DNA of 63,646 bases, filler included, from Psammoneis japonica (lineage: Eukaryota): the NCBI GenBank assembly GCA_008632985.1. It is 4 parts of 4 records of this genome, joined end to end, with 100 filler letters (N's around TTAATTAATTAA, not from the genome) between each part and the next. Parts side by side here need not be neighbours in the genome. Positions count along the whole stretch, not along the records: positions 1 to 28,013 come from QPGO01000407.1; 3 more parts are not named here. One strand, given 5' to 3'. Under the pieces are notes generated by a model, which was not told the origin of the DNA, ran no database searches, and worked only from the letters and a program-made list of their open reading frames with translations. Every line of letters starts with the position of its first letter. Position 1 is the first letter of the stretch. Shown one piece after another: positions 1 to 63,646 of the stretch. The translations under genes and the position numbers were made by a program.

Positions 1-2
1 TG

Positions 3-327
3 TCGTGCTTTTCCCGTGCTTTGTGAAAAACAGGCCACGACCTCAAGGAATCATTTTCAGTCATGACGGTTGACACTTTGCACACTTGCTTTTTGATGAC
101 AAACACGACGATGTCCACCGTTCCGCAAAATTCCATCATTGGAAAATGTTCACCATGGTGGCACTGCAGTGAAGTGTTGATTGAATTTCTGAAAATGGAG
201 TTTTGAAGTGTTCATGCACAGAACAGGGTTGCTTTGTGCAAAAGTCATCATGCAAAGTGTCAATGGTTTTGGGGAAAAATGATTCCTTGAGGTGTCGGTG
301 GAGCGGAGAAGCATGGCAGAAGCACGA
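3..327. repeat. Imperfect ~330-bp palindrome centred on CACTG|CAGTG (162-171)
   Basis: 41-57 is the exact reverse complement of 276-292 (17 bp) and 70-82 of 251-263 (13 bp), both centred at 166.5. 126-136 vs 195-205 (1 mismatch) and 3-10 vs 320-327 have centres 1-1.5 nt off. Confidence 0.85.
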
Positions 328-494
328 GAAAAAAATCCGCCCAAACCCTGATTTTTACAATTTTTTCTACGTAAAAATTCTGCGTGATTTTTGCACCAGT
401 GCACATGGCTCATCGACTTGAGGCAGAAAGCATTCCTTCATTTTTTGATTCCAGCTGGAATCTCCTGAAACTTCTCATGAGATCCATTGTTTTT

Positions 495-1337
495 TTAAAG
501 ACTGACTTTGCCGTCACTGTCATGATCAGAGAGGCTGTAGAATTCCAGACCTTTGCCATCAATCCAACTTTCGACAAAGAAGAAATCACCCGTGAGCAGC
601 AACTCAAACCTCTCCCAAATCATTCTGCTGTGGTCATCAATGTTTGGAGGTGCAATCAGATCATTTCCAAACTTGGCAGTCGATGCAGTCTTGACCAACA
701 TGCCATCATGTGGACTGACCTGCAGGTGGGTCCCAAACCTCACATTCTTGAAGTGGCAAGTCTCATCATTGCTGTCTCGCAAGTGTGCGACCTCCTTCTG
801 AGGGTTTCACAGCAAACCGAAGTCCTTCAAAGCAGCGACCATCTTCATGGTTGTCAAAGCTGTCACCTGGGTCCGTTGAAAGGCACCAGCCATCTCCTTG
901 ATTCCTGCCCCAACTGGCAATCTCTTTGGTGTCTTCATGATCCGTGGCCCCGTCAAAAACCTTTTGAGAGTGTTCAAAGCAAGCCAGGCTTGGTCAATGA
1001 AAAATGCATTGGGGCCTCCAATGGTCACATCCACATGAGTGATGTCATTTTTTAGGGTCTCCCAGTTGTTGCTGTCTCTTTCCATTTGAAGAGCCACGTG
1101 AGGGTGGTCATCAAGAGCACCACACCGGTGCTTCCAACCCAATGTGGCTGAACCCTTCAAAGAATCACCTTGATGATGGAATCGAGTGATGACCTCATCA
1201 TTCGATGCCGTGCAATCCTTTTTGATGGCTGTGTGGTGGCAATCAAAGGTGATTTTTGCATTTGCACTAAATGTTGCATCAAACCGGCATCTCTCGATGG
1301 AGAAGAGCCACCCCAGAGTTGAGATCATGACTCTCAT
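495..1337 (-). pseudogene. Degraded ORF of unknown function (transposon cargo)
   Basis: ORFs 807-1337 and 495-782 are in the same frame, separated by a stop, with protein-like composition. No recognisable motif. Confidence 0.3.
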
Positions 1338-3824
1338 TCATCATGGAGATCTGCGCAGAAGCAGCAGCAGCAGTTGATCGAAGGATGAGAAGGCCACTGA
1401 CAGGGAAACACAACAGTGCAAATTGACTCACCGAATCTTGTTCTTTGGCCTTCTTGTCAGTTTCAAGCTCTCCTCCCCTGGCGCAAAGGTTGCCAGCATG
1501 TGCTGCTGCCACCTGGTTGTTGAAAGAAAGCACAACAGTGGCGCAAAGCACACAGAAAACTTCTTTTTCAAGAGCATGTCTGTAGAAAGATTTTGTGTTT
1601 TCTTGCAGCAAATTTTTAAATTGTGAGTGCACATTGAGTGGAAGAATCATGTGTCTCATCTTTTGCTCGCAATCGTCAGGGAAACTGCCTGCTGGCAGCA
1701 GCATGTGTGCATGAGGAGTTCACGTGCAACGTCCCCTGGTGGTGCAGGGGAGGGACAGACATTGAGCGATGGTGGAATTGAGTCACACAGGTGGGAAAAG
1801 GGCTGGATTTTGAGTTGGGGGAAGATGGTTGAGATTGCAGTTTGGCAGTGCAGCAGGTCAATTGGTCAGTGAGTGATTTGGCAATTGCAAAGCTCAGGCT
1901 TTGAAGGCCAAATTGAGACAGAGTGGAAGAGTGGTGGGTTGGGCCGAAGCATTTGGCAGACATGGTTTGCCAGGCAGCGGTGGCAGCAGGGAGGACAGCA
2001 GATGGAGACAGCTGGGCATGTGCGCATGCAGCATGGGCAGCTGGGTGTTGAAAAGAGGACTCAGCAGTCCAGGGTGGAGCAGGTGGGGCAGGGATGGGGT
2101 GTGTCCTGTGTGCAGCACACTGCACTTGTGTGTTGCATGCATCGCAAGGTTTGCCCAGGCAGGTGTCCTGCATCTTGCCGTGCCGGGCTGTGCGGATCCT
2201 GTGCGCAGCTTTGCCGGCAAGCTGCATGATGCACAGATGGAAAAACTGCAGGTCGGGATTGATGTGATTGACGTCGACTCAGTGAGGTTAATGTTGAAGC
2301 AAGATGCCTCTGATGTGAGATGTGGTGAGCCTCTAAAGCTCACAATGAAGAAAACATTTTCTTTGCTCATTTGTGAATGCTTTGACACACTCTGACAAGA
2401 CCCGCCGGAGTGTGTCAAAACAAATGGCTGCTTTTCATTTCCCATTTTCATTGCGCCAATTGCATCACAACACACAAATGGTTGTTGATGTTGGGAGCAA
2501 AATTTCATTTGCCCTTGCACACATGTTCATTGTTGTGAACCTGTGTTGACTCACAAAGAATCAGATTTCTTTTTTTGTGTTGCACAAAGAGTGCTTTCAA
2601 GCTGTTGACAAAAGTTCTCATGTGTGGACACAATGTGCAAATGATTTCACAGACAAGCTGCCATGGCAGTGTGTGGTTGTTTTTGACAACTTTTTTGCTT
2701 TTGTGGCTGTGCAAACAGTGCCGATTGACAACATGAAGTGGATGTGATGTGTGCCATGCATGAAGGAAATGTGGAGTTGTGGTCATGGTGCATTTCAAAT
2801 GCTGTGACAGACCTGCTGCACTCCTCAGTTTGGTTTCAGAGTTGAGTGACCAAAAGCCAATGTGCAAGGTCCCTGAAACACTTTTGCATGACACTGGAGC
2901 AACCACAGCATGGACTGGCCCAGATTCAGCAGCAAGACTCAACCATCATTTTCATGTTGAACACAGACAGAACAGTGGGGTCAAAAAGGCTCTGGAAGAG
3001 GGCGCAAAATCTTTTTGCTTGAATGTTGATGAGATCTCTGTGCAAGTCTGCAACCACTGCACTGAACAAAGGAAAAATGGAGCCTGCAGACCAAGCAAAA
3101 TGTGTGACAGTTTCAACAGCAGTGTTTGTTTTTCCCCACAAGATGGAAGCAGCTGCTGCTGTGTGCATTCGTGTTCATTGTCATGTTGGATGTTGCTTTT
3201 GGGAGTTTGCTTCTAATTGTGGGAACAATTTCCTTGAGCATGAGCAAGGCTCTCAGCTGTTTGACACTGGAGTTCAGAGCAATTGTGCTTTGAAATTTGA
3301 CTGGCATGTGAGTCAATGAGATGTTGTCATTGTGCATGTCACCTGGCGCTGGAACATCCATCTTGTCAAGCCAAAGCTTGAGTGGCACACAAGCTGAGCA
3401 AAGCAATCTTGTGGCTCTGATGCTGGGCAAGCCTGCCCATCCTCAGGTTTGCAGCATCAGAGGGCTCGACATTGCAACAATGTGCAGATTCACACAGTGA
3501 CATTTTTACAATGTGTTGCAACAAATTGTTAAAATTCAGCTGTGACAAACTTGTGACCAGAGGTCCGTCCATCAAACATTGTTGACAATCTTTCAACAAA
3601 TTAGTTGTGCATTTTTCACCAGTTTCACACAACTAAAAAATTCACCTGATCACCACATGCCAACAAAACATCACAATTTTATGGCAGGAACACCTTCCAC
3701 TGTTGTGATTGTTGCCCATTGCGTTTGTGATGCCGCAACCCAACAATTTTCTGTCAACTGCCATTTTTGACCACAAACATTTGGTCGCTTTTATGTTGAA
3801 CAAAGCCATCAATGCATCTTCCTT

Positions 3825-5692
3825 CTAAGAGTCATCACTGTCATCTGCCTCTTCCAACAAGTCTCCCTCTTCCGACGAGTGTTCCTCTGCTTGCTGCTCT
3901 GTTCCGGCATTCGCAGCATCCTTCCTTCCTTCATCCTGCCTGTCATCTCCACTGTTCTTGTCGCTGCTGTCCAATGTGAGGCTGTTCATCATCTTTGCCT
4001 TTTCCAGACCCTCACTTGGGGCTTTCTTCTTCTTCTTCTCTCCTCCTGACTTGTCAAACTCGTTCTTCGTGACCTCTGCATGCCACCTGTCAAACTCCTT
4101 GCCATCCTTGGAGTTTTTGTCTTTCGTCACCTCTTTGTGGAACTCGTTGAAGCACGTGATTCCTTTCTCTCCCCAAGACTCGTGCTGCTTGTTTGGCTTT
4201 GTGCAGAGAGAGACAGGCACCTTTTTGCGTGGGTCCATTTCCTCACCCAATTCCTTTGCCGTCTCCTTTTTCTTTTGGCATGCCCACACACTCCAACAAT
4301 TTTCAATCACCAAGAGCACCAGAGCCTTGTCAGTGATTGCAGCCATTTCAGTCGCCTTGACCTCTCCTGTTTTGATGGTGCTGCTCCATGCCTTCTTGCT
4401 CTTGGTGTGACAGAGGATGTGATCATAGAACCACTTGTGTGCCTGCTTGTTCCTCCGTTTGCTGTTGGTTGTTTTCAACAGGCTAAATGCATCCCAAGTT
4501 GGCACACACGGGATTTCTTCATCTTGATTTGCACTTTTTCTCTTTCCTCTGGCACCCCTCTTCCTTGTGGCTGCCGCCTTGAGCCTCTTTTCTTTTTCCT
4601 TTCCCTCTTCTTGGGTGACAATGCCTGCAAAGACAAAGAATCGCCATCCCATTCTTTTTTGATGCGTGCACCTCTCAACTCACACACACGCATCACTTTG
4701 CTTGCAGGCCATTGCATCCTTGCTGATTTCTGAACACACGGTGTTTCTTTTGTTGTTAAGTTGCCTTTTTGCCGCCTTCCTTGCCCATTCCTCCCAAGCT
4801 CCTGACCAATTTGCAGTGTCCATGTTGCCACCAGCAATGTTCTTCTTGACAAACAGTGAGATGTTCCCATTGCTTGCCATTTCTGATGCACTTGCGAACT
4901 TAACTTGTGCAAAGAGTTCATTTCTAGCCACCTTCTCAACTTCATGTCTCATCCCCAATTCCTTTGCCGTCTCCTTTTTCTTTTGGCGTGCCCACACACT
5001 CCAACAAATTTCAATTGCCAAGAGAGCCAGAGCTTTGTCAGCGATTGCAGCCAGCTCAGTCGCCTTGACCTCTCCTGTTTTGACGCTGCTGCTCCATGCA
5101 TTCTCACTCTTGGTGTGACAGAGGATGTGGTCATAAAACCACTTGCACACCTGGTTGTTCCTGCGTTTGCTGTTGGTTGTTTTTGCCAGGCTCCTCTTCT
5201 TTTGAGATGCACGCACCTCTCAACTCACACACGTGCATCACTTTGCTTGCAGGCCATTGCATCCTTGCTGATTTCTGAACACACAGAGTTTCTTTTGTTG
5301 TCAAGTTGCCCATTTGCCGCCTTCCTCGTCCATTCCTCCCAAGCTCCTGACCAATTTGTGGTGTCCATGTTGCCACCAGCAATGTTCTTCTTGACAAACA
5401 GCAAGATGTTCCCATTGCTTGCCATTTCTGATGCACTTGCGAACTTGGCTTGTGCAAAGAGTTCATTTCTGGCCACCTTCTTGACTTCACGTCTCATTGC
5501 ATCATGTGCTGCCTGCACACCCATTTGCTTCAATGCTGCCTGAAGCCTTGGGCTCATGGCCGCGGGCTCTGTTGTCCTCCTCTTGTTTGCTGCTGGCTGC
5601 TCTCTAGACGACATCTTGCTCTTTGCACTACAACAATGAGTTGTTTGTGTGCCGTGGAGATCTGCAACTGTCCTTTGGGTCGTGTTGGACAA
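3825..5692 (-). pseudogene. Transposon accessory protein remnant with an internal duplication
   Basis: Motifs ITDKALVLLVIENCWSVW and ESWGEKGITCFNEF resemble the (T)xSDEAFxLLxxENxW / GWSxxGxxRFN family I recall next to diatom Plavaka-type transposases. Acidic C-terminal tail. Confidence 0.6.
4245..5497. repeat. Tandem duplication with deletion: A(4245-4477) X B(4660-4952) A'(4953-5184) B'(5205-5497)
   Basis: Nucleotide similarity between copies; the peptides WFYDHILCHTKS...KATE and NELFAQ.KFASASEMASNGN each appear twice. Confidence 0.9.
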
Positions 5693-6080
5693 CAGCCAGC
5701 CTTTCTTTTTTGCAAGTCATGGCATTTGTTCCTCTCAAACAATGAATGCATCATTGCAAGTGACATTGAAATTTGAAAATGTGTTCATGTGCAACAATGA
5801 ATTGCGAAACTTGCATTGTTGTTGTTGTTGTCATCGCATTTGAACGGAAATGATGTTCTGTTCATTGACGGCATTTGCAAAAGTTGATGTCCATTGTTGG
5901 ATCAAGACAACACAATCCAAATGCAAACATGTCATGCCCACAAGAATCATTCAAATCTGAAAGAGATTTCAATGTTTTCAATGCCATTTTTTGGGTCTTG
6001 TTCCACTTTCTCCCACCACAACAATGCCAGGATGATGAGTCTCAGTGAATGAAAACCGTCTCAATGTTGTTTGATTGACA

Positions 6081-9000
6081 ATGGAAGGGAATTCAATCCT
6101 CTGTCCTGGATGTGGCAAAAGCTTTGTGAGAATTGCTGTGCATTGGAGGTGTGAACCAAGGTGTTGCTCCACTGCCCAAGAGTTGCAAGCCAATCAAACA
6201 GCCCCTGACAACAGCATCACTCCATCTTCAATGGACGGGCCACCCAGTGAAAGTTGCAATGCTCCTTCAACTGGAGATTTTTTCAGTTCATCCTCTGACA
6301 ATGAAGAACCCTGTCTCCAGCGATTTGCTCATAGCAGGTTGGCACAATGCTCCACTGACAGCACCCGTCCTGGCAGCCCCTTGTTCCCATCTCCAGACAC
6401 ACTGCATGGCATGGATGAATTGTCGTCCATGTCATCCAATCACAGCATTGACAATGTTGTTGCCATGAACGATTTGGATCTTGGCAGTGGTCACTCCTTC
6501 TCTGCCTTGTTGGATGTGACAATGGAGGAATCTACACACCCAGATGACATTTCTGATGATCGACTGGGTAAAAGGTGCATTGAACCCGCAGGAGATGCCT
6601 TGGCTTCCACTCCCTCTTTGACCAATCTTGATGGGGCATGTGCAGAGTTGTGCAAGAAGCTTGTGCGGCATCCCCCTGGAATTGTGTGATTGCATTGTTG
6701 AGTTCATCAAGCGGCACACTGGGAACAAGACCATCAAGCTTGGTGCAATTCTTCCATGTAGAAAAGAGTTGATGCACACCTTAACAAGGCACTTCCCTCT
6801 GCCACCCAGCGAGTCTACACCTGCAATGCCAGAGACAACCAGCTGCAAAACCGTTTTGCCACAATGTGTGTCAGTGCCCAGGTGGAGTTTCGTTGCAGTC
6901 TGGGAGCAGTTTTTACTTGACCCTCACCTGTGGCACAGCAGAGAGAACATGGAAAATCCAGACAATCCTTTTGAAAAGTGTGAGGCCAAGGGACCGGACA
7001 ACAAGTGTGTTTTGGCTGGAGAGTGGCACAGGCGTGCCTGCAAAGAGCAGATCACAGATCCAGAGAAAGAATTTCTTGAGTGCAACATCATTTGTGTCAA
7101 CAAAATGGGTCGGACAGTGGGGATGGGATCCCATTGTGGTGAACCCGCAATCATGACCTCCGCTCATGCAGCCTTTGACAAATGGTCTGACAAGAGCATC
7201 TGGAAACCTCTTGGATGTCTTCCCGATTTGGAAAAGATGTCATCCTCTGCTGCAAAGAATCTTTCCAGCAACCAAAAGGCGGAGAAGGGACGCTCTTTAC
7301 GAGACCACCACAACTGACTGCACGTCATTTTAGAGCCACTTCTGGACACAATGAGGTGCGGTGGCATGTGCACATGTGTGCGCCGAGGCGACAAGATTTG
7401 CTTCCTCAAGGTCGTCCCAATTGTTTGTCTCACAATGGGCAATGCAAAAAGCAGAGACTGTCTTGTGGGTCATTGTGGTGGTCACAATTGCCTTCTTCGT
7501 TGCTGCCATTTCTGCATGACAGGATTCCATGGCCTGGGCGACCCATGGATCAAGTGTGACTTCATCCGTGGCTGTGATCTCCTTGAAGTCACAAAAGGTG
7601 CAAACGACAACAACAGAGTGGCAGAAGAACACAAGCACTGGTTGGGCATTTTGAAGCACATGAAGCAACACAATGCAAACACCAATTGTCTTTTGGAGGC
7701 TGATTTTGGCAAACAACCATGTGGCGCAACCCTTGCCACTGCCAGCAACATGATGCATCTTTTTGAGAACGGGACCTTGAAAAGAGTCATTGTTGCCTTT
7801 GTAGACAGCATGACACCTGTTGTGGCTGCTCAGGTGGATGACCCAGTTGAAAGGATCTTTGGCAATCATGGATCAACATGCAAGGCCATGTTCTTGCAAA
7901 CAAACTTCAAAGGTGGGGCTGCGTCACTCACCTTTCTCAACTTGCATCACTGGGCGGGCATGGCTTTTGTGTTCCATCTCATCCCACTCACAAACAAGGG
8001 ATGCAATGTGTGTGAGCCATGCTTCCTTGAACAAGATGCAGATGAGACGTTTGTTCCCAAGGACAGAGACATGCCAAAAGTTAGATTTGAAAAGTTCTGC
8101 AAGCCACCAGGCTGCCTGGATTTGGATGAGGACAGCAGTGAGGAGGAGGAAGAGGCCGGTGATGAAGAAGACGATGAAGGGGGTGAGAATGACAATGAGG
8201 ATGAGGAAGGAAACCAAAAGAAAAAATGCAAGGGAAAACAACTTGACTGCAGTGCATGGCAGTTCATGCAGTTGCTGGAGAATCGTCTTGCATTTCATGC
8301 ATGATGCAGACTCGGCAACCCACCCATCACTCGCAAAACTCCAAGACGGCTGATGCAAAAGACAAACAAGAAAATCCACCTTCTCATTGCCAGGACAGTT
8401 CATTTTGTTCCAAGAAGTGATTGTTGCGGATGGAAGCTTCAGAAGCTGCACAAAACACTCCATCTTGCTGTGTTTCTTCACTGCTGTTGCCCCATGCAAT
8501 GAACTTTGACGCAGGGTTGGGTGAATGCCTCCTGAAGGATTTTTTCAAGCTTCCCTTGTCAACCGCTCAACAACGGAGCCCAGACACCTTCTTAAAGCAG
8601 GTGGTGGTGCGGATGGAGGATCAAATGTGGCTGAACCTTGCCATCTCTGCTGACAGCTGGTTCTTGCCTAAAACAAAACAAACGGAAAAGAGCTCCAATG
8701 TTGTGGAAAACCACAAGCTGGGAGGAAGCACATTTGCTCTTGCTTGCAGGGAAGCAATGGGTGCTGTGAGATGGGAATGGAACGGCACACAGAGTCAATG
8801 CCAGGTTCATCCTGTGTTGCTTGATTTCATGTCAGAGAAATGGGAGGAATGTGTGGGTCAAGGCAATGATGATTCATCACTCTTGTGCAGGACAGAGTTT
8901 TGCAACAAGAACGGAAAGGATGCACACAGTGCACACCCAGACTGCAACAGCAAAGGACCATGGTGCGACTTCACCTGCATCACCTTTGGCACCCGGCAAG

Positions 9001-9392
9001 GCAAACAACAATTTCCCTCCCGTTTGCTGTGTTTTTTCGAACAAGAGGATGCAGGATTGCTTTTTGCGGTGGTCCATCCATGCACCTGTCAAACCGACCT
9101 GAGGAGCATGAGGCAACGTTTGCAACACACAAACCTGGTTGGTTGCTGGCCGTTAGATCAAAAGAGAAACCACTGGCTTTCATCTCCCGAGAAAACAGTC
9201 TTCTCACCTCATCTGCGTGTTGTCCCCATGGGGGCTGTGGGAGACAACACAATGGCACATGAAGAAGAACCAGGAGCAGTGGAAACACAAGAAAAAACGA
9301 GACATGTTTGGGCTGTGCAAGACAGAAGGGCCATTTGGTCAGATCTTTTTAATGTGACCAACAACATTGTTCACGAGACTCACGCACATTAA
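6081..9392 (+). pseudogene. Plavaka-like DDE transposase, broken by stops and frameshifts
   Basis: Ordered motifs: FLLDPHLW, GEWH (GxWY), IICVNKM (IIYxDKT), EPAIMT, WKPLGCLPDL (WRPLGYxPDL), GNAKSRD.LVG, MMHLFENG, FLQTNFKGG, NFDAGLGE..LKDFFK, AHPDCNSKGPWCD (AHPxYxxxGPWYD). Confidence 0.8.
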
Positions 9393-9411
9393 AGGCATTG
9401 ACGATTGTCAT

Positions 9412-10474
9412 CTACGATTTCCTTCCAAATGCCAGGAACTTAACATTTTCCGCGTTGTCAAGTGTGGCTCGGCAGATGTGCAACAGATCGGCCTCAACAG
9501 TTTCTGGTGTGCGCGTGAGGAGATCTTGCTCAGACAATCCCAGGCAAGCATCTTCCTGATCCAACGGTTTCCCCAACCACAGTTCCTGTTTGTTGCGGCC
9601 AATGAGGTTGCTTGCTTGGAAAATGCTGAAACTTTGTTTTGCCTGATCCGCGTCCATGGTGTAAAGTTGGAACGCAGCATGCAGTTCCATCCAGTGTCTC
9701 CAAAGTTGGCTCAACATGGCCTGAGCAAAAGGAATCACTGTCAATGCGTCCTCCACCTTTTTAGAGAGTGCGCTTTGCAGTTCAATGAGATTTTGGAAGA
9801 ACTGACTGCTTCCAAACCAAGCATCATGCCACTCTCCATCTGGCATCCAGTGGCAGTCCAACATGATTTGATTGAAACCGTGATCCTTGAAGTCAACCAC
9901 CTTGCTAAAGTGATCCTTGACTCAATGCACAAAATCATGAGAACATGCATTGCAGTTAAGATGAAGGTCTTTGTGACCATCTTGGATCGAAACAGTGCAA
10001 ACGCAACTGTCATTGTCGGCACTGAATTCCTCAAATGCCATTGTGCGTGCCTCATCTCTTTGGTGTTGATCAGAGGCAACCATTGCTGCCCCCTCAGCTG
10101 AGCACAGTTCAGCACATGACAGATTCCTTGCATTGACCGGATGCATCATTGCCAACCAAAGCACATTTTTTGGGCACATAGATTCACGTTGGAGCAGAAA
10201 GGTGTGGTCAGTCTAAGATGGACATCGCACAACGAACAAGACGGCGACTTGCTCCATGACTTGGTCGCCCTCCAGACAGTCACTAATTTGCACGAACAGG
10301 ACTTTTCGTTGGCATTGACTGCATTTGAAACATCAGTGGTGTTGTCGTTGACAAAAGCCCTTGCATCACCATCTCCATCACTGTCCATTGACGACTCAAC
10401 AGATGCTTCCAAAGAGTTTCCAATCCAGTTGGAAGCCAACCACAACACATCCACTGCGGCTGCCTTCCTGTTTT
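9412..10474 (-). pseudogene. Degraded ORF fragments, probably the 3' part of the cargo gene split by the LINE
   Basis: Minus-strand ORFs 9412-9900, 9922-10179 and 10146-10454. The frame of 14449-15804 rejoins here once the LINE is removed. Confidence 0.35.
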
Positions 10475-13400
10475 AATCGCAATCAATTTAAAACACATCA
10501 GGACAATGACAATCAACGAGAGGCAAAACAATGCCTGTGGATTCTCTTCATCGCCTTGCCGTTGGAGTTGCGATGCAGGCTCCCAAGTGCATGTTCCAAA
10601 TTTCTTGATCATTGATTGACCATCAGAGAACAACAAAAAAATCCAAACCCAATTTAAAGTGCCATCACACCTTTGCCCAGCAACACCAGCACCGGCCAAT
10701 CCACACCTCCGGTGCACCCTACGAGGGATGCAGCAGAAGTTGATGCAATCAGCCTGAATCAGCATCCCTCTGAGGGGGCGCCTGTCAGAAATGACTGGTG
10801 ACAGTGTGTGTGCTGCGAAGCGCCAGGCGCTTTGCTTCCTTCAAACTGTCTTTGAGTCTGGGCCGTGCCATTGAAATCCAATTTTGCACTCGTGTTGTTG
10901 AAAATGTACGGTGCTCTTTGACTGAGTCCAGCAAAACTCCACGGTCTTTGGCCAGAAATTCCTGTCTTTTGTTGCATGTTGTGGTCAATTCGGCCTCCAC
11001 TTGTCATTGCTGAGATGACTGCCAAGTGGCAGCGTCATGGCCATGCACATGTTGATTGTGCTCTTCCCACAAACCCCACCATTGTTTCCATGTGTGTGAG
11101 CCTGTCAGGACTGCCCAGTTTGGAGACTGTCTGTTTTCCTCCTGACAGCGCCGGAGAACACCCGAGTCACACAGATGTCCCGACTGAAGAACATTCCAAA
11201 GAGTGGAAAACCATCCACCAAACACTTGTTGCCATCCCACACTGGACTGTGTGCGCCACAGAGCTCTGCAGTGGCAATCCAGGTCCTCCGGATGTTGCAT
11301 TTCTCCCTTGAACCATGCTTCAATTGAGTCAAGTAAAAAATCTTGCAGTGCAGGCATGGTGTCGATCCCACCACAATGCTGCCGCAGGCCTTGCAAGAAT
11401 TTTCTATGCCAGGGTTCATTGTGCAGACATTGCAGAATGTGATCCCTGTCTTCCATTGGGTGTTCACAGAGCAAACAATGGTGAGGGCAGACTGGGTTGC
11501 AACAATGGGTCATCTTGTTTGTCGGAAGCAGATCATGTGCAAGTTTGAACGTTCCAACATTGCGTTTGGAGCGTCGTTTGATCAGAACTGCGTGAGCATC
11601 CCAACCAATAAAGTCAATCACTTCCGGTCCCCACTGGTTCCGTTCTGAGATGTGTTCCAACAGTTGCTGGGCGGTGGCGGCATGTCTGGCTTGACGTTTG
11701 TGGCTGGAAGTCAGCGCACCATCCTGCAGACTCAAGCAAGAATGACAATGTGGTGGAGGTGGGACCACAGAGGCATCACCTTGGTGATGACCTTGACATG
11801 CACCTGCTGGCCGGTCAGCTCGCATGTTCACTCTTGCATTTGGTGGAAGTGAGTGAACTGGGGCGTTTCGATCTTGATGTCCCTTGACCCACTGAACTGA
11901 TGTCGCGGATGAGACTAGACAGGATGTGTCGGGCGTCTCCAGTGGCATGCGAGTGTGCACAATCTCATTGATCACATCCCAATCTGCAGGGAGAGCATTG
12001 GCTCTGTGATGTTGAATGTGGAGTTCTCTGACTTCTTTAGAATTTTCCTCCAGCGATGGTGCAGGGAGGGAGCTGGTGAGCTGATCGAGGCAATTCACTA
12101 AAGCTCTGTTGTCGCAGTGAACTGTTGCATCCGGGAGCTTAGAAAGACGGCAGTGTTCCACAAATCAGCAAAGGAATCAGATGACAGAGAGAATCCTGCA
12201 TGCCTCCGCTCTGCACGATGATGGTCATCTGCCAAAAACGGGTCCCGCACAATCGACCAACGGGGTGCCGTCATGAGCAATCGTCCAACCAAAGGTCGCG
12301 CCTTCTTTGACAGATCCATCACTCCCTGCACATAACTTCAAGGAAGAGAAGTGCAGGAGAAGTTCATCTGACAGTTCCTGCAGTTCAAGAGCATCAAACA
12401 ATGATGCCTCCCATTCAGGTGACAAGTCTGATGCACTTGGAATTGCGTGGCATCCAAGCATGTCTCTGAAATTCTGATGATGTCTGCTTGAATTTCCGCA
12501 GCTGCCTGTGTGCAATCATTGAAGTCTCCACCACGTTTGTCAAACTGACAGCCATTGGCATTAAATGCGTGCAATCGGGTGTGTGTCGGAGCTTTGGGGA
12601 GGAGGGGATCTCCGATTGGTTCATTTGACAACAAGCTAGAATGGTCAATGGCACTGGAGGGAAGAGAGTGACTTCTGCCTGACAACAACTGGCTCCACTG
12701 CTGAGCAGCGGGATTGCTTGTAACCAAAGGGGCATCACCCCTCATTTGGAGGCCATGCTTCCTTGAAGGAAGGCTGGGAAAGAAGACTCCTGTCTGCGTC
12801 ATGAGGAAAAGGCAGGTGAGATGGCTGGGCCTGCCTCACAGAAAATCCGAATTGTCAGCCTCAGTCATGGATGTGTCATCGGGAGGGTGGTGAGCGGAAG
12901 AGCCTGCTGGGACCAAAGTGGCTGGTTTCTTACGTTGTGGAGAAGATGTTGCACCTGGGATTGCTGAAGCAAATGTTGCCTGAGTCATTGTCTGCATCTG
13001 GGAAGCAAGCGCAGTTTGCAATTGGGAGGCTGTCACATTTTGCAACTGAGTTGAAAGTGCAGAAAGAGATTCTTGGTGTTTCTTTTCCAGGTCAGCGAAC
13101 CACTTCTCTTGTTCCTGCTGATTCTTGATGACCGGCTGTTGCAGCTCCGCCATTTCAGCAGACTGGTTGGACATTTCTGAAATGGGAAGGGCTCCAGGCA
13201 TGACCGCTCCTGTGACATTTTGCAGAACTTGGGGGAACAGGTGGGAAAACTGCCATGCACTCCAACACTTTTTGGGGCCGGAGGAGCTGCAGAAGCAGAG
13301 GGCAAGGGTGGAATGGTGGAGCCCATTGGAGAGATGTCCAAAACATCAAGGGACACCCAACTCTGAATGCTTGCTGAAGAAATGGACTGGACTGTGTTGG

Positions 13401-14497
13401 ACATGTCATCATCAATTCCAGGAATCAGCGGCTTCAGCTGACCACTCGGGATCTCTGTGTCATTCTGGAAGATGCTCGGAGACATGACGTTTTGCTGGTT
13501 GAAAGCATTCCTTGTCAACCAAAATGTTGCACCGCTGGGTGGCTGAAGTCTTCTTGGAGGGCACCATGTCCAACACACCTTTGGCCTTCTTGATCGTGTC
13601 GGTCAGGTAGAAGGAGACAGCTCCCGTGCAATGGTGAAGAGGGACAACGTGCGTCTTGGCACTGTTTTTGCATTGCTTTCGCACAGCTTCATTGAAAGCT
13701 TCCAGTTGAGAACAACACCAATGGGACAAGACAATGGAGAGGGGATGTTCTTTCAAGACTTCCAACAGGGCGTGAATCACATCTTTAGCTCACTCTTGTG
13801 GAGTCTCAACAGCACAAAAGTTAGTGTGCAAGGATGGGTCTTGAGGCAAAGAGGCAGACTGCACTGTCAACCAGAAGGGGATTTGGGAGCAACTGCGTGG
13901 AGGGAGAAGAGCCATCAATGGCTTTTGGGCTAAATCGGCTGGACAGTGCTTCAGCAAAAGATCAACCAGCAGGGCTGCTCAGGAGAGATCCGCTGCGGTT
14001 TCATCCCATTTGCGGCGGTGCACACAAATGCCATTGTCTTTCAGGACCTCATCAACAAAGGGAATGTTCCTGATTTCTGCAATGGACAGAGACATGCGGA
14101 TGCTGTGAGCAACAACAAACGTGGGAGAGTGACGGTGCACACCACCGACATGGTGGAGGAGTGAGTCCAGAAGTCCACTCGACGACGTTGATTTCGGGAA
14201 TTTTTAAACCGCAATTCGAAATGATCGACGTCTGGTTCATCAGTGGGTCTTGGGAGGCTTTCTGTTGCAGGGTGTTGAGGATTGTGGTGTGACCCATGGC
14301 CAACACTGTTGATGCATTGTCATCAGAGGAGGTGAGTTTGAAGCAAATGGCAATTTCCTTTAATGCCAAACTGTCCGGTTTTCCTGATCCAGTCCTCATT
14401 GGAGTGGATGGAGATGAGTCCTTGTCGGGTGATGGATCTGGCTGAGTGTCACCAGTGGGGCCAACCTGCGGCAGCGGAGGGATCATCATGGTGACGA
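10475..14497 (-). mobile_element. Ambal-like non-LTR retrotransposon (ORF1, APE N-terminus, RNase H, CCHC tail) with the RT domain deleted
   Basis: APE start RLHAFNANG...ISETCLD (about 12450-12580). RNase H motifs AGSDGSVK..ATFGW, HCDN, QWVKGHQD, NMRADRPA. Zinc knuckle CLLC....EDRDHILQC; QSSVGWQQVFGG; W..LWEEHN..VHG. Candidate TSD GTTTT at 10470-10474 and 14498-14502. Confidence 0.85.
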
Positions 14498-17043
14498 GTT
14501 TTCAGCACAAAATTCGTGTAGATTTCTGCGTGGGATGTGTCAATGTGCACTTCTGCAGAAAAGCAACCATCAGAGAACAACAGAAAAAGATGCTGCCTGC
14601 AACAAAAGACATTGCAGACACCCATTTTCTCCCAAGCTGCGCTGCCATCGCAGAGCAAACACTCTGGATCATTCTTGCCGCATTGGACGATGTCAAAATC
14701 TTCCAACATCTGTCCCAAAAGTGCATCCTGCTGATCCTTGGGGACCTTCATGTCATCCATCTGCTTTGCAGCCCCCAACTTTGCTGCGGGATGCACCAGA
14801 TTGCGCAAATCAGGGTGAGGCTTGATTCCGACACCGTGTGGTGACAACAGCTGAATGGTGGTCATGAGCTGGAACTCTGTGCAGTCTGCACCTTCACTTT
14901 CCCTTGTTGAAACCACGCTTTTGAACTTGTCCTCAATTGCCTCATGATGAAAAGATGACTTTCCAGCATTTTCGTTGATCCAGTCAATTGCATCCACTGC
15001 ACCAGTGACAATCAAGCCCATCAAGCCATTTAGTTTCATGCCACACTTGGACACAAACACATCTTCGAAGTGCAGACCTGGAGTCCTCCAACGTTGGTCA
15101 TTGCGGTCACCCACAATGCTGACGAATGTCCTTGTGGCTTCTTGGAAATGATGGAGGACCCAATCACCACCCTCAAAAGGACAGGTTTGTCCATTGGTGT
15201 TGCACAACAAGCAGTGAAAACGGGAGAATCCAGTCTGCCAACCACCAACCACAGAGTGACGAATGCAATCGTAAACACCGGCAAAATGGACATTTTTGAT
15301 CAGTGCTGTTGCACCAAGTGAAAAATTTAAATCACATGCAATGACAAATGGATGACGGATCCTTGGAATGACAACAGCCGGGTGCTTTCCCTTCTCTGAT
15401 GGCTCAGCATTTTTTCCAATGTCCTCGTTGACCCAGGAATGGTGTGGGTCAAGGAAAAAATCTTCAATGTTCAAGTGACTTGGCTGGCCAGAGGGAGGAC
15501 AACAAGGGCCGCGGCATTGCAACATTTCTGCAGCATGGGAAAGATCAAGTTTTGCAAAATGACCTTTGACGCGCAATTGAAAGTTGGTGCAACCATGCAA
15601 CTGTTCAACATGATTGCCAGCTTTTGCTTGTCCAGCAGGGATGAGCTTGAGTGACCAGGACCAACCAACAGAGTCTCGAAGTGCAGTGCAAAGAGCACTT
15701 GTCTTGGTGCATCCCTCCTTGTCACAATCTTCATTGTCCCTGTGGAGCTTGGTTTTCCGTGTCTCAACTCTTGGGGCAGAGGATGATGTGCACTTTGCTT
15801 GCATTTCAACGTTCTCATGTCACAAGTGCTCTGCTCCAATCATTTCTCGAAGTGAAGCTGCAAAAAGACTGTCGCGTGTGGGGTCGTTGAAGGAGCGCAT
15901 TTGCCTCAAAGCAACCGCATGGATTTCATCCTCACAGACTTGCATGGCATCCAACATTGAAGCTGTCATCAACTGAACTTTTTTTGGAAGGTTGGGCCAA
16001 TCGTCCTTTCCGTAGATTGCACCAGGCTTGTGTGTCGGTCCCACAAGTGCCAAGTCACTGTCAGTGACATCGCAGTTCTGGCCGCAACAACCAAACTGGA
16101 TCCGACAGCACAGCTGGCATGCTGCTCCATCACATTTCTCATTTGCCTCTCCGTGTTCCAAAATGGCATGGAGGATCGACGCAACACTAAATCTCAATCC
16201 AAAGAAGCATTTCTGAAACATCTTGTCTGTGCAATGAAGATGGGTGATTGCCTCTGAAATGTGAGAGGATGACTGGGTGGGGCAGGCAATTGCAACCACG
16301 GATTCAGTCGTTGGATTCTTGGGAGCCTGGTCATTTTCAAAACCATGCAGAAACTTTCGAAGATCATTTGCCAAGTAAAAATCAGAGCCACTGTGAAACA
16401 GCTGGTGCCAGACATGATTCCCCTTGAAGCCACCAGAAATGGGAGTTTCCTCAAACACAACACCAAATCTCAATCCAAAGAAGAGTTTCTGAAACATCTT
16501 GTCTGTGTGATGAAGATGGGTGATCACCTCTGAAATGTGAGAGGATGACTGGGTGGGGCAGGCAATTGTAACCACGGATTCAGTCATTGGATTCTTGGGA
16601 GCCTGGCCATTTTCAAAACCATGCAGAAACTTTCGAAGATCATTTGCCAAGTAAAAATCAGAGCCACTGTGAAACAGCTGGTGCTGGACATGATTCCCCT
16701 TGAAGCCACCGGAAATGGGAGTTTCCTCGAACACAACAAGGTGAGAATGCTGTTTCTGCACATCACCAGGAATCGCAAGTGGAGAGGGCTCCGGAAAAAC
16801 GTCTTTGAGCTCCTCCTTTGTGAAATTTTCAGGCAAGGGAGGAGGCGAGGAAGCAATCACACTGAGCAACGGCCACAATTTGCGAGAATCAGCAACATGT
16901 TCCTCTAGAGTTGGAACGTCTTGGAGCAACTGCATTTCACCTGGAGATGTGTCAACAGTCACACCATTGTTTGGCACACTGAGACTGGTGCCAGTGGAGC
17001 AGAGGGAGTCTGAGGAGGAGGAGAAGCAGAGGAACAAGGACAA
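14498..17043 (-). pseudogene. Large degraded cargo ORF of unknown function, with an HxD motif and a 92-aa internal duplication
   Basis: ORFs 15820-17043 and 14449-15804 are in one frame, separated by a single TGA. Globular-looking sequence with Tyr largely absent. Confidence 0.55.
16186..16737. repeat. 276-bp (92-codon) in-frame tandem duplication
   Basis: VVFEETPISGGFKGNHV...FFGLRF occurs twice; offset 276 nt (16293 vs 16569). Confidence 0.92.
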
Positions 17044-17199
17044 GGTAAAAAGAACAATGAGAAACCAAAGGAGTCATGACATTGTGTTGCAATCTTGCCT
17101 TTCTGAAATTTTCGTTTCTTGGCATTTTTCATTGCAGAGGGAACTGCATTTCCAACCTTTTTGGGATTGCACTGACTGGCAAAGTTGTGGAGACGGGCT

Positions 17200-18193
17200 T
17201 GCCACATTGATTTGAAACAATCATGTCCACATTTGCTTTTGCCAGAATTGTTGGCAGCGGAAACAACATCGTCATTTTGCACACACTTCAAGAGCTGAGC
17301 ATTGACATGACGAGCATGCATTTGTTCACTTTCGACATCCATCATCACCATCCTGAGAGGCTCTTCCCAGGAGGTGTCATGAGTGCAGAAGAGCGTCTTG
17401 ACACAAACAGGGAACAAGACAGGGTCTTTGTCCTTGGTTGTCTCGTGGTGACCAAGTGCAAGAAAATTCTCCAAAAAGTTGATGTGAACAGAAGCCTCAT
17501 TGCAGGTGCCAAACAATGTGTGGAGCCAGCAGTCGCAATCATGATTTTTTTCCGGGCCGTGTGGTAAATTCTTGTCACAGAGAATCAAGAAACCAATGTG
17601 AAGATGTTGCGTGCATTGTAGAACCTTCGCTTCAAAACTCTTCAACTTGAGGTGGTTCACCAGTGGCTTGCCCGTCGGGTCGCACAATCCAGGATCATTG
17701 ATCATCTTGCACAACACATTTGTCTTTGCCATCATGTTTGTCATCATGTCTTTTGTTTTGCCTTTGCACCAACAACTTTCACATCCTCTGTTTTGGGGGC
17801 TTGGCAACACTCCAAGGCGTGAGGATGTTTGGCGCTCTGGCTGGAACAACTCCATCCTTTTGCAGACAGGAAGTGCAACAAACTTTTGTGCCCAAGTTCC
17901 TTGGCAATGATGCGGTTCACAGCCACAAGCTCTACAAAAAAATGAGGTCTGCCCTTTGACTTTTGCCAAACATGGGTGAACGCAACCCAGTTCAGAGATG
18001 GCTCACAAGTGCAATCGTGGTGGAACCGCACCTTTGATTTGAGCATCTTGATTGTCACTTTCACACGGGGTCGCTCCTTGCTGTCAACAACACCAAAGCC
18101 ATTGGCAAACAAAGATTCAAACATGGCCTCATCAAGGTCAGAATCATTGTTGTCTTGTGACAGAGCGGCAACTGATTGGCTTTGTGGTGCCAT
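17200..18193 (-). pseudogene. Degraded ORF of unknown function (transposon cargo)
   Basis: Overlapping frameshifted ORFs 17744-18193 and 16959-17969 with protein-like, Tyr-free sequence. Confidence 0.35.
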
Positions 18194-18527
18194 GGTGCTG
18201 TTCGCAGTAAAAAAAAGGGTTTGTGCAGGATGTGGCAGACTTTTGCGTGGGCGGTTTTACATGCGCACCTGGCAGGAAGGGTCAATCCCACCAGGTGCAC
18301 CGGCATGGGGCAACAGTGGGTGATGGGATCAGTGGTGCCAAAATTGTGAAGAGTGAAGCCAGAGAAAGATGTTTGTGCTGGAAACAGAGGTTGATTTCTG
18401 TGCACACACTTTTGCAGGTAAAATTTGTGTGAGAGGCTTCAACTGACGCACGCGACGATCACAGCGAAAAATCCGGCAATGCGTGCAGCATCAAAAGAAC
18501 TCTGAAGATTGATCCAAGAAAAAACAG

Positions 18528-19060
18528 GTGACACAAGAACAAAAAACACACAACAACAAACAAAGGATGAACGAAACAACAAAGGTGCCGAAAAGAGAGA
18601 AGGAGGTCGATGCAACTGCGGCGGAGAAGGCAGAGACAGTGGCTGCGAAGACAACGACAAAGGAAAAAGGGCTGGGAAAGGAGAAAAAGACAAAGGCAAA
18701 AGGGTCCAGAAAGGAGGAAAACACAATGATGCCACAGCCTTGGGAGGGTGATGTTCGGGAGATTCTGCCGATGACGGGTGTCCGCCAAGAAGCAAGAGGT
18801 CATTTGTTGGCTTTTCTGTTTGGAGACGAAGACGAAAGTGACCTGGCAGTGGTGGCCCTGCAGGACTTGGAGAGGTGAGGCATGTTGTTCTAAATGGAAG
18901 AAACGGAGGAGGGAGAGGAAAAATGGGATTGATTGGATGAACATGCAGTGCATGCTTTGCATGATGATGATGGCAGAAAGTGCAAATGCAACAATCGGCA
19001 AATTGTTCATTGCTGCATGTCCTTGTGACAACGGCAGAGATGTAAAATGTAGAAGATGAG
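18528..19060 (+). pseudogene. Lys/Glu-rich degraded ORF
   Basis: ORF 18528-18878 is charged and low-complexity and continues past stops. Confidence 0.3.
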
Positions 19061-19949
19061 AGCTTTCAGATATGAAGATTAGGAGTTTTTTTATTGTCAC
19101 ACAAAAAGCGGAAACTGTCATGTGGAGCAAGAACTTTTTAACATGTGGACATGGGTGGAACACCAAATGCACAGATGCCACAATGTCGAGCCCTCTGATG
19201 AGACTGTGAGCTGCCAATGTTTGAGATGAGTGAGGCACTCAATCAAAAGCATTGGTTGCATTGCACAGGGGGCTAGATTTGAGGTTTTCTGTTGAGAAAA
19301 TAAAAAAATTGGGCTGCCATGTCCAACCGGTGGGTCAGATTTCCTTTTGCAAAAACACGAAGTGCACGGTGTAATTTAAAAACAGCGCGAGCTCCGAACT
19401 CCAGATTTCCTTGTCCCTCCACCCTCCACATTCAACATCGCAAATCGCACACCGCACACCGCCCGGTATTTCTCGACCATGACACTTCACACTCAACACG
19501 CCACGCACTCTGCACTTTCCGACGTGTGGTGTCCCTTTTTTCACAGTTGATTCCAAAGTGTGGAGAAGATACACTAGGAGGACGACACGATACACATTCC
19601 AAAGTTGAGTTTAATTGAGAAATTTGGGCCCGCATGAAATTCTATCGGCACTCATCACTGGCATCTGGCATTCGTCGTGGTTGTCTTTCGACGGAGGTGT
19701 TTGCTTTCGAAGAACTTGTAGTAGCGACGCAAACCGTTGCTGATGCGGCTCGAGACGTCACCAGGGATGTCTTGACTTTGGAGGATATCGAAAGGGCCAT
19801 TTTGTATAAATCAAGTCTGAGCAAAACGATTGACGAGGCATGCACCCACCGAACCGGGAAATTCCATTTAACTCGATTCCTTGGAAATGCTCAAACTACT
19901 TGGAGCTTGTAACGTTGGACGAATAATGTGGCTACTTTGTAAAAGTGAC

Positions 19950-20885
19950 AACCCAAATGTCGGACTAAAAAAAAAAAGAATACTCGGCTTAACACCGAGT
20001 GACAACTACCAACGAGTATGCAAAACGGCATATGTACTCAAGGTCCAGCACAAGCGTGACATACTGCAATACAACAAATAGCGGGCGTATTGATGGTGGT
20101 GGCTGTGTTAAAATATACACGCTAGACCGAGTCAACGACAAATACTTTAATGTCAACATCGGACGAAAATGAGGCTAAGGAATGTCAAACAGCGAACCTC
20201 CCCATTTAGCAACTCCTGCAGGAATTGGAGGAACGAGGAATCCTTTACGAACTTACCGCGACACGTGCAGAACTCGAGACTCTGTTACATCAAAACAGAC
20301 AAGCCACTTCTTCTCATCAGACTAACAAAAAAAGTACCAATCATGGAGATCTCAGATGAATTAGATTACCGGGGTATCAAATATCCTTCAACCGCTTCCC
20401 GTCCCGAGCTGGAGGCACTCCTAAAAAAGAAGGACACTGCGGAGCAATCAATACTACCCGTGGCGCCCGTACGTAACGGCGCCGAGCAAAATTCAAAACC
20501 GACATTAACGATAACATCGCCTTCAACTGCTGGATGGAACGGGATGAATGAGGTATTGTGTACCTACAAACCGCAACGCTTGCCATGTTGGAAGATCTTG
20601 TGCGGCAGTCACGTGGAAACGCGCAGCTGGGACCAATCCCAGCAAAAACACAACCATGACATACTCAACATCACAGCCAGAATCCCAGAGATTGACGAGC
20701 AGCTCCGAGTGTTGTGCTGGAGATGTTGACAGAAAACAAAAAGGTGCAAGATGCGCGGTTGGCGGCCGCAAAAGAAAAAAAAAAACAATACTCGGCTCAA
20801 CGCCAAGTAACAATGGCCAAAATAAAAGAGCAGGCAAAACGGCATATATACGCGCTCTAGGTCCAGTACAAGCGAACAAGTAACT
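19950..20885 (+). repeat. Two diverged direct copies (about 19965-20065 and 20770-20880), possibly J-domain-like remnants
   Basis: Shared A-run + TACTCGGCT.AAC.CC.AGT.ACAA...GCAAAACGGCATAT...AGGTCCAG.ACAAGCG; peptides ILGLTPS...KTAY and ILGSTPS...KTAY. Confidence 0.55.
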
Positions 20886-20929
20886 GAAGTACAGGACGAA
20901 AAAGCAATTATTCTTCAAAAGATGAATTA

Positions 20930-21160
20930 AATCCCGTTGTCATGGGTCTGCTAAATTCGTACAAGGACAAGCAGTTTCTTTACATGCTGGTCAATCTATT
21001 TCAAGGTGGAGAGCTGTCTAGCATTTTTCGTACACGTGAATTTGACGGCGCTAAGCTGCATGCATCGTCAAGGTATTATTCATCGCGACTTGAAAAGGAA
21101 AATTATCGTGCTGGATAGTGATAGTTATTGTGCTTTGGTCGATCTTGCGTTGGGTGAGTA
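20930..21160 (+). pseudogene. AGC (PKG/PKA-like) protein kinase fragment
   Basis: LLNSYKDKQFLYMLVNLFQGGEL, then a frameshift to MHRQGIIHRDLKRKIIVLDSDSYCALVDL. The PEN and DFG motifs are degenerate and the rest of the domain is absent. Confidence 0.8.
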
Positions 21161-22298
21161 TTATGCCGGTTGTAGTTGGCGGTCGCGTGTTAACTCTTTT
21201 AAAAACTGCGTGGAAGGTCTTCTCACGTTGTTGCTTGTCGCGACGATTTTCGAACAGCCACCGAGGCAAAGGGTAAGATGTATACCTGTTGTTGGACTCC
21301 AGTCTACATGGTATCTGGAGTAGGTAAGTACTCTACTTTATTGAGTCTTTGGTATTATTACGTTTCTGTTCATGACTTTGAGAATCACATTGTTAATAAT
21401 TCAACAATATTTCACATGGATGCAACTTATGACACAGCCTTGGTGCCGATCTGTGGAGTCTCGGGGTTCCCATTTGCGATACATCATTGGACACACTACT
21501 TTCATGATTTCTGATTGCTCTTGCATTCCCTGGTCTTGTTCGCTGGCCTTGTCAACACCAAGACAAAAAAAACTCCGAGGCCTTCTCTTAGAGTGCGACA
21601 CTCTAACTCTCTCTCTCTCTCTCTCAAGCACCCGGAGGAGTTGGGACTCGAGAAAACGCTAGAGGGACTGCTCGCCCTCATTCATCCTCGCAAGTTGAGT
21701 ACCGGTTACCGGTAGCACAGAAATCCAGCACATTGAGCATGATGGCTGGCCTTGACATGGCTACACTACATCATATGGATAAGTTTTTGTTAAAGCACAA
21801 GGATACCTAGTATCTCTACTGAGCTGTTGCTCCTCACATGAGGGATAGGCCTTGATCAACCCCCGTGCACCAGCACAAACTGGCCAGCGGTCAACCTCTC
21901 TCTAGCTATAGTAGACTATAACAGTAAGATGGGTAGTCAACACCTGCAGGAGCAGATGGCTCTCTTGAAACTCATTTAAAGCAATAGGTTCGTCAATAGT
22001 CGAGCACACTGCACATCTTTGTAGCAACAGGTTCATCTACAGATTATCTTGCACTGTGTGAAATATCTCACACCAGGAAGCAACGATTGACTTTTTCTCT
22101 CTAGAGAGTTCCACTATGTCGACAACAAAAAAGTTGTCTCTGTTTCTGATTTTACGAAGCCTATAGGCCCTCGCTAGATCGCACACACGGTCTTTGACAT
22201 CAAATTATCGAATAGGTATTGACAAGAACTAGACAAGGTATGAAGCCAGCAAGTATTCCTCTAGCAAGAGGTCAATGTCTCCACAAATAACACGTTGT

Positions 22299-22739
22299 CT
22301 ATACCTTTCTCGCCGTGAGAGCCCAACCATTGTCTCCCGCCATCCCCTCCGACTCGAGTCTCAGACCCGACAAGACGAGTGATGTTCGAATACCATCGAC
22401 ATCACCCGCTTGCACGTCTGCTGCTCCATGGCCAGCACTGCTCATGACGTGAACCGTTGTTTCTCCACCCACCTTGAGACACGAACCAAAGGTTGTAAAC
22501 ACCTCATCGTCATACAACACGGGTATCGACGATGCTGTAATTATAATGTGCACCGAATCGAGCGAAGCGGTCGTGACGCGTTCCTTGGCCTTGGAGAGTG
22601 TGAACGATAATTCGTCTTTGGAGTGAACCTTGACGGATAGGACTTCGGACGCTCCGCTCGGTTCAAAGTGCAAGGCGTCACCCAGGACAATCAAAACAGT
22701 CGTAATGGGTGAGTCGTCTGTTTCTTGTTCGTTTGTCAT
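22299..22739 (-). CDS. 146-aa protein resembling the anamorsin/Dre2 N-terminal methyltransferase-like domain
   Basis: Clean ATG-to-stop ORF; SLDSVHI, LKVGG..TVHV, SLVLSGL and terminal ARK pattern. No Cys-rich Fe-S tail seen. Confidence 0.6.
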   Translation of the reverse strand: MTNEQETDDSPITTVLIVLGDALHFEPSGASEVLSVKVHSKDELSFTLSKAKERVTTASLDSVHIIITASSIPVLYDDEVFTTFGSCLKVGGETTVHVMSSAGHGAADVQAGDVDGIRTSLVLSGLRLESEGMAGDNGWALTARKV

Positions 22740-23086
22740 GGTGTTTTTGAAAAGGATGGTATAATAATCTGTTGTTGTTTTGTAATTCTTTCCTTCTTCC
22801 TAATCTTCCAATCTTGTCGATAATAATAATAGCGACAGCGACAGGGATTTTTTTGAGGATTTTCGAATTTTTCTGTGGTCGTCGGTGATCTGTCTGTCCT
22901 TCGTCATGTCATTTCAAAAGTATACGTGTTTGAATAACCCAATGATCACATTTTGCGGCGCATGGAATTTTTGGTTTGGCGAAGCCCACGATGATGTGAA
23001 TGTTGTGTCGGATTTCGAGTCAGTCAGATCCGCTACGCAAGTCAAAAACGGAAGCCTGAAGCTGTCAACATGATGTCGACACAGCC

Positions 23087-24410
23087 ATGACGAGAACTCT
23101 CTCATTGTCATCAGCATGGAGTAGCGTGATTTTATTACTGTATTGTTGGCACGACCATGTTGCGTTGCACTCGTTTTCCCACCTTGCATGCCAATCGAAC
23201 GCCTCCGGGGAAGCAAATTGCCAGCAGATCGAGATTTGTTTTACACGTCTCTCTACAACACTTCGTATATGAATGCTGCCACATTAGGACCAATGGCACG
23301 TCCAGTGTTGGAATGTGCTGTAAAAGTGTGGGAAGAGCTTGAAACGGATCCTCACAACAACTATCCTTGGTATAATGATTTCAACGATCCCAACGAAACA
23401 TCCGCTCTCGACTCCGTCCGTCAACAAGCCGCAGACATGCTTGGTTGTCACTTGGACGAGTTGTCCTTGACGCCGTCCACAACTGTCTCGTTGAATCTTG
23501 TCGGTGAAGGGCTCGTTGCGACTGGATACCTCAAGCCGTCGGATCGTGTTCTCACCACGGATCAAGAGCACAATGGTGGTCTTGCGGTATGGGAACATTT
23601 GGCCAATAGGAAGCGGTTGAGCGGAATTGACCGAGTTGCCCATGCCTGTAGGTGACGACTTGACACCTGATCCATTATAAAAGCCTTTCAACAACAGATA
23701 CACGTAGCACAGAGCAAAGGGATACGATACAGTTTTGTGGCCATATCACATGTCTTAACAACGACAGGAGCCAAGCTGCCTCTGTCGCACTTGGCAATAA
23801 TGGCGCATGCAATGAATGCTCTTTTCATTGTAGACGGAGCCCAAGGCCCTGGCCCTGTCAATGTGAATCTTGCAGAAAGCGGCGTGGATGTTTACACTGT
23901 ATCGGCACACAAGTGCCTTCTTGCGCCAAAAGGCACCGGGCTGCTATACATCAAGAAGGGCTATCCACAAGATGTGATTCGTTTGGCTCAACTAGCAAGA
24001 GGGTTCCATGGATACTCTCAAAATGCTGGAACCTGATGGATGCTTTTGGTGGTCTTGACGCCGCTGAATCTCACGGCCTTGCAATGGCAAAACTCACTCG
24101 AAATGCTCTACTACGTCATCTCCCCGATGATATTTCCATTCTTTCACCTGCACCAAACTCGGGTGCCGAGTCTTGCATGGTTACCGTTTCGTTACCATCG
24201 CGGCTGTCCAAAGCGGTGGTGACAAGCCGTCTCAAATTGGAATTTGGAGTAGTGGTCAAGGAACTTTCGGATCATCAAGACGGTTCTCCACTGATTCAAA
24301 ACTGCATTCGTGTGTCACACAGCATTTTTACGTCAAACTGTGATATTGAACGATTCATCTCTGGCTTGATTTGCATCATGACGGAAACAAGGTGCCCCGG
24401 TAATGACTGA
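23087..24410 (+). pseudogene. Class V PLP aminotransferase (cysteine desulfurase / isopenicillin N epimerase-like), multiply frameshifted
   Basis: YMNAATLGP, TPSTT.SLN, VLTTDQEH.GG, ISHVLTTTG, VDGAQ, SAHKCLLAPKGTG, IRVSHSIF. Frame breaks near 23150, 23640, 23670 and 24035 (true decay or assembly error). Confidence 0.8.
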
Positions 24411-24651
24411 TGATGCTTCGATTCTGATGGTTTGCTTGCTTTCCAAAAATAGTCGTCATAAATTCGTCACAAGAATTTTGACCGTCCTTGAAAATAACGA
24501 AAACGTGGGGATTGATTGATCTTTGGCGGTGCCTTTCTTCGGGATGCACCATTTAGTGGCGATTGGATGGTTCATACTAGCTTCCATTACCCGCTTTCAA
24601 AGCACTCTGTTGCTATCTAACTCTAATTTATAGGTGCAACGTTTAACTAAC

Positions 24652-26275
24652 TCACTCTTGTTCAGCGCTACCACGCTCGCCGTCCAAATCATCAAGCCAG
24701 TCTCCAAAAATGGCTTCGATTTGCTTGAACGCTTCCTTCACGTCTTCCGTGTCACGCTCTGACGGACCTTCATGCGTCAAGTCGCTATGGTGCGCCCCAT
24801 TGATCATGTTGATGGCAAGCACGCTCTCAGACACGTTGTTCATAATCGACGCCACAGACCAGCCGTCATTAATGCCATTGGTAAACAAGAGACGCGACAC
24901 ATGGCTCAAATCGTCAAAGCCGAACTGGTCTACAAGTTCATTAGTGTCGGGAGTCCAATCAAATCGACGCTCGCAGTAATCCGTCATCCACGTTTGTGAC
25001 CACGGACGAGGAGGAAACATGCTTGACGCAGACACGCCACATTCTGGAATCCAAATACAGGATAGAAAGTCCCACATGTAGCCAGAGTTGCCGTCGCCCA
25101 CTCCACTCCAGTCGGACGCAGAAATGGTGGCGTGTGGTCCTGGTGGGAGGTCGGACGTAATATCAAAACATTCTTCGTCGTCCTCACCGTGTACGGCCAA
25201 GAACGAGCCGATCTTTTCGGCCCAGTTTCGATTCTCTTTTTGAAACGCCTCACACCCTTTCACCAAAAGCCGTTCGGACGACGGAGGATAGAAATCCATA
25301 TTGTCTTCCGCAAAGTAGTTTGCAATCACCATGTTGACTTCTTGAGATAAAAGTGCGGCATTGTCTATATAATCAGGTAGCGCATCGAGGCAAATTCCCA
25401 TGACAGACGCAAAGTCGCGGACGGAAGACTGTGACGGCGTTTGCATTTTAGCTTGTCCTTCCATCAAGGCTGTTTTGACTGCTTGCTTGCATCCTGGAGA
25501 AGCAGATTCAGCAACCTCTGTAACTTTTTCGTAGTATGCACCCTGGTCCACGTTGTGCGAGTAGAGATGAAGTGGGGCGGAACTTGCGTATCCAATATCA
25601 ACGACATCTGGGTAGACAATGCGCATCAAGGCTGATAAGAACCCCGGATAACTAGCTCCGACTGAAATGACGGGACAGTATTTGTGACTGTTGCGGTCGA
25701 GGCTGCACCCAAACTTTTTTTGCTTGTGCTGCACTATTTTGACAGCGTCAAGTATGGCTTGTTCTGGAGTCAAGAGCCGTCCAAGATCAGCGTTTGTTGG
25801 GTGTTTGACAGGCTGCGAAGTGCCGAAGAAACGATGTTCAACGCACATGGTATAAGCACCGAATCGCTTGGCTAGATTCTCGGAAACAAATGGATACAGA
25901 ATCTTTTTGAGTTCATCCTCGCCACCAAGAATTAGAAAAATGGGACTTCCCGGGCCCTTGAAGTAATCCAACGACTCGTAGTACCTCTGAGTGTACTTGC
26001 CAGAGTCCGGATCATGGTGATCAACAATTTGGTGATGATAGAAGAGCTGGAGTTCTGGATCAGACTTTTTCAGACCCAACATTGGCACAGTCGAGAAGTT
26101 AGCCGAGTTTGCTCTCAAGAAAGCGCAAACCCCGACAAGTCCCGAGTGCAGCCACCGCCGCAACATGCCATCTACCAGTCGGTACGTCTTCGCCAGTGCT
26201 TACTGGCGGATCTCCCCCTTCACCCGCTTCCACTTTATTCGCGGTAGCTTCGATACTCCCGTAGCCTTGCGCCAT
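24652..26275 (-). CDS. Serine peptidase family S28 (prolylcarboxypeptidase-like)
   Basis: QRYY, PIFLILGGE, EHRFFGTSQP, EQAILD, GASYPG nucleophile elbow, ASSAP, FTNG..DGWS, GAHHSDL. Probable start at 26275 with one apparent frameshift near 26140; main ORF 24652-26166. Confidence 0.92.
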
Positions 26276-26598
26276 TTTAAAAACTGTAGTGTGATATCTT
26301 CTCACCTATCTCTTTTCTAAACAGGTCGCACTCAATGCGTTGCACTTGCAAAAGACGATCTGTCAAATGCAAAAATGTGAGGCCGTCAACAAATCATTTT
26401 ATATTTGCCTTCATATCTTTATATAAAAGAATAACCCAGGTTAACGGAGTGAACAGCACACACGCCTGCGCTGTCTACTAGCTCTAGAGTAGAGCTCCTT
26501 GGGAGCAGGCGAAGGAAGATAGAAACAAGGGATCAAAACCCATTGCTAGCCTCCAAATATCTTGTCGTTGCTACTCAAGTCAAATAATTATTCCTGCA

Positions 26599-27823
26599 TT
26601 ACACAACACCATCGGCCCTTAAGTTTCCCTGAATAAATTTCGGTTTCTCCATTGTGTCGGGGCTCTTTCGTGAAAACGTCACAGTCGGGAGCAATCCCAT
26701 TTCATCTTGGGCATAGCACAAGTACTGAAGAAAAGTTTTGGACATTTCAAATGGTTGGTACAGAAAGGGGTGCATTTCATCAATAAGAATACAGGGTTGA
26801 TCCGCTCCGCGAGCTTCGGCAACGCCAAACATGCGTTCTTCGAACCCAAAGGTTAAAGTGATGGCCCTAGAGCCACGAAGCACATTAGTGATTTCCCACA
26901 GCATGTTTGATACTTCTTCTTCATAGTAGAGGGCAACATCAGCAACGGTTGTCGGTTCCGATCGAACAGCTCCTACTAAATTAAAAACGGCATCCAAGAC
27001 TGTTTGCTCCCACTGCAAGAATCGTTCGACGCAAAGCTAGGAGTGAGGGCCTGAAGAAAACAAAAAAAAAAAATCGAAGATGACATACGCTTCGCACTAT
27101 TGTATACTCACCATCAGTCGCTTCCATTCCCTGTAGAAACCAGTCTTGCATCGAATCGCGTTTGATTCCAGTCGATTTTCAATAGCTCCGCACCATTTCC
27201 CGCATGCTGCACACTCTCCGGCCCACTTTTCGCTCCCATCTCCAGCAGTGCCCAAGATTCACAGAGGTATCCTCGATCAGAGTACCAGAAACTTTAATGC
27301 CCGATATGAGAACTTGCGTCATGGAGTCCCGAGCATACCCAAAGTCTTTTAGGACAGCTTCAATATTTCCGCATTCCAATCCACCAGAAAAGAATACTAA
27401 ATCTTCTCGGCGAGATTTTAACCCCTCGGGTAGATTTTTGAGATATTCCTTTAGTTGAGTGGGAGGGATTGCAATGTAGATTGGAAAAGAGCCACTGGCA
27501 TCAGCTGGAATGTCCTGATCCGGCGTCAGAACAATGTCATCGCCTTGACCCATGCGGACAAGAGCGTCTGCTACGGTTGTCGGCCCTTCCAAAGGCTTGA
27601 CAATGACACAAGGTCCATCTTGTGCTTTTTCAATCTCTTGCTTTCCTGACTGTAAGAACGCTTGATATTCCATCGTCGCTCTGTTATCAGACCATGTTGC
27701 GTGCACCTGACTAGTGCTGGAGGCGGTCCAACCCGCCGCGGTTGATGCGGGCGAAAACCCAGTAGCCTTTTGCAACAGAAACGCCGCGGAAATTAACGAA
27801 AGAGCATATAACCTCATTCTCAT
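26599..27823 (-). CDS. Plastid-targeted conserved protein (possibly ketopantoate-reductase-like fold), 2 exons
   Basis: Signal peptide followed by ATG-FSP (ASAFAP-like). GT-AG intron 27111-27013 joins WKRLM to WEQTVLDAVFNLVGAV. One +1 frameshift in a G run near 27253. Confidence 0.75.
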
Positions 27824-28013
27824 GATCGCTTCACCGTTATAGACGATAAGTGAACATTGGACAGGGTTTCTTCTTTTTTAGAAGCACAGAATGATCGCAA
27901 CCGGCAGATGCGAAAACGCAGTTCTCGATCCGAAGCTTTTCAACACGTCATCGTGAAGCGCGCAACAATCGCGGGGTTTCGTGATGGCGGATTGCGACTG
28001 CACGAGTCGTGTC

Positions 28014-28113
28014 NNNNNNNNNNNNNNNNNNNNNNNNNNNNNNNNNNNNNNNNNNNNTTAATTAATTAANNNNNNNNNNNNNNNNNNNNNNNNNNNNNNN
28101 NNNNNNNNNNNNN
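28014..28113. other. Artificial contig linker N44-TTAATTAATTAA-N44
   Basis: Identical 100-nt construct at 55809-55908 and 62256-62355; stops in all six frames. Confidence 0.97.
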
Positions 28114-29531
28114 CCCACAGATGCTCTGTGCCTTCCCCTGCCAATTCAGCATGACATTTTGGAGTCAAGATCACGCGGACTCCATGCGGTGCACATGATG
28201 CTGAAGCAGTGTAGTTTCCTTGGAGAAATCTTCACAAGATGCAAGCATTTCTGCTGGCTCTGTGTTTTCCAAGTAATTCCCATGCTGATCTTTAATCCCT
28301 CCTTTTCCATGCTTCAGGTTAGCATCAATCAACCCCCTTTCTGTCAACACTTGAAGCAACCCTTTCGGCTTGCCGCGCCAACCCGGGAGAATTTTCCGCA
28401 CTGTCTTTTTGATTGGAATGTTTGCTTTCTCGCAGTCATCCTGCAAATCTTTCTTTGTGCTACCCTTTAGCACGGTGTGGCTTGGATCCTTTGCCCTCAA
28501 GTCATTTTCTAGCTCCTCTTTGAGTTTGTCAACGGTCTTAAACTCGTCTGTCGGTGTGTCTTCCTTTCGTCGGAGTCGCTCTTCCGGATCCATCAGGCAA
28601 GGCCCTTCATCCTCGTCTTGGAATATCATTGATTGTGTATCACCAACTTGCAGCCTTTGTGCATTCTCATACTCTCCTACACATTCTTCTGTCAATTTAG
28701 TGTCTCTCATCTTGTGTTTCCCGCCCCACCCTAGGTTCATCTTGTGGGCCGACAAGCCATCCTCCCGCTGCTTTGAATGGCCCGACGAGTGGTCAAAAAG
28801 AAAATATGATCAAATTCAGGACACTTTTCATTAAGTACATCAACAACATCTTCAAGCTGCGTCACCATGTGGTTGTACGTCCAGTGTCCCTCACTGTTCT
28901 GCCCGTACTCAAATTCGCAGACGAATGGCGACGTCTTTATATCTTTTTTGGAATTGGACCCCCGGGCTTCGGTTGCTGCTGTTTCATCACAGTACACAGT
29001 TCCACTCCTTTTGTCATTCACTTTCTTGAGCAAAGCATCATCAAGACTTCGTATCAGGCCAAACTCCCGACATATAAAAAGAGAGAGCATTATTCCAAGG
29101 CCCTCATCTTTCGGAACCAGCACTGTCTCACCATGTGGCCCAACCCAAGCCTTGTTATTCAATAGAAACTGTTTAAAAATAGCCTCATCTTGCCCCCACA
29201 ACATAGCCGGCTTTGCATTGGCAGGAAACCGGTAGCTTAGATATCCACCATATTCTCGCACTTTCGGATCGGCGGATTGAGCAACCATGTCACGAAAGCC
29301 GCTATAGTCGTCCACATGGAACTCGACATATACGTTACCATCTCGAGTAAAGTGGGAGTCTGGACCACGATTCGGAACCAAGCCTGTATTCATGAGCTCC
29401 GTTGCTTCTTCCAGTGGAATTTGTATCCACCTGTAGCACCTCGTCTCCAACTCAAGGTATTCTTTGGTGAATTGTTTTCGATATGCCTTCGTGGCAGGCT
29501 TCTCGTGACCGTCGACATAAAAGCTTTTCAC
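28114..29531 (-). mobile_element. IS630/Tc1/mariner-related DDE transposase remnant (5'-truncated, frameshifted, cut by contig end)
   Basis: YVDGHEK, VEFHVDD, GQDEAIFKQF, PKDEG.GIM.S.F, SPFV.EFEYG, QLED.VD, DHSSGH (across the frameshift), MN..WGG, GW.GKPKGLLQVL.ERG, TPKCHAELAGEG. Confidence 0.8.
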
Positions 29532-29941
29532 ACTCCTCTGCCACTTTTATAGTCATAAAATACTGTATTAGCACAACTGCTTTTGTTATCAGCACAACAT
29601 CTACTTTACAACCTTTTGCTACCCTCGAGGCCTGTGCCTTGCGTGAGTCGTGCGAGCGATTCTAGCCGTTGTAGGGAACATTGACATTTTTTCCATTGAC
29701 CAGACTACCGCTGACAATCCCGCATTTGGCGTTAGAAGGTTGGCAGCTGTCCTTAACACAGAGATCTAATGGCCCCGACATGGGCTGGGCTCTCACATCC
29801 GTTTCGGGTGCTACGAGGTGTTGCGAGAAACGACGCGGGCAATGTGCGGAAAATTAAAACGGCAGAAGTGCGAGCCATTGAAAATTTGACCTCTATGTCG
29901 AGTCATCCTTAAAGCAGGGGATTACTGCTATAACTATAAAA

Positions 29942-32900
29942 CTAAGGTGCACAACTTTCTAACCTCTGTAAAAGCAGCGCAAGTTTCGGAAGATACATCG
30001 TGACTGAACAAAAGAAAGTAAGCGGTGCGCGATTTGGTGAGGGAAAAATTGCGACAGGCAAAACAAGAGTTGATGAAGCGAAAATCAACTCACCGTACGA
30101 CTCTGTATAGAAACCGTGCTCCTTGTTGTGGCCACTAGCGAGGTGGTGACTGTGGAAAAGAGAAAAGGAGAAACAGTAAGAAAATTTCAGGAAATGAATT
30201 TGACATTGTTATGCACGTCCCAAACACGAAGCGCGGGCGACGACTCACGCTAGTTCATGGGCCATCACAGTAAACCAGTAACTGTAGCATTCAGCAGAAC
30301 CATGCTTCTTCAGACTGTAGTGCAATGCGTAGAAAAATCGTACGTTAAAATGAAGAGACCGATTTGAATTGAAAGCAATGGTACCCCCAACAGGCTCGTG
30401 ATAAATTGCAACAGTGCCAAGATCCAATGAATAAATGCTGCAAAGTTGCTTTATCACATCGGCGAAGCTATCAACAGCATGAAAATTCTCGCCAAGAAAG
30501 TGGTCGGAGTTCGTATGTTTCCGGGACGCGAATACTCGGATGCCATTGTGAGCCTTTCCTGTCCGATAAGGTCCTGTGAACGGCTTTAGGTCTTGACTTG
30601 GAATAACTTCGCAGCCATTTGGGTTGCGGTTAAGATTCTCCGGTATGGGCATGTTGACGGCTGCGGGGGAGTGCACACCTCTCGCATTCACCTTCGAAGA
30701 TTCGGAGACAGTTCTACGCAGCATTTCTTCCATACCTCGTTGGTTCGCCTCATCAGCTGCCGGAGTAACAACATTTTCATGATCGTTGTTGGGCACAAAC
30801 GAAGGCTTATTATCTTCTGTGTATTTCGCTTTTGGCGCTTCATTCTCTGATTTGCTAGGCGCTCGTTTCCCACCGAACGCACGAGAAAGACGTTTGCCGA
30901 ATTTGCGCTTGTGCTCGTTCAGCGCTCCCGGATGTCCGTCTCTTGTCTGACCACCGCTTTTCTTGGCTTTGTTCGGCGGCTGTTTTTCTGGGTGCGCATT
31001 TTGAGCGGCAGCCTTGCAATTCTTCGGATAGTCACCAGACGACATTTCTTCGGCGAGAGTCCTTACATCTTCTAAAGTCGGTTTGTCGCCCAAGCGCGAT
31101 CGAATAAACTGTTCAGATGCGTCTGGATACATTTGTGATAGAATGTCAACAAACCCGTCCTTGCTGATCACATCCGAGCCATCTCCGTTGGCAGTGTTCG
31201 ACGTCTTTGCGGGTGGCGTCCCCGCTGGAGGCATTGCCGCTACTGTTGGCTCTGGTTCCTTCACAGGCTCAGCAACCGGTTCAGTAGGTCGCAAAATGCG
31301 ATCAACAGGAAATCCACGAGCTCGAAGCTGATCGAGAGGCGCCTCCAGGATCGATCCAATGAAGAAAGCATCTTCCAGCTGGCAGCGCTGAAGAATAAGC
31401 CCGCCAATGGCATAGCCAACATCGAACCAGTCGAATTCTTCGGTAATGTAAAGTCCGTTCTTTCTCCCACCAGATGATTTGGCACAACAAGTGATTCTCT
31501 GGTTACGAACCGATTTGCCTAGGGAATATACCGCTTTCAGACTGTCTGCTTCAACGATTTGCAGCTTCTTGTCCTCTAGTATGGAACTGGCGGCTGGAAC
31601 AAGAGGCCTTGATGTAACACTAGGGGATACCAAGAGCGGGCGCCTTTCCGAAATTCGCTCAGCAAGTTGACGAGTAAGCTCCGTGTTCTCACGCTGCATT
31701 CCAAGCACCTCGAAGTTCTTTGATACACCTTTGGAAATGTATTTCGATCCCAACTTGACGTAAAAGTCCTCAAGATCTGATTCATGTGGAGCTCTCAAAA
31801 CAGGGAACATTCGTCCAAAGAATGAATTGTCAATGATGAATACATCTTCTGCCTTTGCCAGCAAATAATTTGCTTTCTCTTTTGGTTGGTCACCGTCAGA
31901 AGACATTTCTTCTTGGACCTTATAAGCCAGCAAAAACGGGGACTGACGAATAGCAGGCGTCACTCTTTGAAAGGGAGGATTTGCAGCAATTCGTCTCAAA
32001 AGAGAACGATACTTTTCTTCGCTCCCGAGAGTCCGTAACACCTCGTCTGGTGAAGCAATGATCAACCGAAAGAGATCTAGAGGGCGGGACGACGAGGCAC
32101 AAACATTAGAGATGAAATATTGCGGGATATAAATGACCGCCGCAATCACAAAGACTTACCTTCGGTGGTTGCTTCAGACTTAACCCCAGCTGCTGCCAGA
32201 AACGGGCTAAATTCAATCACATGAAGAGAAGTCCCGTCAAGGAATCGTTCTCGCTCTCTGAATTCTTAAAGTACACATCAGAAGGTCTATACCACGAAAT
32301 GCCGGATTTGCCCACCTTTCTGGGGATAAAGGCTTGCGACTTGAGTTTATTGAGTGAGGATTCACTGAAATCTGTACTGCGTGTGGAAAGATACTTGAAG
32401 ATGTCATGGAATGTGGCACACACGTGCGTGCACAACGCCGTGCGATCGTCTCCGTTGGTCTCCTTGATCTTCTTCTTGGCATCTACTACCAACTGAAGAA
32501 GCTGTTTCAAAAGTGAAATCGGCTGTGGTTCATCTGAAATTGCAAATCGAATAGCGTACAAGCCACCGCTTTTCTTCTCCGCTTCCGGATCTAGAACCGG
32601 AAAACCCATTATCAGGCAAGCTGAGCTCGAATAGCATGTGTTTGGCGACTGCAGTTCCTGGATTTCACTCTTTGGTACAAGAGGGTCTCTCCTGATTGCA
32701 GGCAAAAACCAAAGATTTCTCATTTGTTTTGCCGTTGATTTCGGGTTGAATCTGGACGGATCATAGTCATTCGCATACGCTCCATTGGGTTCAAGGTGTT
32801 TACAAATGTAGTCGAGACACCGAAGACGCAATTCCTTGTCCTCGACGTCGTAAGCCACATACATGAGCAAATCGTGTAGAGATGGATTTACCTTGCAACC

Positions 32901-35647
32901 AAGCTTTTGGAGAAACTTGCCATTTGGCGTTTTCGTGGTGAGCGCTTCGTCGGAGGGCCACTGAAGCAGCTTTACAAAAGGAAATACACGCAGGGCCGGG
33001 TCTGGTAGATAGAGCTCCGACGGGGCAAAGGTTCGAGAGATATCGTTCTCTGCAGGAAGGTACTGGGTCGTTTTTAGCTTTTCCAAATCCGAGCTCGTCA
33101 AGCTTGCCGACTTTAGATACTCCACCAGCGGTTTCGGATCGTCGCTCCAATTCAGCGTATCTAAATTAGTAAAAAGAAAGTCAATCGAAACGCTCTTTCT
33201 GACACCTAGCGCCAAGAGAAACTCATCGGAAACACCACTATCCTTGAGTCTATGCGAAACCTTATTGAAGGAACCAATTCCATCGAATGCCTTCAACTCT
33301 GCCGAAGACAAGTAAAGGTTTCCCGGACACTCTGCCGCATAATTTGTGGCCTGTTGCGAGTCAAACGGAATACATCGCTTCTCGCCAAGGAGACTCTGAA
33401 GATAGCTTGAAAAAATGGTTCGTTCCGTCAATGCCCGACGACTATATTCCTTGGCAAGAGTGGCAAGCACTTGAATGCGAAGCTTTTCGTCTTCTGGCTG
33501 TGCCGCCGTCATGCAAGCAGAATGACTGATAAATTCTGCCCAAATCTCCATGGACAAGGGGGAGAACCACCCTTTTAATGACACGTCTCCAAGTGTACCA
33601 AGGCTCACGTTTTCTTGAATCGTCTTGGGAAGGACCGCCTCTGGCATGGGAAGGTCATCAGGGAGCGATTTTGGTTCCACATAAACAGATAATCCTTCAA
33701 ATGCTTCACGTCCACCACATCACTGCTCTTTGGTTTCTCGGATGGAAAGTAGCGCACATTGTCCTTTAACGACGGACCAACATTGACGACATGGGGCTCG
33801 ATTCGACAAAATTTTGTCCACCACTTGATCAACCTGACGACTTGTTTCTCTTCCAGAACTTGCGTCGGCAAGAGTGTTGACAAATCATGCAACACCAATC
33901 GTCGACATTGAGCAATCACTTCATGATATTCCTTGGCATTTTCATACAAAACTTTTCGAACCACATTCTGGTTGCAAAAGGCCTCCATGCCTTGGTAGGG
34001 CAGCCGTGCATCACTCCCTCGTGCGATACCCGTTCGTGTCAAGACGGGTGGAGACGTGTTGGGCATGCACGCGGAAAAGCCCGACGCCAACGACATGCCG
34101 ACCAACGTGTCGGGTGTCGACTGTTGCGGACAAAAGGAACGCATCAAGACAATGGCATGTTTTTCTTCCGGCGACAGTGGCCGTGCATCCCGGGGATGTA
34201 ACAACTCGGCACTGCCATCGTCCACAAGAGCGTCAACTGAATTTAGCACGCCAACAATTTTCTTCTTGACACCCTTGGCCATAAATTTAGCAAAGGTTGC
34301 AATAGACGATGATGACGAGGAAGTATTGTCTTGTTCGTCTTTTGATTTTGATGATTTGTCCGGTGCTGACGACTCTTTCTTCGGTGCTTCCTTTTCTTTC
34401 TCGAGTTGCGCTTCTAGCAACTCTCGTTGAGCCGCACCTTGTTCCCATTCCTCTCCCACAACACTCATGGCTTGTTCCAAGGTCAATCGCATCAAGATTC
34501 CCGCTAATTCCAACAATTCGGTATTGTACTGGCGCAAGGCGGCATCCTGAAAATCAATCGCTTCACGCTCCACCGTGGGTATGAGAGGTGCCGCCAAGTG
34601 TGCGGCCAATCCCGTCGTTTGGGAGGTTCGAAACCCAATAAAGACACGACCCGATCCCATTTGAGGAGAAAAGGACCGTGTAATGCGAGATGCGGCTGAC
34701 TTATTTTTGTGGCTGGAAGAGGAGTCATTGGTCGCTGCCGCATTAATGAAAATTTGAATATTCACGCTGGGTGGCGGCTTCTTTTTCGTGACTCGTACCA
34801 TGCGTTTCGAAACGTCCAATGGAATTTTCGTCTTGGCAGTTCCAGAAACATAACGCGCTTTTACAGACGACGTTTCTCCATCGAGCGTTACGGTAAGCTC
34901 ATGGATGGATTCGAGTATAGATCCATCGCTCCGTCCCAACGAAAAGAATCCCCTGGGAGACGCCGTCACGGCACCATCGTTTTCCAAAAGGAACTCGCCT
35001 TGGGTGGCTTCACAGTGGTGGGTGCTTGAATCTCTTTTTCGTAATGAGTAAGCGTTCCTTGTCATTCACCTTGACTCGAATCGTTCTCAGACATTGAGTA
35101 AAGGTCAGAGACGCGCATAAAAAGCTCCCAAACTCCACCATATCCGGCAAGGCATACGGATCACGTGAAGGCAAAACAAAGGTTGTCCATTTATCGTTTG
35201 CTTGTTTGTTCGGTGCCGTCTTGGTCCATAGCGCATCGCCCTTCCACACAAACGCCAGTGCTTCTGATCCAGAAATAACTAGAGGTTCCTCGCAAATGGA
35301 AAACATGGTATACGCACCCACTCCAAACGCACCGACTTTACTAACATCGGGATTGCCTTCCGCGATTTTCTTGAGACGAGACCAATCCTGAGACGAAAGG
35401 GCATTCCATTGTTCCTGTAAACCACTTGAGTCACGCTATTAGTTTCTGCATGAGTCGAAATCAACACTTGAGCTTCGGTCGCTTCCGCGTCGTTGGAATT
35501 TTGCAGCAATTCTCGATACACGGCACCGGCCGATGCATAACGTGCCAAAATTTTATCAATGAGAGCACGTTGATTGACTTCGACACGAGACAAGTCACCG
35601 TCACCGGCAGCGTCTACCGCGGCACGAACGTCATTGTAAAGCGTCAT
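29942..35647 (-). CDS. Large GHKL-ATPase (sacsin-like) / DUF3684-type protein with a C-terminal HExxH motif; multi-exon
   Basis: VEVNQRALIDKILARY, RELLQNSNDA, NNG.PF, KIAEGNPD..KVGAFGVG, FIGFRT.QTTG, PTVERE.ID, IAFN...LHFN, MAHELA. Introns near 32150-32220, 30150-30248 and 30004-30093. Several single-base frameshifts. Confidence 0.85.
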
Positions 35648-35859
35648 TTGCACGATTGTGAGATGGAAGCACAACGAAACTCGCTGCGCTGCAAAGCAGG
35701 TTTAGTCTCGTGCGCTGTTATTTGTCTGGCCTGCGTGCGTTCGTTCGTGGCACGTGGCACGCTCTATCACTTGCTCCTCTCCTCCGGAGACCTCGAGACT
35801 GTAGACCCCTCACCCTCATCAATGAGACCATGATGAGTCGTCATTGTTTCCGCGCACCC

Positions 35860-38800
35860 TTTCGATCGAGGTTTCTTTGGCAAGGTGCTGTAAAACTTGG
35901 GTCAAAGCAGCGTTTGTGTTGCAGATGTCATCCGATGGGACAGAGTGAGAAGAAAAAAAGAGCGAAGGAGTGGGGAACACTGTGTCGAATCTTTGTCCTT
36001 CTTCAGACAAAGAAAGAGAACAGCAACAGCATCAAAAGCAAGCAAAGAAGCATCCATTTGAAATGGACTCCAGGCCCTGGGTTCAATGGTGGTGGCTCTG
36101 CGGCCCATTTTCTCAGAAAGACATCACCAAACACAGCCAAAAAGTGGCTGAGAGAGAATGATTTCAGTGGAGTCAAGGTGTCTCAGGTTTGCCCTTTGTG
36201 GGAAGGATTCAACTCAGCAGAAAGCACAGAGCTTTCAGTTTGGCACAGTGAAGAACTTGGGGAGAGCTGCTTTTTGTCACCAAGAAATGTCACATTGAAC
36301 TGCAGCTTGGGCATGACATTGCTTTTGGAAGCCAAGTTGCTGGCCTGTCAGGGGATCTTTTGTAAGATGGCACACAAACTTTTCATGCGGTCTTGCAGTG
36401 GAGTGGAGCATGAGCTCATGCAAGTGGCCAAAGGAATGTTGCACAATGATGGACCACCTCTCCTTGCAATGATGGACCACCTCTCCTTTTGTTCTGCATT
36501 GTTGTTTTGCAGCTCGTGGGAATCAACAAAAGTTGCATGTGGGGATGGAGTTGCTGTGGGGTGCTTTTGAGGAACACATTGTGCTCATGACCTGCAAGAA
36601 ATGCTTTGTCAAATTCAAGCTGATCCTCAAATTTGATGAGACCATTGCAAACTCATTGGAGAAACTGTCGTTTGAGAGTTTTGAACAAGCTTTGCAGAGA
36701 TCTGCCATGAAATTGGTGCACACTGGAGAGTGCAATGCCACAGCTCTCCCGCCAATGTCACTTTGGCCTGCACCTCTGTTGACACCCCCAAAATGACAGC
36801 AATGCTCTGCAAAGCCAACAAGACTTTCTCAAGCTGCAAAACATTTGCTTGCTTGCACACATTTCCTTCACACATGCTGCATCACAGAGAGCAAGTTGTG
36901 GACCTTCTGAAGCTCCTTGCTGATTGACTCTTTGCTCAGGGTGTCAATCAGATGGTCTGGCATAGAATGCCCTGCAACCCTCCTTTGCAAGTCTGTCACT
37001 GGACATTTTGTGCTTCCATTCACATGGGTCCTGACTGCCAGCATTTTCCATGACCAACTGTCCATCTTCAACAGCCACCTCACACCAAGGTCTCAAAAAG
37101 AGAGGTCAAACTCTCAGCTGACTTGCTGTCTGCATGCCCAACAAAGATGAAATTGTTTGTGGTGATTTGCCACCTGAATGTTGCGTGCCAGGATCCCAGG
37201 ACCATTGGGAAATGCACTGTGTCTGTCTGCCAGTGGAGATGGAAGGATGCACCCCTCGTTGGATTTCTGAGCCCTTTTTGTCCCATGCAGAAGTTTGGAA
37301 TGGACAACTTTGGTGCAGATCTCAATTTTTTCAAGCCTTGTGCATCAACGTGGAGCAGCTTGACCATGATGCCCTCCAAATGATGACAGCTCTGGCTCAA
37401 AAAAGGACTGTCAATTGTCCTCAAAAAGGACCCCAAGCAACCTGAACACAATCCACAGGAAGGGTGCAATGTCCCTTTAGAAACACTGCCTTTGCCACAC
37501 AGCAACCAACTCCCTTGTTTTTGGGCTCACCAAGACAACATGGTCACATGGGTGTTTTCAGCACACCCAGAAGCAGCAAGCAACCTGAAGCATCCCATTG
37601 CATGCATGGGCAGTCATTCAGTGATGGCCCTAAATTCCTTGCAGTTGAAACAGAGTCTGAAAATGGATTTGCACCAGTCCAACATTGTCTTTGAGCCATG
37701 TCAGCCTCCACTTTTGAAAATTGAAGGCAGCTCCATTTCTTTCAATGACATTGATTGCCCCCCCCCCCCCCCTGCCATGGCTGAACCACAGACAGGTTTT
37801 GTGAACCTTTCATCATTCTTGGCAAAACAGTGTTGCAGCTGCTTTGCCTGTGCTCCATTTCAATCCACTTCCCTGCTTTGAACCATTTTCTGTTGGGTTC
37901 CAAGTTCCAAGGGGCACCACAGAGCCAGAGGAAGTGAGGGAAAGAGGCAAGGCATTTTGCTGTGGATGTTGGGTGAATTGCTGAACCTGTCTTCAAAACA
38001 GCAAGCTCATTGGTTTCAAGAGAAATGATCAAACTCAATCCACTCCTGATGGAGAGCATTTTAAGTTTTAAGTGTGAGAGAAAACTGCCATCTTGATTGA
38101 AATGCACAAAAACATGTTTGCTGCATTGTGCTCCCCCCAGGCTTGACAACAACATTTTAGATGAGAAGCATTTGCTCCCCAGATTGAAGAGAATCCAAAG
38201 GCTGCATTAAATTGGGTGCAATCTTGATGAGTCAAACAAAGCATCTCTGGATGATGTTGCAACCAAAAACACAGCAAGAATGACACCTTGAGAGCTTGCA
38301 GTTGAGGAAAAGAATGACTGTTGCACACTGTTGCTGTGCAAAGCTAGACCCATCAAATCTTCCCAAGCCCATCAAGAAGGCTTGGCACACTGGGTCTTGA
38401 CATCATGCAGCAAAGAGTGTCTGAGCGCCAAAGCCACAAACCTGAAATTGATCACCCGCAAGTCTCACAGGGTTGCTTTGCTTGTTTTTGCAAGTGCTTT
38501 TAGAGAGCTCTCCAGAGATTCTTCCTTGATGGAAAGATGTCACAGAGGAAGAAGCAAAGCAGGCCAGCACTTCCTCTTTGCCTCCTGCAAGCATTGGCAA
38601 CCAGTGTTTGAGCAGCACTTGATTGTGAGGGGATTGAGAGTGCAGTCTTGTTCATCATTCCAATTGCCACACAATTGTTGTTGTAAAATGACTTGGCCTC
38701 AGCAAACACCACTGTTGGGGTGATCACACCTGCGGTTCACATGAGAATTGAAGGGCTTGCCATCAACCCAGAAGAAGTTGCCACTGTCTCTGTTTTTCAG

Positions 38801-40020
38801 CCCACCAATTCAAAACAAATTTTTGCCAGCTAGGACAGAACTGGTGCCTTTGCATTGGGCTGTCTGCTGTTTCTTGTGGTTGAGAATAGAAGCCAAGCTG
38901 CATTGTCTGTTTGTCCTTTCTCTCCAAAAATCTTGGCAAAAGTGGCAGGAACAGGATTGACAATCAAGCTGCAGTGCTTCTTGTGATGATTTCACTTCTT
39001 AGAACTGCAACTCAAACCACAAAGAGAATTGCAGGCATTGTTAACATCAACAGCAGCCTTGTCATTGTGAGCACAGATGGCAGCAAAGGCAACTGCCAAA
39101 GAGCAAGCAACTTCATTGTCGGTGCAACGGACAAAAATCATGTGGTTTGCATTGCTGCCACTTTGCAGTCTCACATGATTCAAGGCAGTGAACCACACTG
39201 GCACAGAGTGAAAAAGTCCACATTGTCAACTGAGCCAGACAACTCAAGGCTCCATGGTTTTTGATTGTCCCTTGCAGATGCATGCCTGTGAACTGAAAGT
39301 GGGGAGCTGGTCAATCAACAGTCAAAAGATTTGGTGGGAGACTCATCTGCAAGTTGCTTTCAAAAGACTTGCTTGTGGTGCACTCTCTAGCAATGCCACT
39401 CATGAAGGAAGCACTGCAAGACAGTGTCCACCTTTGTGAGCAAGCAGCTGCCAGCTGAGCAAAAAGCAGCTTGAGTTGCAGCCATTTGGCAGATGGGGCC
39501 ACTGCACCAGCTTGGCCTTGATTTTTCTCCTGGGCAGCTCCACATTGACAATTGAAAGTTCAGCCAACATGCCAATGGCAAAAAAAAAAGTCTCACCTTG
39601 CATGCTTGAAACCCAGTGCGGTTGGGGGACAACAGAAAGGCACAGAGCTGGTGTTTGATGGGAGATCTTTCAAAGCTCGCTGAAGCCATTTGTTGTTTCT
39701 TGTTTGCATCAAGTTTGACCAGTTGGGAAAACTTTGTCCTCATTTTAATGTGTTGAGTGACACCAGTGTGTTCTGTGTTCGCTGGCACGACATCTGCTTG
39801 ATGGGAGGAGTCAGCTGGCAGTGCTGGTCTCACCCCACACCCACACAACTTCATTGCATTTTTTCTTTTTGGCTTTGCAGCACTCGAGAAGCACTCACAA
39901 AGCAGGGACAGGGAGACTGGGAGAAAGTCCTTGGAGAGGTCATCCTCATCCATGATGGCGAGATGTCACTTCTCCCCACCACATTGTCAACCATCGCATT
40001 GTGTTAACAAGCTTTGCGGG
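35860..40020. mobile_element. Heavily mutated repeat island, depleted of both TpA and CpG; family not recognisable
   Basis: Abrupt composition switch; Cys/His-rich, nearly Tyr-free ORFs; 39590-39715 is similar to 46545-46655. Confidence 0.65.
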
Positions 40021-40109
40021 TGATTGTTGCATGATTAAAAAACGCGCCAAATAAAGCTCTAGCTACCGGTAGTAGCGCGGCATGCACGAAAACTGTAACC
40101 TGAAAGGGA

Positions 40110-41001
40110 AAAAAAGCTGTGGTTGGTCGTTTGGTTTGTGGGTGTGCCATCCAACAGTGAGTGTCAGCATTGCGTGTGTGAATTTGCGTTCTTAGTCAAA
40201 TCATGACTTCGTCTAAGCCAACCTCTGTTCTTCTCTGTTGATTCATTAAAGTGGGTGTTGTTGCCGTGTACGCGCTCAATGACGAGTTCAAGTCTATTCA
40301 GCGAGAAACTAAAAACGGAATGGTGACTCCGTCGACCTACATCTTGGCAAAGACCGTCTTGGTCATTCCTATCATGTTTCTCTTTGCGCTCTTTGCCCTT
40401 GGCATTCCAGGCTATGCCATTCAGAACTATCCCCCCAGCAGCTTTGGATTGTCCATTTTGCTGTGGTCCTGTCTGATTTACGTCTTTGAGTGTGTGGCGG
40501 AAGCGCTCTCGGTTGTCTTTGATGATCCCATCATGGGCATGCTGCAGTTTTTGAACTTTTGGTTTGCCAGTTTCTCGTTTGGAGGTGCGTCGGCATGGAT
40601 GCCTTTGGTGTTGTGTGAGCTTCACGACATGGTCTCACCTTCCTTCCGCCCGTGTATACAGGATTCCCCATTTCGGTGGATGATTTGTACTGGCCCCTCA
40701 AGCTCTTTTACTACATCATGCCTTTTAGCTACTGTGTGCGCAGCACCATTTAAAATCTCTTCACCAACTCGGATTGGACGCCGTATTTGGATCCCGAAAA
40801 CCAGGCTGTCTGCACCAACAGCACGTCTGGACTTGACGTTTTGGACGAGTTCGGAAAGGTTTATCCGGTCCTGTGACCAGCGACAAAACCATTGCGCAAG
40901 ACATTGGAGTTCTCATTGCAATTGCCATGTTCTACAAGATTGTCTCTGTCGTTGGGATCATGGTGAAATCTCGAAAGGTTTCCAAAATAAAAGAGATGTA
41001 G
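40110..41001 (+). pseudogene. ABCG transporter C-terminal membrane-domain fragment
   Basis: WFVGVPSN/intron/MGVVAVYALNDEFKSIQRETKNG, FECVAE, GMLQFLNFWF, intron, WPLKLFYYIMPFSY. Has an in-frame stop and frameshifts; no ATPase domain upstream. Confidence 0.8.
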
Positions 41002-41418
41002 GGGCTCAAGACGAGGGGTGGTTCGAGTCTTGTTGTGCACGAAAATATGCTCCTTGCCTTTCCGCTGTCTTACCTTTTTTATCTTCTTGACATGATATCT
41101 AAGTTCGCAAGTAGGTGTGAGCGAGCATCACCGGTTGTTTCTTGTCTGTGCTGTGATTGTCTAGCTGCACTAGAGGGCACTAAAGGATAGCATCACAGAG
41201 TTTCATACCGAGCTAGTTAAGTCTTCCCAAACGTGTCGGTGAAGGCTGCGGAACGCCACAGCTCTCTCGCCATCGCCAAGACCTAAAGAGTCATTATGTT
41301 GAGCGTTTTTCACTGAAACACAACTACTACTCATTACTTTAGGTATACCACATTTTATGTCCTTCCGATGGCACCGTCATGTGGAATAGATCGCAGCCGC
41401 TTCTTGTTACCATTTCAA

Positions 41419-42291
41419 TCAAGCATCAAGATTGCCGGGGTTGTCACTGGAACTGTATTCCTCGACAGTCGAAGACTCCCCACAGCTACTTCCCTCCTGG
41501 CCAGCTGCGCGACTTCCTACGGGCGACGATTCTCCAACACTAGAAACTTGATCGCCTGAATCGTTTCTAATTGCCATAACCAAGTCTACGGGAAGCTGTT
41601 TTCCTCCACCTACAGCCCATGCAGTGGGGTTGTCGCTGTCATAACAAGCTTCTCGTAGTGGGGACACTACAGTCCTATTCGAGTCGCTGCTGGGCGAAGA
41701 CGAGCCGTTACGTGAAACGTTACCGGGTAAAGAGGCAGCACGGGCCTTTTTGTTAGCAGAAAGAATGATTTGATCAGCGTTCTTCATCGATTCCAGAGCT
41801 CGCTTGCTAGGCCTGTTGACCCGTACGTTAGCCTTACGGAGCTTCTCGTACATCTCAGCTTGGTCACTGTCGCCCTTCTTTTCCAGATCTTCAACGCGCT
41901 CTTGAAGCCATCCAATCGATCTTTCAGCCGTTTGTTCTGTTCTTCTTTCTCAGCGTTTTGATACTTTTCAGAGATCAGCGCTCACGATGATCAATAAGAT
42001 TGGAAAGCTGCTGAAGAAATGGCGCTCGCAAATCAGGTGGGAGAAGACCGACGAAGTGGCGGAATCGAAGAAAATGGCCATTCCACTGTTCGTCATCATA
42101 CAAACCAGTATTCTGCAACTTAACAATGATCTCCGCGACACTAAGCATAGTCAGTGTCGCACCTTCGGTGAAAGAAAACGACGTCATGAACAAGGGGTGA
42201 GCAATCAATCACTAACGCCGTGGAAGAGTTGAAAGGAGTCTAGGAACTTACCCTTTCCAGGAACAGAAGATTCATCACTTTCTGATGCCAT
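41419..42291 (-). pseudogene. Coiled-coil hypothetical protein, paralog of 43709-44900, frameshifted
   Basis: Exon 1 MASESDESSVPGK followed by GTAAGT donor; exon 2 GLYDD...FRHFVGLLPP; frame breaks near 41975 and 41880. Confidence 0.6.
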
Positions 42292-45200
42292 TATGGCCTT
42301 TCTTGTAGCTTTAGCCTTCTCTTTCTAACGGATTGAAGACACAAGGGAGACGCAAACAACAACTGGTCAGGAAAATGACAAGAAATCTGATGCGTCTATG
42401 CTTTGCGCGGTCTTCAGTGAAAAAGGCTGCCGCGTAGAATCTATACCCAAGTCCACGTACGACCCAAAGTAACGGCTCATCGCGATAACGGCTAAGATCG
42501 CGCTTTCAAGCTGGCGATTCAAGAAAGAAATGCAGCAGGATTGCTGAGACGTCGGCAGACAACCGCATCTTCACAGCAAAGCGAAACAACCTTGGATCCA
42601 TACATTGCGTCACGTACACGGGATAGTTCTGTACAAAGAGACCACGACAGTTCCGAAAGAGCCTCCACAATGGGTGCAACAAGTAGTAGAACTCACCTTC
42701 TTCTCCTTGGTCGCGGCGCTCACATTAGATGTCTTCACGGTGCGAGCGCTTGAATAGGACGCGACACTGATGTCGTCGTTTGCCATGGTAACGGGTTATG
42801 TATCTGATAAAGCTTGAGGTTTTGTCTTGATTGCTCAAGAATGAAAGTGAGAGAAAGCATTGGTGCCCGTCCAAGCTTGCCACGACCGATGGCTCGAAAG
42901 AAGTTTGCGAACAGTTTTCAAGTGGTATTCTAGGGCGGACTTTTCCTTCCTCCAAAGAAAAGAAAACATTCACGAATCTATCACCACTAAGACGCCATGC
43001 GCTCAAGAAAGACAGGCTTTTCGTCTCCCCTTACAACATGCCTCAATTAGAGCAGGTACGAAGTGCCTCCGCTCACCTTATCAAATACGAAATCTCTCAA
43101 TGCTATGCTCATTGCTCAAGCCAGGCCCAACATGACATGTCTGCGGCTCTCGAGGATGTGGTACCGTTAAAATGACCCTACGTAGCTTAACTCCAGAATG
43201 CTAAACCACAGCCAATTATTCCCTTGCGCTGGTGCACACATCATGAAGCACGCCGGAGACGAGTGCCTTCTCCACACCCCACACCAACTACACCACCGTG
43301 TCGGCCGCCATAGGCAAGCTCTTCTATTAAAAGCACGTTCTCAATCTACCAACAAAACCGTTTACTTTCTAGAAATACACTATGGTAGCATCGACTACCG
43401 GTAGACTAAGGGATACCGAGCATCGACACACATATTTTACATCAACTCATTTCAGATTTCAGACAATCCAACAACATCCAACATCATGACAAATGGGGTG
43501 TCTATTGTGTTGAGTGTTGGCATCGAACTCGATTGAGAACAAAAATCTTTCGAGCCGAAGAAAGGCAAAATACTGTACGTTATGCAAATAATTCAGTTCA
43601 ACATATTAGTATCCTCCTACGGTCAGTCTTTCAATTACAAAGCAACATGTTCAAATCCTTTAGTCCGTGGGTCTCTCCCGTCACTCCAATGACTCGGCTT
43701 ATCGACGCTTAGATTCGTCGCCCGTCGTTGAGAGAGCCGTCTGACTCACTATTCAATTGATCACTTGAAGACGATTCACAGTTTTCCTCATTGTTGGAAG
43801 TCTCCGACCCCTCTTCATCCAAAGCTCCGCCACCTTTCAAGCTATTTCCGTCAGAAGTCGGTGCGCCAGGTGATGAAGCACCTTGGGTGAGGCGGAGTCT
43901 CTTGCCGGGAGGGATGGCAGTGTCCAGATCTAGCTTTCGTTCACGAGGCCGCTTGTGACTTGCTTGCAGTCCCGCGTAAGCCTTGTCCACAAGGTTGTTG
44001 AGGTCTTTAACAAGTTTCACGAGGGATGCGATTTCCTTCTCGGAGACAATCCAAAGACGCTCTTTGAGACCACGGATTTGCTCTTCAAGCACTTCTCTGT
44101 CTCCAGCAGAGAGAGTTGCAGCGCTACTTCCGTCGTCAGCGGAGTTCTTGTTCACGATGACCTCCATATCCAGAAGTTTGACACGCACTGAGGTTGAAGA
44201 GCTAGATGAGCTCTTGCTTCCGGAAGAAGAATGGCGGTTCCTGTTGTCAGGGCTGCTACGCTGCGTGTTGTCGGGAGCGACAGCAACTCCACGATCCTCC
44301 TCGTCAGTTGATCTAAGGCGAGCCTCTGTCTGAAATACGTCGCGCTGCTTTCGACTTGCTTGAAGCTCCTCGTTGGCATCATCTCGAATGCTGCTGAGAC
44401 ATTCAACTTGTGCAGTGAAGGCATCTTTAAGAGGAGCAACCTCCCTGTGAAGCTCTTTGCAACGCCCTTCAAGTTCCGCGTTGCGCCCTTTAAGTTCCGC
44501 GTTGCGCCCTTTAAGTTCCGCGATGCGTTCTTCATTGTCCCGAGCTTCCTCCCTTAATTGGTCAACATCCATCAACCGAAGGCGATGGTTGAAATGAATG
44601 GAGAGTTGCACTTCAAATGAAACCTGCGACTCTGGTGGAAGACGTGCGACGAGTTTCCGGTAACGTTCGACGTAGCGCGCGTATGTCTTGTCGTCGTACA
44701 GATCGACCTTCTGGATCTTGACAAAGGTTTGCGACAGTGACTCCATGACCTTGACCAACTCTGCTGTGATTCGAAACGCCAGCCACAAAGAGAAATCAAA
44801 ACATGAGCAAGGCACAAGGTGATCTTACGCGAGGAATAAAAATGGAAGAGCCCCACTCACCCATTGCATCAACACTAGATTCATCACGTTCTGATGACAT
44901 GATGGTCTTTCTTCGAGCCTTAGCCTTCTCTTTCTAACGGATTGAACACACAATGGAGGCGAAAACAACAACGTGGTCAGTAAAATGACAAGAAATGGAT
45001 GCGTGTCTGCTCTGCGTGATCGTTCGTCGAAACGGTTGTCGTGTAGAATTTGTACCGAAGCCTACAGCGACAGAAAGCGTAACGGCACAAAAGAAATCCG
45101 GTGCTCATCTTGATCACTCAAGACGACAACGGTCGTCTCTCGAGTTAACGGTTCCAGAAAGAGACGCAACCGGAAAGGGCAGGTTGCCACGGCTCATACA

Positions 45201-45560
45201 GAACCCATACCTTCACAAGCCACGTGTCCCACGAATCCATACATTGCGCCACGATACGCATCAGATTGTCTTGTACAGAGAGATCACGAACACTGTCAAA
45301 GAAACGAGCTCACCTTCTTCTTCGCCTCGGCGCTCACGTTGCATGTCTTGACGGTGCGAGCGCTTGAACACGAGACACTAGTGTTGTCGTTTGTCATGGT
45401 AACAGGGTTTCGTATCGCTTGTGGCTTTCGTCTTGATTGCTGGAAAAATATAAGTGAGAGAAAGCGTTGGAGCATCGACGCTTGGTATTCACGACCGATG
45501 GCCAGAAAGAGGTTTGCGAAACGTATTCAATCGGGACTCATGGCAGACGTTTCCTTTCTC
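42270..45560. repeat. Diverged direct duplication: about 42270-42960 vs 44880-45560 (first exon plus upstream region)
   Basis: Shared blocks TTAGCCTTCTCTTTCTAACGGATTGAA, ATCCATACATTGCG, CTCACCTTCTTCT, ACGGTGCGAGCGCTTGAA, CCATGGTAAC/TCATGGTAAC and CACGACCGATGGC. Confidence 0.85.
43709..44900 (-). CDS. Coiled-coil hypothetical protein, 2 exons
   Basis: Exon 1 MSSERDESSVDAM followed by GTGAGT donor; long exon 2 with DLYDD...YRKLVARLPP, a 21-bp repeat (ELKGRNA, about 3 copies) and an NLS-like PPGKRLR. Confidence 0.7.
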
Positions 45561-46489
45561 ACCACATATTGGCTTTGTAAGCTCAAACTATCAGGAGCAT
45601 GCACCAACCGATCTCGCGGACTTTTCCAACCAACCAGCTTTGAGATTCAAGCCTCTGAGGATCGCTACAAGGGTCCAAAGCGTACATGGGCGACCTCGTT
45701 GGTCTCACAAACCTTAGCCCACGGGTATCAAACAATACCTGGCGCAACCAAGTATATTCATGATTAAACCAATTGGGATCCATCACTACTGCGGAGTGTT
45801 TATAACTTCTTTTGAAAAGTCCTTCCCCACCATCAATTCTTGTTGAGTCACGGGAAACAGATGAAACTGTTTCTGTCAACAAGCATCGGCAAACAAACGT
45901 TGGGATATTGAAAAGGCTTCCCGTTGGCGCATCATGGACTGAGACGTCGGCTGCTCCGAGGAGAGTAAGGTTGCGAGTCAAAATGTTTGGCTTTGGAACC
46001 TTCAGTACTTCTCGTAAATCCAACAATAGCACGGACAAGCTTTGCCGCTGACTATCATAACTTTTGTTTCTCCAGCATTCGATCTTCTTTGGTGTTATGG
46101 CTGCCTACACTCCGTCAATTCAACGTTTCTGTTGATGGAAGATTCCTAGTACCTTTTGGCTTACCACAGCTTTTTAATTGTCACTTGGAGACCCGCCTAC
46201 AAAATGACAATGAGGTCGTTGGTCAATCGAAAGAGTTTACCGGTCTCGTTTTCAAGTTTCAGAAGATCCATCGCAACGCCATACGACGTAATCATCGCGT
46301 TCACAAGGAGCTGCAGGATGAGCTACAGTTTGAACCGTGGCCCTTCTGCAGATTGTCCTCTCTCCCTCATAGTGATGAAAATTCTGCAGTAGGAGTTGTA
46401 GAGTTCAACCCAATCCACAGGTCCGTTGCCAAGGCGGCCTTGAACAATGTTCGTCTCCTGAAGTGGCGCTCCACAACATTGAATGCTCT

Positions 46490-46700
46490 GCAAGTGCAGC
46501 GCCAAGGCAAAAGAGGAGCGACAAACAAGAACGAAAAACAAGCTCTTGCCTTGCATGCTCAGCACAACCCATTGTCACAACAGCCAAGAGTTTGTGTTTG
46601 ACAGGAGATCTTTCAAAGCATGCTGAAGCAGCCATTTGTTGCCTGTTTGCATTAGTTCTCCCCTCATCACCATTGTTGTCGGGCCAACCCCAATGTTCCG
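46490..46700. mobile_element. Short TpA-depleted repeat fragment related to 39590-39715
   Basis: CCTTGCATGCT...GTGTTTGA..GGAGATCTTTCAAAGC...CTGAAGC...CCATTTGTTG...TGTTTGCAT is present in both places. Confidence 0.7.
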
Positions 46701-46859
46701 TTGCTGTCGTCAACGAGCAGCGCAGCGCGAGTGATGATCGCGCGACGAGAAAACGCGCCCAAAAATACTCGCGCGGTCAGCAAAAAACTGCAACCCGGAA
46801 ATGAATCATTTGTTTTTTTGCGAAAACCAAAGCAACAAAGCCATTGGACCCCTATCACC

Positions 46860-47582
46860 ATGGTAAAGCAGCCCCCCTTTACTGCGCAGCTTATCTATGC
46901 AGATACCAAGGCCAAGTTTCAGGAGCACACGGCTCCAAACGGCCAGGTCTACGTTGAAGTCGAACCGGACGCCGAATACTTTGTTCGGCTTCGTTCCGAA
47001 CGCACTGGACGTGTTCTCTGTTTCATTGAGGTAGATGGAGAGGACCTTGGGTACCGCACCAAACTTTCAAATGACTCTAGTTATCATGATAGGGGATTAT
47101 ATTCCTTTGATGGGGTGAATCATCAGACGATGAAAGCTCTTGTGTTTGTCAAGACGCCTGTACAGATGCAAGGCGATCCTGCAAACGCTCCTCCATACTG
47201 GACTGGAGAAATCAAGGTTTCATTCTATGAAGGAATCAGGACCGCAACAAAGGTTCAACCAAAAGCATTGTCCAGTTCGTGGACTGGCGGAAATGTGGGA
47301 CACATGATTGGAAACGATCCTAGCAAAAAGAAGGGTCTCAAATCAAGCAAGGGCGAGTACCAAGAAGTCAAGCAAGTTTCCGGTGGGAGACGCACAAAGT
47401 ACAAAAAGGGACAACTCCTCGACACGATTGGCTTGAAGTACTGCTCTACGATTGGCTTGATTCATGCAGGGATCTTGCCCAAGCCGCCAGCATGGGAGCT
47501 TCATCGCATGATGTATCCCGCAAACACGGCTCCGGTGGATCAAGCGACCGCCGGTATGAGTATCGACCTGACTGCGAGCTAG
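46860..47582 (+). CDS. Conserved hypothetical protein (240 aa)
   Basis: Clean ORF starting MVKQPPFTAQLI..; motifs EH....YVEVEPDAEYF, VDG.DLGY and L.YCST.GLI..G.L are typical of a family I recall from diatoms. Confidence 0.75.
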   Translation: MVKQPPFTAQLIYADTKAKFQEHTAPNGQVYVEVEPDAEYFVRLRSERTGRVLCFIEVDGEDLGYRTKLSNDSSYHDRGLYSFDGVNHQTMKALVFVKTPVQMQGDPANAPPYWTGEIKVSFYEGIRTATKVQPKALSSSWTGGNVGHMIGNDPSKKKGLKSSKGEYQEVKQVSGGRRTKYKKGQLLDTIGLKYCSTIGLIHAGILPKPPAWELHRMMYPANTAPVDQATAGMSIDLTAS

Positions 47583-47823
47583 AGGTCGAAGAGAGAGGTC
47601 CAATTGAGGATATCTTGCTTGACTTGTGGTACTCAAATCAACAGATTCGTTTACATGCAACATGCTAAAGTAGAGGCGTTTGGAATGTGGAATGTGTCTC
47701 GCCAGGCTTCTTCTTTCACTTCATTATAATGTTTTAGGCGTTTTACTCTGCACTTGTCAGTCGCTAGAAACACCTATAGTTCTACGAGAGTGAAGCAAAA
47801 TTCTCAGACAGGAAACTCGGTTT

Positions 47824-50800
47824 TTAGTTCTTCTTTTGGTGGTTCTTCTTTTGGTGTTTTCTCTTCCCGCGAGTTCTTCTCCGCTTGCCGGATGCTCGTT
47901 TTGGCTTTTTTGATATCACACCACTACCTCGATTGTTGCGATCCACTTTCTTGTAATATTCAAGGACGGCATCGAGGTGGGAGAACACTTTTGATTTCAC
48001 GACAACAAGCTTTCGCGACGCTGTATTGTCATCAGCTTCCTCCTCCTTTCCTCCTTTTGATCCCTCTGTTTTGCTGGACGGACGCTTTCCTTCTTTGATA
48101 TTATCAAGAGAAGAAACGTGAGAACGAACATGCTCAATAAGAGCAGCTCGTTGCAAGGGAGGAGAAACTTTGCTTGCAATTACCGACGACATGGAGCAGT
48201 ACAATTCCGTAGCCTCTACTTCCATCAGTCTTGGCTCTGACGGCGAATAACCTTTCAAGAAATCTAGAATCAACATGCAGAGCCTCACCGCATCCCCCGC
48301 TTCAAACTCTGGCGAAAGACACTTGCACCCAATCACGACCTGCTGAAACAAATCCAGTATGGCGGGTACCGACTGTGAAGTTAATGACAGATTAGCCTTT
48401 TCACTGTGATAGTTATACAGGTCGGCATAGACGACGGTACTGTCGTCGTCTTCTTCAGGATATTTCGAATTTGAAGAAATGCCGGAATAATCTTTCCGGC
48501 TGAATTCAGACGAGCGCAGAGCATCTCGTCTTTCGAGTAGAGTGTGGTGATGAATCACTGATTTGCGCACCATGGTTTCTACCCAAGACAGGTTCCTTGC
48601 AAACAACATCTGCTTTTCGATTGGTTGCTTCAACGGATCAACATCAGGATGCTTTGGGGCGTTCGAGTCTATCTCATTGAATATTCCAATCGCAGTGTTG
48701 TACACGTTTGGGGCATTGTGCAACAAATGATTGAGCTGCCGGGAATGCCACCCCGTGTCGGTATCCGTTCCTTGAAATGACTCGTAGAAATCAATTGTTT
48801 CGTCAAACTGCCTCACAATGTGTAAGATTTCAGCAGTGGCGTGGTGATGGGAGAACCCTTGTTTTTGTTGCAACGTGGGCGAAAACAAAAACGAGGCTAC
48901 ATGCCCCCATGCTTGAATTGCATCTTCAAACGCAGAGCTCTCCACAAAGAACTCAGGTCGAGACTGCTCAAGCCGAACTTGACGTAACGAATTGCACAGA
49001 GATTCAAGCTCGGAACTACAGCTCTGAGCAGCACCCACTATAGCATCAATCTCATTGTTCGAATCTGAGCCATCCACGTCACTCCTCGATATTCTCGATT
49101 CTTCCCTTGCCGCTTCGACAAGTCGCTGTATTCTGGTTCGCCACGCCGTAATTGGCAGTGCCTTGACTCTTCCATCGGGACTGACTTGCTGTGTCGTCTT
49201 GCTCTGCTCTTGTAATCGTTGAATCCATTCCGCAACTTTCTGTGGGCCAGTTTCATGTCCAGAATATGCCCATGCCGCCAAAATGGGGTGAAAGGTTTGC
49301 AGTCTCGGCACAATTGTTGTGGGTGCAACAAGCTGCGAAGCAATCAGACGCATGGCCAAGGCTTCTGCCTGCAACAGACCGTCCAACGTTCCCGTTCGGA
49401 CCCAAGCTTGAATGACTGATTCGTACGTTTCAATATTGGGCGATACGTTGCTTTCATGTGACGTTTCCATATCATCCATCCACTCTGCCATTCGACGAGC
49501 CTCGATCGTGAGACCATCATACATATGTTGTTGTTGCTGCTCGCGAAATCCTTTTGCAAAGATTACATCGTGTCGATCCCATGGAATATGCCGCGACCAC
49601 GGGGGTACATCATGAATGCCACTGGCACGGCGTAAATGCGCATTGTACATGACCGTGTCGGGTTGCAACGTTTCATCCTGAAAGCGTTGGCTATATCGTT
49701 TGGCTCGTTCAATCCACCGTTTGGAATGCGCGTCATTGGAAAATAAGGTTGGAACATCGTGAGGTTCTCCCGTTTTGCAACCATTGGTCCAGCAAGCCAT
49801 AATGGAAAGGAACGTCTCGCGATTTGGTATCAACAATCCATCCTTGATCACAATCTCTTTCGTATTGGAGTCCACATCCCTTGTCAAAGAATTGTAATTC
49901 TTTCGAATAAAGTCCCGGCCTATTTGACGTCCAACTCGTCCCCACAATTGAATGACTGTATTGTACGTTTCCACGTTTGGTTTGGGAAGAAGAACTTCAT
50001 CCTGTTGTTGTTGGTACAAAGCACGGTTGTTGTTTCCATCCAACATTTTGGTCAACAAGACATCCGCTCGTCGAGCTACTTCCTCATCTGTTCCCGAAAA
50101 GCATTTCATGTACACATTGTACACGTCTGCCGTTAATTGGCACTCTTTGTGTTCGTGCAGTAGCTTGACAATACCCTTGGCAAGTGGTTCGACACTGGCC
50201 TTCATTGCCGATTGTTGTGCATTAATATTGGCAAGTGCACCCAAGACGGAAATGGCTGCATCGACAGTGACAAGGTCTTTTTGTGGAAAAGGTTGAAATA
50301 GACTTTTGGCAAAGGTATTCTTTTTCTTTTTCGTGTCATTCTTGTTGTTGTTGATTCCCTTGGCTGTCCTATACCACGCCAAGGCACCATCGATAATGGC
50401 TTGGTGTTGTTGCTCGGAATATGGATACGACGCGTCATCACGAGACAATGGTAAGGTGCTCCAAGACAAATCATCGTCTTGTTTAGTTGTTGCAGGATGC
50501 GTTTGAACACTTTTGGCCCAAGCCTTCAATACTCGATCCATGGCTGTCTTTTCTGTAGACATGTGCTGAAGAGTGTATTCTTCTTCTTCTTGTTCGTTGT
50601 TGTCCTCCACATTTTCCAAGTCATAGGTTGTTACACCCAATCGAGGTATGGATCTTGGTGGTGGCGGTATGGTCTCGTCGGAACCAAACATCTCTACTTC
50701 ATTGGGACCGTGTGGAGAAGACGAAATCAAGACGGGTGGTGGCTCGTCATGGATATTGTCGTCTGTTTCCAATTCTACATCACTCTCCATTTCCTCATCA

Positions 50801-51456
50801 CTACTACTCTCATCTGCTCCTTCTTCTTCTCCTTGCGTCGTCGCAGCAGCAGCCTCCATCTCTAGTATGATTGGTTCTTCTAGACACAATCGTGGTGTTG
50901 CAATTTTCGTTTCTTCAAAATAAATACAATCAAGGGCACGTGCCGATGCGGCAGAAATGGCATGTTTGACCTTTTGGTAATGAACGATCGATCCCACATG
51001 CATGCGTGGTTCGACTCCTGGCAATGTCCCCGCCGGAAAGGTACGACCCGAAACGGGACATGTAAATGTCACGGTCCACCATGAGCGATTCGATAATCGA
51101 CTCAAGGTACGCGTATAGCAGGCGTCTGCATCCAAGATACAATCGGGGTGGTTTGTTTTGTAATATAAATTGAGCTTGTAATTGGGATGTTCCGAGCTAG
51201 AGACCCATAGTGGAGGGGTTGTTGATGTTGCTGATTCTGCAGGAGTAGTTTCAGTGTTTGTAGTTGTTACTTCTGTTGATACTTTGTCGTCTTGCTGCTG
51301 CTGTTGAACTTGACTGTGCATCAACTGAAATTGTGCAACAAACTGACGTGGTACTCGGTTTCCTGTTACTGTGAACGTTGTAGCACGTCGACGAAGCACA
51401 CAAGATGATGCAAGCAATCGACGACCACCACGCCGCAGTAGGGCTATCGATGCCAT
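47824..51456 (-). CDS. Pentatricopeptide-repeat protein with probable mitochondrial presequence and an N-terminal dsRBD-like domain
   Basis: 1210-aa ORF with an Arg-rich, acid-free N-terminus; PPR-like PNVETYNTVIQLW, PNRETF, PDTVMYN, PNIETYESVIQAW and PRLQTFHPILAAW; WTVTFTCPVSG...KHAISAASARALDC. Confidence 0.85.
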   Translation of the reverse strand: MASIALLRRGGRRLLASSCVLRRRATTFTVTGNRVPRQFVAQFQLMHSQVQQQQQDDKVSTEVTTTNTETTPAESATSTTPPLWVSSSEHPNYKLNLYYKTNHPDCILDADACYTRTLSRLSNRSWWTVTFTCPVSGRTFPAGTLPGVEPRMHVGSIVHYQKVKHAISAASARALDCIYFEETKIATPRLCLEEPIILEMEAAAATTQGEEEGADESSSDEEMESDVELETDDNIHDEPPPVLISSSPHGPNEVEMFGSDETIPPPPRSIPRLGVTTYDLENVEDNNEQEEEEYTLQHMSTEKTAMDRVLKAWAKSVQTHPATTKQDDDLSWSTLPLSRDDASYPYSEQQHQAIIDGALAWYRTAKGINNNKNDTKKKKNTFAKSLFQPFPQKDLVTVDAAISVLGALANINAQQSAMKASVEPLAKGIVKLLHEHKECQLTADVYNVYMKCFSGTDEEVARRADVLLTKMLDGNNNRALYQQQQDEVLLPKPNVETYNTVIQLWGRVGRQIGRDFIRKNYNSLTRDVDSNTKEIVIKDGLLIPNRETFLSIMACWTNGCKTGEPHDVPTLFSNDAHSKRWIERAKRYSQRFQDETLQPDTVMYNAHLRRASGIHDVPPWSRHIPWDRHDVIFAKGFREQQQQHMYDGLTIEARRMAEWMDDMETSHESNVSPNIETYESVIQAWVRTGTLDGLLQAEALAMRLIASQLVAPTTIVPRLQTFHPILAAWAYSGHETGPQKVAEWIQRLQEQSKTTQQVSPDGRVKALPITAWRTRIQRLVEAAREESRISRSDVDGSDSNNEIDAIVGAAQSCSSELESLCNSLRQVRLEQSRPEFFVESSAFEDAIQAWGHVASFLFSPTLQQKQGFSHHHATAEILHIVRQFDETIDFYESFQGTDTDTGWHSRQLNHLLHNAPNVYNTAIGIFNEIDSNAPKHPDVDPLKQPIEKQMLFARNLSWVETMVRKSVIHHHTLLERRDALRSSEFSRKDYSGISSNSKYPEEDDDSTVVYADLYNYHSEKANLSLTSQSVPAILDLFQQVVIGCKCLSPEFEAGDAVRLCMLILDFLKGYSPSEPRLMEVEATELYCSMSSVIASKVSPPLQRAALIEHVRSHVSSLDNIKEGKRPSSKTEGSKGGKEEEADDNTASRKLVVVKSKVFSHLDAVLEYYKKVDRNNRGSGVISKKPKRASGKRRRTRGKRKHQKKNHQKKN

Positions 51457-52174
51457 TATTTTTTTTCTTTTGTAGTTTCAACAAGACATGGGATATTTGT
51501 ATATAATCAACCAAAGGCTATAACGAGACAAGTAAAGGGTAGTGATAATGTGAACAACAAGGCAAAGCAAAAATAATTTTGTGGGAAGGAAGTCGCGGTC
51601 CAAAGTGGGAATTTGCAAAAGAGGATGAACGGCGTGAAGGGCAGGAAGAATCTGGTCAAACAAAGATGCCGAATTCCTCTCTGCGGACGCGACGGAGCAT
51701 GACATTATCAGCTTTCGGTGGTTGCACTTGAAAGTAACCGCCGAAAAGGCCTGGGGCAATAGATGACTATCAGTTGTTGGGGAAATATATTTATTAACAT
51801 TTAATATATTTTATACTCGTTTAAAAATGTCTCTCCCGTTTCCCTTTTAAAAATCTCAGATTCATAAATTTTTTAATTTACGATGAAATGGAATGATACG
51901 GAAAAAATTCAAAATGACTCCGTACATACCGCTCCACGGTAGCCGTAGCTTTTATACCACATCCTACCTGCTGTTTTGGGTGTCGCACACTTGTACGCCA
52001 ATTGTTCGCGTTGCCATGACCTCAAAACGCGTTGTAGAGTCGTCTCCATTCAAGTGTAGCACTCCGGCTATTGTTACCAGCATCACACAAACGCCTAGCT
52101 ACAAGACTCCTTTGCTCATGATCCCATAGAAAAATCAAGGATCGATATAATATTTGTGATTTCACACAACGAAA

Positions 52175-55100
52175 ATGGCGACGAGTTCATCATCACCTCT
52201 CCATCATGCAAGGCTTGTGCATTCCGTCACGTGGCTCGGACAACATGTTCCCACTTGTGTTTTGGTTCGACTTGGGAATGAAATTCAACAAGTTGAAGAT
52301 GAAGATGAACACAGTATTGTTCATCAAGATGATACCGGTGATGATCATTTGAGTGATTTATCCGATGAATTTGAAAATGAATTTTTGTCACAATCCGAAC
52401 GTGTGCGACTGCAATCTCTCAAGGAAGAAGAACAAGATGATTCGGATCATGACGATGATGTTATTTTGAACGATTCCAAAACGAGTCGACATTCTTCTGT
52501 ATACAAGGCAATCATGACAGAGAAACAACAACCTTTGGAGGACAGTGGTGGTACGTGGTCCTCTCTAGAAAAAGATATTCCCATGAAGCGACGTCAGCTG
52601 GTGGATCAAGTCATTGCGTCTTCCAAACAACAACAACAAGAATCAGTGACGTCTTCTCCAAAACGATTATCCACCAAACTCGAACACAACAAGCTACCCT
52701 ATGCTTGCAAACACGAATGTGCATTGCTCTATGTCGATATATCGGGCTTTACTAAACTTTCCAAATTGCTTGACCCAGAAAGTCTTTCGGAAGTAAGTAT
52801 AATGTGTTTTTTTCGATTTATATGTTTGATAAGGTCATTCTCACCTAAAACTCCGTTCTCTCGTTAGGCAATTAATTCTTATTTTCACTTGATTGTCGAT
52901 GACGTGACAGCCATGGGTGGAGACATTTTAAAGTTTGCGGGCGATGCGCTCTTTGCCGAATGGAGAGCCGTCTCCTCGGCGGCCGACGAAAAAGAGGACT
53001 TGCAGCAGCCAGATGATGGTATTCCTCATTCGGCGGATCCCATTGTACGAATGACATTGGAAGATTGTGTCGTGGCGGCTGCCACGTGTGGTGCCTTGAT
53101 TGTATCGAAATATTCCAATTTTCCAGTCTCGACGGAATCCTCGTTGTCCAACCGAAACGCGGCAACGTTAAATGTGCATTGTGGACTCGGGGCGGGCAAG
53201 GTGGTGGGAGTGCATGTGGGGGACCATGAACACCGAAGAGAATATCTTGTATTGGGAGAACCCATTAAGCAATCGACAGAAGCCGCCAACAAGGCGGCGT
53301 TGGGGGAATTTGTTGCATCTCCACAAGCTCTGGCGGTCATGTCGAAAAAGTGTACGTTGGACCCACAAATCTCGGTGAATACCAAAGAGGCTGTCATGAT
53401 TGCCAAAAAATCATGCGCACTCTTTACCGTCAATCAATACTTTCAACAACGACGTTGTTCGGTCAATTATATTTGGGAAGATTGGGACAGTGCCACGTTA
53501 CAACGGTATCGAAAACTCATTTCGCTCTATGTCCATCCCGTTGTGACGAACAATGATCAAGATGCATTCAAGACGCATCATCAACATCAACGACGACGAC
53601 GTAACAGCATGCAACAACGATCCATTCAAGATGAAGCGGAACTTCGATGTGTCTATGTCATGTTTATTCAAATGCATCGTCTCAAGGTGAATGTTACGGT
53701 AACATCAAGGAGGATCAAAAGTTGTTTCGGCTGTTGAATGATATTATGGAGCTTACGACACGGGAATTGAATCGATTTTGTGGTCATTTGCGACAATTTA
53801 TTGTGGATGATAAGGGTAAGAAGGGATACACTATTGGCCGGAACAATGTTATGATAGGACCAATTCAGTCCGTCTTACAAATTTCATGTTGCGTCGCTTT
53901 ACTTTTGCAGGATTGGTTCTCATCGCGACGTTCGGTTTGAGGGGCTCGACGTTTCCAAACATGTAAGTGTTCACTGTTTCATCGATGCTCTCTATGTGTA
54001 TTTCAAACTCTCATCGCAACTGACTCTGCGCAATGACTCTGTTCAAAAAGGGTGACGGAACGAGCTTTGCCGGCAACAACCACAATTCATAATGCGCTAC
54101 AATCTGAGCTTGGCGTTCACAATCGTATAGGAGCAACACTGGGGGATGCTTATTGCGGGTTAATTGGGGGCGAGAAACGACACGAGTTTGCCATCTTGGG
54201 ACCGTCGGTGAATCTGGCTGCCCGACTCATGACAAACAAATCCAATCCGGGTATTTTGGTGGACGACGCGATTCGAATGAAAGCCGGCAAGTCGTTTGGA
54301 TTTAATGCGCTTGATCCAGTGATTGCCAAGGGCTTTGCGGCGCCTGTTCCGATTTTTGTGCCGCTCAGCTCTCTGGAACGGGGATGGGGAAAAATTAAAA
54401 CGAGCTTTGTTGGTCGCAAAGCGGAGATTAAAAAGCTTGCGGGAATTGCTCGAGAAATGTCGTCGTCGAGGAACGCCCTGGCAAAAATGGTGCTGGTTAC
54501 TGCGAAACCGGGCACGGGGAAAACCAGTATGGTCATTCATGCGATTGATTACATTCGTAGGGTGACGTCTCGAAAGCGACAGCGGGTGCTGATTGCAAAG
54601 CACGTATGCAGGGAAAGCGATCGAATGGTGCCTTTTAGGTATGGGAAGACCTCTTCTGTTGGGTGTCGTTGTTGCTGTGGCATATCTCATATTTTCTGTA
54701 TCCTTTTTCAGTATGTTGCGTTCTATCCTACCCGAGATATTGGATGGAGTGCAGGGTTGGGAAGACGAAATGTCCGTTGCATCAACTTCAAAAACGTCGG
54801 TTATTTCGGGTATGACGTGGTCCACCGGTAATGATTCAGAAGCTGACATTCAATGGGAAAATGTTTCGGTCGGATCAGCAGCATCCCTCGGACAGGCTAG
54901 TCGCGCTTCACCGGATCGATTGCTTCGGCTCTTTCGCGAGATGGAGGCGCCGCCGGAATTTGTGGAACTTGTCGCGCATCACTTGTTTGGAATCGAAATG
55001 CCAGGTATACAAGAAATGTCCGAGAGAAAGGCACCTTCACTCCAACGAACAGTGAATTTCATGGTTCAGGCCTTTCAACGGTGCACTCAGCGAGCCAATC

Positions 55101-55808
55101 TGGTTATTATTGCACTTGATGATGTTCACAATATGGATGAAATGTCGTGGAAAGTGCTCCACAGGCTGTTTGTAACGACGAGTAATCTCTTGATGATTTG
55201 CACGTCCAAACCGTTGACTTCGTACGGGCTTGCCATTGATGATGTTTTCTGGAATGATTTAAACGAAACTTACAAGAGACAGAAGCGCTTCATTTCCATG
55301 AATTTGTCGACGCTGCGTGAAAGTGATATCCGGAGATTTCTAGCAAGGGAGCTTGGAGTAAAAGAGGAAGAGATAAGTGAACGCTTCTACCATTACGTCT
55401 TTACTCAAACTGGTGGGCAGCCTCAGTTTGCACAAGACATATTGCAGGATCTAAAGAGGCGAAGAATTGTTGGTATGGGTGAAGACCGCATGTTTGGTTG
55501 GAAGAACGACAGCTTTAGCAAGGATGACGTAAGAAGGCCGCTACTCTTGATATTTCTCGCGCTTTTTGAAAACCTTCTTGTTTCGCTCACTTTTGTTATG
55601 TATCTTTTTTTGTTTGAAGTTGGTTGCTGCTTCCATTGGCGAACTGATTGTTCATCGTGTCGACTCTTTTGACCAAGTGATTCGTAATGTATTAAACTTG
55701 GGCGCAGTCCTTGGAGATTCTTTTGAGCTTCTGGAACTCATTACGGTACTGCAGCAGATGGACACTCCTACTAGCTCTCAAGAGATTCCTCACGTAGAAG
55801 ATGTTTGC
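52175..55808 (+). CDS. Soluble-type (ADCY10-like) class III nucleotide cyclase: two cyclase domains plus a P-loop NTPase; multi-exon, cut by contig end
   Basis: LLYVDISGFTKL, GGDILKFAGDA, LNVHCGLG, RQFIVDDKG, IGATLG..YCG, GPSVNLAARLM, FVGR..E, PGTGKT, LDDVHNMD..SW, TGGQP. Confidence 0.92.
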
Positions 55809-55908
55809 NNNNNNNNNNNNNNNNNNNNNNNNNNNNNNNNNNNNNNNNNNNNTTAATTAATTAANNNNNNNNNNNNNNNNNNNNNNNNNNNNNNNNNNNN
55901 NNNNNNNN
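55809..55908. other. Artificial contig linker
   Basis: N44-TTAATTAATTAA-N44. Confidence 0.97.
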
Positions 55909-56099
55909 CCGTTTTTTGGCAAATCAAAGGGTGAGTGTGCACTTTGCATGCATTTTCGGGTGTACACTCACCTTTCGATTTTCGAAACGATCAAAATTGA
56001 AGGAGCAATTGCGCTAAACTGCGCAGAAATCGGCCTCTCGCATGATGAAAGCAGAGCACCTGGAGCTGGAACAGGCCAGCCAACAATGAGGAGCATTGC

Positions 56100-56477
56100 T
56101 GCTCGACAGTGCAGCCGTCATTTGGGTCATGTTGAGACAGCCAGCCACTCCATTTTTCTCCACAACATTGAACAAATTGTTGTCAGCAACCACGTGCTGC
56201 AGTGCATCCTTGCTCCAAAGAGTGCGCGCCAATGAGGAATGTCCCCATTTGCATGGCTGCTGCCATGTGGGTTGATCCAGCCAATGGACAGCCACGCCAC
56301 TGCCAGCCCACAAGGCTGTGTTTTTCAGGGAAAGAATGACTGACACCCTGCTGTGCCCCAGCCAACTGTGAGCAAGTGAGCTGACTGTCCGACACCCCTC
56401 GCCAGTTTGACCCCAACAGCGCGCACTCTGTTGTTTTCCCTGACTTGAAAATCAGGGTGCTTCTGCGCGCGCAAGGT
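56100..56477 (+). mobile_element. Copia (CoDi) protease-region fragment, related to about 59800-60155
   Basis: Shared GCTGCTGCC.TGTGGGTTGATCCA, CTGTGCCCCA.CCAACTG, CCAGTTTGA and TTCCCTGACTTGAA.ATCAGGGTGC. Confidence 0.8.
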
Positions 56478-56537
56478 GAGTTGAGTGCCAGAGCGGGACT
56501 TGGGCCTGTCTGCAGAGAAGACTTCAATGTCAAGGTC

Positions 56538-57770
56538 AAACAAACATGTCTTGACAACAAACATGTCGTTTCAAGGAAAACAAACATGTCGCTTCAAGAA
56601 AAATTGGCTTTTCAAGGAAAACAACGGGTTTCAAGGAAAACAAACATGTGGTTTCAATGAAAACAACCATGTCTTTTCTGGGAAAACAAATGTGTTGTTT
56701 CAAGAAAACAAACATGTCTTTTCAAGGAAAACAAACATTTCGTTTCAAGGAAAACAAACATGTCTTTTCAAGGAAAACAAACGTGTCGTTTCAAGGAAAA
56801 CAAACATGTCTTTTCAACGAAAACAAACGTGTCATTTCAAAGAAAACAAACATGTGGTTTCAAGGAAAACAAACATGTCTTTTCAAGGAAAACAAACATG
56901 TCTTTTCAAGGAAAACAAATGTGTCATTTCAAGAAAAACAATCGCGTCATTTCAAGGAAAACAAACATGTCTTTTCAGGGAAAACAAACATGTCTTTTCA
57001 ATGAAAACAAACATGTCGTTTCAAGGAAAACAAACATGTCTTGAAAACAAACATGTCTTTTCAAGGAAAACAAACATGTCATTTCAAGGAAAACAAACAT
57101 GTCGTTTCAAGGGGAAAAAAATGTGGTTTCAAAAAAACCAAACATGTCTTTTCAAGGAGCGAGAATGGCGTAGAAGAAAAAAATGTCAAAAGTTGATCAA
57201 TGCATGGCCTGACAATTGCGCTGTAAAATCACACAAAATTTCACCACAGTCACGCAGAAATGTGCACACGCAACACACGACGCGATTCAAAAAACTGTCG
57301 ATGTCACAGTTCAGCAGTGTGAGGTCCCACCTAGACCTGGAACGCGTCTGTCGTTTCAAGGAAAACAAATGTGTGTTTTCAAGGAAAACAAACATGTCGT
57401 TTCAAGGAAAACAAACANNNNNNNNNNNNNNNNNNNNNNNNNNNNNNNNNNNNNNNNNNNNNNNNNNNNNNNNNNNNNNNNNNNNNNNNNNNNNNNNNNN
57501 NNNNNNNNNNNNNNNNNNNNNNNNNNNNNNNNNNNNNNNNNNNNNNNNNNNNNNNNNNNNNNNNNNNNNNNNNNNNNNNNNNNNNNNNNNNNNNNNNNNN
57601 NNNNNNNNNNNNNNNNNNNNNNNNNNNNNNNNNNNNNNNNNNNNNTTTCAAGGAAAACAAACATGTCATTTCAAGGAAAGCAAGTGTGTCTTTTCAAGGA
57701 AAACAAACATGTCTTTTCATTGAAAACAAACATGTTGTTTCAAGGAAAACAAACATGTCGTTTTGAACAA
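56538..57770 (+). repeat. 23-bp satellite (TTTCAAGGAAAACAAACATGTCN), interrupted by unique sequence at 57160-57346 and by an N gap
   Basis: Period 23 (CAAGG at 56769 and 56792); translates with a 23-aa periodicity. Confidence 0.95.
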
Positions 57771-60700
57771 ATGCTGATGTGCTGTCACAAACACAGGCAG
57801 TTTGTGTGCTGTTGGCGATTGGTTCACTGTTGCTTGATCAGCGGCCCCAATGGCGCAACATCTCACAATTCTAGAACCCGCTGATGCTGCTCAACACTCT
57901 GTCTTGTCTTGCACCAAATTCTCAACCATCATGGTGGCATTTGGTCACTTTGTCAGAGCCAGCACGCTGTGATGTTCGTCGCCTGGAACGGGCATTGCAA
58001 ACGGTGTAACGGCATCGTTGCGATCAATTGATTTTTGTGGCAAGCGCCATGTTGGTCCCATGGTTGCTCGCGCAATTGCTGAGTCCTTTGTGTGTGTCAA
58101 CATTCATGGACATGAGCAACATGCTCTTGGAGACCAGAGCTGTGATCCGTCAGACATGACGTCATCACATGAAATGTTTGATCATGTGGATGGAACATGT
58201 CGGCTGAGACACGCAAACATTCGTGATGAAGACAACACAATGATTTGTGCACTGTCTGTCATTTGACCGCACACATCTCATCAATCAAAGTGCATCATCA
58301 AATTGTTTGGATGCTGCACATGTGGATGCATGTCTGTTGGACATTGTCGCTTGGGGGCAACACCGCCTGCTCATGGGTTCGCCAAGCAGAAACCGCCAAA
58401 TCGGCATGAGAGCCATGCATTTTTCTCACTTTCCTCCACTCACACAAGTGGGTGCTCATGCATCGAAACGCAAACAACTGCTGATGCGCCATGGCCGCTG
58501 CTGCAGCCTTTGCCGCCTGTCTTGCGCATTGTGGGCACAGTGCACAGACGTGCACCCACATGGCCCGCCAAGGCTTCACTGCTGTCGAGGACCTGGAGCA
58601 GGTCCCTTTGACTGAAATTGCCGACATGACGAAGGGCACCATGAAAAGCGTGGGTGCCGCTGCCAGCCCTCAAGTCCGCTTTCCACACCTGGCGAATCGA
58701 AAGCTCAAGGCACTGCACGCATGGATTGACTGCCGCAGAGCCCGGAACCAACAGCCGACCGCTGCTCTCTTCGCTGGCAACGTTTTTGGAACATGGGCGG
58801 CACGTCTGATGGAACTGGAGCAATTCAAGTCCGCCGACTCGGATGACGAATTGGCTGCCAAAACGGCCGTGGAGCTCAAGAACCCACACAACTGGCCCAC
58901 TTCCAAGAGTTGCTGGAGACCGAACTGCGCCACCACACAGCACCGTTGCCGAAGTTCCCCTCATCTGTCCAGCTGGGGAACATGAGGAAGTCACCGCCGA
59001 GATGTTGGCTGCCACCTGCGCTGCCATTGACGAGGACCTCATTGCTGCCACCCGCCTTGCGGGCGCTCAGCATGCACAGGACAGGCAACGACTGCATGAT
59101 CTCCTGAAGAAGTCAGTGATGGGGGGGCCCGATGGGCTTTTGTCAAACCTTCCAATCGCAGCCGCGATGGTCGCACTGCTTTCTTTGCACTTGAGAGGCA
59201 GGCGGAAGGATCAGCTGCCGCCACCACCCAAAAGAACCTGCTCATGCACAGATTGCTGCCGCGAAGTGCACCGGACGGGGTCAATTTGCATTTGACCAGC
59301 ACATTCAGCGTCATCAAAAGGCTCACAACGACTTGTCTGAGCTTGATGAACTGGTGGCCGAGACCAAGAAGGTCTCTGACTTTCTGAAGAGCATCTCCGA
59401 CCGGAGTGCTCTTGACGGTCCGAGTGAGAGCAAGTCCAAAAGCTCCGCGACGCCAAGAAGGCCAAAAAGAAATGCAAAGCTGCTGCTGTGTCCTTGGAAG
59501 CTGAGTCGGTCGATGCCAAAACTCTCGCTGTAAAGAAAGCGGCTGTTGCCGAGCCTGCTGCTCAACCTGCTGATGCGCCGAAAGACTCCGACGAGCCTGA
59601 CGAACCTGCCGCCAATGCAGGCACCCAGTTTGGATGCAGCGCACATGAGAAACCTCAGAATGAGGAATGAACAGTTGCGCCAGCACTGAAAGGCACAGAG
59701 CCAAATGTCGCTGAACCTGCTGGCACTGTTTGTTTGTCCGGGTGATTCTCAAAGGATGTGCGTGTCTCTTTGTCATCTGCTGGAAATTCAGATGACGAAG
59801 CCACCACTGATTTAGACTCGCACGCTGACACGTGTGCTGTTGGGTCCAATTTTGTGATGTGCTCTGACATCAACAGAACTGTTGTGGTGCACCCCCGCTC
59901 CGAAGAGCACGTGCCAATGGAGAACACTCCTGTTTGCGCGGCTGCTGCCGTGTGGGTTGATCCAACTGATGGACAACCGTGCTTGCTGCCAGTCCACGAG
60001 GCCATGTTTTTTGGGGACAAGATGACCAACACCCTTCTGTGCCCCAACCAACTGCAAGCAAATGGGCTGATTGTCCACGACACCCCTTGCCAGTTTGATC
60101 CGACTGGCGCGCACTCCATTGCTTTCCCTGACTTGAAGATCAGGGTGCCACTGCGAACAAGAGGCGTTGCTTCTGTCTTTGATTCACACGAGCCAACAAA
60201 TGAGGATCTGGAGAACCTCCCCCGGCTGGAACTCACATCAACCCCGAGATGGGAGCCTTCTGCTGATGCCATGGCGCAAAAGGAGGAAGCGCAGGCATGT
60301 GCCAGTGTGCGCCAAGGATCAGCAAAGTCGGGCGGATGGTCGACGACAATGAATGTGACCAGGTGTGTTGCTTCCATTCATTCACACCAAATGTCCTGTC
60401 ATGACGAGAGCGTCATTGTGGACACTGATGATGACAATTCATTGCATCGCCGCATGGTTGCTCAGGTGAATGTCTCCCACAACGACACCAAGGGAGACGG
60501 GCCACACGACCGGCATGACCTGGATGTCCACCTGGATTGTGCCGAGCAGAAACGGGTGCATGCACTGTCGACCTTGAGTCGTGCATCAACTGTCAGCCCG
60601 AGACACTCTCTAAAAGGTGGAACATTGGCCTGACGGCTGCTGAGAACACCATCAGAGTGATGACCCAGGCAGGGGTCCGCAATGTCTGCACACCATCCGA

Positions 60701-61246
60701 ACGGAAAGTCCGGAAGAAAGCCCTTGGCTCAAGTTCCCTGCTGTCAAGGGACGACTCCACTCCGACCAGATGTTTTCAAAGGTCAAATCGACACATGGCA
60801 AGATGGGAGGAAGCGCACTTGCCAACGGAAGAGGGTGTGACAGGTTCCATCCTTGGAAGAGGAAACAGGACCACCCAGATGCCGTCATGTCATTTGTGCA
60901 TGACGTTGGCACACCGCAGGTCCTTGTGTCGGATGGCGCGCCGGAAATGGCGGAAGGCCAGACCAAGGAGATCTGCAAGGAATGCAGGATGCACCAGGAG
61001 GTGTCCACTCCATGCAGCCCCTGGCAGAACCTGGCCGAGGCATCCATTCGTGAGTTGAAGAAAAGAGTCCGTGTGACTCTGCACTGGACTGGCGCTCACA
61101 GACGACTTTGGTCCCACAGCGCCAAATGGGCATGTGACATCCAACGCATGATTGCAGCCAGTGTGTCAGACATGGGAGGACAAGTCCCAGAAGAGGAGGT
61201 GACAGGTTCAACACCCGACATCTCTTCCCTCTCTCTCTTTGATTGG
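57770..61246 (+). mobile_element. Ty1/Copia (CoDi-type) LTR retrotransposon remnant: gag, protease, integrase; RT/RNase H missing
   Basis: gag from 58491 (RKLKALHAW); protease DLDSHADTC; LLCPNQL..NGL.V.D.P; ETLSKRWNIG...A..T...TQ.GVR; integrase VGTP..LVSDGA.E, PCSPWQNLAE..IRELK, TG.TPDIS...FDW. Confidence 0.9.
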
Positions 61247-61485
61247 TGAAAACAAACATGTCTTTTCAAGGAAAACAAACATGTCGTTTCAAGGGGAAAA
61301 AATGTCTTTTCAAGGAAAACAAACGTGTCGTTTCAAGGAAAACAAACATGTGTTTTCAAGGAAAACAAACATGTCATTTCAAGGAAAACAAACATGTCAT
61401 TTCAAAGAAAACAAACACGTCGTTTCAGGGAAAACAAGCACGTCATTTCAAGGAAAACAAACGTGTCTTTTCAAGGAAAACAAAC
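61247..61485 (+). repeat. 23-bp satellite array (about 10 units)
   Basis: Same unit as 56538-57770; begins exactly where the integrase frame stops (FDW). Confidence 0.95.
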
Positions 61486-61489
61486 ACCC

Positions 61490-62135
61490 CACCTCAAACC
61501 AAGCAAAAGCAGGCATGGAGCAGCGCCGCCAAAACTTGCAGACAGGCTCAAGTCCCACTCTGGCACTCAACTCTCAGCTTGTGCTCCGCACAAAACCCTC
61601 AGACAATGCTTGGCTCCAGCTGGCACCCAGAGGACTCAGTTGAAGAAACTCTGACACAAGAGCAACAGCTCTTTTCCTTTGATCTTGTTGACATGATCAT
61701 GTGGAACCATGGAGATGCTGCCGTGCACGTCATCTCTCCTTGATGACCTGTGTTCTCCCTGGCTGGACCTTTCTCACCAAACAGTTGCTCGCCGCTGAAC
61801 AGAGAGCAGCGCGGGTCACATTGTCAAATGTGGGCGCAGCTGAAACACAAATCAGCTCATCTTGTGTGGCCCGCAAGCTCTTGGTGGTGGCAGGTTTTGA
61901 CCGCCAGACATCAAAAAAGGAGTTGCTCAATTGCGGGTGCTGCTCAAGCATTCCAGAGGTGTCACACATTTTCATCTGGGAGAGTGTCAACCCCACAAAA
62001 TGCTGCACATTGCAGTCTCATGGATCCAACTGAACTTGGGGACAGGCGCGAGCTTCTTGTGGGGTGCAGATGCTGTTATCTGCACATGGAATTGTGTTGG
62101 TTTGCTTCCGTCAGTGCGTTCTTGCACAGAATTCA
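61490..62135 (+). mobile_element. Ambal-like LINE fragment (end of RT and post-RT region)
   Basis: QLSACAPHKTL...APAGTQ..QL, KCG...NT...ILCGPQALGG..F, GVAQL..LLKH.R and WIQLNLG match the post-RT pattern of these LINEs as I recall it. Confidence 0.65.
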
Positions 62136-62139
62136 AGGC

Positions 62140-62255
62140 AAACTCATGTTGTTTTAAGAAAGACAATGTGTCATTTCAAAAAAAATGTCAATTCAAGGAA
62201 AACAAACATGTTCTTTCAAGGAAAACAAGCGTGTCTTTTAAAGGAAAACAAACAC
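62140..62255 (+). repeat. 23-bp satellite array running into contig end
   Basis: Same unit, more degenerate. Confidence 0.9.
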
Positions 62256-62355
62256 NNNNNNNNNNNNNNNNNNNNNNNNNNNNNNNNNNNNNNNNNNNNT
62301 TAATTAATTAANNNNNNNNNNNNNNNNNNNNNNNNNNNNNNNNNNNNNNNNNNNN
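62256..62355. other. Artificial contig linker
   Basis: N44-TTAATTAATTAA-N44. Confidence 0.97.
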
Positions 62356-63646
62356 AACATGTTCAACTGAAGTGTGCGTGCAACTTCAGCAAATGCTGCT
62401 GAAACATGAGTCCCGTTTGCTTCAGCAAAGCTGGCACTTTGATGTGCTCCACATGCAAAATGACCAAAACGCTCAGCCCCATTTTGCCCTTTGCCGGCGG
62501 AGTCAATTTGAGACAACGCGGACACTGGAAATGGTTCTTGTCTGTCAAAAAAAGGAAACATGACCATTGTGCTTCACACCAAGATTGGTCAACTTTTCCA
62601 AGACAAGGAGTGCCCCAACACCACCTCCACTTGCACTCTTCTGAGTCAAGTTTGAATGGCTTTAAGATTTTGTGGGCCATGAGGTGTCGCATGTTGGCTT
62701 CTTTTCAAAAAACTTGAAATTTGTGCACTGGTTGATCATTGCTGACCAATGGCCCCTGTGCNNNNNNNNNNNNNNNNNNNNNNNNNNNNNNNNNNNNNNN
62801 NNNNNNNNNNNNNNNNNNNNNNNNNNNNNNNNNNNNNNNNNNNNNNNNNNNNNNNNNNNNNGCTTGGTTCATGTTTTTTTCTGCATGTTGTCCATGCAAA
62901 AAACAATGTGCACAATCATGCATGCCATGTGTGCAGTGCACTGCTGCGTCCCTGCTCATTTTTTCAGCACGAGCTCGAATTTTCACAGAAGCGCGCTGAG
63001 AGTTTCTGTGCATTCACACAGATTTTGCACCAGTTGCATCGTAGATTGATGTTGATCACCAGCCCAGACAAGCTCTCAGTTGGACACAAAACATTTTTCA
63101 AGACTGCCAGCTTGGTTGACAGGTTTCGAGGTTGGCTTTGTGCGGCGCAAACACGCGGCTTTCTGCACAGATGGCTCAGGAACGCGTCCCATTCCTGAAC
63201 CATTGCAGGTGCTCAGGAGTGCACTGCGCACTTCTTGCCAAAGCAGGGGCATGCAATTCTTCAGTGTCAGGTCTTCAAACAGCTTGAAGATTAGAGTGCT
63301 CAACAAATGGCGGCTGTGGTGAAAAACAAATTGAGCTTGGATCTGCCTGCGCTGCATGCGTCGACCATCAAACCAGCCGCTATTCTCATGTGAGTTGCAG
63401 TTGCATCAAGAAATTTGCACAAAGCACCTGACACTGGGGGCACAATCAACGGCAAGCACCAAATTTCCTCTCATTGCACATTGCTGTGTTTCTCAGCGCC
63501 CTCTTCCTGGCAGCAGAAAAAGTGGGAAGAAGCGTCACAAGAAGCCCCTTCCAGTGGCCCAAGACTGGCTCACATGAATTGCACATGCCTGTGTTAGATT
63601 TGACAAAAGAAAACATGAAAAACATGAGGAAAGCATGAGTTGTGGG
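62356..63646. mobile_element. TpA-depleted degraded repeat sequence, family unrecognised
   Basis: Same dinucleotide signature as the other transposon blocks; no motif recognised. Confidence 0.45.

Follow-up and report, generated by a model that had tools for sequence, protein, structure and literature searches.

Repeat blocks and genes in the window

The window, a stretch of 63,646 nucleotides of Psammoneis japonica DNA (filler included), contains three repeat blocks and two genic regions. Block 1 (positions 1 to 19040) is a composite of nested, decayed mobile elements, block 2 occupies positions 35900 to 40000, and block 3 (56020 to 63646) reaches the end of the window and contains assembly gaps. 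The genic regions, at 19400 to 35600, with Peptidase_S28 and DUF3684 genes, and at 40300 to 55300, have ordinary dinucleotide composition and were used as the genic control.

In block 1, the remnant of a Plavaka (CACTA-like) transposase lies on the plus strand at 6664 to 9350. It occupies two frames with in-frame TGA stops and lacks the counterpart of the initial ~230 residues of full-length relatives; its relatives match PF18759 (Plavaka). The minus-strand open reading frame (ORF) at 11004 to 12164 encodes 386 residues; a non-LTR retrotransposon is its probable source, of which it would form the RNase H/zf-RVT tail, a lead only, suggested by a weak zf-RVT match (E = 0.014) and an Atlas score of 0.93 to RNase_H/zf-RVT clusters. 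A search at near lengths found no relatives of its product (P0123), so that it contributes no polarised evidence. The same block holds internal direct repeats within 4246 to 5497 (4652 to 4952 against 5197 to 5497, 92%; 4246 to 4484 against 4954 to 5192, 89%) and a tandem duplication of ~276 bp at 16179 to 16738, the copies of which are 94.7% alike. Block 3 contains tandem arrays at 56530 to 57158 and 61248 to 61486, a plus-strand Ty1/copia polyprotein remnant (gag, protease, and integrase; 59770 to 61246) with shifted frames that ends at a tandem array, and a second Copia gag fragment at 56199 to 56648. The window copies of the elements contain stops and frameshifts.

The initial annotation had described the Plavaka and LINE ORFs as free of tyrosine, and indeed there is none in their 561, 323, and 386 residues. 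It had also placed four altered motifs within positions 1 to 19320 and counted three unrelated classes of transposable element (TE) as affected. All four motifs were located (GEWH at 7018, PLGCLPD at 7207, GPWCD at 8955, and PCSPWQN at 61010), the last of them outside that range. As for the classes, Plavaka and Copia stand, whereas the LINE is known from the weak zf-RVT match and the Atlas lead, with no relatives to polarise it.

TpA depletion is confined to the repeat blocks

The observed/expected (o/e) ratio of TpA, calculated from dinucleotide totals, was 0.07, 0.06, and 0.04 in blocks 1, 2, and 3 (93, 17, and 19 TA counted), compared to 0.53 (1153 TA) in the genic control. At a host-like ratio, ~676, ~152, and ~242 TA would be expected, and the binomial P values of the deficits are 3e-179, 3e-45, and 3e-79, respectively. 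In a sliding-window check, low-TpA windows clustered in the blocks and ordinary TpA was found in the genes: each 1-kb window starting between 1 and 18501 had a TpA o/e of 0.01 to 0.18, and those starting between 19001 and 35001 had values of 0.28 to 0.81. The block edges (~19040, 35900, 40000, and 56020) are sharp, with ordinary TpA in the host DNA beyond. The right edge of block 1 is defined to within ~150 bp, a 472-bp TA-free gap extending to 18891 and five TA following at 19043 to 19092. Noncoding DNA and satellites within the blocks are depleted equally to the coding parts.

Relative to the genic control, AA (1.23 to 1.35 versus 1.20) and TT (1.25 to 1.36 versus 1.17) show no depletion, and AT (0.75 to 0.87 versus 0.92) and TC (1.05, 0.95, and 1.07 in blocks 1, 2, and 3 versus 1.16) were also scored as not depleted. 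AG shows no consistent rise (0.97, 1.16, and 0.84 versus 0.91). TG and CA are in large excess, at 1.64 to 1.74 versus 1.16 (1.64 in block 1) and 1.53 to 1.73 versus 1.20 (1.69 in block 1). The GC content of the blocks stays at 0.47 to 0.49. These values agree with the initial annotation, which had reported TpA-free stretches at 1 to 355 and 7333 to 7801 (the first TA occurs at 356, and the interval from 7331 to 7802 lacks any), plentiful AA, AT, and TT, an excess of TG and CA in the decayed blocks, and ordinary TpA in host genes.

Fungal RIP converts CpA to TpA, raising TpA and AT content. Like the process in the window, it confines transition hypermutation to repeats, ruins mobile elements, and goes no further than their edges. 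However, the direction is opposite. The blocks have a TpA of 0.04 to 0.07 with CA and TG at 1.53 to 1.74, which is the reverse of the RIP footprint, and they keep their GC content and show no strand-coordinated tracts. RIP was rejected on these grounds, and the earlier argument that neither RIP nor deamination of 5-methylcytosine (5mC) can explain the TpA loss holds, as the RIP signature is absent and CpG decay cannot remove TpA. In its available text, a paper on Rhizoctonia uses TpA only within RIP indices (PMC7884421).

Conserved tyrosines are replaced by cysteine and histidine

Conserved Plavaka columns were read from query-anchored phmmer alignments of relatives. In relatives of the Plavaka transposase and of the Copia polyprotein, 2 to 4% of residues are Tyr, and the window copies contain none. 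All 17 family-conserved Tyr columns have been lost and now read as eight Cys (TGY), six His (CAY), two Arg, and one Glu. For Plavaka, 0 of 8 conserved Tyr are kept (four Cys, two His, one Arg, and one Glu) versus 164 of 234 other conserved columns (Fisher's test, 9e-5); for Copia, 0 of 9 are kept (four His, four Cys, and one Arg as CGC) versus 195 of 249 (2e-6). The motif tyrosines replaced by Cys or His are conserved in 50 to 89% of relatives, and the replacements are not conservative residues. PYSPWQN is found in 13 of the 15 Copia relatives that possess the motif, and the window copy reads PCSPWQN. The change of conserved Tyr to Cys or His, as first proposed from the motifs, is thus present in both a DNA transposon and an LTR retrotransposon.

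The closest Plavaka relative (P0127, ~59% identical) has 16 aligned Tyr, none of which is kept; they correspond to eight Cys (TGY), four His (CAY), three Phe, and one Asn. Only 5 of 19 Ile are kept, with four now ATG and three ACA, and five Val read GCA and two Leu read CCA. Phe and Trp are kept at 28 of 31 and 9 of 10 positions. Pooling the P0127, Plavaka, and Copia positions (16 + 8 + 9 = 33, some Plavaka positions being counted twice) gives 26 Cys or His and no Tyr kept.

Mutation spectrum and target context

The excess of A:T>G:C changes at TpA anticipated by the initial annotation is present in the polarised, context-specific spectrum, where 46 of 62 such changes among 163 single-step changes fall at TpA. 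Of 37 A>G changes, 27 follow T and only 3 follow A, and 19 of 25 T>C changes precede A; the dinucleotide counts of block 1 give a background share of 43% for G preceded by T, or for C followed by A. The spectrum also includes 57 transversions and 16 A:T>G:C changes off TpA. Because the ancestral states are proteins 51 to 60% identical rather than same-family DNA, some of the inferred changes sit on the relatives' branches.

A bias of repair or polymerases, by polymerase-eta-type WA>WG errors, GC-biased gene conversion, or reverse-transcribed ADAR-like RNA editing, would yield A:T>G:C in each variant, with ADAR and polymerase eta preferring T or U on the 5' side. We nevertheless regard it as highly improbable. 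The polymerase eta idea, put forward in the earlier annotation, fits poorly and was rejected, since AA is intact, AG is not consistently raised, and so few A>G changes follow A. Context-free W>S conversion is contradicted by the retention of AT and TT. ADAR-type editing fixed by retrotransposition was likewise rejected, since depletion is equally strong in the Plavaka DNA transposon, the tandem arrays, and the Copia retroelement, which argues against an RNA intermediate.

The duplicated sequences indicate that the process acted after duplication. Four internal repeat pairs differ by 20 CA/TG double differences, 15 single differences between CG and TG/CA, and 4 between TA and TG/CA. Much of the difference between the copies within 4246 to 5497 consists of CA/TG doubles and of CG or TA versus TG/CA, and in the duplication at 16179 to 16738, 9 of 11 difference events are CG or TA versus TG/CA, or CA versus TG. 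CA at a site in one copy and TG at the same site in the other requires that an ancestral dinucleotide decayed independently in the two copies. CpG decay alone, at the observed CpG survival, is calculated to produce at most ~6 CA/TG doubles. Ancestral CpG can give rise to such doubles just as TpA can.

Survival of TpA depends on the flanking bases. The counts in blocks and host were 0 and 90 for ATAT, 0 and 196 for ATAC or GTAT, and 1 and 73 for GTAC, compared to 30 and 71 for TTAA and 34 and 85 for CTAA or TTAG. The target of the mutator is RTA, that is, TAY on the opposite strand. The products in block 1 (2027 TG and 1933 CA) are interspersed, and a runs test detected no strand-coordinated tracts of TG versus CA in the three blocks (z = -0.5, -0.2, and -0.2), a test that is uninformative at saturation; with no such tracts left, single-strand deaminase episodes are not recognisable.

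CpG decay in the same blocks

CpG, which the initial annotation had not emphasised, is also depleted, with o/e ratios of 0.39, 0.11, and 0.62 in blocks 1, 2, and 3 compared to 1.00 in the genic control, the loss being strongest in block 2 and mild in block 3. Deamination of 5mC is present in the same blocks, and 27 of 44 G:C>A:T changes in the polarised spectrum fall at CpG. In the alignment of Plavaka with P0127, Arg codons now read CAA, TGC, CAC, and TGG. Relative to the genic control and per 1000 dinucleotides, the combined change in TA and CG was -65.0, -82.8, and -52.5 in blocks 1, 2, and 3, and that in TG and CA was +61.1, +69.0, and +56.3, so that surplus matches deficit in each block. 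The CpG deficit alone was -32.9, -49.9, and -18.1, so that CpG decay makes up between roughly one third and three fifths of the deficit in TA and CG together. CpG decay co-occurs with the TpA loss and leaves it unexplained. The two are uncoupled, as block 3 combines the mildest CpG loss with a TpA of 0.04 and one other Plavaka locus (L015) has a CpG of 0.21 with a TpA of 0.54.

Relatives and assembly support

All 15 environmental (metagenome) Plavaka loci have ordinary TpA (o/e 0.42 to 0.66), and 148 of 150 Plavaka relatives contain at least 1% Tyr. Two relatives, P0170 (1290 aa) and P0198 (1200 aa, from a cluster of 8), are full-length open frames with 1 Tyr each, showing that whole-looking TpA-free elements exist, and the paralogous contigs of this genome, among those listed, are mostly TpA-poor. 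Both observations would fit elements that are natively poor in TpA, for instance by escaping a TA-reading nuclease or mutator, with no mutation in place. This origin is very unlikely for the window copies. Their conserved motif tyrosines became Cys or His rather than conservative residues, the copies carry stops and frameshifts, noncoding DNA and satellites are depleted equally, internal duplicates show CA versus TG at one site, and unrelated families are depleted alike up to the block edges.

Six Logan contigs from run X1 agree with the assembly at each of 9786 positions in block 1; they are probably from the same sample as the window assembly and thus are not independent support for it. Runs X2 and X3 give next to no cover of block 1. 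Paralogous contigs have a summed depth of 3000 to 4000, compared to ~30 for unique contigs. The 40 read-level differences listed of 1060, a small and selected set, include 11 of CpG type versus 4 of TpA type. The blocks are repeats and the window contains N gaps, which would favour an assembly or sequencing artefact, but the chance of one is negligible given the agreement of the six independently built contigs, a sequence-specific pattern that stops at element edges, and homology to two TE families that is still readable. With relatives of ordinary TpA, a spectrum with an excess at TpA, and contigs in agreement with the assembly, none of the three outcomes named in the initial annotation as evidence against hypermutation was seen.

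A TpA-directed process and its possible chemistry

The evidence supports a mutator that turns TpA into TpG or CpA in repeats of unrelated TE classes. A DNA-level process confined to repeat or foreign chromatin, converting the T:A of TpA to C:G with the depletion, direction, context, and confinement observed here, is the probable account, whatever the enzyme. Under this account, TpA would become TpG or CpA according to the strand, and conversion would be nearly complete in all three blocks of the window. Resident copies would be altered after insertion and duplication, in coding, noncoding, and satellite DNA alike, and mutation would halt within ~150 bp of adjoining genes. RTA (TAY on the other strand) would be preferred, with TTAA, CTAA/TTAG, and CTAG partly spared, and ordinary CpG>TpG/CpA decay would be superimposed, differing independently between blocks.

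The initial annotation knew of no description of such a process, but one has been in print since 2026. In Bigelowiella natans, DNA integrated from giant viruses and virophages undergoes A:T>G:C hypermutation restricted to TpA, as Mettrop et al. describe in the available text of their preprint (bioRxiv 10.64898/2026.01.13.699255). According to that text, mutation-accumulation lines acquired 231 mutations in two integrated viral regions, of which 230 were A>G or T>C, in every case at TpA; new mutations arose in living lines at a rate ~1000-fold above background; and TpA-poor genes were enriched in TE-type Pfam families. Its cut-offs for 1-kb windows (Rho TpA of at most 0.43, together with a Rho CpA+TpG of at least 1.52) are passed by the blocks of our window, with Rho TpA at 0.04 to 0.07 and TG and CA each at 1.53 to 1.74. 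Both systems share the TpA target, the TpG/CpA products, confinement to foreign or repeat DNA, and ordinary neighbouring sequence. However, B. natans is a rhizarian and the source of the window a diatom-like stramenopile, as the best named relatives of one host protein suggest, and the targets are viral inserts in the former and transposons and satellites in the latter. TpA in the NCLDV region of B. natans is 0.45, whereas our blocks are near saturation. The window shows superimposed CpG decay and an RTA/TAY flank preference; the available preprint text has no mention of CpG and no flank analysis. Mutation was seen live in B. natans, and the window holds the footprint alone. By analogy, we infer that the process in the window may be the same one. 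Our literature searches, the coverage of which left out most subscription journals, returned no TpA-directed hypermutation in diatoms and none anywhere beyond this preprint.

The chemistry could lie on either base of the pair. As TpA is self-complementary, T>C at [T]pA is not separable by sequence from A>G at T[pA]. A tentative candidate, somewhat short of an even chance, is a nucleic acid deaminase, TadA/ADAT2-like or other, that would be recruited to silenced chromatin and deaminate adenine in 5'-TA(Y). Where A stands in 5'-T(U)-A, a context like that in the window, TadA, ADAT2, and the TadA-derived DNA adenine base editors convert it to a base that reads as G, and the natural TadA site UAC would fit TAY. 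The natural substrates of TadA and ADAT2 are tRNA loops, and we know of no natural enzyme that edits chromosomal double-stranded DNA region by region.

Thymine chemistry is the less likely of the two. A TET/JBP-type dioxygenase could mark the T of TpA in silenced repeats, with 5-hydroxymethyluracil (5hmU) passing to 5-formyluracil, which mispairs with G. TG equals CA and the two are interspersed, so that neither the strand nor the base is assignable, and 5-formyluracil miscodes towards G; 5hmU itself, however, pairs normally with A. In dinoflagellates, a TET/JBP homolog makes 5hmU that is enriched on repeats and helps to silence TEs, and older work cited in the available text of that paper found T preferentially replaced in TA and TC (PMC11572971). 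This resembles the window in being repeat targeted, within an SAR lineage, and directed at the thymine of TA, but as described there it is an epigenetic mark with no reported mutational footprint, and TC, also preferred there, is not depleted in our blocks. Neither diatoms nor chlorarachniophytes were reported to contain 5hmU in the literature seen, which likewise counts against it.

Returning to the process as a whole, it might descend from an old chromatin-guided editor of double-stranded DNA common to diatoms and chlorarachniophytes, which would act on mobile and viral DNA, turning T:A at RTA/TAY into C:G by means of a dedicated adenine deaminase or thymine oxidase. Such an editor would kill by missense and never by stops, and lineages such as the Tyr-poor full-length P0170 and P0198 would have answered by living without TpA. 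We consider this scenario doubtful.

Implications for genome defence and annotation

To our knowledge, the genome defences that act through mutation, RIP and CpG decay aside, consist mainly of cytosine deamination. For one that pushes A:T to G:C at a particular dinucleotide, the literature seen offers one report, the 2026 chlorarachniophyte preprint, the available text of which gives no enzyme. Our results support the window as a second lineage with TpA-erasing hypermutation, here saturated and accompanied by ordinary CpG decay. The reach of the process is then wider than one alga or viral inserts, and it may be widespread in the SAR group. The flank preference, with RTA/TAY hit and TTAA and CTAA spared, provides a testable fingerprint to compare with the published de novo mutations and with candidate enzymes, and comparative genomics of lineages that bear the footprint is a possible route to the gene. 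If nature has an enzyme that edits the A:T pairs of chromosomal DNA, base-editor engineering would also have an interest in it.

The blocks also carry a warning for annotation, as profile-based TE detection fails in them and long spurious ORFs abound. At E ≤ 0.001, none of the 11 long block 1 ORFs tested had a Pfam match, and at E up to 5 the TE ORFs gave weak matches only (zf-RVT, as above, and rve at 0.0041). With TAA and TAG erased and no in-frame stop created by TA>TG/CA, dead elements retain long open frames; 1500 of 1702 stop triplets in the blocks are TGA, and 25 of the 45 ORFs that reach 200 aa or more fall in the blocks.

TpA depletion in repeat blocks

A sliding dinucleotide count along the whole window delimited three TpA-poor blocks. 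Block 1 (1-19040) holds 93 TA, with observed/expected (o/e) ratios of 0.07 for TpA and 0.39 for CpG; block 2 (35900-40000) holds 17 TA (0.06 and 0.11), and block 3 (56020-63646) holds 19 TA (0.04 and 0.62). The genic control, the 31 kb between the blocks, has 1153 TA and ratios of 0.53 and 1.00, so that CpG is depleted too, but unevenly from block to block. At a host-like ratio, about 676, 152, and 242 TA would be expected in blocks 1, 2, and 3, respectively (P = 3e-179, 3e-45, and 3e-79). Block edges are sharp: at the right edge of block 1, a TA-free gap of 472 bp runs to 18891, and five TA then lie within 19043-19092. The initial annotation had described TA-free stretches, plentiful AA, AT, and TT, and an excess of TG and CA in the decayed transposons, and recounting bore this out. 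TA first occurs in the window at 356 and is missing between 7331 and 7802; AA, AT, and TT are not depleted; and both TG (o/e 1.64 to 1.74 versus 1.16 in the control) and CA (1.53 to 1.73 versus 1.20) are raised in all three blocks.

One public sample (sequencing runs X1 to X3) contains the window and is probably the source of the window's own assembly. Six X1 contigs, assembled independently, showed 0 differences over 9786 bases of block 1, which excludes an assembler artefact but, with a single sample, not a platform artefact. Further contigs, with a similarity of 80% or more, reach a combined depth of 3000 to 4000, compared to about 30 for unique contigs, indicating that the blocks consist of high-copy repeats. 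One X1 contig (depth 176) links 3452 directly to 19304, omitting 15851 bases. This join fits an older repeat split by nested insertions of about 15.8 kb, or else a haplotype or repeat copy that lacks these insertions.

Elements in the blocks

None of the 11 long block 1 open reading frames (ORFs) tested was recognized by Pfam at an E value of ≤0.001. The read-through frame at 6622-8304 nevertheless has 481 relatives in a full HMMER search. When six of these relatives were tested against the Pfam Plavaka transposase family, three passed the threshold, two were at or just under it, and one had no match. The relatives and their Pfam family identify a Plavaka transposase remnant at 6664-9350. In block 3, the frame at 60644-61249 has 17 relatives with 38 to 56% identity, 12 of which have PF07727, the reverse transcriptase domain of Ty1/copia elements; a Copia gag-protease-integrase remnant lies at 59770-61246 and a second Copia gag piece at 56199-56648. 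The ORF at 11004-12164 probably belongs to a non-LTR element, as its RNase H/zf-RVT tail, based on a weak zf-RVT match and an Atlas lead; a search for relatives of similar length found none. Block 1 also contains internal duplications and block 3 tandem arrays. The depletion is thus common to at least a DNA transposon, an LTR retrotransposon, and satellite DNA. Of the three unrelated transposon classes proposed initially, Plavaka and Copia stand, with satellites added, while the LINE amounts to the weak match and the lead.

Short-period tandem arrays occur at 56530-57158 and 61248-61486, and also at 57646-57763 and 62132-62255, and are 80 to 90% identical to one another. They are TpA-free, flank the Copia remnant on both sides, and adjoin assembly gaps. 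A 412-aa ORF (56485-57723, plus strand) runs across a tandem array and gave a weak Argonaute N-domain match (E = 0.0003, under the family cut-off), which in a repeat so poor in stop codons is most likely due to chance.

Tyrosine loss and direction of change

The ORFs initially reported to lack tyrosine contain none in 561, 323, and 386 residues. Tyrosine makes up at least 1% of 148 of 150 Plavaka relatives and 3.1 to 4.4% of the 17 Copia relatives. Codons of the Plavaka copy were compared with the residues of its closest relative, P0127 (about 59% identical). None of the 16 aligned tyrosines of P0127 is kept in the window, where they read as Cys (TGY, 8), His (CAY, 4), Phe (3), and Asn (1). 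Isoleucine is kept at 5 of 19 positions, with ATG at 4 and ACA at 3; valine reads as GCA five times and leucine as CCA twice. TGY/CAY, ATG/ACA, GCA, and CCA are each one TpA transition from TAY, ATA, GTA, and CTA, respectively. As control residues, Phe (28/31) and Trp (9/10) are largely kept. At family-conserved tyrosine columns, 0 of 8 are kept in Plavaka (Cys 4, His 2, Arg 1, Glu 1) compared to 164 of 234 other conserved columns (Fisher P = 9e-5), and 0 of 9 in Copia (His 4, Cys 4, Arg 1 as CGC) compared to 195 of 249 (P = 2e-6). The four motifs with lost family tyrosines in the initial annotation (PLGY, GxWY, and GPWYD in Plavaka and PYSPWQN in Copia) were verified, and PYSPWQN is present in 13 of the 15 Copia relatives having the motif. 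Two Copia relatives, P0290 and P0293, read PHSPWQN, the same Tyr>His change at a single site, and these copies are otherwise unaffected and normal in tyrosine content.

A polarized substitution spectrum was built using the relative (Plavaka) or a consensus of relatives (Copia) as the ancestor stand-in, with proteins 51 to 60% identical. Replacements from one unambiguous nucleotide change were kept (n = 163), leaving out 37 ambiguous and 85 multistep ones. There were 37 A>G changes, 27 of them after T, and 25 T>C changes, 19 of them before A, which is the excess at TpA that the initial reading had called for. G>A accounted for 32 (21 after C), C>T for 12 (6 before G), and transversions, with no diagnostic context, for 57. 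Since 43% of G follows T and 43% of C precedes A in block 1, the observed 73% and 76% indicate that the TpA-context enrichments are real. The spectrum shows two processes, TpA>TpG/CpA and CpG>TpG/CpA. The stand-ins are only distantly related to the window copies; some of the TpA and CpG changes, and a share of all others, fall on the relatives' branches.

TpA and CpG loss as separate sources

Relative to the genic control, and per 1000 dinucleotides, block 1 lost 32.2 TA and 32.9 CG (sum, -65.0) and gained 61.1 TG+CA. The corresponding values were -32.9, -49.9, -82.8, and +69.0 for block 2 and -34.4, -18.1, -52.5, and +56.3 for block 3. Both losses are required for the TG/CA surplus, with CpG accounting for roughly half of the TA+CG deficit in block 1, three fifths in block 2, and one third in block 3. 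TpA loss is equal in all blocks while CpG loss varies nearly threefold, indicating that the two are independent. A metagenome contig scan, using as search patterns motifs still present in the window's Plavaka copy, found 15 loci encoding Plavaka relatives; within the gene, TpA o/e was 0.42 to 0.66 at all 15, at a G+C content equal to that of the window. One of these loci, L015 (244-1938), has a CpG o/e of 0.21, with TG at 1.70, CA at 1.48, and TpA at 0.54, and so serves as a natural control for CpG decay, which by itself does not bring TpA down.

Four internal repeat pairs (1093 bp in total) differ by 20 CA-versus-TG doubles, 15 singles with CG versus TG/CA, and 4 singles with TA versus TG/CA. 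A CA/TG double arises only when an ancestral dinucleotide decays in one copy and, in a separate event, in the other. Given that at least 0.39 of CpG survives, no more than about 0.39 doubles for every single, or about 6, are expected from CpG decay. The excess of doubles therefore points to a second, nearly exhausted source, TpA, and the process acted on copies already in place. Between the window and paralogous contigs, CA/TG doubles made up 5 of 33 events among the differences listed.

Flank preference and stop codons

Surviving TpA were counted by flanks with strands merged. Where TAY is read on both strands, sites are gone (ATAT, 0 in the blocks versus 90 in the host; ATAC/GTAT, 0 versus 196; GTAC, 1 versus 73). 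With TAY on one strand, 4 to 17% of the host level remains (ATAA/TTAT, 6 versus 164; ATAG/CTAT, 7 versus 122; CTAC/GTAG, 17 versus 149; GTAA/TTAC, 24 versus 144), and with TAR on both strands, 17 to 43% (CTAG, 10 versus 59; CTAA/TTAG, 34 versus 85; TTAA, 30 versus 71). This pattern indicates that the target is RTA or, equally, TAY, which are indistinguishable from sequence because TpA is self-complementary; this also makes A>G after T and T>C before A a single event. TA>TG/CA changes erase TAA and TAG and cannot make an in-frame stop. TGA accounts for 1500 of 1702 stop triplets in the blocks and 1210 of 2219 in genes, and 25 of the 45 window ORFs of at least 200 aa are located in the blocks, many overlapping and not genes.

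Mechanism and precedent

The blocks have undergone a DNA-level, block-confined, and flank-dependent conversion of TpA to TpG/CpA atop CpG decay. Adenine deamination at TA(Y) ranks first as the chemistry that would produce it, and the UAC site of TadA fits such a target. Polymerase eta, proposed initially, as well as GC-biased conversion or RNA editing, fits poorly as the source, since none of AA, AG, AT, and TT has changed and the targets include satellites and a DNA transposon. A serious rival is thymine oxidation at TpA by a TET/JBP enzyme: in dinoflagellates, repeats receive 5hmU from a TET/JBP enzyme, and earlier work reported a preference for TA and TC (PMC11572971), but TC is undepleted in the window blocks. 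No strand-coordinated tracts remain in the blocks, an absence that carries little weight where TpA loss is saturated.

The initial annotation knew of no description of such a process. In a preprint on TpA-directed hypermutation in Bigelowiella natans (Mettrop et al., bioRxiv 10.64898/2026.01.13.699255), two integrated viral regions had 231 new mutations, of which 230 were A>G or T>C, always at TpA; the rate was about 6e-7 per site per generation, and only some lines were affected. TpA-poor genes were enriched in transposon-type domains, and the authors proposed an ADAT2-like adenine deaminase. We infer that the process in the window is the one seen live in B. natans. In the literature covered, which excludes most subscription journals, TpA-directed hypermutation appeared only in this preprint and none was found for diatoms, which are absent from its text. 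That text also contains no flank analysis, in contrast to the RTA/TAY rule of the window. This kind of process is barely known, and the window adds to it a second lineage, transposon and satellite targets, saturation, and a flank rule.

Two database Plavaka proteins from other public assemblies, P0170 (1290 aa) and P0198 (1200 aa, representing a cluster of 8 near-identical proteins), are full-length transposases 39% identical to each other. Each has 1 tyrosine, with His, Cys, or Phe at family-conserved tyrosine columns. Being tyrosine-poor with open frames, they indicate that either this footprint or a TpA-free way of life also occurs elsewhere.

Genic region

The best named relatives of the Peptidase_S28 protein are from diatoms (Amphora, Cyclotella, Mayamaea, and Seminavis; identity, ≤58%); judged by this one protein, the window is most likely diatom DNA. 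An unbroken 1217-aa ORF in the genic region (47824-51477, minus strand) matches no Pfam family at an E value of ≤0.001. The genic segments 42246-42952 and 44855-45560, with ordinary TpA, are 69.5% identical over 754 bp and are apparently a diverged local gene duplication.

Follow-up and report, generated by a model that had tools for sequence, protein, structure and literature searches.

Flanking bases of surviving TpA dinucleotides in three TpA-poor blocks of a diatom-like genome

Relation to described hypermutation processes

In the literature that we found, TpA-directed hypermutation of foreign DNA is described once, in the rhizarian alga Bigelowiella natans, in a 2026 preprint (Mettrop et al., bioRxiv 10.64898/2026.01.13.699255). 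For the integrated NCLDV and virophage DNA of this alga, it reports de novo mutations confined to TpA (TpA>TpG/CpA), at a rate raised about 1000-fold and in some lines only; the NCLDV region is single-copy and moderately depleted (Rho TpA 0.45), DDE and RT domains are over-represented among TpA-poor coding sequences, and the candidate put forward is ADAT2-like (10.64898/2026.01.13.699255). Its main text does not contain the words “context”, “flank”, “trinucleotide”, “CpG” or “diatom” (10.64898/2026.01.13.699255).

The window analysed here, a whole stretch of 63,646 nucleotides from Psammoneis japonica (GCA_008632985.1), contains three TpA-poor blocks that closely resemble this description. As in B. 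natans, A:T is changed to G:C at TpA only, leaving TpG/CpA on either strand, which is deduced here from fossil sites; the DNA affected is foreign or silent and has local boundaries (here Plavaka and non-LTR remnants, together with a block B of no identifiable origin); and long-term low TpA accompanies high CpA+TpG and DDE and RT genes. By contrast, the signature is here a fossil one, in transposons of a diatom-like genome rather than in integrated viruses mutating de novo, and it is near completion (TpA O/E 0.04-0.07, against the Rho of 0.45), with CpG decay in addition. The same signature, near-complete, in transposons of a diatom-like genome would extend the range of the process to a second major lineage. 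With respect to the main text of the B. natans preprint, two things are new: the flank rule, quantified over more than 200-fold, and the identity of the changing base pair.

Fungal RIP, which is triggered by duplication, converts CpA to TpA (C>T), with TpA enriched and G+C lowered. As under RIP, mobile elements have here accumulated transitions at a single dinucleotide to the point where their genes no longer work, in sharp blocks, but the chemistry and the sign are opposite: instead of TpA up and CpA/TpG down, TpA is lost while CpA/TpG increase. In a gene block, a duplication of 750 bp and 69% identity has normal TpA. Decay by deamination of 5-methyl-CpG is found in the same blocks (CpG O/E 0.09-0.62) and gives the same products, TG and CA, but it is incapable of removing TpA, and its extent varies seven-fold among the blocks whereas the TpA loss is uniform.

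Extent of the blocks and loss of tyrosine codons

With the three artificial TTAATTAATTAA scaffold linkers masked, the three blocks together retain 128 TpA in 30,160 bases (4.24/kb), compared with 1,183 in 31,802 bases (37.2/kb) in the gene blocks (Table 1). TpA O/E is 0.53 in the adjoining genes, CA/TG O/E is 1.62-1.74 across the blocks, and every 2-kb window within them lies between 0.01 and 0.13 for TpA and between 1.53 and 1.93 for TG/CA. Before the linkers were masked, block A held 93 TpA. The block edges are at most 150 bp wide: at the end of block A, sparse TpA ends at 18891 and dense TpA starts at 19043. CpG decay and TpA loss have common domain edges to within about 100 bp, yet block C, which retains most of its CpG, has the lowest TpA per kb. 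Only the trinucleotides that contain TA are abnormal in the blocks (ATA 0.23, GTA 0.78, CTA 1.29 and TTA 1.45, vs. 1.17, 1.23, 0.94 and 0.75 in genes), and G+C is 0.47-0.49, vs. 0.47 in genes. The original prediction had preferred an enzymatic or DNA-shape preference to neutral GC drift; the restriction to TA-containing trinucleotides fits this view, while enzyme specificity and DNA shape are not separable from sequence.

Contigs built from the reads of run X1 span the block edge with 0 differences from the window and an unchanged depth of about 30, so that the window sequence is real; the contigs of run X2 cover its gene part only. Other genomic copies reach a summed depth of up to 1600, against 30. 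For annotation, blocks without TAA and TAG are open in six frames and give rise to long, spurious ORFs in which Cys and His abound. Among 139 ORFs of at least 90 aa in the three blocks, a Pfam search gave only sub-threshold noise besides one weak rve hit, and block B was without recognisable gene in the ORF and Pfam scan. Weak 25-nt inverted arms were seen at 35921-35945 and 39773-39797 in the region of block B.

Table 1. Features of the window (positions counted from its first letter; O/E, observed over expected)
Feature	Position	Strand	Remarks
TpA-poor block A	1..18900	.	putative dead mobile-element island; TpA O/E 0.07, CpG O/E 0.39, CA/TG O/E 1.66
TpA-poor block B	35950..39900	.	TpA O/E 0.06, CpG O/E 0.09; 17 TpA left, 0 RTAY
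TpA-poor block C	55910..63646	.	TpA O/E 0.04, CpG O/E 0.62; 23-bp tandem arrays, non-LTR RT fragment, weak integrase-like stretch
Gene block, internal control	19500..35700	.	S28 peptidase, DUF3684/sacsin-like gene, others; TpA O/E about 0.5, CpG O/E about 1, RTAY over-represented
Second control gene block	40000..55700	.	ABC-2 membrane protein, PPR-like protein, cyclase plus AAA ATPase gene
Putative Plavaka-family (KDZ-type) DNA transposase gene remnant	6075..9392	+	three frames: 6622-7314, 7318-8301, 8421-9389
Non-LTR retrotransposon ORF remnant (RNase H/zinc-binding end)	10824..12631	-	P0271 (zf-RVT, weak) and P0272 (Exo_endo_phos) align here
Non-LTR RT fragment in block C	61553-62170	+	second fragment of the non-LTR alignment
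Weak integrase-like stretch in block C	60644-61246	+	weak rve hit
Tandemly duplicated ORF segments	3828..5716	-	carry both surviving WFYDH Tyr codons, ttcTAT and tttTAT
Two long ORFs	14452..17073	-	internal 276-bp tandem duplication 16179-16738
Surviving RTAY sites, two in all	10907..10908; 55963	.	GTAC at both

The ancestry of the element at 6075-9392 could be approached through its homologs, 262 of which were found at E<=0.001. Its own ORFs gave no Pfam hit, but they match P0002 (E=8e-56) and P0005 (1e-39), which both pass the Pfam cut-off of PF18759 (Plavaka), a cut-off passed by 4 of the 9 homologs tested; transitive homology would thus place the element in the Plavaka family. Not one Tyr occurs in its 882 aa, with Cys at 5.9% and His at 4.5%, whereas the median Tyr content of 150 homologs is 2.8%. 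At the eight columns where Tyr is found in at least half of at least 8 homologs, the window has 0 Tyr, 4 TGY, 2 CAC and 2 other codons; at the 17 columns with at least 30% Tyr, it has 9 Cys and 3 His. With respect to P0001, the closest intact relative, 0 of 16 Tyr were kept (8 Cys, 4 His, 3 Phe, 1 Asn), and Y>C is the most frequent of the 222 mismatches. Tyr positions accordingly read TGY or CAY in 6/8, 12/17 and 12/16 cases in these three comparisons, while other conserved residues were largely retained (His 11/11, Trp 8/10, Gly 22/26). The non-LTR remnant, its fragment in block C included, likewise kept 0/18 and 0/28 Tyr with respect to relatives, and ORF 14452-15819 had no homolog in a word-based search. 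A single mutated ORF used as query found no relative, but an alignment used as query found 20 related Plavaka loci elsewhere, with a TpA O/E of 0.35-0.66. The baselines are host genes and 33-40%-identical relatives, not true ancestors. Judged by these comparisons, the TpA loss is mutational, since conserved Tyr read Cys or His and relatives have ordinary TpA, in line with the mutator acting on TpA that had been proposed. Such changes also mean that the proteins were destroyed.

Bases flanking the surviving TpA sites

The sites that escaped were clearly distinguished by their flanks. It had been proposed, from positions 350-18270, that residual TpA mostly have a pyrimidine 5' or a purine 3' and that RTAY is very rare; the 91 TpA of this range comprise 1 RTAY, 48 YTAR, 26 RTAR and 16 YTAY. 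The pattern extends to the three blocks, where 72/128 TpA are YTAR (40.8 expected) and 2/128 RTAY (24.2 expected), with 36 RTAR (31.9 expected) and 18 YTAY (31.0 expected). The expected counts follow first-order flank composition, and the converse possibility, that residual contexts merely reflect this composition, clearly fails (chi-square p=7e-11 over the four classes). With linkers not yet masked and the flanks of TG/CA sites as null, RTAY accounts for 2/131 TpA (binomial p=3e-13), namely 1/93, 0/17 and 1/21 in blocks A, B and C. The gene blocks have the opposite bias, with 365 RTAY observed vs. 257.5 expected. Survivors are evenly spaced (gap CV 0.95) and therefore do not form one unmutated patch.

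The protection of TYTA/TARA that had been put forward was also confirmed. T stands at -2 in 148/258 half-sites, vs. about 65 expected (p about 1e-30), and 104/128 survivors, vs. 27% of TG/CA sites, combine T at -2 with a pyrimidine at -1 on one strand or both. Expressed per half-site as TA/(TG+CA), TCTA (7.0%) and TTTA (6.9%) exceed the other 14 half-sites (0.1-3.8%); A at +2 is protective whatever the base at +1. Among TAY contexts, TACG survives best (11 TA vs. 290 TG/CA, 3.8%), the others reaching 0-1.75%. A general A/T-tract effect was rejected as the main cause, since the surroundings of surviving TpA are barely A+T-richer (0.547 vs. 0.516) and TCTA/TAGA are protected equally to TTTA/TAAA.

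Comparison of contexts in mobile-element and genic blocks, which had been suggested, gave a graded rule, with a relative survival of 0.88 for half-site class PP (TYTARA), 0.27 for Py, 0.19 for Pr, 0.11 for yy, 0.02 for ry and 0.004 for rr (RTAY). The two half-sites of each TpA are roughly independent in survival, although the independence model is about three-fold too low for class Pr (about 0.06 predicted vs. 0.185 observed). RTAY had been proposed as the preferred target: it is indeed lost most strongly, but as a good target on both strands and not as a palindromic target as such. At the protein level, all nine Tyr codons in block A ORFs of at least 150 aa follow T-Y (ttt, ttc, atc, gtt, ctt, gtc), five of them lying in the two long ORFs and all five in TYTAY. 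This agrees with the original prediction that residual Tyr mostly follow NTY codons, of which WFYDH (twice), DFYLA (twice), AIYGK, EIYTN and GVYDC were found, while SFYLT was absent.

Changing base pair and candidate agents

The products left by TpA loss are informative as to which base pair changes. At TY-[YR]-Y sites, the blocks have 583 TG and 338 CA (ratio 1.72), compared with 371/353 (1.05) in genes and a ratio of 0.92 in relatives (Fisher p=1e-6 and 2e-15, respectively). Book-keeping gave about 176-181 TA>TG and no TA>CA for TY-TA-Y, and about 259-332 TA>TG vs. 73-112 TA>CA for VY-TA-Y; among lost Tyr, Cys outnumbers His. The changing pair is thus that of an A followed by a pyrimidine (TAY -> TGY). 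Two observations depart from this pattern: at TY-TA-RB sites the expected TG bias is absent (TG/CA 0.86, vs. 0.86 in genes), and with respect to P0001, 2 of the 4 His outcomes have TY upstream, where Cys is predicted. Pairs of internal paralogs differ by 23 CA/TG double differences, 30 CG vs. TG/CA and 5 TA vs. TG/CA, and the flanks of the CA/TG double differences show no R..Y enrichment (5/20 classifiable). Among YR differences to other genomic copies, 0/18 involve TA. Such comparisons mix TA and CG ancestors and hence give no date for the TpA loss.

From a mechanistic point of view, the three blocks would consist of mobile elements, dead and silenced, of a diatom-like nuclear genome. A mutator confined to these blocks would have turned TpA into TpG or CpA, by A:T to G:C transitions, until refractory sites alone were left. 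On the strand of the A, T-A-Y is hit fastest, TAT at least as fast as TAC; T-A-R is about 2.5 times slower if C, G or T comes next, and T-A-R-A almost immune, about 40 times slower. Because both strands are targeted and the halves of a TpA behave roughly independently, RTAY is brought down about 250-fold and TYTARA left undepleted. Ordinary 5mCpG decay proceeds in the same domains at an unrelated pace. The sequence thus shows in which direction TpA changes, that this dinucleotide is the target, in these blocks and on both strands, how the flanks govern it and which pair mutates, whereas the enzyme class, a role in defence and the time of action are inferred. Our best guess for the agent is an adenine deaminase of polynucleotides that acts on DNA and turns A into inosine, which is read as G; it may serve genome defence like that proposed for B. 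natans; no deaminase gene was found within the window, among gene blocks and ORFs of the TpA-poor blocks. To this reading as a whole, in which a block-restricted TpA mutator, probably such a deaminase used as defence, acted on silenced dead elements, we give slightly better than an even chance. The process is possibly extinct, as no de novo mutation was observed. More tentatively, and with greater doubt than belief, diatoms and chlorarachniophytes can be imagined to share a genome defence that mirrors RIP, in which a sequence-specific enzyme, outside the adenine deaminases and thymine modifiers characterised to date, would erase TpA from foreign DNA once silenced; its four-base specificity, with T-A-Y hit and T-A-R-A spared, would be legible in the survivors. 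TARA might even owe its immunity to a mark that shields its adenine, and not to being poorly recognised.

Enzymes of the TadA and ADAT2-ADAT3 type, whose DNA-active forms include BjADAT2 and base-editor TadA, need U or T immediately before the A that they deaminate (in tRNA, U33-A34), and tRNA-Ser(AGA), a natural ADAT substrate, presents UAGA in its anticodon loop. T at -1 is also obligatory here, but TAGA is protected, unlike the ADAT substrate. The TadA target motif is UACG in the available text (PMC10027721), also with a pyrimidine at +1, whereas TACG is here the least depleted TAY context. BjADAT2 deaminates adenine on DNA and prefers GAA, again in the available text (PMC10354150), while no trinucleotide without TA deviates here (GAA 0.91 in blocks vs. 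1.00 in genes). ADAR and fungal sexual-stage A-to-I mRNA editing share with the blocks the A to G read-out and a U favoured at -1, but they favour a purine (G or A) at +1 according to that same available text (PMC10027721), and TAR is here protected. These systems act on RNA and leave heritable both-strand changes in a DNA transposon unexplained; RNA editing of a retro-intermediate was ruled out, since the changes occur on both strands and in a DNA transposon. The flank rule matches none of the ADAR, fungal editing, TadA and BjADAT2 preferences, and the suggested comparison with TadA, ADAR and polymerase eta motifs yielded no fit. The rule sets the process apart from ADAR, TadA, BjADAT2 and polymerase eta, and offers an enzyme screen, in which the right candidate, when expressed, is expected to cause A:T>G:C at TAY but not at TARA; the rule could also locate and date affected DNA in other genomes.

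The most serious competitor of a deaminase, which we nevertheless judge unlikely, is a lesion of the thymine: T in R-T-A would be oxidised or modified (TET/JBP-like 5-hydroxymethyl- or 5-formyl-uracil) and mispair with G, giving C, with T-Y-T-A as a poor substrate. The same base pair and flank are concerned, and flank and product counts fit equally well. It also counts in favour that KDZ/Plavaka-type transposons accompany TET/JBP genes in fungi, that 5-hydroxymethyluracil is concentrated at TpA and TpC in dinoflagellate DNA, and that 5-formyluracil leads to T>C changes. Against it, no TET/JBP gene or domain was found in the window, our literature search, which was not aimed there, found no diatom in which such a base is reported, and the B. 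natans authors favour deamination in the available text (10.64898/2026.01.13.699255).

It is considerably less probable that residual TpA are newly made, by C>T at CA or G>A at TG, and that their context tells their mode of origin. Since TG and CA outnumber all other dinucleotides, some TpA must arise by back-mutation, and non-YR transitions are common between internal copies (36/141 substitutions). However, RCAY+RTGY equal YCAR+YTGR (1508 vs. 1492) and yet only two RTAY are present, so that context-dependent removal is needed anyway, and is sufficient. Moreover, TYTARA has the TA share of genes, as if untouched, and TYCA and TGRA show no visible depletion.

Marginally less probable still is an error-prone repair by a polymerase eta-like enzyme, recruited to methylated DNA during the repair of deaminated 5mC, as in phase two of immunoglobulin hypermutation, with A>G at TA. 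The common edges of CpG decay and TpA loss would suit it, and the WA hotspot motif is linked to it in the available text on hypermutation. In polymerase eta hypermutation, however, both AA and TA mutate within WA, while AA/TT O/E is not lowered here (1.24-1.35 in blocks vs. 1.19 in genes) and trinucleotides without TA do not deviate. Nor does TpA loss track CpG loss over the three blocks.

Finally, that the blocks were always TpA-poor, through foreign native composition, selection against TpA, GC-biased gene conversion or a modified-base sequencing artefact, is very improbable, even though block B and parts of block A have no recognisable gene and hence no readable ancestry, and although the assembly may itself have been made from the best of the DNA runs. 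For the Plavaka and non-LTR remnants, the idea is already refuted in large part: relatives have normal TpA and Tyr, and conserved Tyr turned into Cys or His, which destroys the proteins. Native composition and selection on TpA were accordingly rejected. Biased conversion, which would cut all A/T-rich words and lift G+C, was rejected since G+C is flat and TA words alone are changed, and so was the artefact, since contigs of short-read type, at depth 30, give the identical sequence and the differences between paralogous copies lie at fixed TG/CA sites.

TpA-poor blocks and their edges

The window was found to consist of ordinary gene blocks, which served as an internal control, alternating with three nearly TpA-free blocks, A, B and C. 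Before TpA was counted, the three scaffold linkers of 12 bases (TTAATTAATTAA) were masked, the TTAA of the scaffold joins being an artificial TpA (3 in block C). G+C content was alike, at 0.47–0.49 in the TpA-poor blocks and 0.47 in the gene blocks. The edges were sharp: at the end of block A, the last sparse TpA lay at 18891 and dense TpA began at 19043; at the left edge of block B, dense TpA ended at 35891 and the next TpA lay at 36363; at the right edge, sparse TpA ended at 39746 and dense TpA resumed at 40005. Where gene block gives way to block B, CpG shifted within ~100 bp of the TpA shift. The gene/block C edge falls on a scaffold linker and is therefore uninformative. Contigs from a public sequencing run (X1, depth about 30) had 0 differences to the window on either side of the block A/gene edge, a support that is not independent if, as is possible, these are the assembly's own data; they do show that TpA-poor sequence is present in read-derived contigs. 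In other copies in this run, 90–95% similar, 63 of 79 differences were transitions.

CpG depletion was strongly unequal among the three blocks and TpA depletion uniform; block C, which kept most of its CpG and is G+C-rich (0.55 at 58–61 kb), had the lowest TpA per kb. The 23-bp arrays of this block (up to 27 copies, 78–86% matches) were TpA-free. In a second run (X2, kind of library not on record), only gene-block sequence was covered at the block A/gene edge (19340–22000), and a GT..AG joint skipping 21322–21435 resembled a spliced transcript.

Features of the window, with observed/expected (O/E) dinucleotide ratios
Feature	Position	Strand	TpA O/E	CpG O/E	CA/TG O/E
Block A	1–18900		0.07	0.39	1.66
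Block B	35950–39900		0.06	0.09	1.74
Block C	55910–63646		0.04	0.62	1.62
Gene blocks			0.53	1.00	1.18
Plavaka/KDZ-type transposon remnant	6075–9392				
Non-LTR retrotransposon remnant (plus fragment in block C)	12631–10824	minus			
Scaffold joins (100 bases each: 44 N + TTAATTAATTAA + 44 N)	28014–28113, 55809–55908, 62256–62355				
Further N runs	57418–57645, 62762–62861				
Two Tyr-rich ORFs	28171–29546	minus			
Direct duplication	42246–42952, 44855–45560				
23-bp tandem repeat arrays, block C	56556–57158, 57349–57417, 57646–57763, 61248–61486, 62181–62254				

Direction of change in mobile-element remnants

The ORF at 7318–8301 had 262 relatives at E<=0.001, and the Pfam Plavaka transposase domain was found in full-length relatives (4 of 9 tested passed the cut-off), which identifies the surrounding region as what is left of a Plavaka/KDZ-type DNA transposon. 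In the 882 aa of its three ORFs there was no Tyr, with 5.9% Cys and 4.5% His, vs 2.9% Tyr, 2.3% Cys and 3.3% His in 150 relatives. At eight columns with Tyr in most relatives, the window had four TGY, two CAC, one Arg and one Glu, and other conserved residues were largely kept (His 11/11, Trp 8/10, Gly 22/26, Phe 21/29). Of 16 Tyr in the closest intact relative, P0001 (57–61% identity, 557 residues aligned), the window retains none, having Cys at 8 of these positions, His at 4, Phe at 3 and Asn at 1. Y>C outnumbered every other mismatch; next came V>A, I>M and I>T, the remaining substitutions to which TA>CA/TG gives rise. Measured against its two distant relatives, the non-LTR remnant, which is unrelated to the Plavaka one, likewise kept 0/18 and 0/28 Tyr, most often showing Cys or His instead. 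TpA O/E was 0.35–0.66 in 20 related Plavaka loci from metagenomes. These comparisons show that the Plavaka family is not natively TpA-free, and that TpA was lost by mutation, in the direction TA to TG/CA.

TAA and TAG are almost gone from the blocks, so that TGA is the sole remaining stop. As many as 139 ORFs of at least 90 aa were found in 30 kb of blocks A–C, spread over the two strands with frames overlapping; the majority must be spurious and would lead gene-finding software astray.

Flank rule of surviving TpA and the base pair changed

In 30,160 bases of blocks A–C (linkers masked), 128 TpA remained. Relative to class counts expected from first-order flank composition, RTAY was nearly absent (2 observed, 24.2 expected) and YTAR in excess (72 vs 40.8), with RTAR at 36 (31.9 expected) and YTAY at 18 (31.0 expected; chi-square over the four classes, p=7e-11). 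This pattern was the same in every block, and the bias was reversed in gene blocks (RTAY 365 vs 257.5 expected). The original prediction, of a preferred target of roughly RTAY with TYTA/TARA spared, was indeed correct in substance: its own range held 1 RTAY among 91 TpA, and all 9 Tyr codons in the long ORFs of block A read TYTAY, in line with the claim that remaining Tyr mostly follow Phe or another NTY codon. The protection of TYTA/TARA was confirmed at the level of half-sites, where T occupied −2 in 148 of 258 against about 65 expected, position −2 being more telling than −1, and where TA/(TG+CA) was highest at TCTA (7.0%) and TTTA (6.9%). It was 3.8% at CGTA, 1.75% at TGTA, 0–0.8% at the remaining half-sites with R at −1, and 1.1–2.1% at other half-sites with Y at −1. 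At least one of the two strands had a TY half-site in 104/128 survivors vs 26.7% of TG/CA sites (p=8e-38). Survivors were evenly spaced, in surroundings barely A+T-richer (0.547 vs 0.516).

Survival of TpA by half-site class (P, T at −2 and Y at −1; y, V at −2 and Y at −1; r, R at −1). Relative survival is the TA share among TA+TG+CA, relative to gene blocks
Class	Relative survival	TpA left
PP	0.88	20
Py	0.27	41
Pr	0.19	43
yy	0.11	11
ry	0.02	11
rr	0.004	2

When the Plavaka relatives were taken as baseline instead, the class order was unchanged and PP again undepleted. Survival was roughly multiplicative, ry and Py fitting and Pr lying ~3x above prediction, so the two halves of a TpA act largely independently, with implied rate ratios r : y : P of about 2.8 : 1.1 : 0.07. 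Read along the strand that bears the A, T-A-Y is hit fast (TAT >= TAC) and T-A-R-B more slowly, while T-A-R-A is refractory; read along the T strand, this makes R-T-A the fast context and T-Y-T-A the refractory one. A at +2 was protective also after C (TACA 1.75% vs TACC/TACT ~0.7%). Among TAY contexts, TACG (half-site CGTA, 11 sites in blocks) survived best, at 3.8% vs 0–1.75%, in small numbers; an adjacent methylated C might hinder the mutator there. On the plus strand of the blocks, RTAR survivors outnumbered YTAY twofold, though about 31 of each were expected, a strand asymmetry; they were equal (4 and 4) in the plus-strand Plavaka remnant.

TY-[YR]-Y sites distinguish which base pair is governed by which flank: a target A beside the 3' pyrimidine predicts TG, while a flank 5' of T governing the same-strand A predicts CA. 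TG/CA was 583/338 in blocks, 371/353 in genes and 1070/1169 in relatives (Fisher p=1e-6 vs genes, p=2e-15 vs relatives), and book-keeping gave about 180 TA>TG and 0 TA>CA. At VY-TA-Y, it gave 259–332 TA>TG vs 73–112 TA>CA, near the predicted 2.5:1, and among lost Tyr, Cys outnumbered His 2–3 to 1. These counts place the change at the A that a pyrimidine follows. The TG bias predicted for the small TY-TA-RB class was not seen. At TY-[YR]-Y in the blocks, the TG gain (about +240) exceeded the TA loss (about −86 to −125), and CA did not rise although CG fell by 106–132. CpG decay thus also seems one-sided here (TYCGY to TYTGY), which might reflect flank-dependent methylation or deamination, or else an artefact of the baseline.

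Candidate agent, alternatives and related systems

The explanation that we favor is a mutator turning TpA into TpG/CpA in dead mobile-element DNA, with an adenine deaminase as candidate agent. Only trinucleotides that contain TA were abnormal and AA/TT was undiminished, which opposes a general drift from AT to GC, biased gene conversion and a polymerase eta-type signature, the motif of this polymerase being WA. CpG decay was uncoupled from TpA loss across blocks. RNA editing of a retro-intermediate fails on the both-strand changes in a DNA transposon. The TpA-context finding is real, and the parts of this explanation that name no enzyme are close to certain; the whole, DNA adenine deamination included, is slightly favored, and here we infer the enzyme class. 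The window's genes, all ordinary host genes, include no deaminase gene.

The window is best regarded as a second case, from a different lineage and driven nearly to completion, of a recently described process, TpA-directed hypermutation of foreign DNA. In Bigelowiella natans, 231 of 302 de novo mutations fell in integrated NCLDV and virophage, all but one being A>G or T>C, with the GC-biased ones all on TpA; DDE and RT domains were enriched among TpA-poor CDS, an ADAT2-like protein was proposed as agent, and the main text of the preprint is silent on flanks, CpG and diatoms (10.64898/2026.01.13.699255). This was the single relevant work found on TpA hypermutation, transposon TpG/CpA, diatom RIP or TA-depletion defence, and no paper on TpA hypermutation in diatoms was found in the full-text literature, most subscription journals lying outside reach. 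The quantitative flank rule appears to be absent from print. It is unlike each preference compared, including that of polymerase eta: a purine (G or A) at +1 for ADAR, purines at +1 and +3 for fungal editing and UACG for TadA (PMC10027721), and GAA for BjADAT2 on DNA (PMC10354150).

Within the gene blocks, the nearest named relatives of an S28 peptidase gene were all from diatoms, at <=58% identity, which marks the genome as diatom-like. The Tyr-rich ORFs beside a scaffold join (212 and 269 aa, overlapping frames) had no Pfam match and near-normal TpA content; if they are mobile-element genes, they escaped the mutator. The 750-bp direct duplication (69% identity) had a normal TpA density; TpA loss is not brought by duplication alone.
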